From positions 137,682,737-137,746,736 of the forward strand of contig NC_052160.1 of NCBI RefSeq assembly GCF_902713615.1: 64,000 bases of DNA, in the 5' to 3' direction. The DNA comes from Scyliorhinus canicula. Taxonomy: Eukaryota. The notes beneath the pieces were generated by a model. It did no database searches. It was not told where the DNA came from and saw nothing but the letters and a program-made list of their open reading frames with translations. The position numbers were made by a program, and so were the translations under genes. Below are positions 1-64,000 of this stretch, in pieces. Position 1 is the first letter of the stretch, and each line of letters opens with the position of its first letter.

Positions 1-1896
1 TAATACACCCGGGAGACCAAGGGGAGGGAATTGGGAGGCTCCCCTTCAAAAGAGCAGTTAAAAGTTTTAGGTATTTGGGGGTGCAGGTGGCAAAGAACTG
101 GGGGACCCTCCACAAGTTGAACTTTTCCAGACTGGTGGAACAGATGGAGGAGGAGTTTAAGAGGTGGGACATGGTGCCGCTGTCGCTGGCAGGGAGGGTG
201 CAGTCAGTTAAAATGACGGTCCTCCCGAGGTTCTTGTTTTTGTTCCAGTGTCTGCCCATCTTCCTCCCCAGGGCCTTTTTCAAGAAGGTAACGAGTAGTA
301 TCATGGGGTATGTGTGGGCGCATGGCACCCCGAGAGTTAGAAGGGTCTTTTTGGAGCGGAGTAGGGATAGTGGAGGGCTGGCGTTACCCAACCTTTCAGG
401 ATATTACTGGGCGGCAAATACATCGATGGTACGAAAGTGGATGATGGAAGGGGAGGGGGCAGCCTGGAAGCGCATGGAGAGGGCGTCCTGCGGCAACATA
501 AGCCTAGGGGCACTGGTAACGGCACCATGGCCGCTCCCTCCCACGAGGTATACCACGAGCCCGGTGGTGGCGGCCACCCTCAAGATCTGGGGGCAGTGGA
601 GGCGACACAGGGGGGAAGTGGGAGGTCTGATAGGGGCACCACTAAGAGGGAACCACAGATTTGCACCGGGAAACACAGGAGGGGGATTCCAGAGCTGGCA
701 GAGGGCGGGCATTAGACAACTGAGGGACTTGTTTATAGAGGGGAGGTTTGCGAGCCTGGGAGAGCTGGAGGAGAAATTTGGGCTCCCCCCGGGGAACACG
801 TTCAGGTACCTCCAAGTGAAGGCATTTGCCAGACGACAGGTAGCGGGGTTCCCCGCGCTCCCCGACAGGGGGGTTAGTGATAGGGTGCTATCAGGGGTCT
901 GGGTCGGGGAGGGGAAGATCTCGGACATCTATAAGATTATGCAGGAGGTGGAGGAGGTACCAGTAGTGGAGCTGAAAGATAAGTGGGAGTTAGAGCTGGG
1001 GGAACAGATAGAGGACGGGACATGGGCAGACGCCCTGGAGAGGGTCAACTCGTCGTCGTCATGTGCGAGACTAAGTCTCATTCAATTTAAGGTACTGCAT
1101 AGAGCCCACATGACGGGGACAAGGATGAGTCGGTTTTTCGGGGGTGAAGACAGGTGTATTAGATGTTCGGGAAGCCCTGCGAATCATGCACATATGTTTT
1201 GGGCATGTCCGGCACTGGAGGAGTTCTGGAAGGGGGTGGCAGGGACGGTTGTCGAGAGTGGTGGGGTCCAGGGTCAAGCCAGGATGGGGACTTGCGATCT
1301 TCGGGGTTGGGGTGGAACCGGGGGTACAGGAGGCGAGGGAGGCTGGAATATTAGCCTTTGCGTCCTTGGTGGCTCGGAGGAGGATCTTGATTCAGTGGAG
1401 GGACGAAAGGCCTCCGAGTGTTAACACCTGGTTAAACGACATGGCAAACTTCATCCAATTGGAAAGGATCAAATTCGCCCTGAGAGGGTCGGTGCAGGGG
1501 TTTTTCAGGCGATGGCAGCCCTTCCTAGACCTCTTGGATCAGAGATAGAAACTGAGGCCGTGACAGCAGCAACCCGGGAGGGGAGGGGAGGGCGGGAGGG
1601 AGGGGGGGGGAGGGGGGACAAAGACGAAGGAAGTACGGTAGCGGTGGTGGCACGGGCAAGGCCTGCCCGAGGACGCTGCCAGAAATGATAAGTTGGTCTG
1701 ACTGTCGGTTCGCCGGCGGGGGGGGGGGGGGGGGGGGGGGGGGGGACGCGCGAGTAGGGGGGGGGGGGCTTTTTTCTTTTTGTGTTAAGTAGGGGGGTTT
1801 GACTTTGTTTTGTTATAATTTAAATGTAAATGTAGGGGGGGTTAAAATGTTTGTATTTTGAAAAACTTCTTCAATAAAAATTATTTAAAAAAAAAA
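1..1896 (+). mobile_element. L1-clade LINE, 3' part of ORF2 plus 3' UTR and poly(A); frameshifted
   Basis: ORFs 75-1424 and 1144-1548 read as an L1 ORF2 C-terminus (LSLAGRVQSVKMTVLPRFLFLFQ; Cys/His motif CIRC..NHAHMFWAC; WQPFL* end). A G-rich UTR and AATAAA plus an A-tail follow near 1873-1896. Same family as 60690-63480. Confidence 0.88.
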
Positions 1897-2781
1897 GAAA
1901 ACTGGTTGGCAGAGAGGAAACAAAGAGTAGGAATTAATGGGTCCTTTTCGAATTGCCAGGCAGTAACCAGTGGGGTACCACAGGGATCGGTGCTGGGACC
2001 CCAGCTATTCACAATATATATTAATGATTTGGATGAGGGAGCAAAATGTAACATCTTGAAGTTTGCAGATGTTACCAAGTTGGGTGGGAGGGTGAATAGT
2101 GATGAGGATGCAGAGATCTTAGAGCAAAATCTGGACAGTTTGGGCAAGTGGGCAAATCGATGGCAGCTGCAGTATAATTTGGATAATGTGAGGTTATTCA
2201 CTTTGGAAGCAAAAACAGGAAGGCAGATTATGACCTGGATGGTTTAAATTGGGAGAGGGGAGTGTGCAGCGGGACCTGGGTGTCCTTGTGCATCATTCGC
2301 TGAAGGTAAGCATGCAGGTGCAGCAGGCGGTAAAGAGGGCTAATGGCATGTTGGCCTTCATTGCAAGAGGTTTCAAGTATAGAAGCAGGGATGAATTGCT
2401 GCAATTGTACAGTGCCTTGGTGAGGCCACACCTGGAGTATTGTGTGCAGATTTGGCATCCTTTTCTGAGGAAGGATGTTGTTGCTCTCGAAGGAGTGCAG
2501 CGAAGGTTTACCAGACTGATTCCAGGGATGGCGGGACTGTCGTATGAGGAGAGATTGATTAGATTAAGATTGTTCTTGCTGGAGTTCAGAAAAATGAGGG
2601 AGGATCTCAGAGTGACTTATACAATTCTAGCAGGACTAGACAGGGTAGATGCAGGGAAGATGTTACCAATGATGGGTGTGTCCAGAACCAGGGGTCACAG
2701 TCTGAGGATTCAGGGTAAACCATTTCGGACAGAGATAAGGAGACATTTCTTCACCCAAAGAGTGGTGAGCCTGTGGAATTC
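1897..2781 (+). mobile_element. CR1 LINE RT / C-terminal fragment
   Basis: KQRVGINGSFS..VTSGVPQGSVLGPQLFTIYINDLD, KFADVTKLGG, LVRPHLEYCVQIW, and FFTQRVVSLWNS, with a stop/frameshift between the two ORFs. Confidence 0.92.
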
Positions 2782-3316
2782 ATAGAATCATATAATCGTA
2801 CCATTGAATACAAAATAGTGAAGTTCAAAAGCTATCGATTTATTGAACATCAAACAGGGCATTAGCATAACAAATCCATTAGTATTCGTACATTTGTGCG
2901 ACATCCCAGACCATTGATCCAATATTACTGTCTTGGTTTCTATTGATGTACAAATAGCAATCTAGGCCCAGGGTAAAGAATTCCAAACATTCACCACTCT
3001 TTGAGAGAATAAATTCTTCCTCAAACTCGGCTTCAATGAGCAGCCCCTTATTATGCGCCCTCTGGTCCTACACTCTCTCAAGAGTGGAAACAGCCTCCCA
3101 TTATTTACCCTGTCTAAACCCCTGAGAACCTTATGTTTCAATCATGTTGTAGAGTGTTTACTTAATGCTCAAATTTACTCAATTCTTATTGACACACGGG
3201 AAAAAGCTTAACAAGACTGTTTTGCACAAAGAGGAATTAGGTAGATTAAATATTTATGGGATGTGTCAATGCTGATGTCAATATGGGTGTATCTCCAATA
3301 CAGAAACATGCTCGAA

Positions 3317-3651
3317 GGCAGCACGGTAGCACAGTGGTTGGCACAGTTGCTTCACAGCACCAGTGTCCCAGGTTCGATTCCCGGCTTGGGTCACTTTCTG
3401 AGTGGAGTCTGCACGTTCTCCCCGTGCGTGCGTGGGTTTCCTCCAGGTGCTCCGGTTTCCTCCCACAGTCCAACGATGTGCAGGGTTAGGTGGATTGGCC
3501 ATGCTAAATTGCCCTTAGGTGGGGTTACTTGGTTATGGGGATAGGGTGGAGGTGTGGGCTTGAGTAGGGTTCTCTTTCCAAGAGCCAATGAAGATTCGAA
3601 GGACCGAATGGTCTCCTTCTGCACGGTAAATTCTGTGATTCTATGATTCTA
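3317..3651 (+). mobile_element. tRNA-derived HE1-like V-SINE
   Basis: Head GGCAGCACGGTAGCACAGTGG...GGTTCGATTCC, central CTGCGTGGGTTTCCTCC-type domain, and a GATTCTAT repeat tail. Confidence 0.85.
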
Positions 3652-3653
3652 AA

Positions 3654-5172
3654 GTGAAGAGTGGTGCGGTGGAGGGATGGGGGGGGCGTGGTGGCTATGT
3701 TGGTGCAGTGGGGGGGAGGGTTGTGTTGGTGCAGTGGGGAGGGTGGTGGCTGTGTTGTGGCAGTGGGGGGGCTGTGTTGGTGCAGTGGGGGGGGGCTGTG
3801 TTGGTGCAGTGGGGGGGGGGTGGCTGTGTTGGCGCAGTGGGGGGGTGGCTGTGTTGGTGCAGTGGGGGGGGGGGTTGTGTTGGTGCAGTGGGGGGGTGGC
3901 TGTGTTGTGGCAGTGGGGGGGGGGTGGCTGTGTTGGTGCAGTGGGGGGGTGGCTGTGTTGGTGCAGTGGGGGGGGGGGTTGTGTTGGTGCAGTGGGGGGG
4001 TGGCTGTGTTGGTGCAGTGGGGGGGTGGCTGTGTTGGTGCAGTGGGGGGGTGGCTGTGTTGGTGCAGTGGGGGGGTGGCTGTGTTGGTGCAGTGGGGGGG
4101 GGGTGGCTGTGTTGGTGCAGTGGGGGGGGGGTGGCTGTGTTGGCGCAGTGGGGGGGTGGCTGTGTTGGTGCAGTGGGGGGGGGGTGGCTGTGTTGGTGCA
4201 GTGGGGGGGGGCTGTGTTGGTGCAGTGGGGGGGGGGCTGTGTTGTGGCAGTGGGGGGGGGGGGGGGGTGGCTGTGTTGGTGCAGTGGGGGGGGGGCTGTG
4301 TTGTGGCAGTGGGGGGGGGGTTGTGTTGGTGCAGTGGGGGGGTGGCTGTGTTGGTGCAGTGGGGGGGGGGTGGCTGTGTTGGTGCAGTGGGGGGGGGCTG
4401 TGTTGTGGCAGTGGGGGGGGGGCTGTGTTGATGCAGTGGGGGGGTGGCTGTGTTGGTGCAGTGGGGGGGTGGTTGTGTTGGCGCAGTGGGGGGGGGGGCT
4501 GTGTTGATGCAGTGGGGGGGGGTTGTGTTGTGGCAGTGGGGGGGTGGCTGTGTTGGTGCAGTGGGGGGGGGGCTGTGTTGGTGCAGTGGGGGGGGGTGGC
4601 TGTGTTGGTGCAGTGGGGGGGTGGTTGTGTTGGTGCAGTGGGGGGGTGGTTGTGTTGTGGCAGTGGGGGGGTGGTTGTGTTGGTGCAGTGGGGGGGGGGT
4701 TGTGTTGGTGCAGTGGGAGGGGTTGTGTTGGTGCAGTGGGGGGGGGGTGGCTGTGTTGTGGCAGTGGGGTGGTGGCTGTGTTGTGGCAGTGGGGGGGTGG
4801 TTGTGTTGGTGCAGTGGGGGGGGGGTTGTGTTGGTGCAGTGGGGGGGGCTGTGTTGGTGCAGTGGGGGGGGTGGTTGTGTTGGTGCAGTGGGAGGGGTTG
4901 TGTTGGTGCAGTGGGGGGGGTGGTGGTGGCTGTGTTGTTGCAGTCAGGGGTGGTTGTGTTGAGGCAGTGGGGGGAGGGGGTGGTGGCTGTGTTGGCGCAG
5001 TGGGGGGGGGTGGTTGTGTTGGTGCAGTGGGGGGAGGGGGGTGGTGGTGGTTGTGTTGGTGCAGTGGGGGGAGGGGGTGGTGGTGGTTGTGTTGGTGCAG
5101 TGGGGGGGGGGGTGGTTGTGTTGTGGTAGTGGGGGAGGGGGGTGGTGGTGGTTGTGTTGGCGCAGTGGGGGG
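3654..5172. repeat. G-rich minisatellite, ~24-30 bp unit GGTGGCTGTGTTGGTGCAGT(G)n, ~1.5 kb
   Basis: Directly visible tandem units with variable G-run length. Explains the long low-complexity ORFs in all frames. Confidence 0.95.
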
Positions 5173-6201
5173 AAAGTCAGGTTGAATTTCAGGTTTGGAC
5201 CACACCATTGGAGTTTCCCTGTGCCCCTCTGCCTCAACATTCTGGACAGCATCAATGGGAGAGAATAGCAAACAGATATCCCGTTGATCAAATTTGAATT
5301 GAAGCGTCGGTCACCGGGGAAATTCCAGCAGGCCCACCAACCCCAGAAAAGAGAAGGAGGCGGCCAGGCGAGAGAGACCAGACTGTTCTTAACAAACCTT
5401 CGCCTGCTCCGACCCTGGGTCCCCCGACTAACCTGCCACACTCTCCAATACCGACCTTCACTCCTCCCGTCATCAGCATTTATACGTCAAAAAATCTTTA
5501 TGAAACAGCCATTGCGGCATTCTGACATAGAGACACCATTAAAGAACATGAGCAGCTTATGTACAAAGAAGGTCTTTAGTTCTAATATAAACTATCCAAG
5601 CAGGGCGGTTAGGTACCAGTCCTTTTTGTTAAACTAGCACTGATGGTGAACTAAGAGAGGCAGCTGAACACCCTTGGGAGCTAATAGTTACAATGTGGAG
5701 ACTAAATAGGAAATCTCACAATCCAGGCAAAGGTGACTCCCACACCCTTGGTGTTATCTAAATCATTAGTAACTTAGAGTGCTGTCAAGACACAATTGAA
5801 TCTGTGACTAGAGTCTGACCCACCCTAACACCAGAAATTCCCGCTCGAGGTCAACGGACCTTTCCATGGTTCCGATCCCGACCTTGGCAATATTGCAGCA
5901 GGCGCAGCCGAAAAATCCCGCTCTGAGATTCCCAGATAAAGGAACTTTCCTTATTTATTATTCAGAAAGAGCTGGGCACTAACTGTTGCGTGTGTGTACA
6001 TACCTATCTCTGGGTCCCACATTCACTGTGACACTGTTTTCCCCTTTGAGGGGGGAGAGCTGACTGGCGGTGATTTAACCTGAGGGTCACCACACCTCAG
6101 GCGAGGGGCAAAGCTGAGAAGGTGGGGCCTTGATCAATAACCTCAGCCGGTACGGGGAATTGAACGCATTCTGTTGGCCTCTTTCTGCATCATGAGCCAG
6201 C

Positions 6202-6609
6202 TGATGTGTTATCTGTGTTGGTCTAACATCGACTGCAACTGGATGCAGTGAAACGGGAAACAGGCTTCCGACACAGGAAATGGTCCAACACTGTTTTATT
6301 GAAACTGCTGATTGCTGTACATAATCTGCTGTGGGTTGACACTCGATTAACCTAACTGATAACCTCCTACTGGCTTGGCCAGACAAGCTCTTAACTACAT
6401 GGTGATGATGTTCACTGGCTTATGCACTGTGACTATCTCCTCAGCCGTGTCCTGTGAGAGAGAGAGAGCCTTAATGTCCTGTGGGCTTTATCGTGGTGGT
6501 GTCCTGTCTGGTGATTGGTTGTTCTGTGTCCTGTGTGTTCATTGGTTATCCTGTGTGTCAATCACTGCCTGTCTGCATCTCATGATATACATGAGAGGAT
6601 ATTATGTCA
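6202..6609 (-). mobile_element. Solo LTR inserted into a minus-strand SINE
   Basis: TG...CA ends flanked by a 5-bp direct repeat CCAGC (6197-6201 and 6610-6614). TTTATT (reverse polyA signal) lies inside. SINE sequence continues on both sides (~6070-6201 and 6610-6635). Confidence 0.75.
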
Positions 6610-7310
6610 CCAGCTGCCCAGCCAACTGAGTAATACAATAAAACTGACAAAACTGTAACTGACTATGGAATACCCCTTTTCCAACCCCCCCCCCTCTTCG
6701 AACTACCCCCACTCTCTACACACACACAAACACCACGGAGGGGGGGAGGTGTTTGGGAGGTAAAGAAAACATCAATAAAAGTAAAAGGATAAAGGATCTT
6801 TGATGCATTGGGATGGCTTCCAGTTAAGCTCTTTCAGCAGTTCAAACTTTAATTTTGGTACTTCTTCTTTCTAGGCTTGAGATGGTTTTCTCTGGCAAGA
6901 TCGTCTACTTTCTCTGTAGATTCAAGATCCTTTTGATTTTATAGTAAAGATGTGCCAGCCACTCACTGGTTTTAGAACAATAAAGCAGCTCTTTACTTTA
7001 GCAGAGAGCGAGAGAGAGACTGTCCCTTACCCTTTCAAGGTCTAATCACTTCTGCTCAGCTCTCTCAGTAGCATCACACAAGAACCAATCACTGACTGTC
7101 GAGAGACACTTTGAGAAGCTGTGGAGAGAGGCAGTTTTGGAGAAAACCTCAGGGAGAAGAGTTGCATTCTGATCTGCCTGATGCTGGGTCCACAATTCTC
7201 CCACTGGAAGATAGATTGAGAGCTGTATGTTTCTTTTCTTGTTTTGTAATGCAAAATTGAGTACAGGTGTCTAAGGTGAAACTGTAAGCTGTTATCTTCG
7301 GGTGTGAAGG

Positions 7311-7820
7311 TTTTTTTTAAACGTATTTTATTACAAACATGTATCAAAACATGTTACAGCGAACAAACACCTTGGAAAGCATGCTTCCCGAAAATCAACT
7401 ATACATTCTGTACAGAGTTTCCTCTTTTTCAGCCCCCCAACCCTCCCCCGCAATGATCAGCCCCTCAAACACAATCACAAACATCCCCACCTTCCCTCAA
7501 ACCCCTCTGAAGAGCCCCTTAACTCATACTTTGTCTTCTCTAATCGCAGGAAGTCATACAGGTCACCCAACCAAGCCGCTACCCCCGGTGGCGATGCCGA
7601 CCGCCACTCTAGTAAAATTTGCCGCCGTGCAATCAGAGAGGCGAAGGTCACGACATCGGCCTTCCTCCTCTCCATGAGCTCCGGCTTCTCTGAAACCCTA
7701 AATATCGCCACCAAAGGGTCCAGGTCCCACTCCCTCCTCCACTGTCCTGGCTAAGGCCACCAACACTCCCGCCCAGAACCTTCCCAATTTTTCGCAACCC
7801 CAAAACATGTGCGCGTGATT
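7311..7820 (-). mobile_element. L1-clade LINE 3' end fragment
   Basis: Minus ORF 7475-7714 (FASLIARRQILLEWRS..LRLEKTKYELRGS) is homologous to the L1 C-termini at 1144-1548 and 62851-63234. A T-run near 7311 is the reversed tail. Confidence 0.8.
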
Positions 7821-8039
7821 GGGTGTGAAGTTAACAAAGTGTAATATTGTAGCCATCATAAAGTTTTGTTTTAAAAATAACTAAGCCCTATTTCTTCATG
7901 CAATCACTCCTGGAGTGAATCATTCTTTCCCAATAGTCTTTCAAACACTAAAATATTGGGGTTTTAATCCACTATCCTAGCCATTGTCGGGATCTGGTCT
8001 TGGATCATAACAGTGGGTCAGTGAAACTGGCAATTTCCT

Positions 8040-8220
8040 TAATTGCAACTGTTCATGGATACACAAACAAATTGTGAAACTGCATGATTGGTCAATTTCC
8101 CTTATCCTGTGCATATGTAGGAAATATTTCTAATTCTATGAGGAAGTCAATGATTCAGTTCGGATGTTTTGACCGATAGAGACATTTGTGCTGAAAACTG
8201 TGGATATCGTCACTGGGACC
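8040..8220 (+). promoter_or_regulatory. Putative TATA-less promoter of gene A (ATTGG 8087, CTTATC 8101, GAGGAAGT 8140)
   Basis: The same three motifs recur at identical spacing upstream of the leader exons of genes B and C. Confidence 0.6.
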
Positions 8221-8260
8221 ATGGCGTTCACTACGTTGCTGTTCCTCACTTTGGTATCAG
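8221..8260 (+). CDS. Gene A exon 1, signal peptide MAFTTLLFLTLVS
   Basis: ACCATGG Kozak context, hydrophobic 13 codons plus one base, donor AG|GTAAGA (phase 1). Paralogous to 23327 and 49030. Confidence 0.85.
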
Positions 8261-8557
8261 GTAAGATTTCCTTATTCTACATTTGGATTAACAGCTCACG
8301 TTTATGTCGGATGCTCAGCTCATACTTTTCAGTGTGGTTCTTGCAGTATAAGGGTCTGGTACACACAGGATTGAGGTGGAAGTGAATCCAGTACCGCCCC
8401 CATAGCGATTTTTCTTTTAAATGTCATTCCTTTCTCAGAGTCACAAAGCCAAAGTGCAGTGTGAAAGGGGCGCGCCCCTAATCCATCTCCTTGCTTGCTC
8501 TGAAAACCAATTCGAATTGAACCCAATTCATGGTCCCCACGGAAGGGGCATACTCCT

Positions 8558-8730
8558 GAGACTGGTTTAGCACAGTGGGCTAAACAGCTGGCTTGTCAGG
8601 CAGAACAAGGCCAGCAGCCCGGGTTCAATTCCCGTACCGGCCTCCCCGGACAGGCGCTTGAATGTGGCGACTAGGGGCTTTTCACAGTAACTTCATTGAA
8701 GCCTACTTGTGACAATAAGCAATGGTTATT
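8558..8730 (+). mobile_element. Short tRNA-head SINE (second family)
   Basis: GGTTTAGCACAGTGGGCTAAA...GGTTCAATTCC head and TGTGGCGACTAGGGGC...GTGACAATAAG tail, repeated elsewhere in the window (for example 59085-59265, minus). Confidence 0.7.
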
Positions 8731-9619
8731 AGATTCGATGACAAGAGAAGGCATTGCACCCAATTTCGGGCTTGATCCTACGCTCGATCCTAGCCAAGTG
8801 GCACAGTGATGACCCAGGTCCGAGGGTCAGTGCAGAATTGAGCAGCAACATATACAGACCTAAGCCTAGAGTCAGATCCTAGCCTAAACCCTTTACTGTA
8901 AATGTGTAAATAGTCCTAGTAGTTAATAAAGACTTATAGTTAACCAACGGAAGATTATCGAGACTTCTTTAAAACATACCGTTCTGTAACCAGCACTTTC
9001 CCAACAGTGTTGCCTTTGAAGCTACATCACAAAAAGGAGAAGCTTTCTTTGTCGACTCAAGTCATTATAATGGTTCTACCAATCAATTGGATAATGAAAT
9101 ACAGATTACTCCTGGTTTGGAGTAGGAGAGCCACAAAAGTCCACAAATCTCACACTGATTGGCTTCACATATTCCCGGCACCTTTTACTGGGTCCACCTC
9201 TGCTGGTTTCCATGTCTCAGTTCTCAAGTCATATGTGTCACCTTGCTCAGTAAAACGAACCTTCAGATTCCCAATGTCCCCATGACAATGACAGAGGACT
9301 AATGGGCGCTTCATTTTCTAGATGCATAGCCCAGTGTCTCGTGGTTACCAACCACACAAATGTCCCCAAAGTACAATGGAATTCACAGACTGACTTTCAC
9401 ATTAATGAAAAGGCAGAACGTGCTGGAGAAACCATCAGGTCCAGCAGAGAGGCACTACACAGATTCCAGAACTGGTAGGTCCTTAGGAGGTAAAGCAAGC
9501 AGTGTGCTTCCAGCAGGAATTCCACATCGATCCAGGAAACAAAGCCACGTGGGGGGTTCTACATGAGTTACCTGGCCTCCAATTCTAGCAGGGTGGCTCT
9601 CTTGTTCGCCCCGCTATTT

Positions 9620-9925
9620 CGCCCCGCTATTTCGGCCAGAGATCTTGGGAGTCAAGGAGCACATACCAGGCCGATTGCTGCACTTTGTGAATGTCTTCTC
9701 TCCCCTGGCTGACCAGCAGCAAAGTGAGCGAGTGTCCACTCATCTCGGTTCCATCGACCTGGGCGAATACACTGTTCTTGGGGGTGGGAGATTTCAGCTG
9801 CCCCCTCAAGGCCAGGGACTGCTTTGGAACCCTGCGCCACATGCCAGTGATGGAGAAGTTGAGGGACCAGGTCGGGTCCCTCAACCTGGTGGATGTCTGG
9901 CGACATCTCCATCCTGACTTACATG
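9620..9925 (+). mobile_element. LINE AP-endonuclease fragment (L1/Tx1-like)
   Basis: Reads GDFSCPL...LNLVDVWRHLHPD, resembling the GDFN and DxWR endonuclease motifs. Confidence 0.55.
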
Positions 9926-10539
9926 AGACCTGGACTTGGAGTGTGCTGAATAGACCGGCTTTACATTTTGAAGGCGTACATTTCAGGTGTAGGGAGCATC
10001 TGTGGAAGGGAAGAGAGAGCTAACATTTCAGGTTGAAGACCTGCAACAGGTTTTAAGTAAATACAATGGTCGGGGCAGGGGAAGGACAGGAAGGAACATC
10101 AAGAGCAGGTTTGTGAAGGAAGGAGAAATTAAGGACAAAAGCGAAGACGACGTGGGGAAATAGGAAGTTGGTAGCAGAACAAGCAACGGAATTAAAGAGG
10201 GAGTAAGAGGAGCTTTAGATGGCAATGGCAGGAACATTACCAACAGCTGCCATCTGAAGATAGGGGAGCAATAGTTCCGATCTTAAGTAATTGAATTCAC
10301 TGCTGAGTTTGTGAGCCTAATTTGATGAAAGGTCACTGACCTGGATTGTTAACCCTGTCTCTCTCTGCACAGGTCTCGCCAGCCCCATTGAATTCTTCCA
10401 GCATTTCTTGTTCTTATTTCGGTTTTATCAGTATTTTGTTTTTTGACTTTAACTCGGACAAATTGCAGAAAATGCTGGATAAACTCAACAGGTTTGGCAG
10501 CATCTGTGGAGCGAGACAGAGGGTGCACATTAACGAAAG

Positions 10540-11362
10540 ATCAGAGTCCCGATTTGGGCTCGTAGAGCAGGGTGTTACTTGGCACCTGCAACACCGAGAG
10601 CGGCCCTGCTATCTAATGGTGCAGGGAACACCCCGCCGAAACAGCGCTTACATCATTTCCTGCAGTGGGGAGCTCACCTCAACTGTGCTGGGAGAGATTG
10701 GGGTGCCATTTTTAAATGGCGCCCCAATATTTCGGCCCCCCCTCAGCATCTCCAGCCGTCGTCTCCGGAACCCCCCACCACCCCACCTCCAGAACTAAAC
10801 CTCTTAGGGGGTCCACGAGCCCCCACCCCCCCTCACCAGTCCTCTTAATAACAAGGCACACCCGGGCCCAATCCCTGGCCTAGGCAACCTTGCACCTGGG
10901 CACATTGGCACTGTCAGCCTGGCACCCTGGCAGTGCCCCTGTCAGTCTGGCACTTCCAATGTGCCAGGATAATGGTGCCAATGTGCAGTCTGGCAACGCC
11001 AAGGTGTCTGGATGCCAGCGGAATACCTGGGTACCACCCTGGCAAGAGTTCGACCACTGTGGGGTCTCCAATGACCTGGGAGAGCCCCCAGATGCCATTG
11101 CGTTTGGTCCACGTTTGAGTGGACCAGTAGTAAACAGCACCATGACAAGGCCCCGCTGTGGAGGCCGCTAGTTCTCAGGCCCCTAATGGCTCATTTAAAT
11201 ATGTTAATGTGGATCTCACCCAGCTAGGGCGAGATCCAGATCGCGACGACTCGAGGGATCCTGATAGATCTGACGAGGCAATCTCACGAAAGGCCTCTCG
11301 CGAGATTAAACGGCCTCGTCCCAACACTTAATCTGGTGCGATGAGGCCATTTATCCGCGCCC
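10540..11362. mobile_element. Non-autonomous DNA element (MITE-like), degenerate
   Basis: Shares the TTTAAATAT..GATCCAGATCGCGAC core and GGCAC/GTGCC repeats with copies at 20850-21640, 28300-29040 and 56270-56930. Confidence 0.55.
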
Positions 11363-11747
11363 AGAGTTACTGTTTCGGATCTTAATGTTCCGTCTACAGA
11401 AGCTGCCAGGCCTGCTGAGTTTATACAGCGTTTTCTGATTTTATTTCAGATTTCCAGCATCCCCAGTATTGTACACTTTGATTTTAACGAGGAAGAATTT
11501 CATTTAATTTACACGCAGATCATTGCAGGGGCTTTTTCTCCCCTGATAGTGAGTGCTTCCCAGCATACATCAGAAAAGGCGGGACGTGCTGCCTGCAACA
11601 GTCCAATAGGAACTGATTTGCCACTGTCAATGTGCTCTTGAAAAATTATCACCGATGTGTCATTTCGGGGGTAGTATTTTAAAGGGAAATCGGTGGGGTT
11701 TACTGTCAGAAAATCTTAAGTATCTCAAGCACGGTAGCACAGTGGTT

Positions 11748-12340
11748 AGCACTGTTGCTTCACAGCTCCAGGGTCCCAGGTTCGATTCCCGGCTTGAGTC
11801 ACTGTCTGTGTGGCGTCTGCACAATCCCCCCGTATCTGCGTGGGAGTCGTCCGGGTGCTCCGGTTTCCTGCCACAAGTCCCAAAACACGTGCTTGCTAGG
11901 TGAAATGGACATTCTGAATTCTCCCTCCGTGTACCCGAACAGGCGACTAGGGGATTTTCACACTAACTTCATTGCAGTGTTAATGTAAGCCTACTTGTGA
12001 CAATTAATTTTCTAAGAGGGCAGCACGGTGGCACAGTGGTTAGCACTGCTGCTTCTCAGCGCCAGGAACCAGGGTTCGATTCCGACCTTGGCTGACTGCC
12101 TGTGTGGAGTTTGTACATTCTCCCCGTGTCCGCGTGGGTTTCCTCAGGGTGCTCCAGTTCCCCCCTCAGCCCAAGGATGTGCTGGTTAAGTGGATTGGCC
12201 ATGCTAGACTGCCCTTAGTGTCCGAAGATGTGTAGATTGGGTTGTGGGGAGAGGGCGGGGGAATGGGCCTAGGTAGGATGCTCTTTCAGTGGGTTGATGC
12301 AGACTTGATGGACCAAATGGCCTCCTCCAGCACTGTAGAG
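11748..12340 (+). mobile_element. Two adjacent V-SINE copies (11748-12004; 12018-12340)
   Basis: Two tRNA-like heads, each followed by the conserved central domain. Confidence 0.8.
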
Positions 12341-12514
12341 ATACCTCCATTGATATAATACTAGCTGGACAGGCCGAATGGCCTCCTTCTCTGCTTTAAG
12401 GTTCTTGATTCCAGTCCCACTCAGGATTTGTGTGTGTCCCCTTGTGAAAGGATTGTCTAAAATTGATTGTTGGGATATTTCCAGCTTTCCTAAACTTAAT
12501 GTTTCCCCCAACAG

Positions 12515-12844
12515 CTTCACAGACACAGACGGCTTCGATAGTGGTGAAAGCTGCAGTGGGAGAAACCATCACAGTGGGATGTCCACAGGCAGAAAGGTAC
12601 AAAAGAAACAATGTCATCTGGTGGTGCAAGGCAACTTGGGGAAGTGGGTGCGATCATATATCGAGCATTGATGGGCAGAAAGTCAGAAACGATTATCGAG
12701 GAACATCGATTACTGATACCAATGGCAAGATTTCAGTAACCATACAACACCTTGAAGAGAAAGATACTGGAACATACTGGTGTGGACCAGGAGATAAACA
12801 CACATTCAATGTTTTAGATATTGTATTGCTGAAGGTTTTCACAG
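12515..12844 (+). CDS. Gene A exon 2, V-type Ig domain D1
   Basis: Acceptor CCCCAACAG| and donor CAG|GTAAGA, 330 nt, phase 1-1. Translation includes VGC...IWWCKATWGSGC (CX7C)...DTGTYWCG. Confidence 0.93.
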
Positions 12845-13545
12845 GTAAGAATATTTCAGAAGATTGATTCTAGCGTTGATAATGTGGTTGGGCTGCAGTA
12901 ACATTGCTGCTGTGTGAGCTCAGACTACGAAAGGATTATCACAGCTCCTTATGTGCAAGTAAAGACCCCCCATCCTCCCATTTCTACCCATTTCCATCTC
13001 TAAACATACTTCCCCCTCACACATCGACAAACCTAACATCAAATTCCACCAATGCCTCTTTTTAAAAAATTATTTTAAAGTATGTGAGCGTTGCTGGCTA
13101 GGCCAGTATTTATTGCCCCTCCCTACGTATCCCTGAGAAGGTTGTGGTGAGCTGCCTTCTTGAAACTCTGCAGTCCACGTGGTGCAGGTACTATCAGATT
13201 GTTGTTAAGGCAGGGAGTTCAGGATTTTGATCCAGCGACATCGAAGGAACGGCGATGTAATTCCAGGTCAGGCTGCTGAGTGACTTGAAGAGGAGCACGC
13301 AAGTGGTGGTGTTGCCATACACCTGCTTCCCTTGTCCTTCTCGGTGAAAGGGGGAGCAAGTTTGGAAGGAGTGAGTCGCTGTGTGTAACCACAGTAGAAA
13401 TCTCTAATAGTTGCCAAATCAATAGTTGCCTTCTGCAACACAATGGCGTCAATTGGTTAAAACTAGTTGGAGGTTGTTTTATTGGAATTACGTTTAGCAT
13501 AATTTGCATTCAACAGCATTCATTTGCACTTATTTACAAAATAAG

Positions 13546-13930
13546 TCTACAAGTTTACAAAAGGTCTATAAAATTATGAGGGGCATAGACAGAGTGGACG
13601 GTCAGAGACTTTTTCCCAGGGTAGAGGGGTCAATTACTAGGGTATATAGGTTTAAGGTGCGAGTGGCAAGGTTTAGAGGAAATGTACGAGGCAAGTTTTT
13701 TACACAGAGGGTAGTGGGTGCCTGGAACTCGCTGCCGGAGGAGGTGGTGGAAGCAGGGACGATAGTGATGTTTAAGGGGCATCTTGACAATACAAGAATA
13801 GGATGGGAATAGAGGGATACGGAGCCCGGAAATGTAGAAGATTTTAGTTTAGATGGGCAGCATGGTCGGCACAGGCTTGGAGGGCTGAAGGGCTTATTCC
13901 TGTGCTGTACTTTTCTTTGTTCTTTGTTAT
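13546..13930 (+). mobile_element. CR1 LINE 3' end
   Basis: YKIMRGIDRVD..KFFTQRVVGAWNSLPEEVVEAG followed by the CR1 3' UTR and a TTCTTTG tail. Confidence 0.85.
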
Positions 13931-14094
13931 TTGATATCAATTGTGCTCAAAAGCATTCAGATATCATTTGCCATTGTAAATAGTGATCAACAGGCATCAT
14001 TATCATCAATTGCCAATAAACTGCATTGCTCAAACATTGCTGATTACTTAGTTGAAGCATTAGTTGAAAAATTATTTAGTTGAAGCATTATGCG

Positions 14095-14480
14095 AGCATA
14101 TGAAATAGGCAGGAAAGTTGGCCATTCGGCCCCTCGAACCTACTCTGCCATTCAATAAGACCATTGCTGCTCTGTTTGTATTTTGAATTCCACATTCCCA
14201 TCTACTCCCAATAACCACTGATACCCTTCCCTAACAAGAAACAATCTACCTCCACCTTAAAAATATTAAGTGTACCCCGTATTCCCCTGGCTGCTGAGGC
14301 AAAGAGTTCCAAAGTTGCACAACCCTCTGCGAGAAGCAGAATTCTCCTCATCGCTGTCCGAAAACGATGTCCCCCTTATTCTAAAACAGTTGCCCCCTAA
14401 CTCTGGACTCACCCACAAGAGGAAACATCCTTTCCACGCCCACTTTGTCATGACCACTCAGGATCATTGTATACTTCAAT
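14095..14480 (-). mobile_element. CR1 LINE 3' end, reversed
   Basis: Reverse complement of a CR1 C-terminus and 3' UTR (GGCCATTCGGCCC...CACAACCCTCTG). Confidence 0.7.
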
Positions 14481-15400
14481 CTAAACGTCAGTGGAAACAA
14501 ACACACACCGTCTCTCCAACAATCTGAAACCAAAACTGATCAGAGAGTTTATTCTCCCAGTTTCTGAATTACCATTGCTTCAATCACCTGAAAGAGGAGC
14601 TAGCTTGAGAAAAAGTAGATGCTGTTTCAACATATGTTTTTATAAGATAGTTTTATGTTTTTCTGCCAAATGTATGACTAATACAGCAGTGCCCCCATTA
14701 CCCCAGATTGTAGCAGCTTTCTTTCCCCACATGTAATTTTACCCTACCTCTTCTCAAAAATCCCACCTCACAGATTGCAACAGTTTTCATCACTCCTCCC
14801 TCTCTTACCCAACTCCTCCTCCCCCTTGCCCTGTCCCCTCCTTCTCCCTCTCTACCCCCCTCTCCTCTCTCCACCTCCACTGAGCCTTTCCCCCTCGTTC
14901 CCTCCTTCCCCTCCACCCATCCCACCCCCACTTGTCTCTCTGCCTCTCCGCCCCTCCACGCTCTGCTGAAGATATCCAGGCAACGTGGAGCAACAATGGC
15001 TGCACAAATGTGGTGTGTGCTCGGGTTGGGGAGGTCAGGGGTGAAGAGAGTCAACAGTGGCATCCCGGGCTCGAGGTTTGGCAGCATCTGGAGAGGCAGC
15101 AAAAGCTGGCCCGAAACCGGTTGTGGTGGGTGCAGGCCAGAGACTGGAGATGGTGGAGGAGGGAGTGGAGTGGAAGGGAAGAACCAGGGGCACCAAGACG
15201 CATACGTATCATCCTGCACCCTGCATGCTTTCTTCCGAAGATGACATAAATAAATTAAGAACCAATGGGAATCTGGTGATGCTCTCAAGCATACATTATG
15301 GGATGGGTTTTTTTCGACTAAATGAAAAAATACATAAATTCAGATATTATTTCAGTAATTAATTTCCTTGTGTTTTTTGATTTCGATTCTGAGCATATTT

Positions 15401-15565
15401 GATGCCTTTGAGCGTGGTTGATGCCTTTGAGCGTGGTTGATGCCTTTGAGCATGGTTGATGCCTTTGAGTGTGGTTGATGCCTTTGAGCGTGGTTGATGC
15501 CTTTGAGCGTGGTTGATGCCTTTGAGCGTGATTGATGCCTTTGAGCATTGTTGATGCCTTTGCGC
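15401..15565. repeat. 19-bp minisatellite GATGCCTTTGAGCGTGGTT, ~9 units, in gene A intron 2
   Basis: Units start at 15401, 15420, 15439, 15458, 15477, 15496, 15515, 15534 and 15553. Confidence 0.93.
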
Positions 15566-16570
15566 ACCTTTTGCCTTCTAGCTCCTTTGATTACATTTCA
15601 TTACAAAACATTGTTGTCCGCATAAAAAACACATTCCAAATTAAAACGCTTGTTGTCAAATGAGCGCTGGTCATTTTTGAGCGCAAAGAATAATGTCAAC
15701 ACTTTCTGGTAGGGTTTCAACCCAGTGGCTAAAATCTGAAATCATTCAAATCCATCCACTTACAAAAGGTTAAAATCAGACCCAATGGTTCTAGCAATGC
15801 AAACTAAAACTCAAACTGCTTAATGTGCAACCAGAACTATACTCCGTCCCTTCCCTGTGTAACAGGCCTGGTGTTGGATGTAATTCAAACACTAAGGAAC
15901 ATCGGCCCAGAGGTGGATACAGTTGGTTCTGGGCAATAGCATAAAATGGCTATTCACAAATTGCCAGCTCAATTCTTAAACTTCTTTTTTTCCCCCATTC
16001 GACTTTAACTGCAATACTCCAATCATGAACGTAGAGGAGCCCTACATAGTCCACTTTGAACTCAGTGTGCAACATCTTAGCTCATTCAAACCCATCCAAC
16101 TACATAGGGTTAAACTCAGGCCCAATGATTCTGGCGATGAAAACTGAAACTCCTTTTGACCTACAAGTAACAAACTCACATTGTTTGTATATTTTTAGTG
16201 TTTATCCAAAGCGATGCTCAGTTTGTGTCCAACAGGCTTGGAGTTGGGGTCCCTTCATCGACTTTGAAAATTCACCCGAACGTTCTGAGCAATTTCACTG
16301 CAGCTACAGAAATAGAAATGGTTCACTAAATGTAGACCCACACACCTATGAAATATTAAATTAAAGGTTTAGAACGAGCAGGAATTGAACGCAGGAGCTT
16401 TCAATGATTACAGTGCATTTTACACTATAATCCAGTCCGTACATTAAAAACAGAAAATAATTTTGACATTTTCAACATTTGGCTGGTTCATTATATTTTG
16501 AGCAATGAAAAGATGCTCAGTTTTTCAGCATTTGGAACTTTTATTGATTGTGTTTCTCATTTATCAACAG

Positions 16571-16897
16571 GTACATGGGAGCCAATTGTATCAGAGATCA
16601 GTGGTGTTGTGGGAAATGTCACCACTGTACCATGTCTGTACACGGAGGAGGAGAAATACTATAAGAAATTCCTGTGTAAAGTAACCTCTATAAATAAATG
16701 CACCATTATTGCCAGCTCTGATGGGGCTGTAAACAATCTGCAAAATGGGAGTGTTTCAATCACTATTAATAATTCTCATAATTTTACTGTTACCCTGGGC
16801 AACATTAATAAAGCTGATGAAGGAGAGTACTGGTGTGGAGCAGTGACAGTAAAGAACATAAAGATCATCCAGGTAAAACATCTGACAACTGCTGAAG
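16571..16897 (+). CDS. Gene A exon 3, V-type Ig domain D2
   Basis: Acceptor ATCAACAG| and donor GAAG|GTAAGG, 327 nt, phase 1-1. Translation includes VPCLY...KFLCKVTSINKC (CX7C)...DEGEYWCG. Confidence 0.93.
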
Positions 16898-17736
16898 GTA
16901 AGGGTCAGTATAAAATTATTATCATTCAATCAGTGTTGAATATAACTTACAAAACAATAACAATTGGTCAATGCTGAGTTCTTTATTTACACATTGCGGC
17001 CACCCTACTTCATCTCAACCTTTCAGCACATCCTTCTCTTACTTTCCCCCTCGCTAAGTTTAGCTCAATTTCCCCCGAAGAGCATCTATGAAATTTGTCA
17101 CAATTACACCTTGTGGTACAGGTAGAACGTCTCAGATCCGCTGACCAAAAAAACAACAGTGTCCGTCCACAAACCAGACATTTTTAGGATGCTCAAGGCA
17201 CCAATTTTAACTGAGTGAAATTTTTGAAAAAACACACTGGACAACTTGGCTAGGTGCCACGTTGGCACGATGTGGCTCCAGACTAGATACTGGCTTCACC
17301 ATCCACTCTATCCGCCTCTCCATATGATCCTTACACCAGCTGACCCGGCCTCACATGAACCACCCGTGGCCTGGACTGCCCACCCTGCACCCCAGCAAGA
17401 TCTGAAAGCCATCACTGGATTGGAGGTACTGTCCCTAGTTCCACATTTAACAAGTTCCAGCTTCTATCAGCTCTCTGGGTATAGTGTCCAAAACTTTCAC
17501 GAATACTACAAGAAAATATAAATGTTAAAAATAAATAGAGAGTTTGTGCGAATACCTCACAGATTATTGTCCTCCCAACACTATAAGCTCTTTGTGAAGG
17601 CCCCTCAGAATCTATTTTTTCCTGAGCTCAAAACACCCAGGTTCACTTTCCATAAGTACAGTACGTTGAAGGTAATAATGGTGGTGGTTGGCAATTATTC
17701 ATCAAATTATTCATTTATCTTTACTTCCAACAATAG

Positions 17737-17767
17737 GAAGATCAAGTATTTCCAACGATACCTCAAG
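17737..17767 (+). CDS. Gene A exon 4, 31-nt stalk micro-exon (GRSSISNDTS)
   Basis: AATAG| acceptor and AAG|GTAAGA donor, phase 1 to 2. This is the phase needed to join D2 to the TM exon. Paralog at 35435-35465. Confidence 0.75.
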
Positions 17768-18690
17768 GTAAGATTTTAATTTGCAACTTCTAAATATCAA
17801 TTTTGTGCCACCCTCATTGAAGCCACGGTTGTTAGATAATCCTGCTTTCCTCACAGGTCATGATGAGCAATGCAATGTTATTAAATTACTATAATCCACG
17901 CAACCACCATATTGATGCCATATATTTCCTCATAATTCTGCCATTGATTGTCTTCCCATTTAATACAAACATATCGAAGCCAGGGGGCGACGTTTTTCAG
18001 ACCTTGGCAGTAATCATTCGGTGCGATAATATGAGAGAGTGACATTAACACTTTCTGCTGATACGTTCCCTTACGGAACATCCGACACCCCAGCCCAGCG
18101 TTTATTCATTCACGGGATGTTGATGCTGCTGACAAACCCTCATTCATTGCCCATCCCTAATTGACCTTGATAAAATGTTGGTAAGCCACCACCTTTAACC
18201 CCTGCTGTCCATGTGATGTCAATACACCCACCTGTGTAGTTCGGTAGAGAGGGTTTTGACGCAGAAAAGGTGAAGGAATCATGATCCACTTACAGGTCAA
18301 GTTAGTGTGGTAGTTGAAAAGGTGAAGTTGAGGTGGTGCTGCTTTACCTGTTGTCCTTGTCTTTCCAACTGGTGATGGTCACAGGTTTGAAAGGTGTTAC
18401 TGAAGAAGCCTTAGAACACTGCTCTAATGCATCCTCAACAGAGAGATGCAGTCTCACCAGAACACAGCTCGTCCCTGCGCAATTCCTGTTAGAGATATTT
18501 TCCCCTGTGTACAAAGCCCAAAACTCCGAGGCATGACTACACTTTGAAAATCACCCCATAGCCTGTAAAAACTGTCAATGTGTTCAATATAATTTTCCAG
18601 AATTGTTGGGATGTTACTGATGGTCATTTTGCATAAACTGTGCGTTAATTTATTTTGTACTGTATTAATTATAATTCCTTGTTTAATCAG

Positions 18691-18797
18691 AGAGGTTCTG
18701 CTGAAGATATGGACTATATTCCGTTGGCTGCTCTTTGCGGCTCTGGCTGTTTGCTCCGCTTCAGTCACATTCTATGAACATTTTGCAAAAGGGCCAG
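18691..18797 (+). CDS. Gene A exon 5, transmembrane (REVLLKIWTIFRWLLFAALAVCSASVTFYEHFAKGP)
   Basis: TTGTTTAATCAG| acceptor and CAG|GTATAA donor, 107 nt, phase 2 to 1. Hydrophobic segment containing Arg. Confidence 0.8.
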
Positions 18798-19410
18798 GTA
18801 TAAAATATGAAATCTTTTTGCTCTAATATTTACAGATATTTAACTTCAGCCTAAAAACTCAGGCACTTGGAAAGTAGCCAAGAAAAACAACACATAATCC
18901 ACAAGAAATGAAGTTCTCTTCGTGAAAATGTAACAAGGGAGCCATTCGAGTGTGATAACAATGACCTTTGGGCTGAATTTTATGCTCGTCGACAGAAAGG
19001 ATAAAAATGTCAGTTCGTCAGGAGATTTTCATTTTTACGCGGGAGTGCAAAATGGGAAAAGTTGTGTAGACACTCAATGCAAAGCACTGTTTAATTAAAT
19101 TTTTATTTAAAATGCATACCTGTGTCCAATAGTGGCCTTGAACATGGGTAAGGGAGCATCAACAGTGCCCCTGGACCAGGCACAGTATGGTGCATTGTAT
19201 AACCTGGAACCCATGATGTGCCCCAGAGCTGTGGGCACCAGATGCAAAATAGGTTATTGCAAACAAACCTCAGCACTTACATCAGGATGTCTCCATCCAC
19301 ACTCTCACCTATTTTTTCGCCATGTATCGCTTGAAGTATTTCACTTACAGAAAGAAGGTCAATTCCTCTGTTTTCTTTATTACGATTGATTAAATTTATT
19401 TGTTATTCAG

Positions 19411-19430
19411 TTCTGCAGGCCAGCAAATGA
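19411..19430 (+). CDS. Gene A terminal coding exon (VLQASK*); an alternative acceptor at 19419 would give a 27-aa tail ending at 19501
   Basis: First AG after a T-rich tract. The same VLQASK* reading occurs in gene B. AATAAA lies ~220 nt downstream. Confidence 0.55.
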
Positions 19431-19648
19431 GGGGTTCTGTGGAAACATCAGCCAGAGAACATCAATGGGGTCAGAGAGAGCTGCATTCGAAGACCGGCTA
19501 GAAGGTTGACTAATACCTACACGAATGTCCAGAATATTTTCACCTTGCTTTTATAAGTTACTTTACCGTTTTGCAGTATTTTTATTCTTTATGACAATCT
19601 GAAAATCTTTGTAAAGTCTTGAGAAACTATGTGAACTGCTTTCATTAT

Positions 19649-19654
19649 AATAAA
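19649..19654 (+). terminator. Polyadenylation signal AATAAA, gene A
   Basis: Conserved at the homologous position in gene B (37599-37604). Confidence 0.6.
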
Positions 19655-20508
19655 AACAACTGGATGATAACATTTCTTGATGTTTTTGATATTAAGGGGC
19701 AGTGGATGCCGGAACACGATCCAAATTTGAGGAGGAGATAGATAGGTTTTTAATTAGTGGTGGAATGAAGGATTATGGCAATGGGCAGGATGGTGGAGAT
19801 GGGGCCTGGACGAGATCAGCCCAGGTTTTTAGGGGAGGTGATGGTATAGTGGTATTGTCACAAGACTAGTAATCCAGAGACCTAGAGGTCTGGGATCCTG
19901 GGTTCCCACCACGGCAAATGGTGAAATTTGAATTCATCTGGAATGAAAAGTATAATGATGACCATGAAGCCATTGCCGATTGTCATAAAAACCCATCTGG
20001 TTCACTAAGGTCCTTCGGGGAAGGGAATCTGCCGTCCTTACCTGGTCTGGCCTACATGTGACTCCGGACCCACACAACAATGCTTCGCCCCTCAGTTCAA
20101 GGGCAATTAGGGATGGGTAACAAATGATGGCCCAGCCCAGCGACGCCCACATCCAAAGAGCGAATAAGAAAAAGTATTGAATGGTGGAGGGGTTGAATTG
20201 CCGACCCTTGCTCTTGGTTCCTATAGTCTTATGTTTGTGTCCTAATAAGTCAAATATGATTTCAGAAACTTTTATATGAACCCAGAATACATATTTAATG
20301 ATATCAATGCCTTCGTTGGGAATGACACACCTTGCTTGCAGAGGGGAAAAAATAGAATTTGGACTTTTTTTTAACATTGCTTTCCTTGTAAAGCAAGAGA
20401 AATGGGAGCTTACATTTGGTGCACTTATTCTATCATCCTCACATTAATTTTATATTGCAATTATCAGTAAACAGCCTTCCTTCTTTAAGCTTGGGGGAGT
20501 GATTCGGG

Positions 20509-20850
20509 ATGGCACGGTCACACAGTGGTTAGCACTGCTGCCTCACACCTCCAGGGGCCCGGCTTCAATTCCGGCCTCGAGTGGCGGTCTGTGTGGAGTC
20601 TGCATGTCCTCCCCGTGTCTGCGTGGGTTTCCTCCGGGTGCTCCGGTTTCCTCCCACAGTCCAAAGATGTGCAGGTTAGGTGGATTGGCCGTGCTAAATT
20701 GCCCCTTAGAGTCCAAACGGTTAGGTGAGGTTACTGGGTTATGGGGATCGGGTGGAGGCGTGGCCTTAAGTAGGGTGCTGTTTCCAAGAACCGGTGCAGA
20801 CTCAATGGGCCGAGTGGCCTCCTTCTGTACTGTAGGGATTCTGTGATTCA
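20509..20850 (+). mobile_element. V-SINE
   Basis: tRNA-like head, central domain and tail. It is an inverted homolog of 29047-29398 and 56942-57294. Confidence 0.8.
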
Positions 20851-21640
20851 ACGACCTTGTTGAATCCTGTGAGAGGCCTCTCGTGAGATTTGCGACGCTT
20901 GTAATGCCTCACGAGAACCAACGGAATCTCACAAGACGTCGCGATCTGGATCTCGCTCTCGCTGCGCGTGACCCAGATCGGTATATTTAAATGAACCATT
21001 CGGTGTTCGCTGGATTCTCCCAGCACTCGGGATGTAACGGGCGCTCCTTGGAGATCTTCGTCAGGATGCCATTTGGAGCTGGTTTCCACAAACGTGGATC
21101 AGGGATCACAGACTCAGGGTGGGGTGGGGGGCGGGGGGGGGGTTGCTCCCAGCCATTAGAGACCCCTGGGTGGTCGGGCACAGGGCAAGGTGATACCGTG
21201 GGACTCCCGATGGCAGCCTGGCACCTTAGCCCTGCCACCCTGGCACCTTGGCAATGCCATCTTGCTGCTGCCTGGGTGCCAGGCTGGCAGTACCATCGTG
21301 TCCAGGTAGCAGATTGACACTGATGGCGATCAGGCCCAGTGGAGCCTTTACAGGTGGAGGAGGGGTGACAGGGTGTTCCCAATGACCTCCTCAAAGTTGG
21401 GGTCAGAGGGGTCAAAAACAGGGCGGGAGGACTGAAAGTGTGCAGGGGGGGGGGGGGGGAGAGAAGGATTGGGTCAGTATTTCAAAATGCGAGGTGCATT
21501 TCCTGGCGGTGAGTAGAAGCAGGAAATCGCTCAAAGTGCGGCCTCAGGGGGGAGTCACTCCCCTCGGCCAAAAGAACAGCAAAGTGCCGTTCAATATTGG
21601 GGTGTTTTTCAGCTCTGCAGCCACCCAGAAACACCCTGCT
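20850..21640. mobile_element. MITE-like non-autonomous DNA element
   Basis: Inverted homolog of 28200-29040. Same family core as 10540-11362. Confidence 0.6.
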
Positions 21641-22074
21641 AAACGCGTGCCAACCAGACATAAACATTGTCTGCTTGAATTGCCCTGAGGTTTCTCATCA
21701 ACCCTCTTGGGATTAAGCTCAAATCTAGTTGGATTTGTAGCTTCGGATGAGCTGTGGGGTTAGTGAAGTGCCCAATTTAACTCTGCAATCCTCGGAAGAA
21801 TTGGACTTCACAGGCTGTTGGGGGACAGGGCTTACACTCTGCAAATTTATATCACTGCATGTGTGTCCTGATTGTACATGCTTCACCTGAACCAATTGAC
21901 TGTTGTTTCTACAACCCTTTGGTTAGATAGTTCTGTTTTTGGTACATTTAGAATCCTTGGCTTAAATATTCCACCCATTCCTGACGATGGGATATTCCGG
22001 TCCTGCCAATGGTGACCACCCGTGGTGCAATCCCGAGTGGCAGGAGATGCCAGGAAGGCAAGACACCACATTGA

Positions 22075-22740
22075 AATTGGCCAACACAATGTTGTAGGCG
22101 TCACAGAGATGTAGCTGCAAGGAGATCAAGGCTGGGATCTACATATACAAGGTTAAGGTTGCATTGTGAGTATGGAATGAAGTTAAATCGATGCCAGGGA
22201 GCGATATAGCCTCAGAAGGCGTAGAATCTCTGTGGGTAGAGTTGAGGAATCACAAAGGTAAAAAAGACCCTGATGGGAGTTATGTACAGGCCCCCAAGCA
22301 GTAGTCAGGGTGTGGGGCAGAATACAAATCAGGAGACAGAAAAGACATGTAAAAAAGGCAATATCACAATAATCTTGGGGGACTTCAATATACAGGTGGA
22401 CTGGGAAAATCAGGTTGGTAGTGGATCCCAAGAAAAGGAATTTGTGGAATGTCTAAGAGATGGTTATTTGAAGCAGCTTGTGACAAAGCCAACTAGGGAA
22501 CAGACAATTCTGGATTTGGTGATGTGTAATGAGGCAAATTTGATGAGGGAACTTATGATGAAGGAACCCTTAAAGAGCAGTGACCACAATATGATAGAAT
22601 TTACCCTGCAGTTTGAGAGGGAGTAGCTGGAATCAGAGGTAACGGTATTACAATTAAATAAGGGTATCTACAAAGACATGAGGGAGGAGCTGGCCAGAGT
22701 TGATTGGAGAAGGAGCCTATCAGGGAAGACAGTCTTCACT
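22075..22740 (+). mobile_element. CR1 ORF2 endonuclease fragment
   Basis: MGVMYRPPSS..IILGDFNIQVDWE..LDLVMCNE..SDHNMIEF (AP-endonuclease motifs GDFN and SDH). Confidence 0.85.
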
Positions 22741-22922
22741 GTGGAAGACACCAGTGGGATTCCAGAGCTCAAATTGAATTGTTATTCATGACCCAAGTAG
22801 GAGGCATTTGGATTAATTTCCTGCATAAAGCACCAAGAGGATAATTTATTATATTGATACACATTACAGCAAGAAGCAAAACAACCAGAAATTGAAATTG
22901 AAAAGATATTTTCACATAGAAA

Positions 22923-23092
22923 CAGCAGGATGCTCCATCCCGCTGAACCGCATTTCTGCCCCATCACGCCGGCGGGATGTTCCATTACGCTGGCCAGTCA
23001 ATCGGGTTTCCCATTGTGGGGCAGCCCACGCTGTCAGGAAACCCCCAGGCTACCAGCAAAACGGAGCATCTCACCGGCGGAGCATCCCGCCC
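22923..23092. mobile_element. MITE inserted upstream of the gene B promoter
   Basis: Ends CAGCAGGATGCTCC / GGAGCATCCCGCCC form imperfect inverted repeats. The element is absent from the aligned upstream region of gene C (~48785). Confidence 0.7.
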
Positions 23093-23149
23093 AATATCTT
23101 TACTTAATGTCGGAATTTGGCAATGGTCAGCCAACAAGAGATCATTTCC

Positions 23150-23326
23150 TCAAATTGCAACAAGTGGCATCGACACAAATAATGTTGTGAAGCAGTATGA
23201 TTGGTCAGCTTCTCTTATCCTGTATGTGTTGGGCAGATATTGCTGGATCAAGGAGGAAGTAAATGATTCATCGCAGATCTTCTGACCGATACAGAGGCAC
23301 TGAAAACTGTGGAAACCATTGGGAGC
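23150..23326 (+). promoter_or_regulatory. Putative promoter of gene B (ATTGG 23200, CTTATC 23214, GAGGAAGT 23253)
   Basis: Same motifs and spacing as in genes A and C. Confidence 0.6.
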
Positions 23327-23366
23327 ATGATTATTACTGCGTTGCTGTTCCTCACTTTGATATCAA
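23327..23366 (+). CDS. Gene B exon 1, signal peptide MIITALLFLTLIS
   Basis: AGCATGA start, 40 nt, donor AA|GTAAGA. Confidence 0.83.
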
Positions 23367-23439
23367 GTAAGATTTTCCAATTCTATATTTGGAGTAACAG
23401 CTCATGTTTATGTCTGAGAAAAATGGCACGACGTTTCTA

Positions 23440-24290
23440 TTTTTAAAATTCAGTTCGGGGATGTGGGTGCCGCTGGTTATGCCAGCATTTATGGCCCATC
23501 CCTAGCTGCCCTTCAGAAAGTGGTGGTGAGCTGCCTTCTTGAACCGCTGCAGTCTGGGTGTAGGTACACCCACTGTGCTGTTCGGGAGGGAGTTCCAACG
23601 ACAGTGAAGGAACAGCGATCTATTTCCTAGTCAGGATGGTGAGTAACTTGGAGGGGAACCTCCAGGTCGGGGGGGGGGGGGGGGGTGGTTCCCAGGTATC
23701 TGCTGCTCTTGTCCTTCTGGATGGTAGTGGTCGTGGATTTGGAAGGTGCGATCTAAGGAACCTTGGTGAGTTACTGAGGTGCATCTTGTAGATGGTACAC
23801 ACGGCTGCCACTGTTCGCGGTGGTCGAGGGTTTGAATGTTTGTGGAAGGGGGAGCAATCAAGCGGGGCTGCTTTGTCCTGGATGATGTTGAGCTTATTGA
23901 GTGTTGTTGGAGCTGCGCTCACCCAGACAAGTGGTGAATAAGCCATGGGGACGTCACGGGGTCCAGAGTCGATGTTGAGGACTCCCAGGGCAACTCCCTC
24001 CCGACTGCATACCACTGTACCACCACCTCTGCTGGGTCTGTCCTGCCGAATAGACAGGACATTCCCAGAAATGGTAATTGTGCAGTCTGTGACATGGGCT
24101 GTAAGATATGATTCTGTGAGTATGACTATATTAGGCTGTTGTTTAGCTAGGCTGTGAAAGAGCTCTCCCAACATTGGCACAAGCCCCCAGATGTTAGTAA
24201 GGAGGAACTTGCAGGGTCGGCAGAGCTGGGTTTGCTGTTGTTGTTTCCGGAGCCTGGTTCGGTGTTGGGCAGCTGTCGGGCAGTCCGCCC
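23440..24290 (-). mobile_element. Internally deleted CR1/L2-group LINE (endonuclease joined to 3' end)
   Basis: Minus ORF QPNIVILTESYL..RQDRPSRGGG is fused to AAPTTLNKLNIIQDKAA..YKMH. The 3' part is shared with gene C intron 1 (49140-49790). Confidence 0.7.
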
Positions 24291-24292
24291 AT

Positions 24293-25207
24293 TTTTAGCA
24301 ATATATATATATATATATATATTTAGCAGTATATATATATATATATTTAGCAGTATATATATATATTTAGCAGTATATATATATATATATTTAGCAGTAT
24401 ATATATATATATTTAGCAGTATACATATATATATATTTAGCAGTATATATATATATTTAGCAGTATATATATATTTAGCAGTATATATATATATTTAGCA
24501 GTATATATATATATTTAGCAGTATATATATATATTTAGCAGTATATATATATTTAGCAGTATATATATATATATTTAGCAGTATATATATATATTTAGCA
24601 GTATATATATATATTTAGCAGTATATATATATATTTAGCAGTATATATATATTTAGCAGTATATATATATATATATTTAGCAGTATATATATATATATAT
24701 TTAGCAGTATATATATATATATATTTAGCAGTATATATATATATTTAGCAGTATATATATAATTATATTTAGCAGTATACATATATATTTAGCAGTATAT
24801 ATATATTTAGCAGTATATATATATATTTAGCAGTATATATATATATATTTAGCAGTATATATATATTTANNNNNNNNNNNNNNNNNNNNNNNNNNNNNNN
24901 NNNNNNNNNNNNNNNNNNNNNNNNNNNNNNNNNNNNNNNNNNNNNNNNNNNNNNNNNNNNNNNNNNNNNNNNNNNNNNNNNNNNNNNNNNNNNNNNNNNN
25001 NNNNNTATATTTAGCAGTATATACATATATATATATTTAGCAGTATATATATATATTTAGCAGTATATATATATATATATTTAGCAGTATATATATATAT
25101 ATTTAGCAGTATATATATATATTTAGCAGTATATATATATATATTTAGCAGTATATATATATATATTTAGCAGTATATATATATATTTAGCAGTATATAT
25201 ATATATT
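24293..25207. repeat. TTTAGCAG(TA)n minisatellite containing/adjoining assembly gaps (N at 24870-25005 and 25208-25343)
   Basis: Directly visible ~20-26 bp units. One further unit lies at 26221-26245. Confidence 0.95.
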
Positions 25208-25343
25208 NNNNNNNNNNNNNNNNNNNNNNNNNNNNNNNNNNNNNNNNNNNNNNNNNNNNNNNNNNNNNNNNNNNNNNNNNNNNNNNNNNNNNNNNNNNNN
25301 NNNNNNNNNNNNNNNNNNNNNNNNNNNNNNNNNNNNNNNNNNN

Positions 25344-26220
25344 TCGCGTCTTTTCGTCCGACGTCACTTCGTCCAACGACACTTCGTCCACGACTTTTGG
25401 TCCAACGTCTTTTTGTCCGCCCGTCTTTTGGTCCAACGTCACTTCGTCCAATTATCCAATTACAAATTAACTCCGTATAAAACCATTTAATTGATAAAAT
25501 GCAAGTACAATACAGCAAGTGAATTTAATTCCTAAAATGCAAGTAATTGATAAAATGCAAGTAAAATGTAAGTTGAAAAATGCAGTTAAAAAGTTAAAAA
25601 ATCTAAAAATGCAGTTAAAAAATCTAAAAGTTTACTAATTACTTAAAATTCCCGAAATTACTTAAAATTGATGTAAATTGTAAATTCCCGAAATTCCCTA
25701 AAAGTTAGAGAACTGTACCCGAGAGAGAATAATGGGGAGAGGACAAGATGATTTGATATTCTACAATTCCGACAGACACAGATATAAGTGGGAGTCTAAT
25801 TGGATTTAGACAATGAGTGCAGTTCTGAAAGAAGCAGATTTAAACTCGATTTTCGTCGAGTGATTAAAACCTCTGGTTGGCAGTGGGTTCTGACATTACA
25901 GGTCTGAAATGATCAAATATTCCATCAGATACAATGGCTCTCATCACGCTGGAGCATACATGGGTGAATATCCTGCAGCTTATCTTAATAATGTCTGGAG
26001 ATCAAGCAGCACAAATGCAGAATTCAACCTCAAGAGGCGAAATAGGTGGAGAGGATCCTTGAGCAGTAACATTGAAAAACTAAATTAAACTATTTGTAAT
26101 TGGATAATTGGACGAAGTGACGTTGGACCAAAAGACGGGCGGACAAAAAGACGTTGGACCAAAAGACGTGGACGAAGTGTCGTTGGACGAAATGACGTCG
26201 GACGAAAAGACATAGCACCA
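25344..26220. mobile_element. Foldback-like non-autonomous DNA transposon with ~120-bp terminal inverted repeats
   Basis: 25348-25467 is the reverse complement of 26092-26211, with two mismatches by eye. The TIRs are built of GGACGAA/GGACCAAAA/GACGT sub-repeats and enclose a ~620-bp non-coding interior. Confidence 0.85.
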
Positions 26221-26299
26221 TTTAGCAGTATATATATATATATTTTAAGGGCCTAACGGGTGTTTAATCTTTTTTTTCCTTTTAAAGCTCTTTGGGAAT

Positions 26300-27700
26300 T
26301 CAAATCAGAGGGGATGGAAGCTAGGGCAGTTACCAGCTCCTCCTGTAGGATGTGGATGGTGATTACACCAGCCGGATGTGCACCCAACTCCAGCTCCTCA
26401 GAGACCGCGTTAGGGAACTGGAGCTAGAGCTGGATGAACTTCGGATCATCCGGGAGGCAGAGGGGGTGATAGAGAAGAGTTACAGGGAGGTAGCCACACC
26501 CAAGGTGCAGGACAAGAGTAGCTGGGTTACACTCAGGGGAAGGAAAAGGAACAGGCAGACAGTGCAGGGATCCTTCGTGGCCGTTCCCCTTCAAAACAAG
26601 TATACCGTTTTGGATGCTGTTGGGGACCTACCGGGGGAAGGCCCAAGCAGCCAGGTCTCCGGCACTGAGCCTGGGTCTGTGGCCCAGAAGGGAAGGGGAA
26701 GAATAGAAAAGCAATAGTGATAGGAGCCTCAATGGTTAGGGAAACGGGTAGGAGATTCTGTGGTCGCGAACGAGACTCCCGGAAGGTATGTTGCCTCCCG
26801 GGTGCCAGGGTCAGGGATGTCTCGGATTGAGTCTGCAGGATTCTGAAGGGAGAGGGGGAGCAACCAGAAGTCGTAGTACACATAGGCACCAACGACACAG
26901 CTAAGAAAAGGGATGAGGATCTAAAAAGGGAGTTAGGTTGGAAGCTAAAGAGCAGGACAAGCAGAGTACTGATCTCAGGATTGCTACCGGTGCCACGTGC
27001 AAGTGAGGCAAGGAACAGAGAACGAGTGCAGCTGAACACATGGCTACAGGGCTGGTGCAGGAGGGAAGGCTTCAGATATGTGGATCATTGGGAGATCTTC
27101 TGGGGAAGGTGGGACCAGAACATGAAGGACGGATTGCACCTAAACTGGAGGGGGCACCAATATCCTGGGTGGGAGGTTTGCTCGAGCTCTTCGGGAGGGT
27201 TTAAACTAGTTTGGCAGGGGGATGGGAACCAGAGCTATGGATCAGAGGATAGGGTAGCTGTTGAATGGGCTGAAATAGTATGCAGCAAGTCTGTGAGGAA
27301 GGATAGACAGTTGATAGGGCAAAGTTGCACTCAGTGGAATGGGTTAAAGTGTGTCTGTTTCAATGTAAGAAGTGTCAGGAATAAGGGAGATGAACTCAGA
27401 GCATGGATCAGTACTTGGAACTATGATGTGGCCATTACGGAGACATGGATTTCACAGCGGCTAGAATAGTTGTTCGATGTTTTGTGGTTTAGATGTTTTA
27501 AGAAGAATAGAGAGGGAGGTAAAAGAGGAGGGGGAGTGGCACTGTGAATTCGGGAGTGCACCACACTGCAGAAAATGTGGTAGTGGAGGAAGGTTTGTCT
27601 TCTGAGTCAGTATGGGTGGAAGTCAGAAACAAGAGAGGAGCAGTCACTTTATTGGGAGTTTTCTATAGACCCCCCAATAGCAGCAGTGAGATGGAGGAAC
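26300..27700 (+). mobile_element. CR1 LINE 5' half: ORF1 (coiled coil plus SGNH esterase-like) and start of ORF2 endonuclease; degenerate
   Basis: LRDRVRELELELDEL, HIGTND, WCRREGFRYVDHW..DGLHLN, then FNVRSVRNKGDEL..AITETW. Confidence 0.88.
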
Positions 27701-27867
27701 AGAACTATCTGACCAAAGGATTGTAGAAACAGCAGTCAATTGGTTAAGATGAGGCAGCTACAATCAGGACACACATGCAGTAACATAAATTTGCAGAGTG
27801 TAAGTCCTGTCGCCCAACAGACTGGGAAGTCCAATTCTGTCCAGGATTGCAGAGTTAAACTTCCTTT

Positions 27868-28069
27868 TTCATTTTTTTCCAATTAAGGGGCAATTTAGCG
27901 AGGCCAATCCACCTACCCTGCACATCTTTGAGTTGTGGGGGCGAAACCCACGCAAACACGGGGAGAATGTGTAAACTCCACACGGACAGTGACCCGGAGC
28001 CGGGATCGAACCTGGGTCCTCAGCGCCCTGAGGCCACAGGGCTAACCCACTGCGCCACCGTGCTGCCCC
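27868..28069 (-). mobile_element. V-SINE (short form)
   Basis: Reverse complement of head GGGCAGCACGGTGGCGCAGTGGG and central domain. Confidence 0.8.
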
Positions 28070-29046
28070 TTGATTGCAGAGTTAAGATGGACACTCCACT
28101 AACCCCACAGCTCATCCGAAGCTACAAATCCAACTAGATTTGAGCTTCATCCCAAGAGGGTTGATGAGAAACCTCAGGGCAATTCAAGCAGACAATATTT
28201 ATGTCTGGTTGGCACGCGTTTAGCAGGGTGTTTCTGGGTGGCTGCAGAGCTGAAAAACACCCCAATATTGAACGGCACTTTGCTGTTCTTTTGGCCGAGG
28301 GGAGTGACTCCCCCCTGAGGCTGCACTTTGAGCGATTTCCTGCTTCTGCTCACCGGCAGGAAATGCACCTCGCATTTTGAAATACTGACCCAATCCTTCT
28401 GCCCCCCCCCCCTTGCACACTTTCAGCCCTCCCCCCCCCCCTCCTTTTCACCCTTCTGACCCCAACCTTGGGGAGGTCATTGGGAACACCCTGTCACCCC
28501 TCCTCCACCTGGTAAGGCTCCACTGGGCCTGATCGCCATCAGTGTCAATCTGCTACCTGGACACGATGGTACTGCCAGCCTGGCACCCAGGCAGCGGCAA
28601 GATGGCACTGCCAAGGTGCCAGGGTGGGAGGGTCAAGGTGACAGGCTGGCACAGGGAGTTCCAGGGTATCACCCTGCCCTGCCCCCAACCACCCAGGGGT
28701 CTCTAATGGCTGGGAGCAGCCACCCACCCCCCCCTCCCCTCCCCCCCCCCCCCCCCCCCCCCCCACCCCCACCACCCTGTTTGGGTCTGTTTTGCCTGAT
28801 CCATGTTTCTGGAAACCAGCTCTAAATGGCGTCCTGACGAAGATCTCCCAGGAGTGACCGTTACATCCCAAGTGCTGGGAGACTCCGGCGATTGCCTAAT
28901 GGCTAATTTAAATATACCGATCTGGGTCACGCGCAGCGAGAGCGAGATCCAGATCGCGACGTCTCGTGAGATTCCGTTGTTTCCAGCGTCGCAAATCTCA
29001 CGAGGGGCCTCTCGCAGGATTCAACGGCCTTTTTGGGCCCAACGAA

Positions 29047-29398
29047 GCCGTTGAATCACAGAAGCCCTACAGTGCAGAGGGAGGCCATTCGGCCCATTGA
29101 CTCTGCACCGGTTCTTGGAAACAGCACCCTACTTAGGGCCACGCCTCCACCCTATCCCCACAACCCAGTATCTCACCTAACCTTTTGGACACTAAGGGGC
29201 AATGTAGCACGGCCAATCCACCTAATCTGCACATCTTTGGACTGTGGGAGGGAACCGGAGCACCCGAAGGAAACCCACGCAGACACGGGGAGAATGTGGC
29301 AAACTCCACAGAGACAGTCACCCGAGGCCGGAATTGAACCCGAGCCCCTGGAGATGTGAGGCAGCAGTGCTAACCACTGTGCGGCTGTGCCATCCCGA
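29047..29398 (-). mobile_element. V-SINE
   Basis: Reverse complement of a full SINE, homologous to 56942-57294. Confidence 0.8.
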
Positions 29399-29459
29399 AT
29401 CACTCCCCCAAGCTTAAAGAAGCTGATAATTGCAATATAAAGTTAATGTGAGGATGATT

Positions 29460-30070
29460 TTTGAATTTTAAATCGGAGTAATAAATACAAAGTGAGGAGT
29501 TATGTTAACCCTTCACTACTCACTGGTTAGGTCACTGGTTAGGTACTGTGTTCAACTCTGGGCAACACACTTGAGGGAGGAGGTCAAGCCCCTGGCGAGG
29601 GCACAGGGCAGATTTACCAGGATGATACCAGGGATGTGGCAGTTTGGATTTGTGGGCAGATTGGAGAAATTGGGATTATTGTCCTTAGAGCAGAAAAGAT
29701 AAAAGGGAAAAAAGTATTGAAATTGAGGAAGGGTCTCATGCAGCAAGTGGAGAGTAATTATTTCCTCTGCTGGTGGATTGGTAACAAGAGATCATAGAGT
29801 TAAAATAGTTGGGAGAAAAAACAGTGGGTAAATGAGGAGACGTTATTTCACACATTAGGCTGTTACCATCTGGAAAACACCAACTGGAATAATCATGGAA
29901 TGTGATTCCAGAGGAACTTTCCAAAGGCTGATGGACATACATTTGAAGGGGACCAATGTGCAGGGTTTCGGGGGGGGGGGGCTGGGGTGTGGGATTAAAT
30001 TGGACAATAAATGTTCTAAGAGCTGGCACAGACATGACGGGCCGAATGGCCTCCTTCTCTGCTTTAAGGT
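29460..30070 (+). mobile_element. Old CR1 3' fragment upstream of D1, shared with gene C (57350-57950) and duplicated at 54570-55030
   Basis: Degenerate LVR..YCVQLW...RFTRMIPG..LEKLGL motif and CR1 3' UTR end GGGCCGAATGGCCTCCTTCT. Confidence 0.7.
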
Positions 30071-30180
30071 TCTTGAGACCGGTCCCACTCAGGATTTGTG
30101 TGTGTCCCCTTGTGAAAGGATTGTCTAAAATTGATTGTTGGGATATTTCCAGCTTTCTTAAAACATGTTTCACCCAACAG

Positions 30181-30510
30181 CTTCACAGACACAGACGGCT
30201 CCGATAGTGATGAGAGCTGCAGTGGGAGAAACCATCACAGTGGGATGTCTACAGGGAGAAAGGTACAAAGGAAACTCTGCAATCTGGTGGTGCAGGACAA
30301 CTTCGGGAACTCGGTGCAATCATATATCGAGCATTGATGGGCACAAAGTCAGAAATGATTATCGAGGAACATCAATTGCTAATACAAATGGCAAGATTTC
30401 AGTAACCATACGACACCTTCAAGAGATAGAAACAGGAGCATACTGCTGTGGACTAGAAGATACCGGCTCATTCAATATTTCAGATGTTATATTGCTGAAG
30501 GTTTTCACAG
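30181..30510 (+). CDS. Gene B exon 2, Ig domain D1
   Basis: CACCCAACAG| acceptor and CAG|GTAAGA donor, 330 nt, open. IWWCRTTSGTRC; the F strand reads ETGAYCCG. Confidence 0.92.
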
Positions 30511-30682
30511 GTAAGAATGTTTCAGAAGATTGATTCTAGCGTTGATAATGTGGTTGGGCTGCAGTAACACTGCTGCTGTGTGAGCTCAGACTATGAAAGG
30601 ATTATCACAGTTCCTTATGTGCAAGTAAAGGCCTCCCATCCTCCCATTTCTATCCATTTCCATTAACCTCTCTAAACATAGG

Positions 30683-31800
30683 ATAAAAGCAAATTACTGC
30701 GGATGCTGGAATCTGAAACGAAAGAGAAAATGCTGGAAAATCTCAGCAGGTCTGGCAGCATCTGTAGGGAGAGAAAAGAGCAAACGTTTCGAGTCCGATG
30801 ACTCTTTGTCAAAGCTAAAAGACAGAGAAAGTGGGAAATATTTATACTGTGGAGTGAGAATGAAAGATGAGCCACAGCTACAGAAACCGAGGGAAACTGG
30901 GTGCTAATAGCCACAGAAACCAAGGGGAAAGATGGCAGTCCACAGAGAGAACAAAAGGTGTGAAAGGCCAAACAGCAGAAAAACTAACATCAGAGGCTAA
31001 ACTGTGACAGATGGAGATGTGGGGGGGATGGGAAGGGGGAAGCAAAGGGGAGAAGGGATAAGGAAAGGTTGATAAGATGGGGCGGGGAGTTAAATATATA
31101 TTAGGAAAGACAAGAAAGAAAGAAATGGTAAGAGATAGTTGAAATGAAATGGGATGAAAAGCATAATCCTCCGCCATTTTTGCCATCTCCAGCGTGATGC
31201 CACCACCAAGCACGTCTTCCCTTCACTCCCTCTGTCAGCGTTCCGCAGAGACCGTTCGCTCCGAGATAATCTGGCCCACTCCTCCACCCAACACCTCTCC
31301 CATCACCCATGGCACCTTCCCATGCAATCGCAGGAGGTGTAACACCTGGCCCTTTACCTCTTCCATGCTTAACATCCCAGGCCCAAAACATTCATTCCAG
31401 GTTAAGCAGCGTTTCACTTGCATCTCTTCCAATTTGGTCTATTGCATTCGCTGCTCCCAATGTGGTCTCCTCTATATCGGAGAGACTAAACGCAGACTGG
31501 GTGATCGCTTTGCTGAGCATCTTCAGTCTGTGCGTATTCAGGACCCTGACCTTCCCGTTGCTTGCCATTTTAACACAAGACCCTGCCCCCATGCCCACAT
31601 GTCTGTCCTTGGCCTGCTGCAATGTTCCAGTGAAGCTCAATGCAAACTGGAGAAACAACATCTCATCTTCCGGTTAGGCACGCTACAGCCTTCTGGTCTC
31701 AACATCGAATTCAACAACTTCAGATGATTAGCTCTACCCCACCTCGACCCATTTTGTTTTCATCCCATTTCATTTCAACTGTCTCGTAACATTTCTGTCT
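30683..31800 (+). mobile_element. Penelope-like element: GIY-YIG endonuclease 3' end with an inverted terminal copy
   Basis: ORF 31194-31727 contains NLVYCIRCSQCGLLYIGETKRRLGDRFAEH..RLGTLQPSGLNIEF. The segment GATAGTTGAAATGAAATGGGATGAAAA (~31135-31160) is inverted at ~31757-31785. Confidence 0.85.
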
Positions 31801-33156
31801 CACACCATTTCTTGTTAGGTGAATTGGACGTTCTGAATTCTCCCTCTGTGTACCCGAACAGGCACCAGAATGTGGTGACTAGGGGATTTTCACAGTAACT
31901 TGATTGCAGTGTTAATGTAAGCCAACTTGTGACAATAAGGATTAATTTATTAATAAATTAATCAATATTAAAGATGCGTGCCAGTGGTGTGGGAACCTTG
32001 TCAGCAATGGGGTGGGGGTGAGGGGCCTTGCCAGTGGTCCTGGGTGGGGGGAGGTGGGGGTCTTGCCAGCGATTTGTGAGGGAGCTGCATCAATATTGTG
32101 AAATGGGGGGGGGGCCGAATACCTGTCAGAGAGATTAGGCCCCACCCCTCTCAAGCCCAAAGTATGGGTGGCATGTTGGCACAGTGGTGGCTCAGCTCCA
32201 GGGATCTGGGCCCATTTCTGGCCTCAGGAGACAGTCTGTGCGGAGTTTGCACGTTGTCCCCAATGGGCTGAATGGCTTCCTTCTGCACTGTAATTTCTAT
32301 GGTACTATGTAAAGCCCAATCCTGTGAATAAAACATTCTAAATCCCATTCAATGGTTTTCCTGCTGGAAAGATTCTGGGGTTTTTAAACAGGAGAATTAT
32401 GGCCCATATTTCTGAATTTCTATTCCTTCAATCAGCCGAAATCTGAGCTAACTTTAGAGGAAGCAGCTTCTATATTAACATATCTTTTTGAGCTAGTTTT
32501 TTATGTTTTTCCTCATAACTTACAACTAATACAGTACATCCCCTTGCCCCCCCCCTGCCATCTCACCCCCGCTACCTCAGATTGCAGCATTTGTCTTCCC
32601 CTTCTGCCCCTCTGGAGTCATTTTCTGCCAACTGTCCCCACAATTCCACCCCCCCCCCCCCCACCCCCCGCCCACACTCCTGGATTACATCAGGTTTCTT
32701 CCTTCATATTCCCCCCCTCCCCTTCTCCTCCTGCCTCCCTCTCCTCCACCCCCCCCCCTCTTTGACTCTCCATCCCCCATTATCCGCCCATCTTTCCACC
32801 TTTTTTCCCTACTCATTCCCTCCCTGCCTTCTCTGTTGCTCCGTCTCTTCCCACCACCCTCCCAGCCCTGAGCATGCAGGTCGCAGGGAAGGCCGGAACT
32901 AGAAATGACCCAGGTGTCCAGCTCTACTGCACGTAGTGTACTGGACGTCAATGGGCCGGGGACAGGGGGGACAGGGGGGAGGAGGGGGGGGGGGGGGGGG
33001 GGGTGACCATCAGAGATGCAGAGACGAGATTGGCGAGATGGGGGTGGGGGAACAACCAGGCCACCGAAACTCACTCCTATTGTCCTGAGCCCTCATAATT
33101 TCTTCCCAGTTCGACAATTAATAGATTACTAAAATGGATTAAGTGCTGATGGGATA

Positions 33157-33463
33157 TAATAATAATAATCTTTATTATTGTCACAAGTAGGCTTACGATA
33201 ACACTGCAATGAAGTTACAGTGAAAATTCCCCTAGTCGCCACATTCCGGCGCCTGTTCGGGTACAAGGAGGGAGAATTCAGAATGTCCAAATTCCCTAAC
33301 AGCCCCTCTTTCGGGACTTGTGGGAGGAAAGCGGAGCACCCGGAGCACGCAGACACGGGGAGAACGTGCAGACTCTGCACAGACAGTGACCCAAGCTGGG
33401 AATCGAACCTGGGACCCTGGCGTCATGAAGCCACTGTGCTAATCACTGTGCTACCGTGCTGCT
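33157..33463 (-). mobile_element. V-SINE
   Basis: Reverse SINE with a (TAA)n tail. Confidence 0.8.
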
Positions 33464-34122
33464 GACTTCCCACTTATTAATTAATAATAATAGTAACGCC
33501 TGCTGTCTTTCATCACATCTGACATCAAAGTTGGCAAAATACTGCTGACGGCATGAAAAACCCTTCCCAAATTAGAACACGATGTCATTGAATCATAGAA
33601 TTTACAGCGCAGAAGGAACATCTGACCATTTTCTTTAGTATAAAAGCAGTTCAGCAGTTAATCTCAGACCCAATGGTTCTGGCGATGAAAACTGAAACTC
33701 CATTTGACCTACAAGTAACAAACTCACATTGTTTGTATATTTTTAGTGTTTATCCAAAGCGATGCTCAGTTTGTGTCCAACAGGCCTGGAGTTGGGGTCC
33801 CTTCATCCACTTTAAAAATTCACCCACCCGAACGTTCTGAGCAATTTCACTGCAGCTACAGAAATAGAAATGGTTCACTAAACGTAGACCCACACACCTC
33901 TGAAATATTAAATTAAAGGTTTAGAACGAGCAGGAATTGAACGCAGGAGCCTTCAATGATTACAGTGCATGTTACACTATAATCCAGTCCGTACATTAAA
34001 AACAGAAAATATTTCTGACATTTTCAACATTTGGCTGGTTTATTATATTTTGAGCAATATAAAGATGCTCAGTTTTTCAGCATTTTGAACTTTTATTGAT
34101 TGTGTTTCTCATTTATCAACAG

Positions 34123-34449
34123 GTACATGGGAGCCAATTGTATCAGAGATCAGTGGTGTTGTGGGAAATGTCGCCACTGTACCATGTCTGTACACGGAGG
34201 AGGAGAATTACTATAAGAAATTCCTGTGTAAAGTAACCTCTATAAATAAATGCACCATTATTGCCAGCTCTGATGGGGCTGTAACCAATCTGCAAAATGG
34301 GAGTGTTTCAATCACTATTAATAATTCTCATAATTTTGCTGTTACCCTGGGCAACATTAATAAAGCTGATGAAGGAGAGTACTGGTGTGGAGCAGTGACA
34401 GTAAAGAACATAAAGATCGTCCAGGTAAAACATCTGACAACTGCTGAAG
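34123..34449 (+). CDS. Gene B exon 3, Ig domain D2
   Basis: ATCAACAG| acceptor and GAAG|GTAAGG donor, 327 nt. Five nucleotide differences from gene A D2. Confidence 0.93.
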
Positions 34450-35434
34450 GTAAGGTTCAATATAAAATTATTATCATTCAATCAGTGTTGAATTAAACTC
34501 ACAAAACAATAACAATTGGTCAATGCTTAGTTCTTTATTTACACAACCCTACTTCATCTCAACCTTTCAGCCCATCCTTCTCTTACTTTCCCCCTCGCTA
34601 AGATTAGCTCAATTTCCCCCGAAGAGCATCTATGAAATTTGTCACAATTACACCTTGTGGTACAGGTAGAACGTCTCAGATCCGCTGACCAAAAAAACAA
34701 CAGTGTCCGTCCACAAACCAGACATTTTTAGGATGCTCAAGGCACCAATTTTAACTGATTGAAATTTTTAAAAACGCGCTGGACAACTCGGCTAGGAGCC
34801 ACGTTGGCACGATGTGGCTCCAGACTAGATACTGGCTTCACCATCCACTCTATCCGCCGCTCCATATGATCCTTACACCAGCTGACCCAGCCTCACATGA
34901 ACCACCCGTGGCCTGGACTGCCCACCCTGCACCCCAGCAAGATCTGAAAGCCATGACTGGATTGGAGGTACTGTCCCTAGTTCCACATTTAACAAGTTCC
35001 GGCTTCTATCAGCTCTCTGGGTATAGTGTCCAAAACTTTCACTAATACTACAAGAAAATGTTGATATTAAAAATATGTTGAAAGTTTGTGCAATACCTCA
35101 CAGATTATTGTCCTTCCAACACTATAAGCTCTTTGTGAAGGCCCCTCAGAATCTACCTTTTCCTCAGCTTTCGTGTCAGTCAAGGACAAAGACGTCCTCT
35201 CAAAAATCATTGTTCATTCATCCTGTGTTTGACTAATTGGCTTAAGAAAACTTAATCAGCAAGTGTCCAGGAAAAACGTAACATTTTCCTACCCTTCTGG
35301 CCACCCACTCCCACCATTTCGCTGCTCACAATACCCAGGTTCACTTTCCATAAATACAGTACGTTGAAGATAATAATTGTGGTAGTTGGCAGTTATTCAT
35401 CAAATTATTCATACATGTTTATTTCTGACAATAG

Positions 35435-35465
35435 GAAGACCAAATGGTTCCAACGATACCTCAAG
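35435..35465 (+). CDS. Gene B exon 4, stalk micro-exon (GRPNGSNDTS)
   Basis: AATAG| acceptor and AAG|GTAAGA donor, 31 nt, phase 1 to 2. Confidence 0.75.
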
Positions 35466-36389
35466 GTAAGATTTTAAATTGCAACTTCTAAATATCAGTT
35501 TTGTGCCACCCTCATTGAAGCCACGGTTGTTAGATAATCCTGCTTTCCTCACAGGTCATGATGAGCAATGCAATGTTATTAAATTACTATAATCCACGCA
35601 ACCACCATATTGATGCCATATATTTCCTCATAATTCTGCCATTGATTGTCTTCCCATTTAATACACACATATCGAAGCCAGGGAGTGACGTTTTTCAGAC
35701 CTTGGCAGTAATCATTCGGTGCGATAATATGAGAGAGTGACATTAACACTTTCTGCTGATTCCTTCCCTTACGGAACATCCGACACCCCAGCCCAGCGTT
35801 TATTCATTCACGAGATGTCGATGCTGCTGAAAAACCCTCATTCATTGCCCATCCCTCGTTGCCCTTGATAAAGTATTGGTAAGCCACCACCTTGAACCAC
35901 TGCTGTCCATGTGATGTCGATACACCCACCGGTGTTGTTCGGTGGAGAGGGTTTTGACGCAGAAAAGGTGAAGGAATCATGATCCACTTACAGGTCAAGT
36001 TAGTGTGGTAGTTAAGAAGGTGAATTTGAGGTGGTGCTGCTTTACCTGTTGGCCTTGTCTTTCCAACTGGTGATGGTCACAGGTTTGGAAGGTGTTACTG
36101 GAGAAGCCTTCGAAAGTTGCTGTCATGCATCCTCAACAGAGAGATGCAGTCTCACCAGAACACAGCTCGTCTCTGCGCAATTCCTGTTAGAGATATTTTC
36201 CCTGTGTGTACAAAGCCCAAAACTCCGAGGCGTGACTACACTTTGAAAATCACCCCATAGCTCGGACAAACTGTCACTCCGTTCATTATAATTTTGCAGA
36301 ATTGTTTTGACATTATTGATGGTCATGTTGCATAAACTGTGAGTTAAATTATTTTGTACTGTATTAATTATAATTCCTTGTTTAATCAG

Positions 36390-36496
36390 AGAGGTTCTGC
36401 TGAAGATATGGACTATATTCCGTTGGCTGCTCTTTGCGGCTATGGCTGTTTGCTCCGCTTCAGTCACATGCTACGCACATTTTGCAAAAGGGCCAG
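36390..36496 (+). CDS. Gene B exon 5, transmembrane (REVLLKIWTIFRWLLFAAMAVCSASVTCYAHFAKGP)
   Basis: 107 nt with the same splice sites as gene A. Confidence 0.8.
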
Positions 36497-36873
36497 GTAT
36501 AAAATATGAAATCTATTTGCTCTAATATTTACAGATATTTTACTTCAGCCTAAAAGCTCAGGCACTTTGAAAGTTGCCAAGAAAAGCAACGCATAATCCA
36601 CAAGAAAATAAGTTCTCCCTGTGAAATTTTAACAAGGGAGCCATTCGAGTGTGGTAACAATGACCTTTGGGGTGAATTTTAAACTCGTTAACAGAAAGGA
36701 TAAAAATGTTAGTTCATCAGGAGATTTCATTTTTACGCGGGAGCGCAAGGTGGGGAAAATTTAAGTCGGCAGTCAAGGCAAAGCACTGTTTAATTAAATT
36801 ATTTATTTATAATGCATGCCTGTGTACAAAGGCGGCCTTGAACATGGGTAAAGGAGGATCAATAGTGCCCCTG

Positions 36874-37073
36874 AGGGCAGCACGGTGGTGCATTGGGTCC
36901 CAGGTTCGATCCCGGCTCTGGGTCACTGTACGTGTGGAGTTTGCACATTCTCCCCGTGTTTGCGTGGGTTTCGCCCCCACAACCCAAAGATGTGCAGGGT
37001 AGGTGGATTGGCCACACTAAATTGCCCCTTAATTGGAAAAAATGAATTGGGTACTCTAAATTTATTTTTAAAA
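36874..37073 (+). mobile_element. V-SINE insertion specific to gene B last intron
   Basis: Flanked by a 13-bp target-site duplication AA(T/C)AGTGCCCCTG (36861-36873 and 37074-37086). Gene A has a single empty site at 19161-19173. Confidence 0.88.
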
Positions 37074-49804: not shown

Positions 49805-51445
49805 CCGGGGCATTGCCGTGTCCGGGGCATTGCCGTATCCGGGGCATTGCCGTATCCGGGGCATTGTCGTGTCCGGGGCATTGCCGTGTCTGGGGCATTG
49901 TCGTGTCCGGGGCATTGCCGTGTCCGGGGCATTGCCGTTTCCGGGGCATTGCCATGTCCGGGGCATTGCCGTGTCCGGGGCATTGCCGTATTTGGGGCAT
50001 TGCCATTTTTGGGGCATTGCCGTTTCCGGGGCATTGCCGTGTCCGGGGCATTGCCGTGTCCGGGGCATTGTCGTGTCCGGGGCATTGTCGTGTCCGGGGG
50101 CATTGCCGTGTCCGGGACATTGCCGTGTCCGGGGCATTGCCGTGTCCGGGGCATTGCCGTGTCCGGGGCATTGCCGTGTCCGGGGCATTGCCGTTTCCGG
50201 TGCAATGTCGTTTCCGGGGCATTGCCGTTTCCAGTGCATTGCCGTGTCCGGGGCATTGCCATTTCCGGGGCATTGCCATTTCCGGGGCATTGCCGTGTCC
50301 GGGGCATTGCCGTTTCTGGGGCATTGCCGTGTCCGGGGCATTGCCGTGTCCGGGGCATTGCCGTGTCCGGGGCATTACCGTGTCCGGGGCATTGCCGTGT
50401 CCGGGGCATTACCGTGTCCGGGGCATTGCCGTTTCCGGGGCATTACCGTGTCCGGGGCATTGCCGTTTCCGGTGCATTGCCGTGTCCGGGGCATTGCCGT
50501 TTCTGGGGCATTGCTGTGTCCGGGGCATTGCCGTGTCCGGGGCATTACCGTGTCCGGGGGCATTGCCGTGTCCGGGGCATTGCCGTGTCCGGGGCATTGC
50601 CGTGTCCGGGGCATTGCCGTGTCCGGGGCATTGCCATTTCCGGGGCATTGCCGTTTCCGGGGCGTTGCCGTGTCCGGGGCATTGCCGTGTCCGGGGCATT
50701 GCCGTGTCCGGGGCATTGCCATTTCCGGGGCATTGCCGTTTTTGGGGCATTGCCGTTTCCGGGGCTTTGCCGTGTCCGGGGCATTGCCGTGTCCGGGGCA
50801 TTGCCGTTTCCGGGGCTTTGCCGTGTCCGGGGCATTGCCGTGTCCGGGGCATTGCCGTGTCCGGGGCATTGCCGTGTCCGGGGCATTGCTGTGTCCGGGG
50901 CATTGCCATGTCCGGGGCATTGCCGTTTCCGGGGCATTGCCGTTTCCGGGGCATTGTCGTTTCCGGGGCATTGCCGTGTCCGGGGCATTGCTGTGTCCGG
51001 GGCATTGCCATGTCCGGGGCATTGCCGTGTCTGGGGCATTACCGTGTCCGGGGCATTGCCGTGTCCGGGGCATTGCCATGTCCGGGGCATTGCCGTGTCC
51101 GGGGCATTGCCGTGTCCGGGGCATTGCCATGTCCGGGGCATTGCCGTGTCCGGGGCATTGCCGTGTCCGGGGCATTGCCGTTTCCGGGACATTGTCGTTT
51201 CCGGGGCATTGCCGTGTCCGGGGCATTACCGTGTCCGGGGCATTGCTGTTTCCGGGACATTGTCGTTTCCGGGACATTGTCGTTTCCGGGGCATTGCCGT
51301 GTCCGGGGCATTACCGTGTCCGGGGCATTGCCGTTTCTGGGGCATTGCCGTTTCCGGGGCATTGCCGTTTCCGGTGCATTGCCGTGTCCGGGGCATTGCC
51401 GTTTCCGGGACATTGTCGTTTCCGGGGCATTGCCGTGTCCGGGCC
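49805..51445. repeat. 17-bp GC-rich minisatellite CCGGGGCATTGCCGT(G/T)T, ~95 units, in gene C intron 1
   Basis: Directly visible. The 17-bp period explains the long repetitive ORFs in all six frames. Confidence 0.96.
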
Positions 51446-53060
51446 CTGGTTCGATGCCGGATGGTCCGTTCCTTTTTTGTGTTTTTCTAGCGGTTGGATA
51501 TCACTGAGTGGGGATGGGCCATTTCAGAGGGCGTTTAAACGTCAACCACATTGGGGCTGGAGACACATGTGGGCCAGACCAGGTCAGGATGGTAGATGCA
51601 GATTTCCTTCCCTAAAGGGCATTAGTGAACCAGATGGGTTTTTAACAACCATTGACAACGGTTTCATGGTCATCATTAGATTTTTAATTCCAGAAATTTA
51701 ACTGAATTTAAATCCCACCACCTGCCGTTGTGGGATTCGAACCCAATTCCCCAGATCATTGTCCTGGGTCTCTGGATTACACATCCAGCGACAATACCAC
51801 TACACCACTGCCGCACAGGGGTAAAGAAACACAGACTCTGGGCCAAAGGAGGGAAGGTTGGAGGGGTTGACCAAAAGCTCCGTCAAAGGGATGGGTTTTA
51901 AAGAGGATCCTAAATGGGGAGAGGGAGTTGGCGAGGAGGAGGGGTTTAGCGATGGAGATTCAAAACTTTCGATCTGATTGAAAACTCAGCCATTAACAGA
52001 GGGGCAAAGGGAGGAACCGATGCACTTGTTTCGGAGGATTGGAGAGTTCTCTCAGGGAGGGGGATAATGGAATATCGGAGGATATTACAGGAATGAGAAC
52101 AGATGACAACAATTTGCAAGATCTAGAGGTCCACATGGTACTGAAGCCTGCCACCCAGGGACAGCAGCAGGAATAGAATCCATCATATGTTCCATATCTG
52201 AAGTAAAGAAAAGGGAGGAGGGTGGGGACTAGGACAGTGGGGATAGTACTTTCTGAGGGCAGATCAGTTACAATGATGGGCTGTGTAGTTTCCTTCTGTC
52301 TTGTGAAATCCTGTGGTTCCCTCATGGAAATTGAATATCATCTCAGGATACTGATTAAACCCATCACTTCCCAACATGTTGAGACATTTTCATGTTGCAG
52401 AAATCCTTGCCTGCACCCTCAACTATCTTTCCCTGCCATACTATCTACTGAATAAGGTAACACCCTCATTTCTGACCAATTATCATCATTTCGGAATATA
52501 CTTTACCTCTTTGATTGAGGAAATGTGGCTGTGTTTCACAAAGGATAAAAGATGTGGTGACAAACTTCTGGGGCCGAAAGAAATTTCTTGATTCGTCCAG
52601 AATTTTGCTTCACATGAGCCAAGTCTTGATCTTTAAACAATGTTTATCAGGTTGGGAAGGGTAAAGAGGTCGCAGTCCGTTGTTGAGATTCTATAATAGA
52701 GGCCATTCCTTCTGCTTGTGATAACACAACGGAAGAAAGGATAATAATCAAAAAGCAGAACACATTATTATTTTAAGAGAATGCAGGTTTAACGTGGATA
52801 GGTTTGGGCCCATTGCTCAGTGCCTGGGAGAGATGTACCTGCAGAATGTGCTTCTCTCTCCGTGCCACATCCTTCAGCAATGGCAGCTGCCCCACAACAC
52901 ATCCAGTCACCAAATGTATCACAATGCCAAGGTGGCAGCTTCCTGGGTGGTAGCAGCTGTCAGGATTGGCTCATTCCTGAAGGAGCAGGCCCAATTCTTC
53001 ACACGCACACATACAAGCACACTCACACATACTCTCCCTCTCACTCCCGAACAGACACAC

Positions 53061-53714
53061 TGGCCGGGATTCCCCGGCCCTGCGGCGGGTCGGAGAATCC
53101 CAGGGGGGGAGGCGCGAATCCCGACCCACCGCCCCGACGCTGGCTGCCCTATTCTCCGGCGCCGTTTTTCAGGGGCCGGCGGGATTCCCGCCACGCCGGT
53201 CAGGGGGCCATTGACAGGCCCCTCCCCCAGTGATTCTCTGGGCCCCGATGGGCCAGGTGGCCGTAAAGTTTTCCCAGTCCTGCCGGCGTGAATTACTCAC
53301 CTCACGCATAGCGGGACCTGGCAGGTAAGTGTGCAGGGGCGGTTCTGGGGGCAGGGTGGTTCTGACCCCAGGGGGGGGGGGGCCCCACGGTGGCTTGGCC
53401 CGCGATCGGGGCCTACCGATCTGCGGGCGGGCTGGTTCCGTGGGGGTCCTCTTTCCTCCGGGCCCCTGTCAGGCTCCGCCATATTGCCCGGGGGCCGGCA
53501 CGGAGAAGGGAATCCCCGCGCATGCGCGGAAATACGCCAGCCATTCTGCGCATGCGCAAACTCCGGCTGGAGCTGTGGGGCGACTCCGGTGGCAGCCTAG
53601 CCCCCCAGAAAGGTGAGGATTTTCTCACTTTCGGGGGCTGCTGACATCGGAGTTGTTGGCGCCGGTTTTCCCGCCGGTGTGGGGACATAGCCCCATTTTC
53701 AGAGAATCCCGCCC
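53061..53714. mobile_element. MITE with GGCCGGGATTC / GAGAATCCCGCCC inverted ends
   Basis: Imperfect terminal inverted repeats and a GC-rich non-coding interior. Confidence 0.7.
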
Positions 53715-53856
53715 ACTGACTCTCTCACTCCCATTAACACACACACACAATCTCACTGCCTCACACACACACACATCTCTCATGTGCACACACTTTCTTT
53801 CTCACACACACCACACACCACACACACTCACTGGCACACTTCCACACAAACACAAG

Positions 53857-53992
53857 GGGTGGGATTCTCCGTCCGTGGGATCCTCCGCTTCGCCGGCAGC
53901 GCACTCACGCCCCCGTGATTTCCCCATGGCGTGGGGGGGTGTCCACAACGGGAAACCCCATTGGCCGGCTGCCGGGACGGAGAATCCCGCTC
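53857..53992. mobile_element. Short MITE within a (CA)n-rich tract (53720-54135)
   Basis: Ends GGGTGGGATTCTCCGTCC / GGACGGAGAATCCCGCTC are inverted repeats. Confidence 0.72.
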
Positions 53993-54174
53993 AAACTCTC
54001 ACTTCCTGACATAAGCACACTCTCGCTCCTTTACGCACACACTTATCCACACACACTCTCACTTCCTGACACACACACACACACTCTCACACACGCACCC
54101 CTCCCACTTCCTGACACACACACACACACACCATCGTCATCCTCTTCCTCCCAAACTCCAACCTCCATTCCGAG

Positions 54175-54401
54175 TGATGCACGATCAATTGTACAAAGAC
54201 TCAGATTGGGTACAACTGTGGCTTTATTGCAGTAAGATGCGTGGCCTCCTACAGCAGCTGGCGAAATGGCAGCTGCATAGAGGACACACATATTTATACT
54301 CCTCTTCCTGGGCGGAGCCAGCAGGCAGGGGCTACCAGCGAACCTGTAATACAGGTCCTACCTTACATCCCCTAACACAGGTGTAACAATGGTTCACCAC
54401 A
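54175..54401 (-). mobile_element. Solo LTR related to the Gypsy LTR at 39066
   Basis: TG...CA with a 5-bp direct repeat CCGAG. Termini TGATGCACGATCAATT / TTCACCACA are the reverse complement of termini resembling those of the 39066-39330 LTR. Confidence 0.8.
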
Positions 54402-55309
54402 CCGAGGCCTTGCAATGAGCCTCTCCTCCCCTGCATCTCACAATCTGTGTCTCCTCCCCGGGGCCTCCTCACTCTGCTCCCCATTCCCGTTTGGAGGTGC
54501 CGGAGTGGTATTCCGGTGTGCTCCAGCATCATTACATCACTAACGGAAGAGGAAGATGATAAGGGAGTTGTGGGATTCTTGAATTTTAAATAGGAGTATT
54601 AAATACAAAGTGTGAGGAGTTATGTTAACCCTTCACTTCTCACTGGTTAGGCCTCTGGGGTTAGGTACTTGTTCAACTCTGGGCAACACACTTGAGGGAG
54701 GAGGTCAAGCCCCTGGCGAGGGCACAGGGCAGATTTACCAGGATGATACCAGGGATGTGGCAGTTTGGTTATGTGGGCAGATTGGAGAAATTGGGATTAT
54801 TGTCCTTAGAGCAGAAAAGATTAAAGGGAAATTTAATAAATGTATTGAAATTGAGGAAGGGTCTTAAGCAGCAGGTGGAGAGTAATTATTTCCTCTGGCT
54901 GGTGGATTGGTAACAAGAGATCATAGAGTTAAAATAGTTGGGAGAAAAGCGAGTGGATAAATGAGAAGTTATTTCACACATTAGGCTGTTATTATCTGGA
55001 ATACACCAACTGGAATAGTCATGGAATAAGATTCATAATTCATAAGATATAAGAACAGAATTAGGCTATTTGGCCCATCGAGTCTGCTCCACCATTCTAT
55101 CATGGCTGTCATGTCCCTCATCTGCTATCTACAATGTTACAGACCAAGAGCGAGATTGCAGAATCAGCCGGAGCATCTCCTCCCTGGAACACACGACCTC
55201 GGGGCCGGAGTGGGGAATTTACCCTCCCGAGCCCAACACCCTCAATGTGATCGTGGCTGATCCCATCCTGGCCTCAATTCCACCGTCCTGCCTGTTCTCC
55301 ATAACCCTT

Positions 55310-55583
55310 TGATGTGACCATCAATTCACACAAAACCAGGAGTAGAGGTAAACTGTGGTTTTAATCAACTAGAACAGTGCCTGCCTGCAACTGGTCTGCT
55401 ACTGAGAGCCGCTTACAGGGCGACTGCTCTTTATACCTCCCCTCAGGGGGTGGAGCCCACACAGGCCCCAACATGCTACATTATAGGTAATACCTTACAA
55501 TGGTCCATAGGTGGAGCCCACATGGGCAACAGCATAATACAGTAAGACACATGGTGAATTATTCCTGCAATACATTCACCACA
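55310..55583 (-). mobile_element. Solo LTR of the same group, inserted in a reversed CR1 3' end (55030-55705)
   Basis: TG...CA with a 5-bp direct repeat CCCTT on both sides. Confidence 0.8.
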
Positions 55584-55704
55584 CCCTTCAAACCCATTAC
55601 CAATTAAAAATCTGTCTAACCCCTCCTTAAATTTACTCCAGTATCTGCATCCACCGCACTCTGGGGTAGCGAATTCCACAGATTCACAACCCTTTGGGAG
55701 AAGT

Positions 55705-56935
55705 AGGGTGGAATTCTCCCCCCCCCCCCCCCCCCCCCCGCCACGCCGCCACGGCACCCGCACGCGATTCTCCCACCCCCCCCCCCCCCAAACCGGCATG
55801 GCGAGATTCACGGCTGGCCGCTGGGAGAATCGGCGCTCACCGTTTGTAGCGAGCGAGCGGCGATTCTCCGGCCCGGATGGGCCGAGCGGCTGCCCCAACA
55901 TGACAGGTTCCCGCCGCCGCCGTCCTCACCTGGTCGCTGCCGGCGGGAACAGCGCGGGAACACTGGGGGGGGCAACCTGTGGGGGGGGGGGGGGTCCTCA
56001 AAAGGGGTCTGGCCCACGATTGGTACCCACCAATCGGCGCGCCAGATCTCTGAAGGAGGACCTCCTTTCCTCTGCCGCCCCGCAAGATCCATCCGACATC
56101 TTCTTGCGGGGCAGACGCGGGGAGGTTGCACTCGCACATGCGCGGGTGACGTAATTTACACGGCGCAGCCGCGTCATTTATGCGTGCAGGGCCTTGGCAT
56201 CGCGTAAATGACGCTGTGCTGCTCCTCGCCCCCCCGGGAGCGGGAGAATAGGGGGCTGGGAGCCGCCAGGAAATGCACCTCGCATTTTGAAATACTGGTC
56301 CGATCTTTCTGCCCCCGCCCTGCACACTTTCAGCCTTCCCCCCCCCCCCCCCCCACTCCTTTTCACCCTTCTAACCCCAACGTTGGGGAGGTCATTGGAA
56401 ACACCCTGTCACCCCTCCTCCACCTGGTAAGGCTCCACTGGGCCTGATCGCCATCAGTGTCAATCTGCTACCTGGACACGCTGGTACTGCCAGCCTGGCA
56501 CCCAGGCAGCGGCAAGATGGCATTGCCAAGGTGCCAGGGTGGGAGGGTCAAGGTGACAGGCTAGCAGAGGGAGTTCCAGGGTATCACCCTGCCCTGCCCC
56601 CAACCACCCAGGGGTCTCTAATGGCTGGGAGCAGCCACCCACCCCCCCCCCCCCCCCCGCCCCCACCACCCCACCCCGGGTCTGTTTTGCCTGATCCACG
56701 TTTGTGGAAACCAGCTCTAAATGGCGTCCTGACGAAGATCTCCCAGGAGTGGCCGTTACATCCCGAGTGCTGGGAGAATCCGGCAATCGCCTAATGGCTC
56801 ATTTAAATATACCGATCTGGGTCACGCGCAGCGAGAGCGAGATCCAGATCGCGACGTCTCGTGAGATTCCGTTGTTTCCAGCGTCGTAAATCTCACGAGG
56901 GGCCTCTCGCAGGATTCAACGGCCTTTTTGGGCCC
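55705..56935. mobile_element. Adjacent MITE-like elements
   Basis: GGAATTCTCC-type end. 56270-56930 matches 28340-29040. Confidence 0.55.
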
Positions 56936-56941
56936 AACAAG

Positions 56942-57294
56942 GCCGCTGAATCACAGAAGCCCTACAGTGCAGAGGGAGGCCATTCGGCCCATTGACTCTG
57001 CACCGGTTCTTGGAAACAGCACCCTACTTAAGGCCACGCCTCCACCTTATCCCCACAACCCAGTAATCTCACCTTACCTTTTGGACACTAAGGGGCAATT
57101 TAGCACGGCCAATCCACCTAATCTGCACATCTTTGGACTGTGGGAGGAAACCGGAGCACCCGGAGGAAACCCTCGCAGACACGGGTCGAATGGGGCAAAC
57201 TCCACAGAGACAGTCACCAGAGGCCGGAATTGAACCCGAGCCCCTGGAGATGTGAGGCAGCAGTGCTAACCACTGTGCGGCTGTGCCATCCCGA
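56942..57294 (-). mobile_element. V-SINE (paralog of 29047-29398)
   Basis: Near-identical sequence and flanks. Confidence 0.8.
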
Positions 57295-58065
57295 ATCACT
57301 CCCCCAAGCTTAAAGAAGCTGATAATTACAATATAAAGTTAATGTGAGGATGATTTTTGAATTTTAAATAAGAGTAATAAATGCAAAGTGAGGAGTTATG
57401 TTAACCCTTCACTACTCACTGGTTAGGTACTGTGTTCAACTCTGGGCAACACACTTGAGGGATGAGATCAAGCCCCTGGCGAGGGCACAGGACAGATTTA
57501 CCAGGATGATACCAGGGATGTGGCAGTTTGGATTTGTGGGCAGATTGGAGACATTGGGATTATTCTCCTTAGAGCAGAAAAGATTAAAGGGAAAAAAGTA
57601 TTGAAATTGAGGAAGGGTCTTCTGCAGCAAGTGGAGAGTAATTATTTCCTACGGCTGGTGGATTGGTAACAAGAGATCATAGAGTTAAAATAGTTGGGAG
57701 AAAAAACAGTGGGTAAATGAGGAGACGTTATTTCACACATTAGGCTGTTATCATCTGGAAAACACCACCTGGAATAATCATGGAATGAGATTCCAGAGGA
57801 ACTTTCCAAAGGCAGATAGACATACATTTGAAGGGGACCAATGTGCAGGGTTTCGGGGGGGAGCTGGGGTGTGGGATTAAATTGGACAATAAATTTTCCA
57901 GGAGCTGGCACAGACATGACGGGCCGAATGGCCTCCTTCTCTGCTTTAAGGTTCTTGATTCCAGTCCCACTCAGGATTTGTGTGTGTCCCCTTGTGAAAG
58001 GATTGTCTAAAATTCATTGTTGGGATATTTCCAGCTTTCCTAAAACTTAATGTTTCCCCCAACAG

Positions 58066-58395
58066 CTTCACAGACACGGACGGCTCCGATAGTGATGAGA
58101 GCTGCAGTGGGAGAAACCATCACAGTGGGATGTCCACAGGCAGAAAGGTACAAAAGAAACTATGTCATCTGGTGGTGCAAGGTAATTTCAGGAACTCGGT
58201 GCGATCAGATATCGAGCATTGATGGACAGACAGTCAGAAACGATTATCGAGGAACATCGATTACTGATACCAATGGCAAGATATCAGTAACCATACGACA
58301 ACTTGAAGAGAAAGATACAGGAACATACTGGTGTGGGCCACATGATAATGGTGTAACCCATATTTCAGATGTTATATTGCTGAAGGTTTTCACAG
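58066..58395 (+). CDS. Gene C exon 2, Ig domain D1
   Basis: CCCCCAACAG| acceptor and CAG|GTAAGA donor, 330 nt, open. IWWCKVISGTRC..DTGTYWCG. Confidence 0.92.
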
Positions 58396-58967
58396 GTAAG
58401 AATATTGCAGAAGATTGATTCTAGCGTTGATAATGTGGTTGGGCTGCAGTAACACTGCTGCTGTGTGAGCTCAGACTATGAAAGGATTATCACAGTTCCT
58501 TATGTGCAAGTAAAGGCCTCCCATCCTCCCATTTCTCCCCATTTCCATTAACCTCTCTAAACATATTTCCCCCTTACCCATCGACAAACCTAACATCATA
58601 TTCCATCCAAACCTGTTTTTTAAAATTATTTTACGGTATGTTGGCATCGCTGACTAGACCAGCATTTTTATCCCTAAGTACCCTTAAGAAGGGGGTGTTG
58701 AGCACGATAAAGGTGCTGGAAAAAGCATTGACCGACCAGAGCAACCAAATGGTCGCCCTGGAGGCTGAACTGAAGAGGTTGCTGGCGACCCAGGGGAGCC
58801 GGATGGGGAAGGTCGAGGACCAAGAAAATCAGTCGAGGTGACAGAACATTTGAATAGTGGACCTGGCGGAGGGAATCGAGGGCAGGGACCCGACCGACTA
58901 CATGTCCCAAATTCTGATTAAAGCCACGGTTTACTTCTACTCAGGTCTCGAGTGAATTGATGGTCGC

Positions 58968-59445
58968 ATCACCAGGTTCGATTCCCGGCTTGGGTCACTG
59001 TCTGCGTGGAGCCTGCACGTTCTCCCCATGCCTGCGTGGGTTTCCCCCGGGTGCTCCGGTTTCCTCCCACAGTCCAAAGGTGAAAATGAAATGAAAATCG
59101 CTTATTGTCACGAGTAGGCTTCAATGAAGTTACTGTGAAAAACCCCTAGTCGCCACATTCCGGCACCTGTCCGGGGAGGCTGGTACGGGAATCGAACCGT
59201 GCTGCTGGCCTGCTTGGTCTGCTTTAAAAGCCAGCAATTTAGCCCAGTGAGCTAAACCAGCCCCTTGTGCAGGTTAGGGGGATTGGCCATGCTAAATTGC
59301 CCCTTAACGTCGAAAAGATTCGGTGAGGTTACGGGGTTACGGGATGGGGTGGAGGTGTGAGCTTAAGTAGTTTGCTCTTTCCAAGGGCCGGTGCAGACTC
59401 GATGGGCTGAATGGCCTCCTTCTGCACTGTAAATTCTATGATACT
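58968..59445 (+). mobile_element. V-SINE with a nested reverse SINE of the second family (~59085-59265)
   Basis: The central domain is interrupted after CAGTCCAAAG and resumes at GTGCAGGTTAGG. Confidence 0.75.
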
Positions 59446-60040
59446 ATGTAAAGCCCAATACTGTGAATAGAACATTCTAAATCCCATTCAATGGTTTTCC
59501 TGCTGGAAAATCTGGAGTCTTCCATATTTCTGAATATCTATTTCTTCCATCATCCAAAATCCACGCTAACTTTAGAAGAAGCAGCTTCGATATTAATATC
59601 TGTTTTTGAGCTGGTTTTTTACATGTTTCTTCATAACCTACAACTAATACAGTACATCCCCTCGCCCCCCCCCCCCCCCCATGCCCTCTCACCCCCGCTA
59701 CCCCGGATTGCAGCATTTGTCTTCCCCATCTGGAGTCATTTTCTGCCAACTGTCCCCACAATTCCCCCCCCCCCCCCATAGCCCGCACTTCTGGATTACA
59801 TCAGGTTTCTGCCTTCATATCCACCCTCCCCTTCTCCTCCTGCCTCCCTCTCCTCCACCCCACCCCCTTGACTCTCCATCCCCCATTATCCATCCACCTT
59901 TCCACCCTTTGTCCACACTCATTCCCTCCCTGCCTTCTCTGTTGCTCCGTCTCTTCCCACCACCCTCCCAGCCCTGAGCACGCAGGTCGCAGGGAAGGCC
60001 GGAACCAGAAATAACCGAGAAATAGCCAGAAATAGTCGAG

Positions 60041-60667
60041 TGTTACTGGCCAGGGTTGAGAGAACCCCAAAATGTAGCATGGAGTTCACCTGACCCACAA
60101 CTTTTAATAGATTGTGGTATGGGGAGCACACGGCCCACTCAACAGGTGTGGTACAGCAGAAATGGAAAAGTATTTTTTTAAAGCAAAACAATGTTTATTC
60201 TGTGAACTCAAGTTAACCTTTTTGAAACATACAGTGAACATCTTAGCAACCATTAATTCAAATACAACCCCCAAAGACTACAACACTAACTAATCCTTAA
60301 TAACTTTCCAAACAACATCCAGAAGACCCAAAAAACACCTTTTAACAGAAGGTTTACATTCACTACTGAGAATATTTATAATTCTGAATTCACCAAATGA
60401 TCAAGAGATAGTCTTTTCATGGCAGAGAGATCAACAGTATAGCTGCTCTGTCTGGCTTCAGTTCCAACACAGAAAACAAAACTAAAACACACGATGCAGC
60501 AAACAGCCTAAAACAAAAGTAAAAAGCTGACAGGCAGCTCAGCTCCACCCACTCTCTGACATCACTGCAGTAGCAAACACCCATTTCTTAAAGATACTCT
60601 CACTACAGATATTTATATGCATACCCATTTATAAACATCCATTTCTTAAAGGTACTCTCACATGACA
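60041..60667 (-). mobile_element. LTR (minus strand), possibly the 3' LTR of the Gypsy element whose gag lies at 63480-64000
   Basis: TG...CA, reverse AATAAA at ~60195, related to 45862-46461. No flanking direct repeat was found. Confidence 0.6.
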
Positions 60668-60689
60668 CTATCCTTTAAGAAATGCACAC

Positions 60690-63480
60690 AGTGACTTCCG
60701 GTGGCGGTGATGATCAGCTGAGCCGCACGTTCGGTGGCTCCCGCGGAAGAACGGACTTTGGGGCTCTTTTCAGGGCCCCAACGGAGCTATAGTGGCGAAC
60801 CCCAACAGGGGAAGAAGGCAGGAGGTGTCCCCGACGGTCCCATTGTCCGGACCAGGAGCGGGGCAGGAAGAAACCCAAGGAAAGTGCCTCTGAAAAAACG
60901 GGGGCAGGAAGAAAAAATAGCGGCCGGTGAAGTCCTCGAGGTCCTGAGGAAGTGGGTCCAGGAGCCGTAGGCGACTCTGCTGCGCTGCTTCCAGGAGCTG
61001 AAGCTGGAGCTGCTGGAGTCGCTGAAGGTAACTAACAGGGAGCTGATGGAGACCCAGACAGCCCAGGGGGCTGCGATCCGGGAGCTGCAGCAGCAGGCCT
61101 CCGAAAGGGAGGACAAGGTCGTGGCCGTGGCGGGGAAGGTGGAGATGCACGAGGTGCTCCATAAAAGATGGCAGGAGCGGTTCGAGGACCTAGACAACCG
61201 GTCGAGGAGGAAGAATTTGCGGATCCTGGGCCTCACGGAGGGGCTGGAGGGGTTGGATAGTGGTGGCATTAGATGCGGAGAAGGCCTTCGACAGGGTTGA
61301 GTGGGAGTATTTGTGGGAGGTGTTGGAGAGGTTCGGGTTTGGGGAGGGGTTTATCCAGTGGGTGAGGCTGCTCTACGAGGCCCCGATGGCGAGTGTAGCC
61401 ACAAATAGGAGGAGGTCGGAGTACTTTCGGCTGTACCGGGGGACAAGACAGGGGTGCCCCCTGTCCCCCTTGCTCTTCGCGTTGGCAATTGAGCCCCTGG
61501 CCATGGCATTGAGGGAGTCAGGGAACTGGAGGGGCCTGGTGCGGGGTGGGGAGGAGCATCGAGTGTCACTGTACGCGGACGACCTGTTGCTGTATGTGGC
61601 GGACCCGGTGGGGGGGATGCCGGAGGTGATGAGGATTCTTAGGGAATTCGGGGGTTTCTCGGGGTATAAGTTGAACCTGGGCAAGAGTGAGGTCTTTGTG
61701 GTACATCCGGGGGATCAGGAGGAGGGGATTGGTAGGCTCCCATTGAAGCAGGCAGGGAAGAGCTTCAGGTACCTCGGGGTCCAGGTGGCGGGGAGCTGGG
61801 GGGCCCTGCACAAGCTCAACCTCACAAGGTTGGTGGAGCAGATGGAGTAGGAGTTTAAGAGGTGGGATATGTTACCGCTGTCACTGGCGGGTAGGGTGCA
61901 GTCCGTTAAGATGACGGTGCTCCCGAGGTTTTTGCTCCTGTTCCAGTGCCTCCTCATCCTTATCCCGAAGGTCTTTTTTAGGAGGGTCAACAGGGATTTG
62001 TGTGGGCGCATGGGACTCCGAGGGTTCGAAGACTGTTCCTGGAACGAGGCAGGGATGGGGGGGGGGCTGGCATTGCCCAACCTCTGTGGGTACTATTGGG
62101 CTGCCAACGCAGCGATGGTGCGTAAGTGGGTAATGGACGAGGAGGGGGCAGCATGGAAGAGGATGGAGGCGGCGTCTTCTGTGGGCACGAGCTTGGAGGC
62201 GCTAGTAACGGCGCTGTTGCCGCTCCCTCCAACGAGGTATACCACGAGCCTGGTGGTGGCGGCTACCCTCAAAATTTGGGGGCAATGGAGGCGGCACAGG
62301 GGAGAAATGGGGGGCTCGATGGAGGCCTCGATACGGGGAACCATCGGTTCGTCCCAGGGAGCATTGATGGCGGATTTCTGGGCTGGCACAGGGCAGGGGT
62401 TAGGAGGTTGAGGGACCTGTTTGTGGAGGGAAGGTTCGCGAGTTTGGGGGAGTTAGAGGGGAAGTTTGGGCTCCCCCCGGGGAACATGTTTCAGTACATG
62501 CAGGTTAGGGCGTTTGCCAGGCGGCAGATGGAGGGGTTCCCCTTGTTGCCCCCATGTCGGGTACGGGACAGGGTGCTCTCGGGGGTGTGGGTTGGAGGAG
62601 GGAGGATTTCAGACATATACCGGGTAATGCAGGAGGTAGACGAGTCCTCGGTGGAGGAACTGAAGGGTAAATGGGAAGAGGAGCTGGGTGAGGAGATTGA
62701 GGAGGGGACGTGGGCAGATGCCCTGTAGAGAGTGAATTCCTCCTCTTCCTGTGCGAGGCTTAGCCTCATACAGTTCAAGGTGCTGCATAGGGCCCACATG
62801 ACTGGGACGAGGATGAGTAGGTTTTTCGGGGGCGAGGACAGGTTTGCTAGGTGCTCGGGGAGCCCAGCGAACCACGCCCATATGTTTTGGGCGTGCCCAG
62901 CGTTGGGGGAGTTTTGGAAGGGGGTAGCAAGGACGGTGTCGAGGGTGGTGGGATCCAGGGTCGAGCCAGGCTGGGGACTCGCAATTTTTGGGGTTGCAGT
63001 GGAGCCGGGAGTGCAGGAGGCGATAGAGGCCGGTGTTCTGGCCTTTGCGTCCCAATAGCCTGGCGGAGGATCTTGCTCCAATGGAAGGATGCGAGGCCCC
63101 CAAGCGTGGAGGCCTGGATCTCTGATATGGCGGGATTCATTAAATTGGAGAGGGTGAAATTTGCCCTGAGGGGATCAGTTCAAGGGTTTTTCAGGCGGTG
63201 GCAGCCTTTTCTGGACTTCCTGGCGGAACGGTAGGGAGATAGGCCGACAGCAGCAGCAACCCGGGAGGGGGGGGGAGGGGGGTAAGGAGTGGGGGGAGGT
63301 AGAACTGTGCACATGGGCTGGTGGAGGGTGCTATCTCTTTTCCTTTCGTTGTCTGGGTGCTCTTTTGTTTTTTTTGTGTTTTTTTTTTGTTTTTGTTCTT
63401 TCCTTTTGTTTGAAGTTGCTCTTGAAGCTGGGGGGGTATTGTTCATGGGGTGTTACCGCGGTTGTTTGTTTCCTTAAATG
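60690..63480 (+). mobile_element. L1-clade LINE with 5' end, partial ORF1, internal deletion, RT and C-terminus; degenerate
   Basis: ORF1 coiled coil ending LDNRSRRKNLRILGL joins directly to RT (LDAEKAFDRVEW, GTRQGCPLSPLLF, YADDLLL) and the C-terminus (WQPFL). Contains stops and frameshifts. Confidence 0.9.
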
Positions 63481-64000
63481 TTTAAACCTTTGTGTGTAAG
63501 CTCCAGGCATTAGTTCATATGTACCGAAGATGGATTTTTTCACCTCCTCATATGTCCCAGATACCTCCTCCAGTAATGATGCAAACACTCACTTGCTCTC
63601 CCTACCAGCTTTGTTTGAATCAATAATACCCACGTGTCCTGTGGCCATTTCATTTGTTTAGCTACCTTCTCAAATGAAATGAAAAAGGCTTATACCTCCT
63701 TCTCATCAAACCTTGGCAATGCTTGGGCCTATTTAAATAGATTCCCACCAAGCCTTCGACTGTGACGCTTTTTCTCACTATCGTCATCACTATCCTCCAA
63801 CTGTACGTTTTCCTTTACGTCTGCCAATTTTAATTGACTGTTATGTTTCATAGCCATTTTCTGAAGTTCAAACTCTCTCTCTTTTTCCTTTTCCTCTCTA
63901 TCTCTTTCTTTTTGTTCTGCTAGAGCTATTCTTTCTTTGTTTCTTTCTGCTCTCTCCTTTTCCTTTTCCCCGATCTGTATCTCCCTCTCTTTCTTTTTCT
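63480..64000 (-). mobile_element. Gypsy gag fragment (SCAN-like capsid type)
   Basis: The minus strand reads FFISFEKVAKQMKWPQDTWVLLIQ...YEEVKKSIFGTYELMPGAYTQRF, preceded by a purine-rich coiled-coil-like stretch. Confidence 0.7.

Follow-up and report, generated by a model that had tools for sequence, protein, structure and literature searches.

An extra C-C' cysteine motif has been described as common to CD300, TREM, NKp44 and PIGR. In mouse, the signalling logic of such receptors is seen in MAIR-I, which carries the ITIM-like motif VEYSTL, and in its DAP12-binding partner MAIR-II, whose transmembrane (TM) segment is charged and whose tail is short (PMC2194075). Teleost pIgR is built from two V domains with Cx7C (bioRxiv 10.1101/2022.04.21.489081). 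Among elasmobranchs, the clearnose skate MDIRs are described in a secondary source as multigene activating/inhibitory IgSF receptors with domains like those of CD300, TREM, FCAR and pIgR (PMC3031540). In a survey from 2014, no homologs of PIGR were reported for sharks (PMC4016189). In our own literature search of a limited collection, we found no description of the receptor family discussed here in sharks. The genes we analysed in a 64,000-nt stretch of the Scyliorhinus canicula genome (hereafter the window) are very probably the activating halves of an old CD300/pIgR-type paired-receptor family with two V-set domains.

In the window, leader and D1 exons occur in three copies each, whereas the D2, stalk, TM and tail exons form two complete sets; this amounts to two complete receptor genes plus the 5' half of one more unit. 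A tblastn search of the whole window returned three exons of D1 type and two of D2 type, and no others. In a self-BLAST comparison, the D1 region at 12368-12997 matches 30036-30663 and 57918-58667 at ~91% and the D2-to-tail region at 16109-20304 matches 33657-38261 at 85-96%. The leaders at 8221, 23327 and 49030 are 40-nt coding exons, each with a phase-1 end on GTAAG; when they are aligned with the flanking sequence included, the mean column identity is 87%. RefSeq holds at least six paralogous S. canicula genes overall, at least four of them beyond genes 1 and 2, and the window carries one section of a tandem array of catshark genes that duplicated recently. The initial annotation, which was made from the sequence alone, had placed a tandem cluster of two-Ig-domain receptors in a cartilaginous fish; the species and the duplicated blocks with their two complete genes agree with it on both points.

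Genes 1 and 2 have AG/GT at all internal splice sites and compatible phases, and their six-exon chains translate to 284 aa each. The gene 1 leader exon (8221..8260, + strand, as are all exons below) opens with ATG, reads MAFTTLLFLTLVS and ends on a phase-1 GT donor; an RNA contig from run X4 (loose end 12512) joins it to the D1 acceptor. The V-set exon D1 (12515..12844, AG/GT sites, Pfam V-set E 2e-11) encodes Cys36/Cys103 and Cys51-x7-Cys59 and is connected to the second V-set exon, D2 (16571..16897, Pfam V-set E 3.4e-11, Cys145/Cys212 and Cys159-x7-Cys167), by the RNA joint 12844>16571, which has GT..AG ends and was found in runs X1 and X4. RNA contig loose ends at 16898 and 17735 mark the join of D2 to a 31-nt stalk exon (17737..17767; RSSISNDTS, one N-x-S/T sequon), and the loose end at 17767 runs into the opening bases of the 107-nt TM exon (18691..18797). 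The latter encodes EVLLKIWTIFRWLLFAALAVCSASVTFYEHFAKGP with Arg254 within the helix, and the coding part of the tail (19411..19430) encodes VLQASK before the stop at 19428-19430. Without the TM exon the frame is shifted and the product has 272 aa, which is exactly RefSeq isoform X2 (XP_038675787.1), with a stop at 19499-19501 that is consistent with the RefSeq CDS range.

Gene 2 repeats this layout. Its leader exon (23327..23366; MIITALLFLTLIS) belongs to the six-exon chain of XP_038675788.1 and is followed by intron 1 (23367-30180), in which an AT-rich minisatellite of 20-bp period (repeat tract 24310-25207) and both assembly gaps (N runs 24870-25005 and 25208-25343) occupy 24310..25343. All exons and reading frames are left uninterrupted by the gaps, whose only effect is uncertainty in the length of this intron, across which the leader is joined to D1 on the basis of the RefSeq model XP_038675788.1. 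The D1 exon (30181..30510, Pfam V-set E 8.5e-10) is covered by gene-2-specific RNA contigs with 0-1 mismatches. The D2 exon (34123..34449), part of the AG/GT chain, has RNA joints with GT..AG ends on both sides, 30510>34123 and 34449>35435, the second leading into the 31-nt stalk exon (35435..35465; RPNGSNDTS) in runs X1 and X4. The Arg-containing TM exon (36390..36496) reads ...FRWLLFAAMAVCSASVTCYAHFAKGP, and the coding part of the tail (37366..37385) again gives VLQASK and a stop.

RNA contigs therefore cover the leader-D1, D1-D2, D2-stalk and stalk-TM junctions, which answers the call for a junction check in RNA made when the locus was first annotated; for the TM-to-tail junction, and for the isoform that skips the TM exon, we rely on the RefSeq models. 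The same annotation had chained small exons in compatible phases into 284-aa frames, and these products turn out to be identical to the RefSeq proteins XP_038675786.1 (gene 1) and XP_038675788.1 (gene 2), both labelled "polymeric immunoglobulin receptor-like". With XP_038675787.1 as the TM-skipped form of gene 1, the three models show no differences from our reconstruction. The suggestion that the genes were possibly unannotated or mis-annotated consequently fails for genes 1 and 2, and unit 3 is the part of the locus without a RefSeq model of its own. The finding is real but not new, as both complete genes had already been annotated publicly, and it is a modest discovery because these genes had been modelled and their design is familiar.

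Four D1 and D2 exons were tested in translation, and all of them pass the curated Pfam V-set cut-off (E 3.5e-12 to 8.5e-10). Each V domain has the B- and F-strand cysteines and a Cx7C pair (WWC...C in D1, FLC...C in D2); the latter is found in both domains of genes 1 and 2 as well as in D1 of unit 3, and the cysteine pairs align with the corresponding pairs of pIgR domains, so that the assignment to CD300/pIgR-type V domains made in the initial annotation stands. The AF2 model (mean pLDDT 81) shows a pair of beta-sandwich domains, and residues 240-275 form a TM helix. The TM motif is W-x-x-x-R-W-[IL]-[LF] with an embedded Arg, and the short tail has no signalling motif, a combination that is the design of an activating receptor. 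Each gene encodes a type I membrane glycoprotein that is made up, in order, of a signal peptide, two V-set domains of the CD300/pIgR kind that each hold a canonical B-F disulfide and a C-C' Cx7C cysteine pair, a glycosylated stalk of 10 residues, the Arg-containing TM segment and the short tail. The TM Arg most likely recruits an ITAM adaptor of the DAP12/FcR-gamma type, so ligand engagement would lead to leukocyte activation, and an opposing signal could come from sister genes with a like type of ectodomain, an uncharged TM segment and two or three ITIMs. Skipping of the 107-nt TM exon, with its frameshift, would release the 272-aa form as a soluble protein. By analogy with CD300, our leading guess for the ligands is lipids or further surface molecules, whether self or microbial.

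The RefSeq label raises the question of whether the genes are shark orthologs of true pIgR, that is, two-domain transcytosis receptors whose soluble isoform would serve polymeric IgM as its secretory component. The catshark genes are named pIgR-like and a Callorhinchus relative pIgR; the catshark layout of two V domains with Cx7C matches that of teleost pIgR, and pIgR, in its mammalian five-domain and teleost two-domain forms alike, shares the tandem V-set arrangement and gives the top full-length sequence and fold matches, heading those in the PDB and in AlphaFold DB, including the two-domain teleost pIgR 5f1s. A Foldseek search with the AF2 model likewise returned pIgR ectodomains as best matches. 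However, the high pIgR scores add up five domains, and CD300 scores higher per domain: against single-domain PDB entries, CD300 proteins were best with 42-51 bits (CLM-6 51 bits, CMRF35-H 42-48 bits), whereas single pIgR domains reached 26-33 bits. Domain by domain, the window proteins are thus nearer to CD300 than to pIgR. Moreover, pIgR is single-copy and has an uncharged TM segment and a long tail, whereas the catshark genes are multi-copy, with at least six in RefSeq and three units in the window, their TM segment holds Arg254, and their tail, ending ...YEHFAKGPVLQASK, is too short for sorting or transcytosis signals. The ITIM-carrying sister genes also speak against orthology, as does the position of the D1 and D2 clades of chondrichthyans, which lie apart from those teleost pIgR-like domains that were sampled; we regard orthology as very improbable. 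Judged from their TM segments and tails, the catshark genes do not appear to be transcytosis receptors, and the "pIgR-like" label is misleading for that reason.

The activating half of a paired family is the reading that the comparison with CD300 favours. The catshark domains share with CD300/CMRF35-like proteins the V-set fold with the extra C-C' disulfide (criterion Cx6-9C; here Cx7C), and the two groups have in common a tandem multigene cluster and a paired design, in which the charged TM segment and short tail of the window genes correspond to an ITIM tail in their relatives. The hexamer VEYSTL of mouse MAIR-I also occurs in inhibitory relatives of the window genes; we take MAIR-I to be CD300a and MAIR-II to be CD300d. 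The differences lie in the ectodomain, which has two V domains in the catshark and one Ig domain in CD300, and in the TM charge, which is Arg in W-x-x-x-R-W in the catshark and Lys or Glu in mammalian members.

The nearest non-chondrichthyan matches in a word-indexed search were PIGRL/CMRF35-like proteins (E 1e-21 to 3e-9). These teleost proteins, from zebrafish and other cyprinids, have two Cx7C V domains and multigene arrays as in the catshark, but identity is 22-33%. In our domain trees, which are unrooted and of limited sampling, the chondrichthyan D1 and D2 clades received supports of 99/98 and 98/99, and D2 together with Callorhinchus 100/99; the sampled teleost domains fall outside both clades, so the teleost PIGRL genes are not one-to-one orthologs, a relationship that the initial annotation had asked to have checked.

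Arg-TM forms with short or motif-less tails were found in Scyliorhinus, Mustelus, Hypanus, Hemitrygon and Mobula, and forms with an uncharged TM segment and conserved xTYSTV, xxYANL and VEYSxL motifs in sharks, rays and skates. The D1-D2 architecture is common to catshark, rays, skates and the chimaera Callorhinchus, with three V-set domains in some relatives, and the two-domain layout is at least as old as the chondrichthyan ancestor. The Arg-TM motif extends to Callorhinchus, Latimeria and Polyodon, and Polyodon relatives share a tail ending in SSESVEYSxL; the family thus has its Arg-TM and ITIM cassettes in common with coelacanth and paddlefish genes. Given Arg-TM and ITIM forms in such distant relatives, this is an old paired-receptor family and not a catshark invention, and the local duplication is recent. 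The proposed "lineage-specific" expansion is accordingly right for the tandem copies and wrong for the architecture and the cassettes. No ITIM exon was found in the window, and our searches returned no inhibitory member from S. canicula and a single one from its congener S. torazame.

Some weight should be given to the possibility that the catshark genes belong to the MDIR family of skates (Cannon et al., 2006); they would then be elasmobranch receptors of a family already described. According to the secondary source, MDIRs resemble the catshark genes in being multigene, in having activating and inhibitory forms and in their CD300/pIgR-like domains; yet our profile and skate-member protein searches contained no Raja eglanteria protein, and none named MDIR, among the matches, and we consider the identity unlikely though a real contender. 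Cartilaginous fishes do possess a well-conserved CD300/pIgR-type receptor family with activating and inhibitory forms. The family offers an anchor for tracing how the CD300/pIgR/Fc-alpha-mu receptor group arose, and likewise for paired signalling in early jawed vertebrates.

Three genes had originally been counted in the cluster. Two are complete and expressed; of the third, the window holds the leader and an intact D1, and no sign of its expression was seen. The unit 3 leader exon (49030..49069; MVFTALLFLTLIS) is intact, and the D1 exon (58066..58395, Pfam V-set E 3.5e-12) has an open frame, four cysteines and AG/GT sites; the RefSeq-derived gene set has no separate gene at either exon. By 31-mer content, unit 3 D1 showed no expression sign in the RNA runs, where the share of its 31-mers was at most 0.26, which is exactly the fraction that it has in common with D1 of genes 1/2. 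We tried XP_038675784.1, whose leader peptide equals that of leader 3, as the product of unit 3 and rejected it, as its D1 is just 84% identical to unit 3 D1 and its neighbours have a spacing at odds with this locus.

In RefSeq, the 3' exons of unit 3 are placed in isoforms X2 and X3 of gene 2. These isoforms are the basis for a reading of the array as, in part, a cassette system, in which gene 2 transcripts would skip the 3' exons of gene 2 itself and splice into the D2-stalk-TM-tail exons of the next unit, the leader and intact D1 of that unit would be silent, and splicing would switch between activating, inhibitory and soluble output. Single gene models joined to either an Arg-TM or an ITIM cassette do exist in rays and paddlefish. 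If it were true, one ectodomain would be served by splicing across tandem units that chooses among three outputs; we consider it rather improbable. The same isoforms could instead be multi-mapping artefacts among decaying duplicates, with at least unit 3, and perhaps other copies, a functionless pseudogene or exon relic. Paralog-level sharing of the unit 3 D1 31-mers, the missing gene call and the transposon insertions that fill introns and spacers would fit decay, as would D1 dN/dS near or above 1, which is also expected from relaxed constraint (0.96-1.96 between paralogs, with few substitutions, such that positive and relaxed selection are inseparable). Genes 1 and 2, however, have intact 284-aa frames, canonical splice sites and paralog-specific RNA contigs at high depth, unit 3 D1 retains its open frame, four cysteines and both splice sites, and structural residues are all conserved across the receptor family. 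Decay is, in our view, quite improbable.

Divergence among the copies is greater in the membrane-distal domain, D1. Across seven catshark paralogs, 41 of 109 positions vary in D1 and 18 of 108 in D2, and the nucleotide identity of D2 was 98.5% in the paralog comparison that gave the dN/dS values; enrichment of the variable D1 positions outside the strands was not significant (p = 0.55). The contrast between a fast-diverging D1 and a conserved D2 suggests that D1 is likely the ligand-discriminating domain.

Gene 1 and gene 2, the two complete receptor genes of the window, are real, were correctly read by the initial annotation and are already modelled in RefSeq as receptors of a known kind. What this analysis adds is the age of the family, the misleading nature of its pIgR-like name, and the candidate status of a third unit (leader 3 plus D1-3, the exon for its first Ig domain). 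The window has the composition of vertebrate DNA (GC 49%, CpG observed/expected 0.50). Self-comparison recovered three copies of a ~0.6 kb block that holds the exon of D1, the membrane-distal V-set Ig domain (12368-12997 versus 30036-30663 and 57918-58667, ~91%), and two copies of a ~4.2 kb block running from the exon of D2, the second V-set domain, to the gene end (16109-20304 versus 33657-38261, 85–96%). The leader exons, starting at 8221, 23327 and 49030, aligned with a mean column identity of 87%, upstream flanks included, and tblastn with the domain sequences found three D1-type and two D2-type exons within the window and no more. The initial annotation is correct on the three leaders, three D1 and two D2 exons. 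Exon borders were defined from sequence, giving a chain of leader, D1, D2, stalk, transmembrane (TM) and tail exons at 8221-8260, 12515-12844, 16571-16897, 17737-17767, 18691-18797 and 19411-19430 for gene 1, and at 23327-23366, 30181-30510, 34123-34449, 35435-35465, 36390-36496 and 37366-37385 for gene 2. All internal splice sites are AG/GT, the phases are 1-1-1-2-1, and each chain translates into 284 aa, as had been read, along with the end point at 58395 in the third D1.

The D2 query matches, at 100, 95 and 91% identity, S. canicula proteins that RefSeq names "polymeric immunoglobulin receptor-like". By cluster look-up, the paralogs XP_038675784, 786/787, 788/789/790, 791, 792 and 793 represent at least six genes, and every model is 284 aa long except the 272-aa isoform 787. 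XP_038675786.1 is gene 1, XP_038675787.1 is gene 1 with the TM exon skipped and XP_038675788.1 is gene 2. The suggestion that short exons had left the genes unannotated thus fails for both, since the RefSeq models equal them.

Logan contigs from RNA runs of several studies were placed on 12400-18399 and 29900-35899, and the predicted joints were seen from leader to D1, D1 to D2, D2 to stalk and stalk to TM over gene 1, and from D1 to D2 and D2 to stalk over gene 2. In gene 1, the joint 12844>16571 (GT..AG) is present in sequencing runs X1 and X4, one contig of run X4 joins the leader to the D1 acceptor, and contigs run on from D2 into the stalk exon, and from the stalk exon into the beginning of the TM exon (run X2). 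Coverage of exons in run X2 exceeds that of introns by a factor of tens to hundreds. For gene 2, pieces of D1 were placed with 0–1 mismatches, and the joints 30510>34123 and 34449>35435 occur in RNA, the latter entering a gene-2-specific stalk; contigs over the D1>D2 joint match gene 1 and gene 2 almost equally.

Intron 1 of gene 2 contains N runs at 24870-25005 and 25208-25343 within an AT-rich minisatellite of 20-bp period (24310-25207), which has the leader donor (23366) and the D1 acceptor (30181) on either side. The gaps affect intron length alone, and no exon or frame rests on them. The six-exon chain across the gap is that of XP_038675788.1. In some RNA contigs a leader of the gene-2/3 type (…TTTGATATCAA) is spliced to a D1 of that type, with the loose end at 12515 and differing letters at 12544 and 12548, their source being ambiguous between this copy and near-identical copies elsewhere. 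Continuity of gene 2 across the gaps is likely, short of proof because these contigs fit the other copies too.

Both D1 and D2 are Pfam V-set domains (E 3.5e-12 to 8.5e-10; cut-off 26 bits). The B-F cysteine pairs are Cys36/103 in D1 and Cys145/212 in D2, and the extra pairs, Cys51/59 (WWC-x7-C) and Cys159/167 (FLC-x7-C), align to the matching pairs of pIgR domains. Across 35 relatives there is no variation at C36, C103, C145, C159, C167 or C212, and hardly any at C51. An AlphaFold2 model of gene 1 from the 35-relative alignment (mean pLDDT 81, pTM 0.69) folds into two beta-sandwich domains, with a helix spanning 240-275; Foldseek placed human and teleost pIgR ectodomains at the top, followed by scFvs, which likewise have two V domains. 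The TM exon encodes KIWTIFRWLLFAALAVC, including Arg254, and the tail (…YEHFAKGPVLQASK) contains no ITIM or ITAM.

Profile searching found relatives, all automatically named pIgR-like, in sharks, rays and skates, and these occur in two forms. One combines an Arg-bearing TM with a short or motif-less tail (Scyliorhinus, Mustelus, Hypanus, Hemitrygon, Mobula). In the other, the TM is uncharged and the tail, of ~85 aa, carries xTYSTV, xxYANL and SSESVEYSxLxF; this form is found in S. torazame, Mustelus, Carcharodon, Cetorhinus, Pristiophorus, Heptranchias, Pristis, Hypanus, Mobula and Amblyraja. An exhaustive profile search retrieved 3976 proteins at E ≤ 1e-3, 129 of them at E ≤ 1e-30; its named samples include a two-domain Callorhinchus "pIgR" (DILRWIFFGVLALC) and a coelacanth pIgR-like protein (DVLRWILLAAMIAC), and isoforms of one paddlefish CMRF35-like gene end in LYLRWILFVFMLAC or SSESVEYSVLAF. 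Mouse MAIR-I carries an ITIM-like VEYSTL, and MAIR-II, whose TM is charged and whose tail is 20 aa long, binds DAP12 (PMC2194075). Similarity of the domains, the paired design and the motifs of the tails indicate that the window genes would work like CD300 receptors, though with the V domain doubled; their adaptor, ligand and expressing cell type are inferred. As pIgR they fail on the three features compared, which are copy number, charge of the TM, and tail.

In Hypanus sabinus (P0019 versus P0022/P0023) and Polyodon spathula (P0130 versus P0201), a single gene is annotated with both ITIM and Arg-TM isoforms whose ectodomains are identical, which hints at alternative 3′ cassettes.

The trees are unrooted, with short columns and long branches included. 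The whole-protein tree agrees with the species tree; in it, the partner of gene 2 is a gene of S. torazame (87/80) and that of gene 1 the paralog XP_038675784.1 (85/62), within a starred Scyliorhinus clade. The duplications therefore belong to the Scyliorhinus lineage, and at least one may be older than the split of S. canicula and S. torazame. Domain trees group all D1 in one clade (99/98) and all D2 in another (98/99), with D1 duplicated in three-domain relatives. In a wider domain tree, the two Callorhinchus domains join the respective clades, d1 that of D1 (90/95) and d2 that of D2 (100/99), the d1 of coelacanth branches as sister to the D1 clade (91/83), and teleost, tarpon, paddlefish and ray CLM5 domains lie outside both.

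D1 exons are 87.5–89% identical in nucleotides versus ~91–93% in flanking introns, and between paralogs D1 has dN 0.125–0.151, dS 0.077–0.142 and dN/dS 0.96–1.96. Among seven paralogs, 41 of 109 positions vary in D1 versus 18 of 108 in D2, the D1 variation being concentrated in the C-C' and F-G regions with no loop enrichment overall. Together, the dN/dS values, the excess of variable positions and the identity below that of introns suggest, short of proof, diversification of D1. Genes 1 and 2 differ in their D2 exons at five sites, each of them nonsynonymous.

Leader 3 and D1-3 (58066-58395) of the third unit are intact, with an open frame, four of four cysteines and AG and GT sites. Sampled 31-mers of D1-3 reach a share of at most 0.26 in RNA runs and ~0.6 in DNA-like runs; exactly 26% of the 31-mers of D1-3 also occur in D1 of gene 1 and gene 2, and therefore nothing in the RNA runs shows D1-3 transcription. 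The RefSeq gene table around gene 2 gives CDS ranges, calibrated on the stop of gene 1 isoform X2 and the gene 2 ATG (locus coordinate = window coordinate − 13326). It has no gene start at 49030, and the gene 2 range extends to about 72,616. Three residues set the TM exon of gene 2 isoform X2 (XP_038675789.1, P0002) apart from the TM exon of gene 2 itself, and the D2 of isoform X3 (XP_038675790.1, P0045) is absent from the window. RefSeq thus makes the 3′ exons of unit 3 part of gene 2. Such isoforms may arise through genuine splicing across units, or they may be artefacts of ambiguous read mapping to paralogs. P0002 and P0045 link the gene 2 5′ exons to the next unit's TM and D2-through-TM exons, respectively, beyond the window end. 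Another paralog locus is overlapped by a 792-aa read-through model.

XP_038675784.1 (P0003) was rejected as the unit 3 product: its leader peptide is that of leader 3, but the D1 reaches only 84% identity with D1-3 and the locus is elsewhere. In this protein the Cx7C pair of D1 has Phe at its second Cys position (…SGTRFNH…), so that its D1 would lack the extra disulfide.

The window also contains repeats and mobile elements. Between gene 2 and leader 3 lies a degraded LTR/Gypsy-type retroelement (39355-43600, + strand), whose ORFs match aspartyl protease, RT-RNase H and integrase core. A LINE fragment occurs twice (1-1613 and 61702-63299), with 76% identity between the copies; the second, with a reverse transcriptase ORF (61260-61850; RVT_1, E 2.7e-25), sits in the intron after D1-3, the place otherwise expected for D2. 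Minisatellites upstream of gene 1 (3690-5109; 25-bp G-rich unit, ~55 copies) and in the intron between leader 3 and D1-3 (49804-51443; 17-bp unit TCCGGGGCATTGCCGTG, ~96 copies, 91% match) give rise to long spurious ORFs on both strands. ORFs in gene 2 introns (26981-27469 and 31194-31727) weakly match GDSL-type esterase and GIY-YIG, and we read them as remnants of a CR1/L2-type ORF1 and a Penelope-like element. Self-comparison also revealed a ~320-bp repeat, probably a SINE, in six copies of both orientations at 76–83% identity (3314-3641, 12016-12342, 20512-20849, 29053-29382, 44568-44908 and 56948-57278), one of them lying ~170 bp upstream of the D1 exon in gene 1.

Follow-up and report, generated by a model that had tools for sequence, protein, structure and literature searches.

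A divergent loop island within the distal immunoglobulin domain of tandem pIgR-like receptor genes in the catshark Scyliorhinus canicula

When the outer domain of a tandemly repeated receptor differs more between gene copies than the introns beside it, has the exon been driven ahead by selection or have its surroundings been made alike? The question is raised by a cluster of immunoglobulin-domain genes in the catshark Scyliorhinus canicula, contained in a stretch of 64,000 nt (GCF_902713615.1 NC_052160.1:137682737-137746736; hereafter the window). Variable outer domains are familiar from the multigene innate immune receptor families of mammals and bony fishes, and distal domains are hypervariable in the MDIR (modular domain immune-type receptor), DICP, NITR and NILT families. 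The pattern is ordinary and expected for receptors of this type; it is met here in a cartilaginous fish, for whose receptor family our literature search returned no description. A preliminary description of the locus had read an exon diverging faster than its intron as the outcome of an arms race at the binding face of the distal domain, D1. Here we examine that reading by comparing the copies with one another, with their flanking DNA and with relatives from a second catshark, S. torazame. The account that we favour, with some though far from complete confidence, is that the family is kept alike by gene conversion, yet retains D1 loop patches that are old and have been shuffled, receptor diversity probably being favoured. 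The locus would then offer a clean example of concerted evolution and the retention of diversity side by side within one 330-nt exon.

Architecture and identity of the receptor family

Three tandem paralogs, A, B and C, lie in the window and carry the RefSeq name 'polymeric immunoglobulin receptor-like' (pIgR-like). A and B share a layout of leader, distal V-set domain (D1), proximal V-set domain (D2), arginine-bearing transmembrane segment and short tail, and their D1 and D2 are identical to those of S. canicula XP_038675786-788 (Table 1). Gene C is represented within the window by its leader and D1 only, with no third D2 found there by tblastn, and its D1 was absent among the RefSeq proteins retrieved. 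The D1 exons of A, B and C are 330 nt each, bounded by AG...GT, in phase 1-1 and free of N, and a protein search for transcript fragments found no D1-length proteins.

Table 1 Coordinates of the receptor gene features in the window
Feature	Coordinates	Strand	Details
Gene A leader exon	8221..8260	+	ATG 8221, phase-1 donor; start of XP_038675786/7 (P0167/P0153)
Gene A D1 exon	12515..12844	+	330 nt, V-set; Pfam E=2e-11; identical to P0167 D1
Hypervariable island in A D1	12584..12823	+	Exon positions 70-309, CDR1 to CDR3; A-B change-point analysis
Gene A D2 exon	16571..16897	+	327 nt, second V-set domain; 5 nt differences from B D2
Gene A transmembrane exon	18689..18796	+	Arg in span; bounds approximate (tblastn)
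Gene B leader exon	23327..23366	+	ATG 23327; start of P0162
TA-rich minisatellite with two assembly gaps	24310..25343	.	Gene B intron 1
Gene B D1 exon	30181..30510	+	Identical to D1 of XP_038675788 (P0162)
Hypervariable island in B D1	30250..30474	+	From B-C comparison
Gene B D2 exon	34123..34449	+	
Gene B transmembrane exon	36388..36495	+	Arg in span; translation matches P0162 transmembrane segment
Gene C leader exon	49030..49069	+	
Gene C D1 exon	58066..58395	+	

Both domains score well above the Pfam V-set (PF07686) cut-off of 26 bits, at 39-47 bits for D1 of A, B and C and 43.7 bits for D2 of A and B. Matches to PDB sequences were to pIgR (the best, E=2e-25 summed over repeated domains) and CD300, and an AF2 model (pLDDT 90) found its best Foldseek folds in TREM2, CD300c, CD300a, TLT-1, NKp44, CD300lf and pIgR D1/D2 (TM 0.69-0.79), placing CD300/TREM/pIgR/NKp44-type V domains as the closest solved folds. 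A, B and C all have Cys22, Cys37, Cys45 and Cys89, which are also near-invariant among 51 homologous domains drawn from a protein library that includes sharks, rays, a chimaera and bony vertebrates; all three genes accordingly carry, besides the B-F pair, the cysteines of the second, C-C' disulfide of this domain type. In the D-type paralog P0156, position 45 is a phenylalanine.

The transmembrane segments of S. canicula A, B and D contain an arginine, and the layout of A and B would suit a receptor of the activating type. Long tails with I/V-x-Y-x-x-L/V motifs occur in S. torazame P0159 and in members from Mustelus, Carcharodon and Pristiophorus; judged from these protein sequences, the two forms, one with transmembrane arginine and short tail and the other with an ITIM-like tail, point to a paired activating/inhibitory family. 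The RefSeq name is an automatic one. pIgR supplies the best PDB sequence matches and shares the domain type, but a true pIgR combines several immunoglobulin domains that bind polymeric Ig, an uncharged transmembrane segment and a long transcytosis tail, where the catshark proteins have two immunoglobulin domains, a transmembrane arginine and a tail of ~15 residues, and true pIgR identity is rejected by this architecture. Mammalian CD300 (CMRF35-like; CD300lf, CD300a and CD300c) provides the top structure and sequence matches, has the same V-set fold with the extra C-C' disulfide, and likewise forms a cluster of activating (charged transmembrane) and inhibitory (ITIM-like tail) members, the catshark inhibitory form being P0159. 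CD300 proteins differ in having one immunoglobulin domain rather than two V-set domains and are only 23-32% identical, and we liken the two by domain, not as orthologs. Fish multigene activating/inhibitory receptors with CD300/TREM/pIgR-like V domains, in the context of MDIR, DICP, NITR and NILT, have been described (PMC3031540); the catshark family resembles skate and zebrafish MDIR and teleost DICP, NITR and NILT in these respects and is a possible relative.

Two assembly gaps, 24870-25005 and 25208-25343, occur within or beside a TA-rich minisatellite (24310-25206) between the leader and D1 exons of gene B, and together with several minisatellites in the window they might suggest that the copies, or the differences between them, stem from mis-assembly near gaps or from collapsed haplotypes. 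We give this almost no credence: no D1 exon comes closer than 5 kb to the gaps, which belong to the TA-rich repeat, touch no exon and are crossed by no reading frame, and the comparisons below are independent of them; flanks and leaders differ from one locus to the next; RefSeq proteins, an independent source, have D1 and D2 identical to those of A and B; and the assembly of another species again contains A-like and B-like types. The gaps, which lie in gene B intron 1, were rejected as a source of D1 divergence.

A divergent island between CDR1 and CDR3

The divergence first reported for D1 is real. A and B differ at exactly 40 of 330 nt and in 36 codons (32 nonsynonymous, 4 synonymous); A and C differ at 24 of 109 residues, close to the ~25 of 110 given before; and the intron just downstream of the A and B exons, put at ~5% over ~150 nt, differs at 7 of 153 positions (4.6%). 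All eight of the peptide motifs quoted in the preliminary description were recovered on the + strand where it had placed them, and two of its segments, RNDYRGTSI and NGKISVTI, are indeed invariant in A, B and C; they are not invariant in the S. torazame paralogs. The introns flanking D1 differ by ~4%. Sites variable in the three-way comparison number 57/330 in the exon versus 19/300 in the flanks (p=1.5e-5), and B-C differences 41/330 versus 75/1960 (p=5e-9), an excess far beyond chance. D1 is hypervariable relative both to its own introns and to D2.

Within the domain, changes concentrate in the CC' and FG loops, as had been proposed; both are the hottest patches, FG being the most variable element of D1 and CC' strongly variable too, with the Cys37-Cys45 pair present. 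These loops were assigned from DSSP elements, V-set topology and the CD300lf paper (PMC6166816), not from measured distances. In the homologous domain of CD300lf, the CC' and FG (CDR3) loops form the ligand-binding cleft (PMC6166816), and it is this region that corresponds to the most variable patches of catshark D1.

Change-point analysis delimits the divergence to an island running from exon position 70 to 294-309. Divergence between A and B is 15.4% inside the island versus 4.6% outside, and between B and C 17.8% versus 3.7% (2290 aligned nt, 2ΔlnL=56); A and C are set apart by a 38-nt CDR3 patch (12786-12823) that is 45% divergent. The island falls in the same CDR1-CDR3 stretch in 3/3 pairs. 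Synonymous differences between the three D1 pairs are also confined to codons 23-100, with island pS values of 0.108, 0.131 and 0.189 versus flank divergences of 0.044, 0.030 and 0.038 (p=0.044, 0.011 and 4.7e-5) and pN/pS values of 1.49, 0.93 and 0.87. The island is therefore 3-5 times as divergent as the flanks at synonymous and nonsynonymous sites alike. Because silent sites are raised with the rest, the island is better read as an old, patch-shuffled segment lying in recently homogenised DNA than as proven fast adaptive evolution, and the contrast between exon and intron, taken earlier as the signature of an arms race, as a product of homogenised flanks. More generally, an excess of exon over intron divergence cannot on its own be read as positive selection, and synonymous sites must be checked.

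Codon tests and readings based on selection or drift

The proposal that D1 is under diversifying selection finds only partial support: over the whole D1 exon of A, B and C, no test gave ω significantly above 1. NG86 estimates of dN/dS for the three pairs were 1.96, 1.32 and 0.96 (Fisher p of at least 0.13). Maximum likelihood on the three D1 sequences, a sample of low power, gave ω=1.53 under M0 (p=0.2 against 1) and 2Δl=4.55 for M1a versus M2a (p=0.10), with M2a placing 11.6% of sites at ω=6.6.

That class of fast sites is one of several features expected had the cassette been homogenised or duplicated ~4% divergence ago and the exon then outrun its introns by positive selection on point mutations. 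The A-B nonsynonymous divergence of 34.5/252, about threefold that of the flanks (13/297; p=7e-5), a ratio of 15 nonsynonymous to 1 synonymous change on the A lineage, and an enrichment of nonsynonymous changes in loops (P=0.0008) point the same way. We nevertheless hold such an arms race to be quite improbable. The likelihood-ratio tests are not significant and island synonymous sites have risen equally; loops of the B type are shared with S. torazame, which makes a large part of the divergence old; D1 has not accelerated among recent B-type duplicates, the four B-type genes having 5 variable positions in D1 versus 6 in D2; and the short CDR3 patch separating A from C resembles block replacement, not stepwise substitution. 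The loop enrichment was itself rejected as evidence of selection, since synonymous changes are raised in loops too and the nonsynonymous-to-synonymous ratios of loops (23.5:4.5) and framework (25:6) are about equal; with these ratios alike, selection on the loops is suggested by their position rather than measured. What stands of the original reading is the hypervariability of D1, hottest in CC' and FG; its two arguments for selection fail as stated. Nor does the possibility raised with it, that B is a dead copy, find support: we reject it on account of a complete RefSeq protein model for B and the presence of the B type in four intact genes, three besides B itself.

The codon counts are compatible with neutral drift at ω≈1, under which a lack of stop codons would be only marginally improbable (P=0.059). 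A second alternative is accordingly a relaxed D1 in a redundant family, where the island would mark the ends of conversion tracts or a divergent donor and diversity would not be selected. Values of ω no different from 1, the similar ratios in loops and framework, the mosaic structure described below, and the behaviour of C—in no retrieved protein model, with 14 nonsynonymous to 5 synonymous changes on its lineage, near the neutral expectation—are all compatible with it. We consider it unlikely, however; against it stand the recurrence of the island at one CDR1-CDR3 stretch in three pairs, the open frames of every D1 copy seen (seven in S. canicula and three in S. torazame), the near-invariance of Trp36, the cysteines of the framework and the D-x-G-x-Y-x-C motif across the 51 domains, and the retention of B-type loops through speciation.

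Shared loop types and mosaic exons

The D1 and D2 domains tell different histories. In the D1 tree, S. canicula B groups with S. torazame P0152 (St_2) with support of 95/95; D2 instead sorts the sequences by species, and its tree rejects groupings of the D1 type (p-AU 0.021 and 0.013). Species monophyly of D1 was not formally rejected (p-AU 0.11-0.13). Amino-acid differences in D1 and D2, respectively, number 32 and 5 between the S. canicula proteins A and B, and 29 and 1 between the S. torazame proteins St2 and St3. Since B-type loops are common to the second species, much of the D1 divergence is old. In C, the D1 exon is pieced together from an A-like and a B-like part, with a max-chi-square breakpoint at about exon position 285 (permutation P=0.004). 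Noncoding identity varies along the cluster, from 76-84% near the leader exons to 95.6% in the D2 block and 92% and 85% in later blocks. Incongruent D1 and D2 trees, a mosaic exon and noncoding identities spanning 76-96% are together the pattern of concerted evolution with an escaped segment.

We propose that the family evolves in concert, through gene conversion or recent segmental copying, which would have raised identity to ~96% in the D1 flanks, at either end of the D1 exon and in the D2 region, and left other noncoding DNA at 76-85%. The island from CDR1 to CDR3 (codons 23-100) would have escaped homogenisation or been overwritten patchwise by divergent donors; its loop types would predate the split of S. 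canicula and S. torazame, and the island is in its turn a mosaic of patches swapped among paralogs. Selection probably keeps or favours differing versions of the putative CC'-FG ligand cleft, in which case homogenised D1 variants would not be retained. Should lipid or microbial ligands prove to differ among the D1 types, the cluster would lend itself to studying how the diversification of paired receptors began.

In MHC, KIR and CD33-related Siglec genes, recombination or conversion has homogenised the DNA on either side of a divergent binding exon; lineages are trans-specific, motifs form a patchwork, and dN>dS is significant at binding sites. By analogy, the catshark cluster appears to share with them an old, highly divergent island in a ligand-binding exon set between homogenised flanks. 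It differs in that those cases mostly involve alleles or primate paralogs with significant dN>dS, whereas the catshark sequences are paralogs whose dN/dS is not significant.

Loop motifs recur across the catshark paralogs in differing combinations. A bolder form of our proposal, which we entertain only tentatively, is a germline repertoire in which micro-gene-conversion moves short CDR1, CC' and CDR3 cassettes from one tandem paralog to another and the remainder of each gene is homogenised. If true, a ligand-binding cleft would owe to it a combinatorial diversity that persists across species, and a lineage ranking among the oldest of jawed vertebrates would have an innate, germline counterpart to receptor diversification by conversion. 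Among the four B-type genes, 4/5 D1 variants are states already present in other types.

Divergence and substructure of the D1 exons

The tandem 'pIgR-like' receptor genes A, B and C encode a distal Ig domain (D1), followed in A and B by a proximal one (D2). All D1 motifs quoted in the preliminary description were located on the forward strand, its A–B counts were reproduced exactly (40 of 330 nt, with 36 differing codons comprising 32 nonsynonymous and 4 synonymous-only) and an A–C recount gave 24 residue differences in 109. The intron flanks of D1 are far closer between paralogs than the exon itself, differing at 13 of 297 positions for A–B (4.4%), 9 of 299 in the near flanks for A–C (3.0%) and, for B–C, 71 of 1790 upstream and 4 of 170 downstream (3.8% overall). 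Sites variable in the three-way comparison number 57/330 in the exon versus 19/300 in the flanks (P = 1.5e-5), and B–C differences 41/330 versus 75/1960 (P = 5e-9); the excess divergence of the D1 exon is real and statistically strong.

Change-point analysis delimits a hypervariable island that starts at exon position 70, just past Cys22 at the onset of CDR1, and ends at position 294–309, at the close of CDR3; exon nt 1–69 and the last ~20–35 nt show intron-like divergence. B–C divergence is 17.8% within the island and 3.7% outside, A–B 15.4% and 4.6%, and A–C shows one 38-nt CDR3 patch at 45% over a 4.6% background. Synonymous D1 differences are all confined to codons 23–100, and island pS exceeds flank divergence for A–B (0.108 versus 0.044, P = 0.044; pN/pS 1.49), A–C (0.131 versus 0.030, P = 0.011; pN/pS 0.93) and B–C (0.189 versus 0.038, P = 4.7e-5; pN/pS 0.87). 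With pS elevated and pN/pS at 0.87–1.49, the island therefore appears to be older or drawn from divergent donors, and not just the product of faster protein evolution. The exon–intron contrast, previously read as a sign of selection, is better explained by an old island of shuffled patches whose flanks have been homogenised.

Mosaic history and tests of selection

Noncoding identity among the paralogs is 76–84% near the leader exons, 96% near D1 and D2, and 92% then 85% further 3′. The D1 protein tree joins S. canicula B-type sequences to S. torazame P0152 (support 95/95); in the D2 tree each species clusters on its own, the groupings of the D1 types being rejected (p-AU 0.021 and 0.013). These trees point to old D1 types and a homogenised D2. 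Amino-acid differences in D1/D2 are 32/5 for ScA–ScB (S. canicula), 15/8 for ScB–St2 and 29/1 for St2–St3 (S. torazame). The D1 of C is itself mosaic, A-like in the exon centre and B-like from exon position ~285 on into the downstream intron (max-chi-square breakpoint, permutation P = 0.004), and loop motifs reappear in varied combinations across paralogs. Between A and B, D2 differs at 5 nt (5 nonsynonymous, 0 synonymous; too few to interpret) and its flanking introns at 47/1182.

Pairwise NG86 dN/dS for D1 is 1.96 (A–B), 1.32 (A–C) and 0.96 (B–C), none significant. A purpose-written maximum-likelihood codon analysis used A, B and C as taxa, for which there is one unrooted tree, so that recombination cannot alter the topology; it gave ω = 1.53 under M0 (P = 0.2 versus ω = 1) and 2Δl = 4.55 for M1a versus M2a (P = 0.10). 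DSSP-defined loops hold an excess of nonsynonymous changes (P = 0.0008), as an arms race through point substitution might predict, but also of synonymous ones, leaving N:S about equal (23.5:4.5 in loops, 25:6 elsewhere). Among four recent B-type genes, moreover, 5 positions vary in D1 and 6 in D2, and 4/5 of the D1 variants are states found in other types, which is consistent with micro-conversion and argues against steady D1 acceleration; we regard a true arms race of this kind as quite improbable. Changes per lineage (A 15N:1S, B 19.5N:4.5S, C 14N:5S) show a synonymous share that is not significantly low (P = 0.12), and the probability of zero stop codons under neutrality is 0.059. A neutral mosaic with relaxed constraint seems unlikely to us. 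The suggestion that B might be a dead copy was not upheld. The proposal of diversifying selection on D1 is partly supported, in that D1 emerges as hypervariable and probably ligand-binding, but dN/dS lends no support to positive selection. We favour, as moderately probable, selection that preserves or favours binding-cleft diversity amid gene conversion. Families of paired innate receptors (CD300, KIR, Siglec, NITR/DICP, MDIR) usually evolve in this mode; it is seen here in a shark family of which the literature searched yielded no description.

The putative binding face

The FG/CDR3 loop is the D1 hotspot: all 8 of its positions vary, with roughly three states apiece. The EF, CC′ and BC loops come next. 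In CD300lf, the ligand cleft lies between the CC′ and CDR3 loops (PMC6166816). A Cys37–Cys45 pair in catshark D1 has the spacing of CD300lf Cys36–Cys44, the disulfide that forms the floor of the ligand cleft (PMC6166816), and it is reasonable to infer that the variable patches line a putative ligand site. In B-type D1, as in S. torazame P0152, the residue that precedes the F-strand cysteine is Cys rather than Trp (YCCG, codons 88–89); the matching Trp lines the CD300lf cleft (PMC6166816). D-type D1 (P0156, residue 45) has Phe in place of the C′ cysteine.

Gene models and repeats

A domain search identified D1 and D2 as V-set domains, with pIgR and CD300 the closest solved sequences; an AlphaFold model of D1 (pLDDT 90) best matched TREM2, CD300c, CD300a, TLT-1, NKp44, CD300lf and pIgR. 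Library search and cluster look-ups equate A with XP_038675786/7 and B with XP_038675788, both named 'polymeric immunoglobulin receptor-like' in RefSeq. Their sequences specify a transmembrane (TM) Arg and a short tail, an activating-receptor layout; this architecture differs from that of pIgR, and we reject that identity despite the name. Some relatives from S. torazame and other sharks have ITIM-like tails. Besides these genes, the S. canicula cluster contains three further ones of B type, with D1 1–3 residues from that of B, and one D-type gene.

Isoform X2 of A (P0153) skips the TM exon for an alternative last exon and is predicted to be soluble. RefSeq 'isoforms' X2 and X3 of B (P0155, P0164) mismatch B's own exons: the TM segment of X2 is identical to an A-type exon, from which B's own differs at 3/36 residues, and X3 additionally has a different D2. 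Within the window the A-type TM exon precedes B, so the exons used in these isoforms must stem from a downstream paralog; the models are read-through or chimeric. No retrieved S. canicula protein contains the D1 of C, which may represent a cassette exon that is skipped or used alternatively. P0156 (gene span 32 kb) shares the leader peptide of C but has a D-type D1, and Mustelus asterias proteins show a D1-D1-D2 layout.

Coordinates of features in the window
Feature	Position	Strand	Details
D1 exon, A	12515–12844	+	330 nt, AG/GT bounded, phase 1-1, no N
D1 exon, B	30181–30510	+	330 nt, AG/GT bounded, phase 1-1, no N
D1 exon, C	58066–58395	+	330 nt, AG/GT bounded, phase 1-1, no N
D1 codons 88–89, B	30442–30447		
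Other exon starts, A	leader 8221; D2 16571; TM ~18689		
Other exon starts, B	leader 23327 (ATG); D2 34123; stalk 35434; TM 36388		
Leader exon, C	49030–49069		D2, stalk, TM exon beyond window
D2 compared, A vs B	16571–16897 vs 34123–34449		
TM segment compared, A vs B	18689–18796 vs 36388–36495		
Alternative last exon, A	19409–19498		
Assembly gaps	24870–25005; 25208–25343		136 N each
Minisatellite, intron 1 of B	24310–25206		TA-rich, unit 20–22 bp
Large minisatellites	3690–5109; 44089–44458; 49804–51443		G-rich 25–26 bp x55; CTG-rich array; 17 bp x96, 91% match
Inverted repeat, A-downstream vs B intron 1	20432–21790 vs 28072–29458		
Inverted repeat, A-downstream vs C intron 1	20480–21509 vs 56263–57318		
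SINE-like copies	3314–3641; 12016–12342; 20512–20849; 29067–29382 (-); 44568–44908; 56948–57278 (-)		
Direct repeat, window ends	4–1613 vs 61702–63299		1.6 kb, 76% identity

Both assembly gaps lie in or border the intron 1 minisatellite between the leader and D1 exons of B; no reading frame spans them and no comparison draws on gap sequence. The 17-bp-unit array lies within intron 1 of C. About 1.3 kb directly downstream of A recurs inverted in intron 1 of B and C, 5′ of their D1 exons (85–92% identity). One of six copies of a ~320-bp SINE-like dispersed repeat (76–83% identity) sits immediately upstream of the onset of A homology to B and C.
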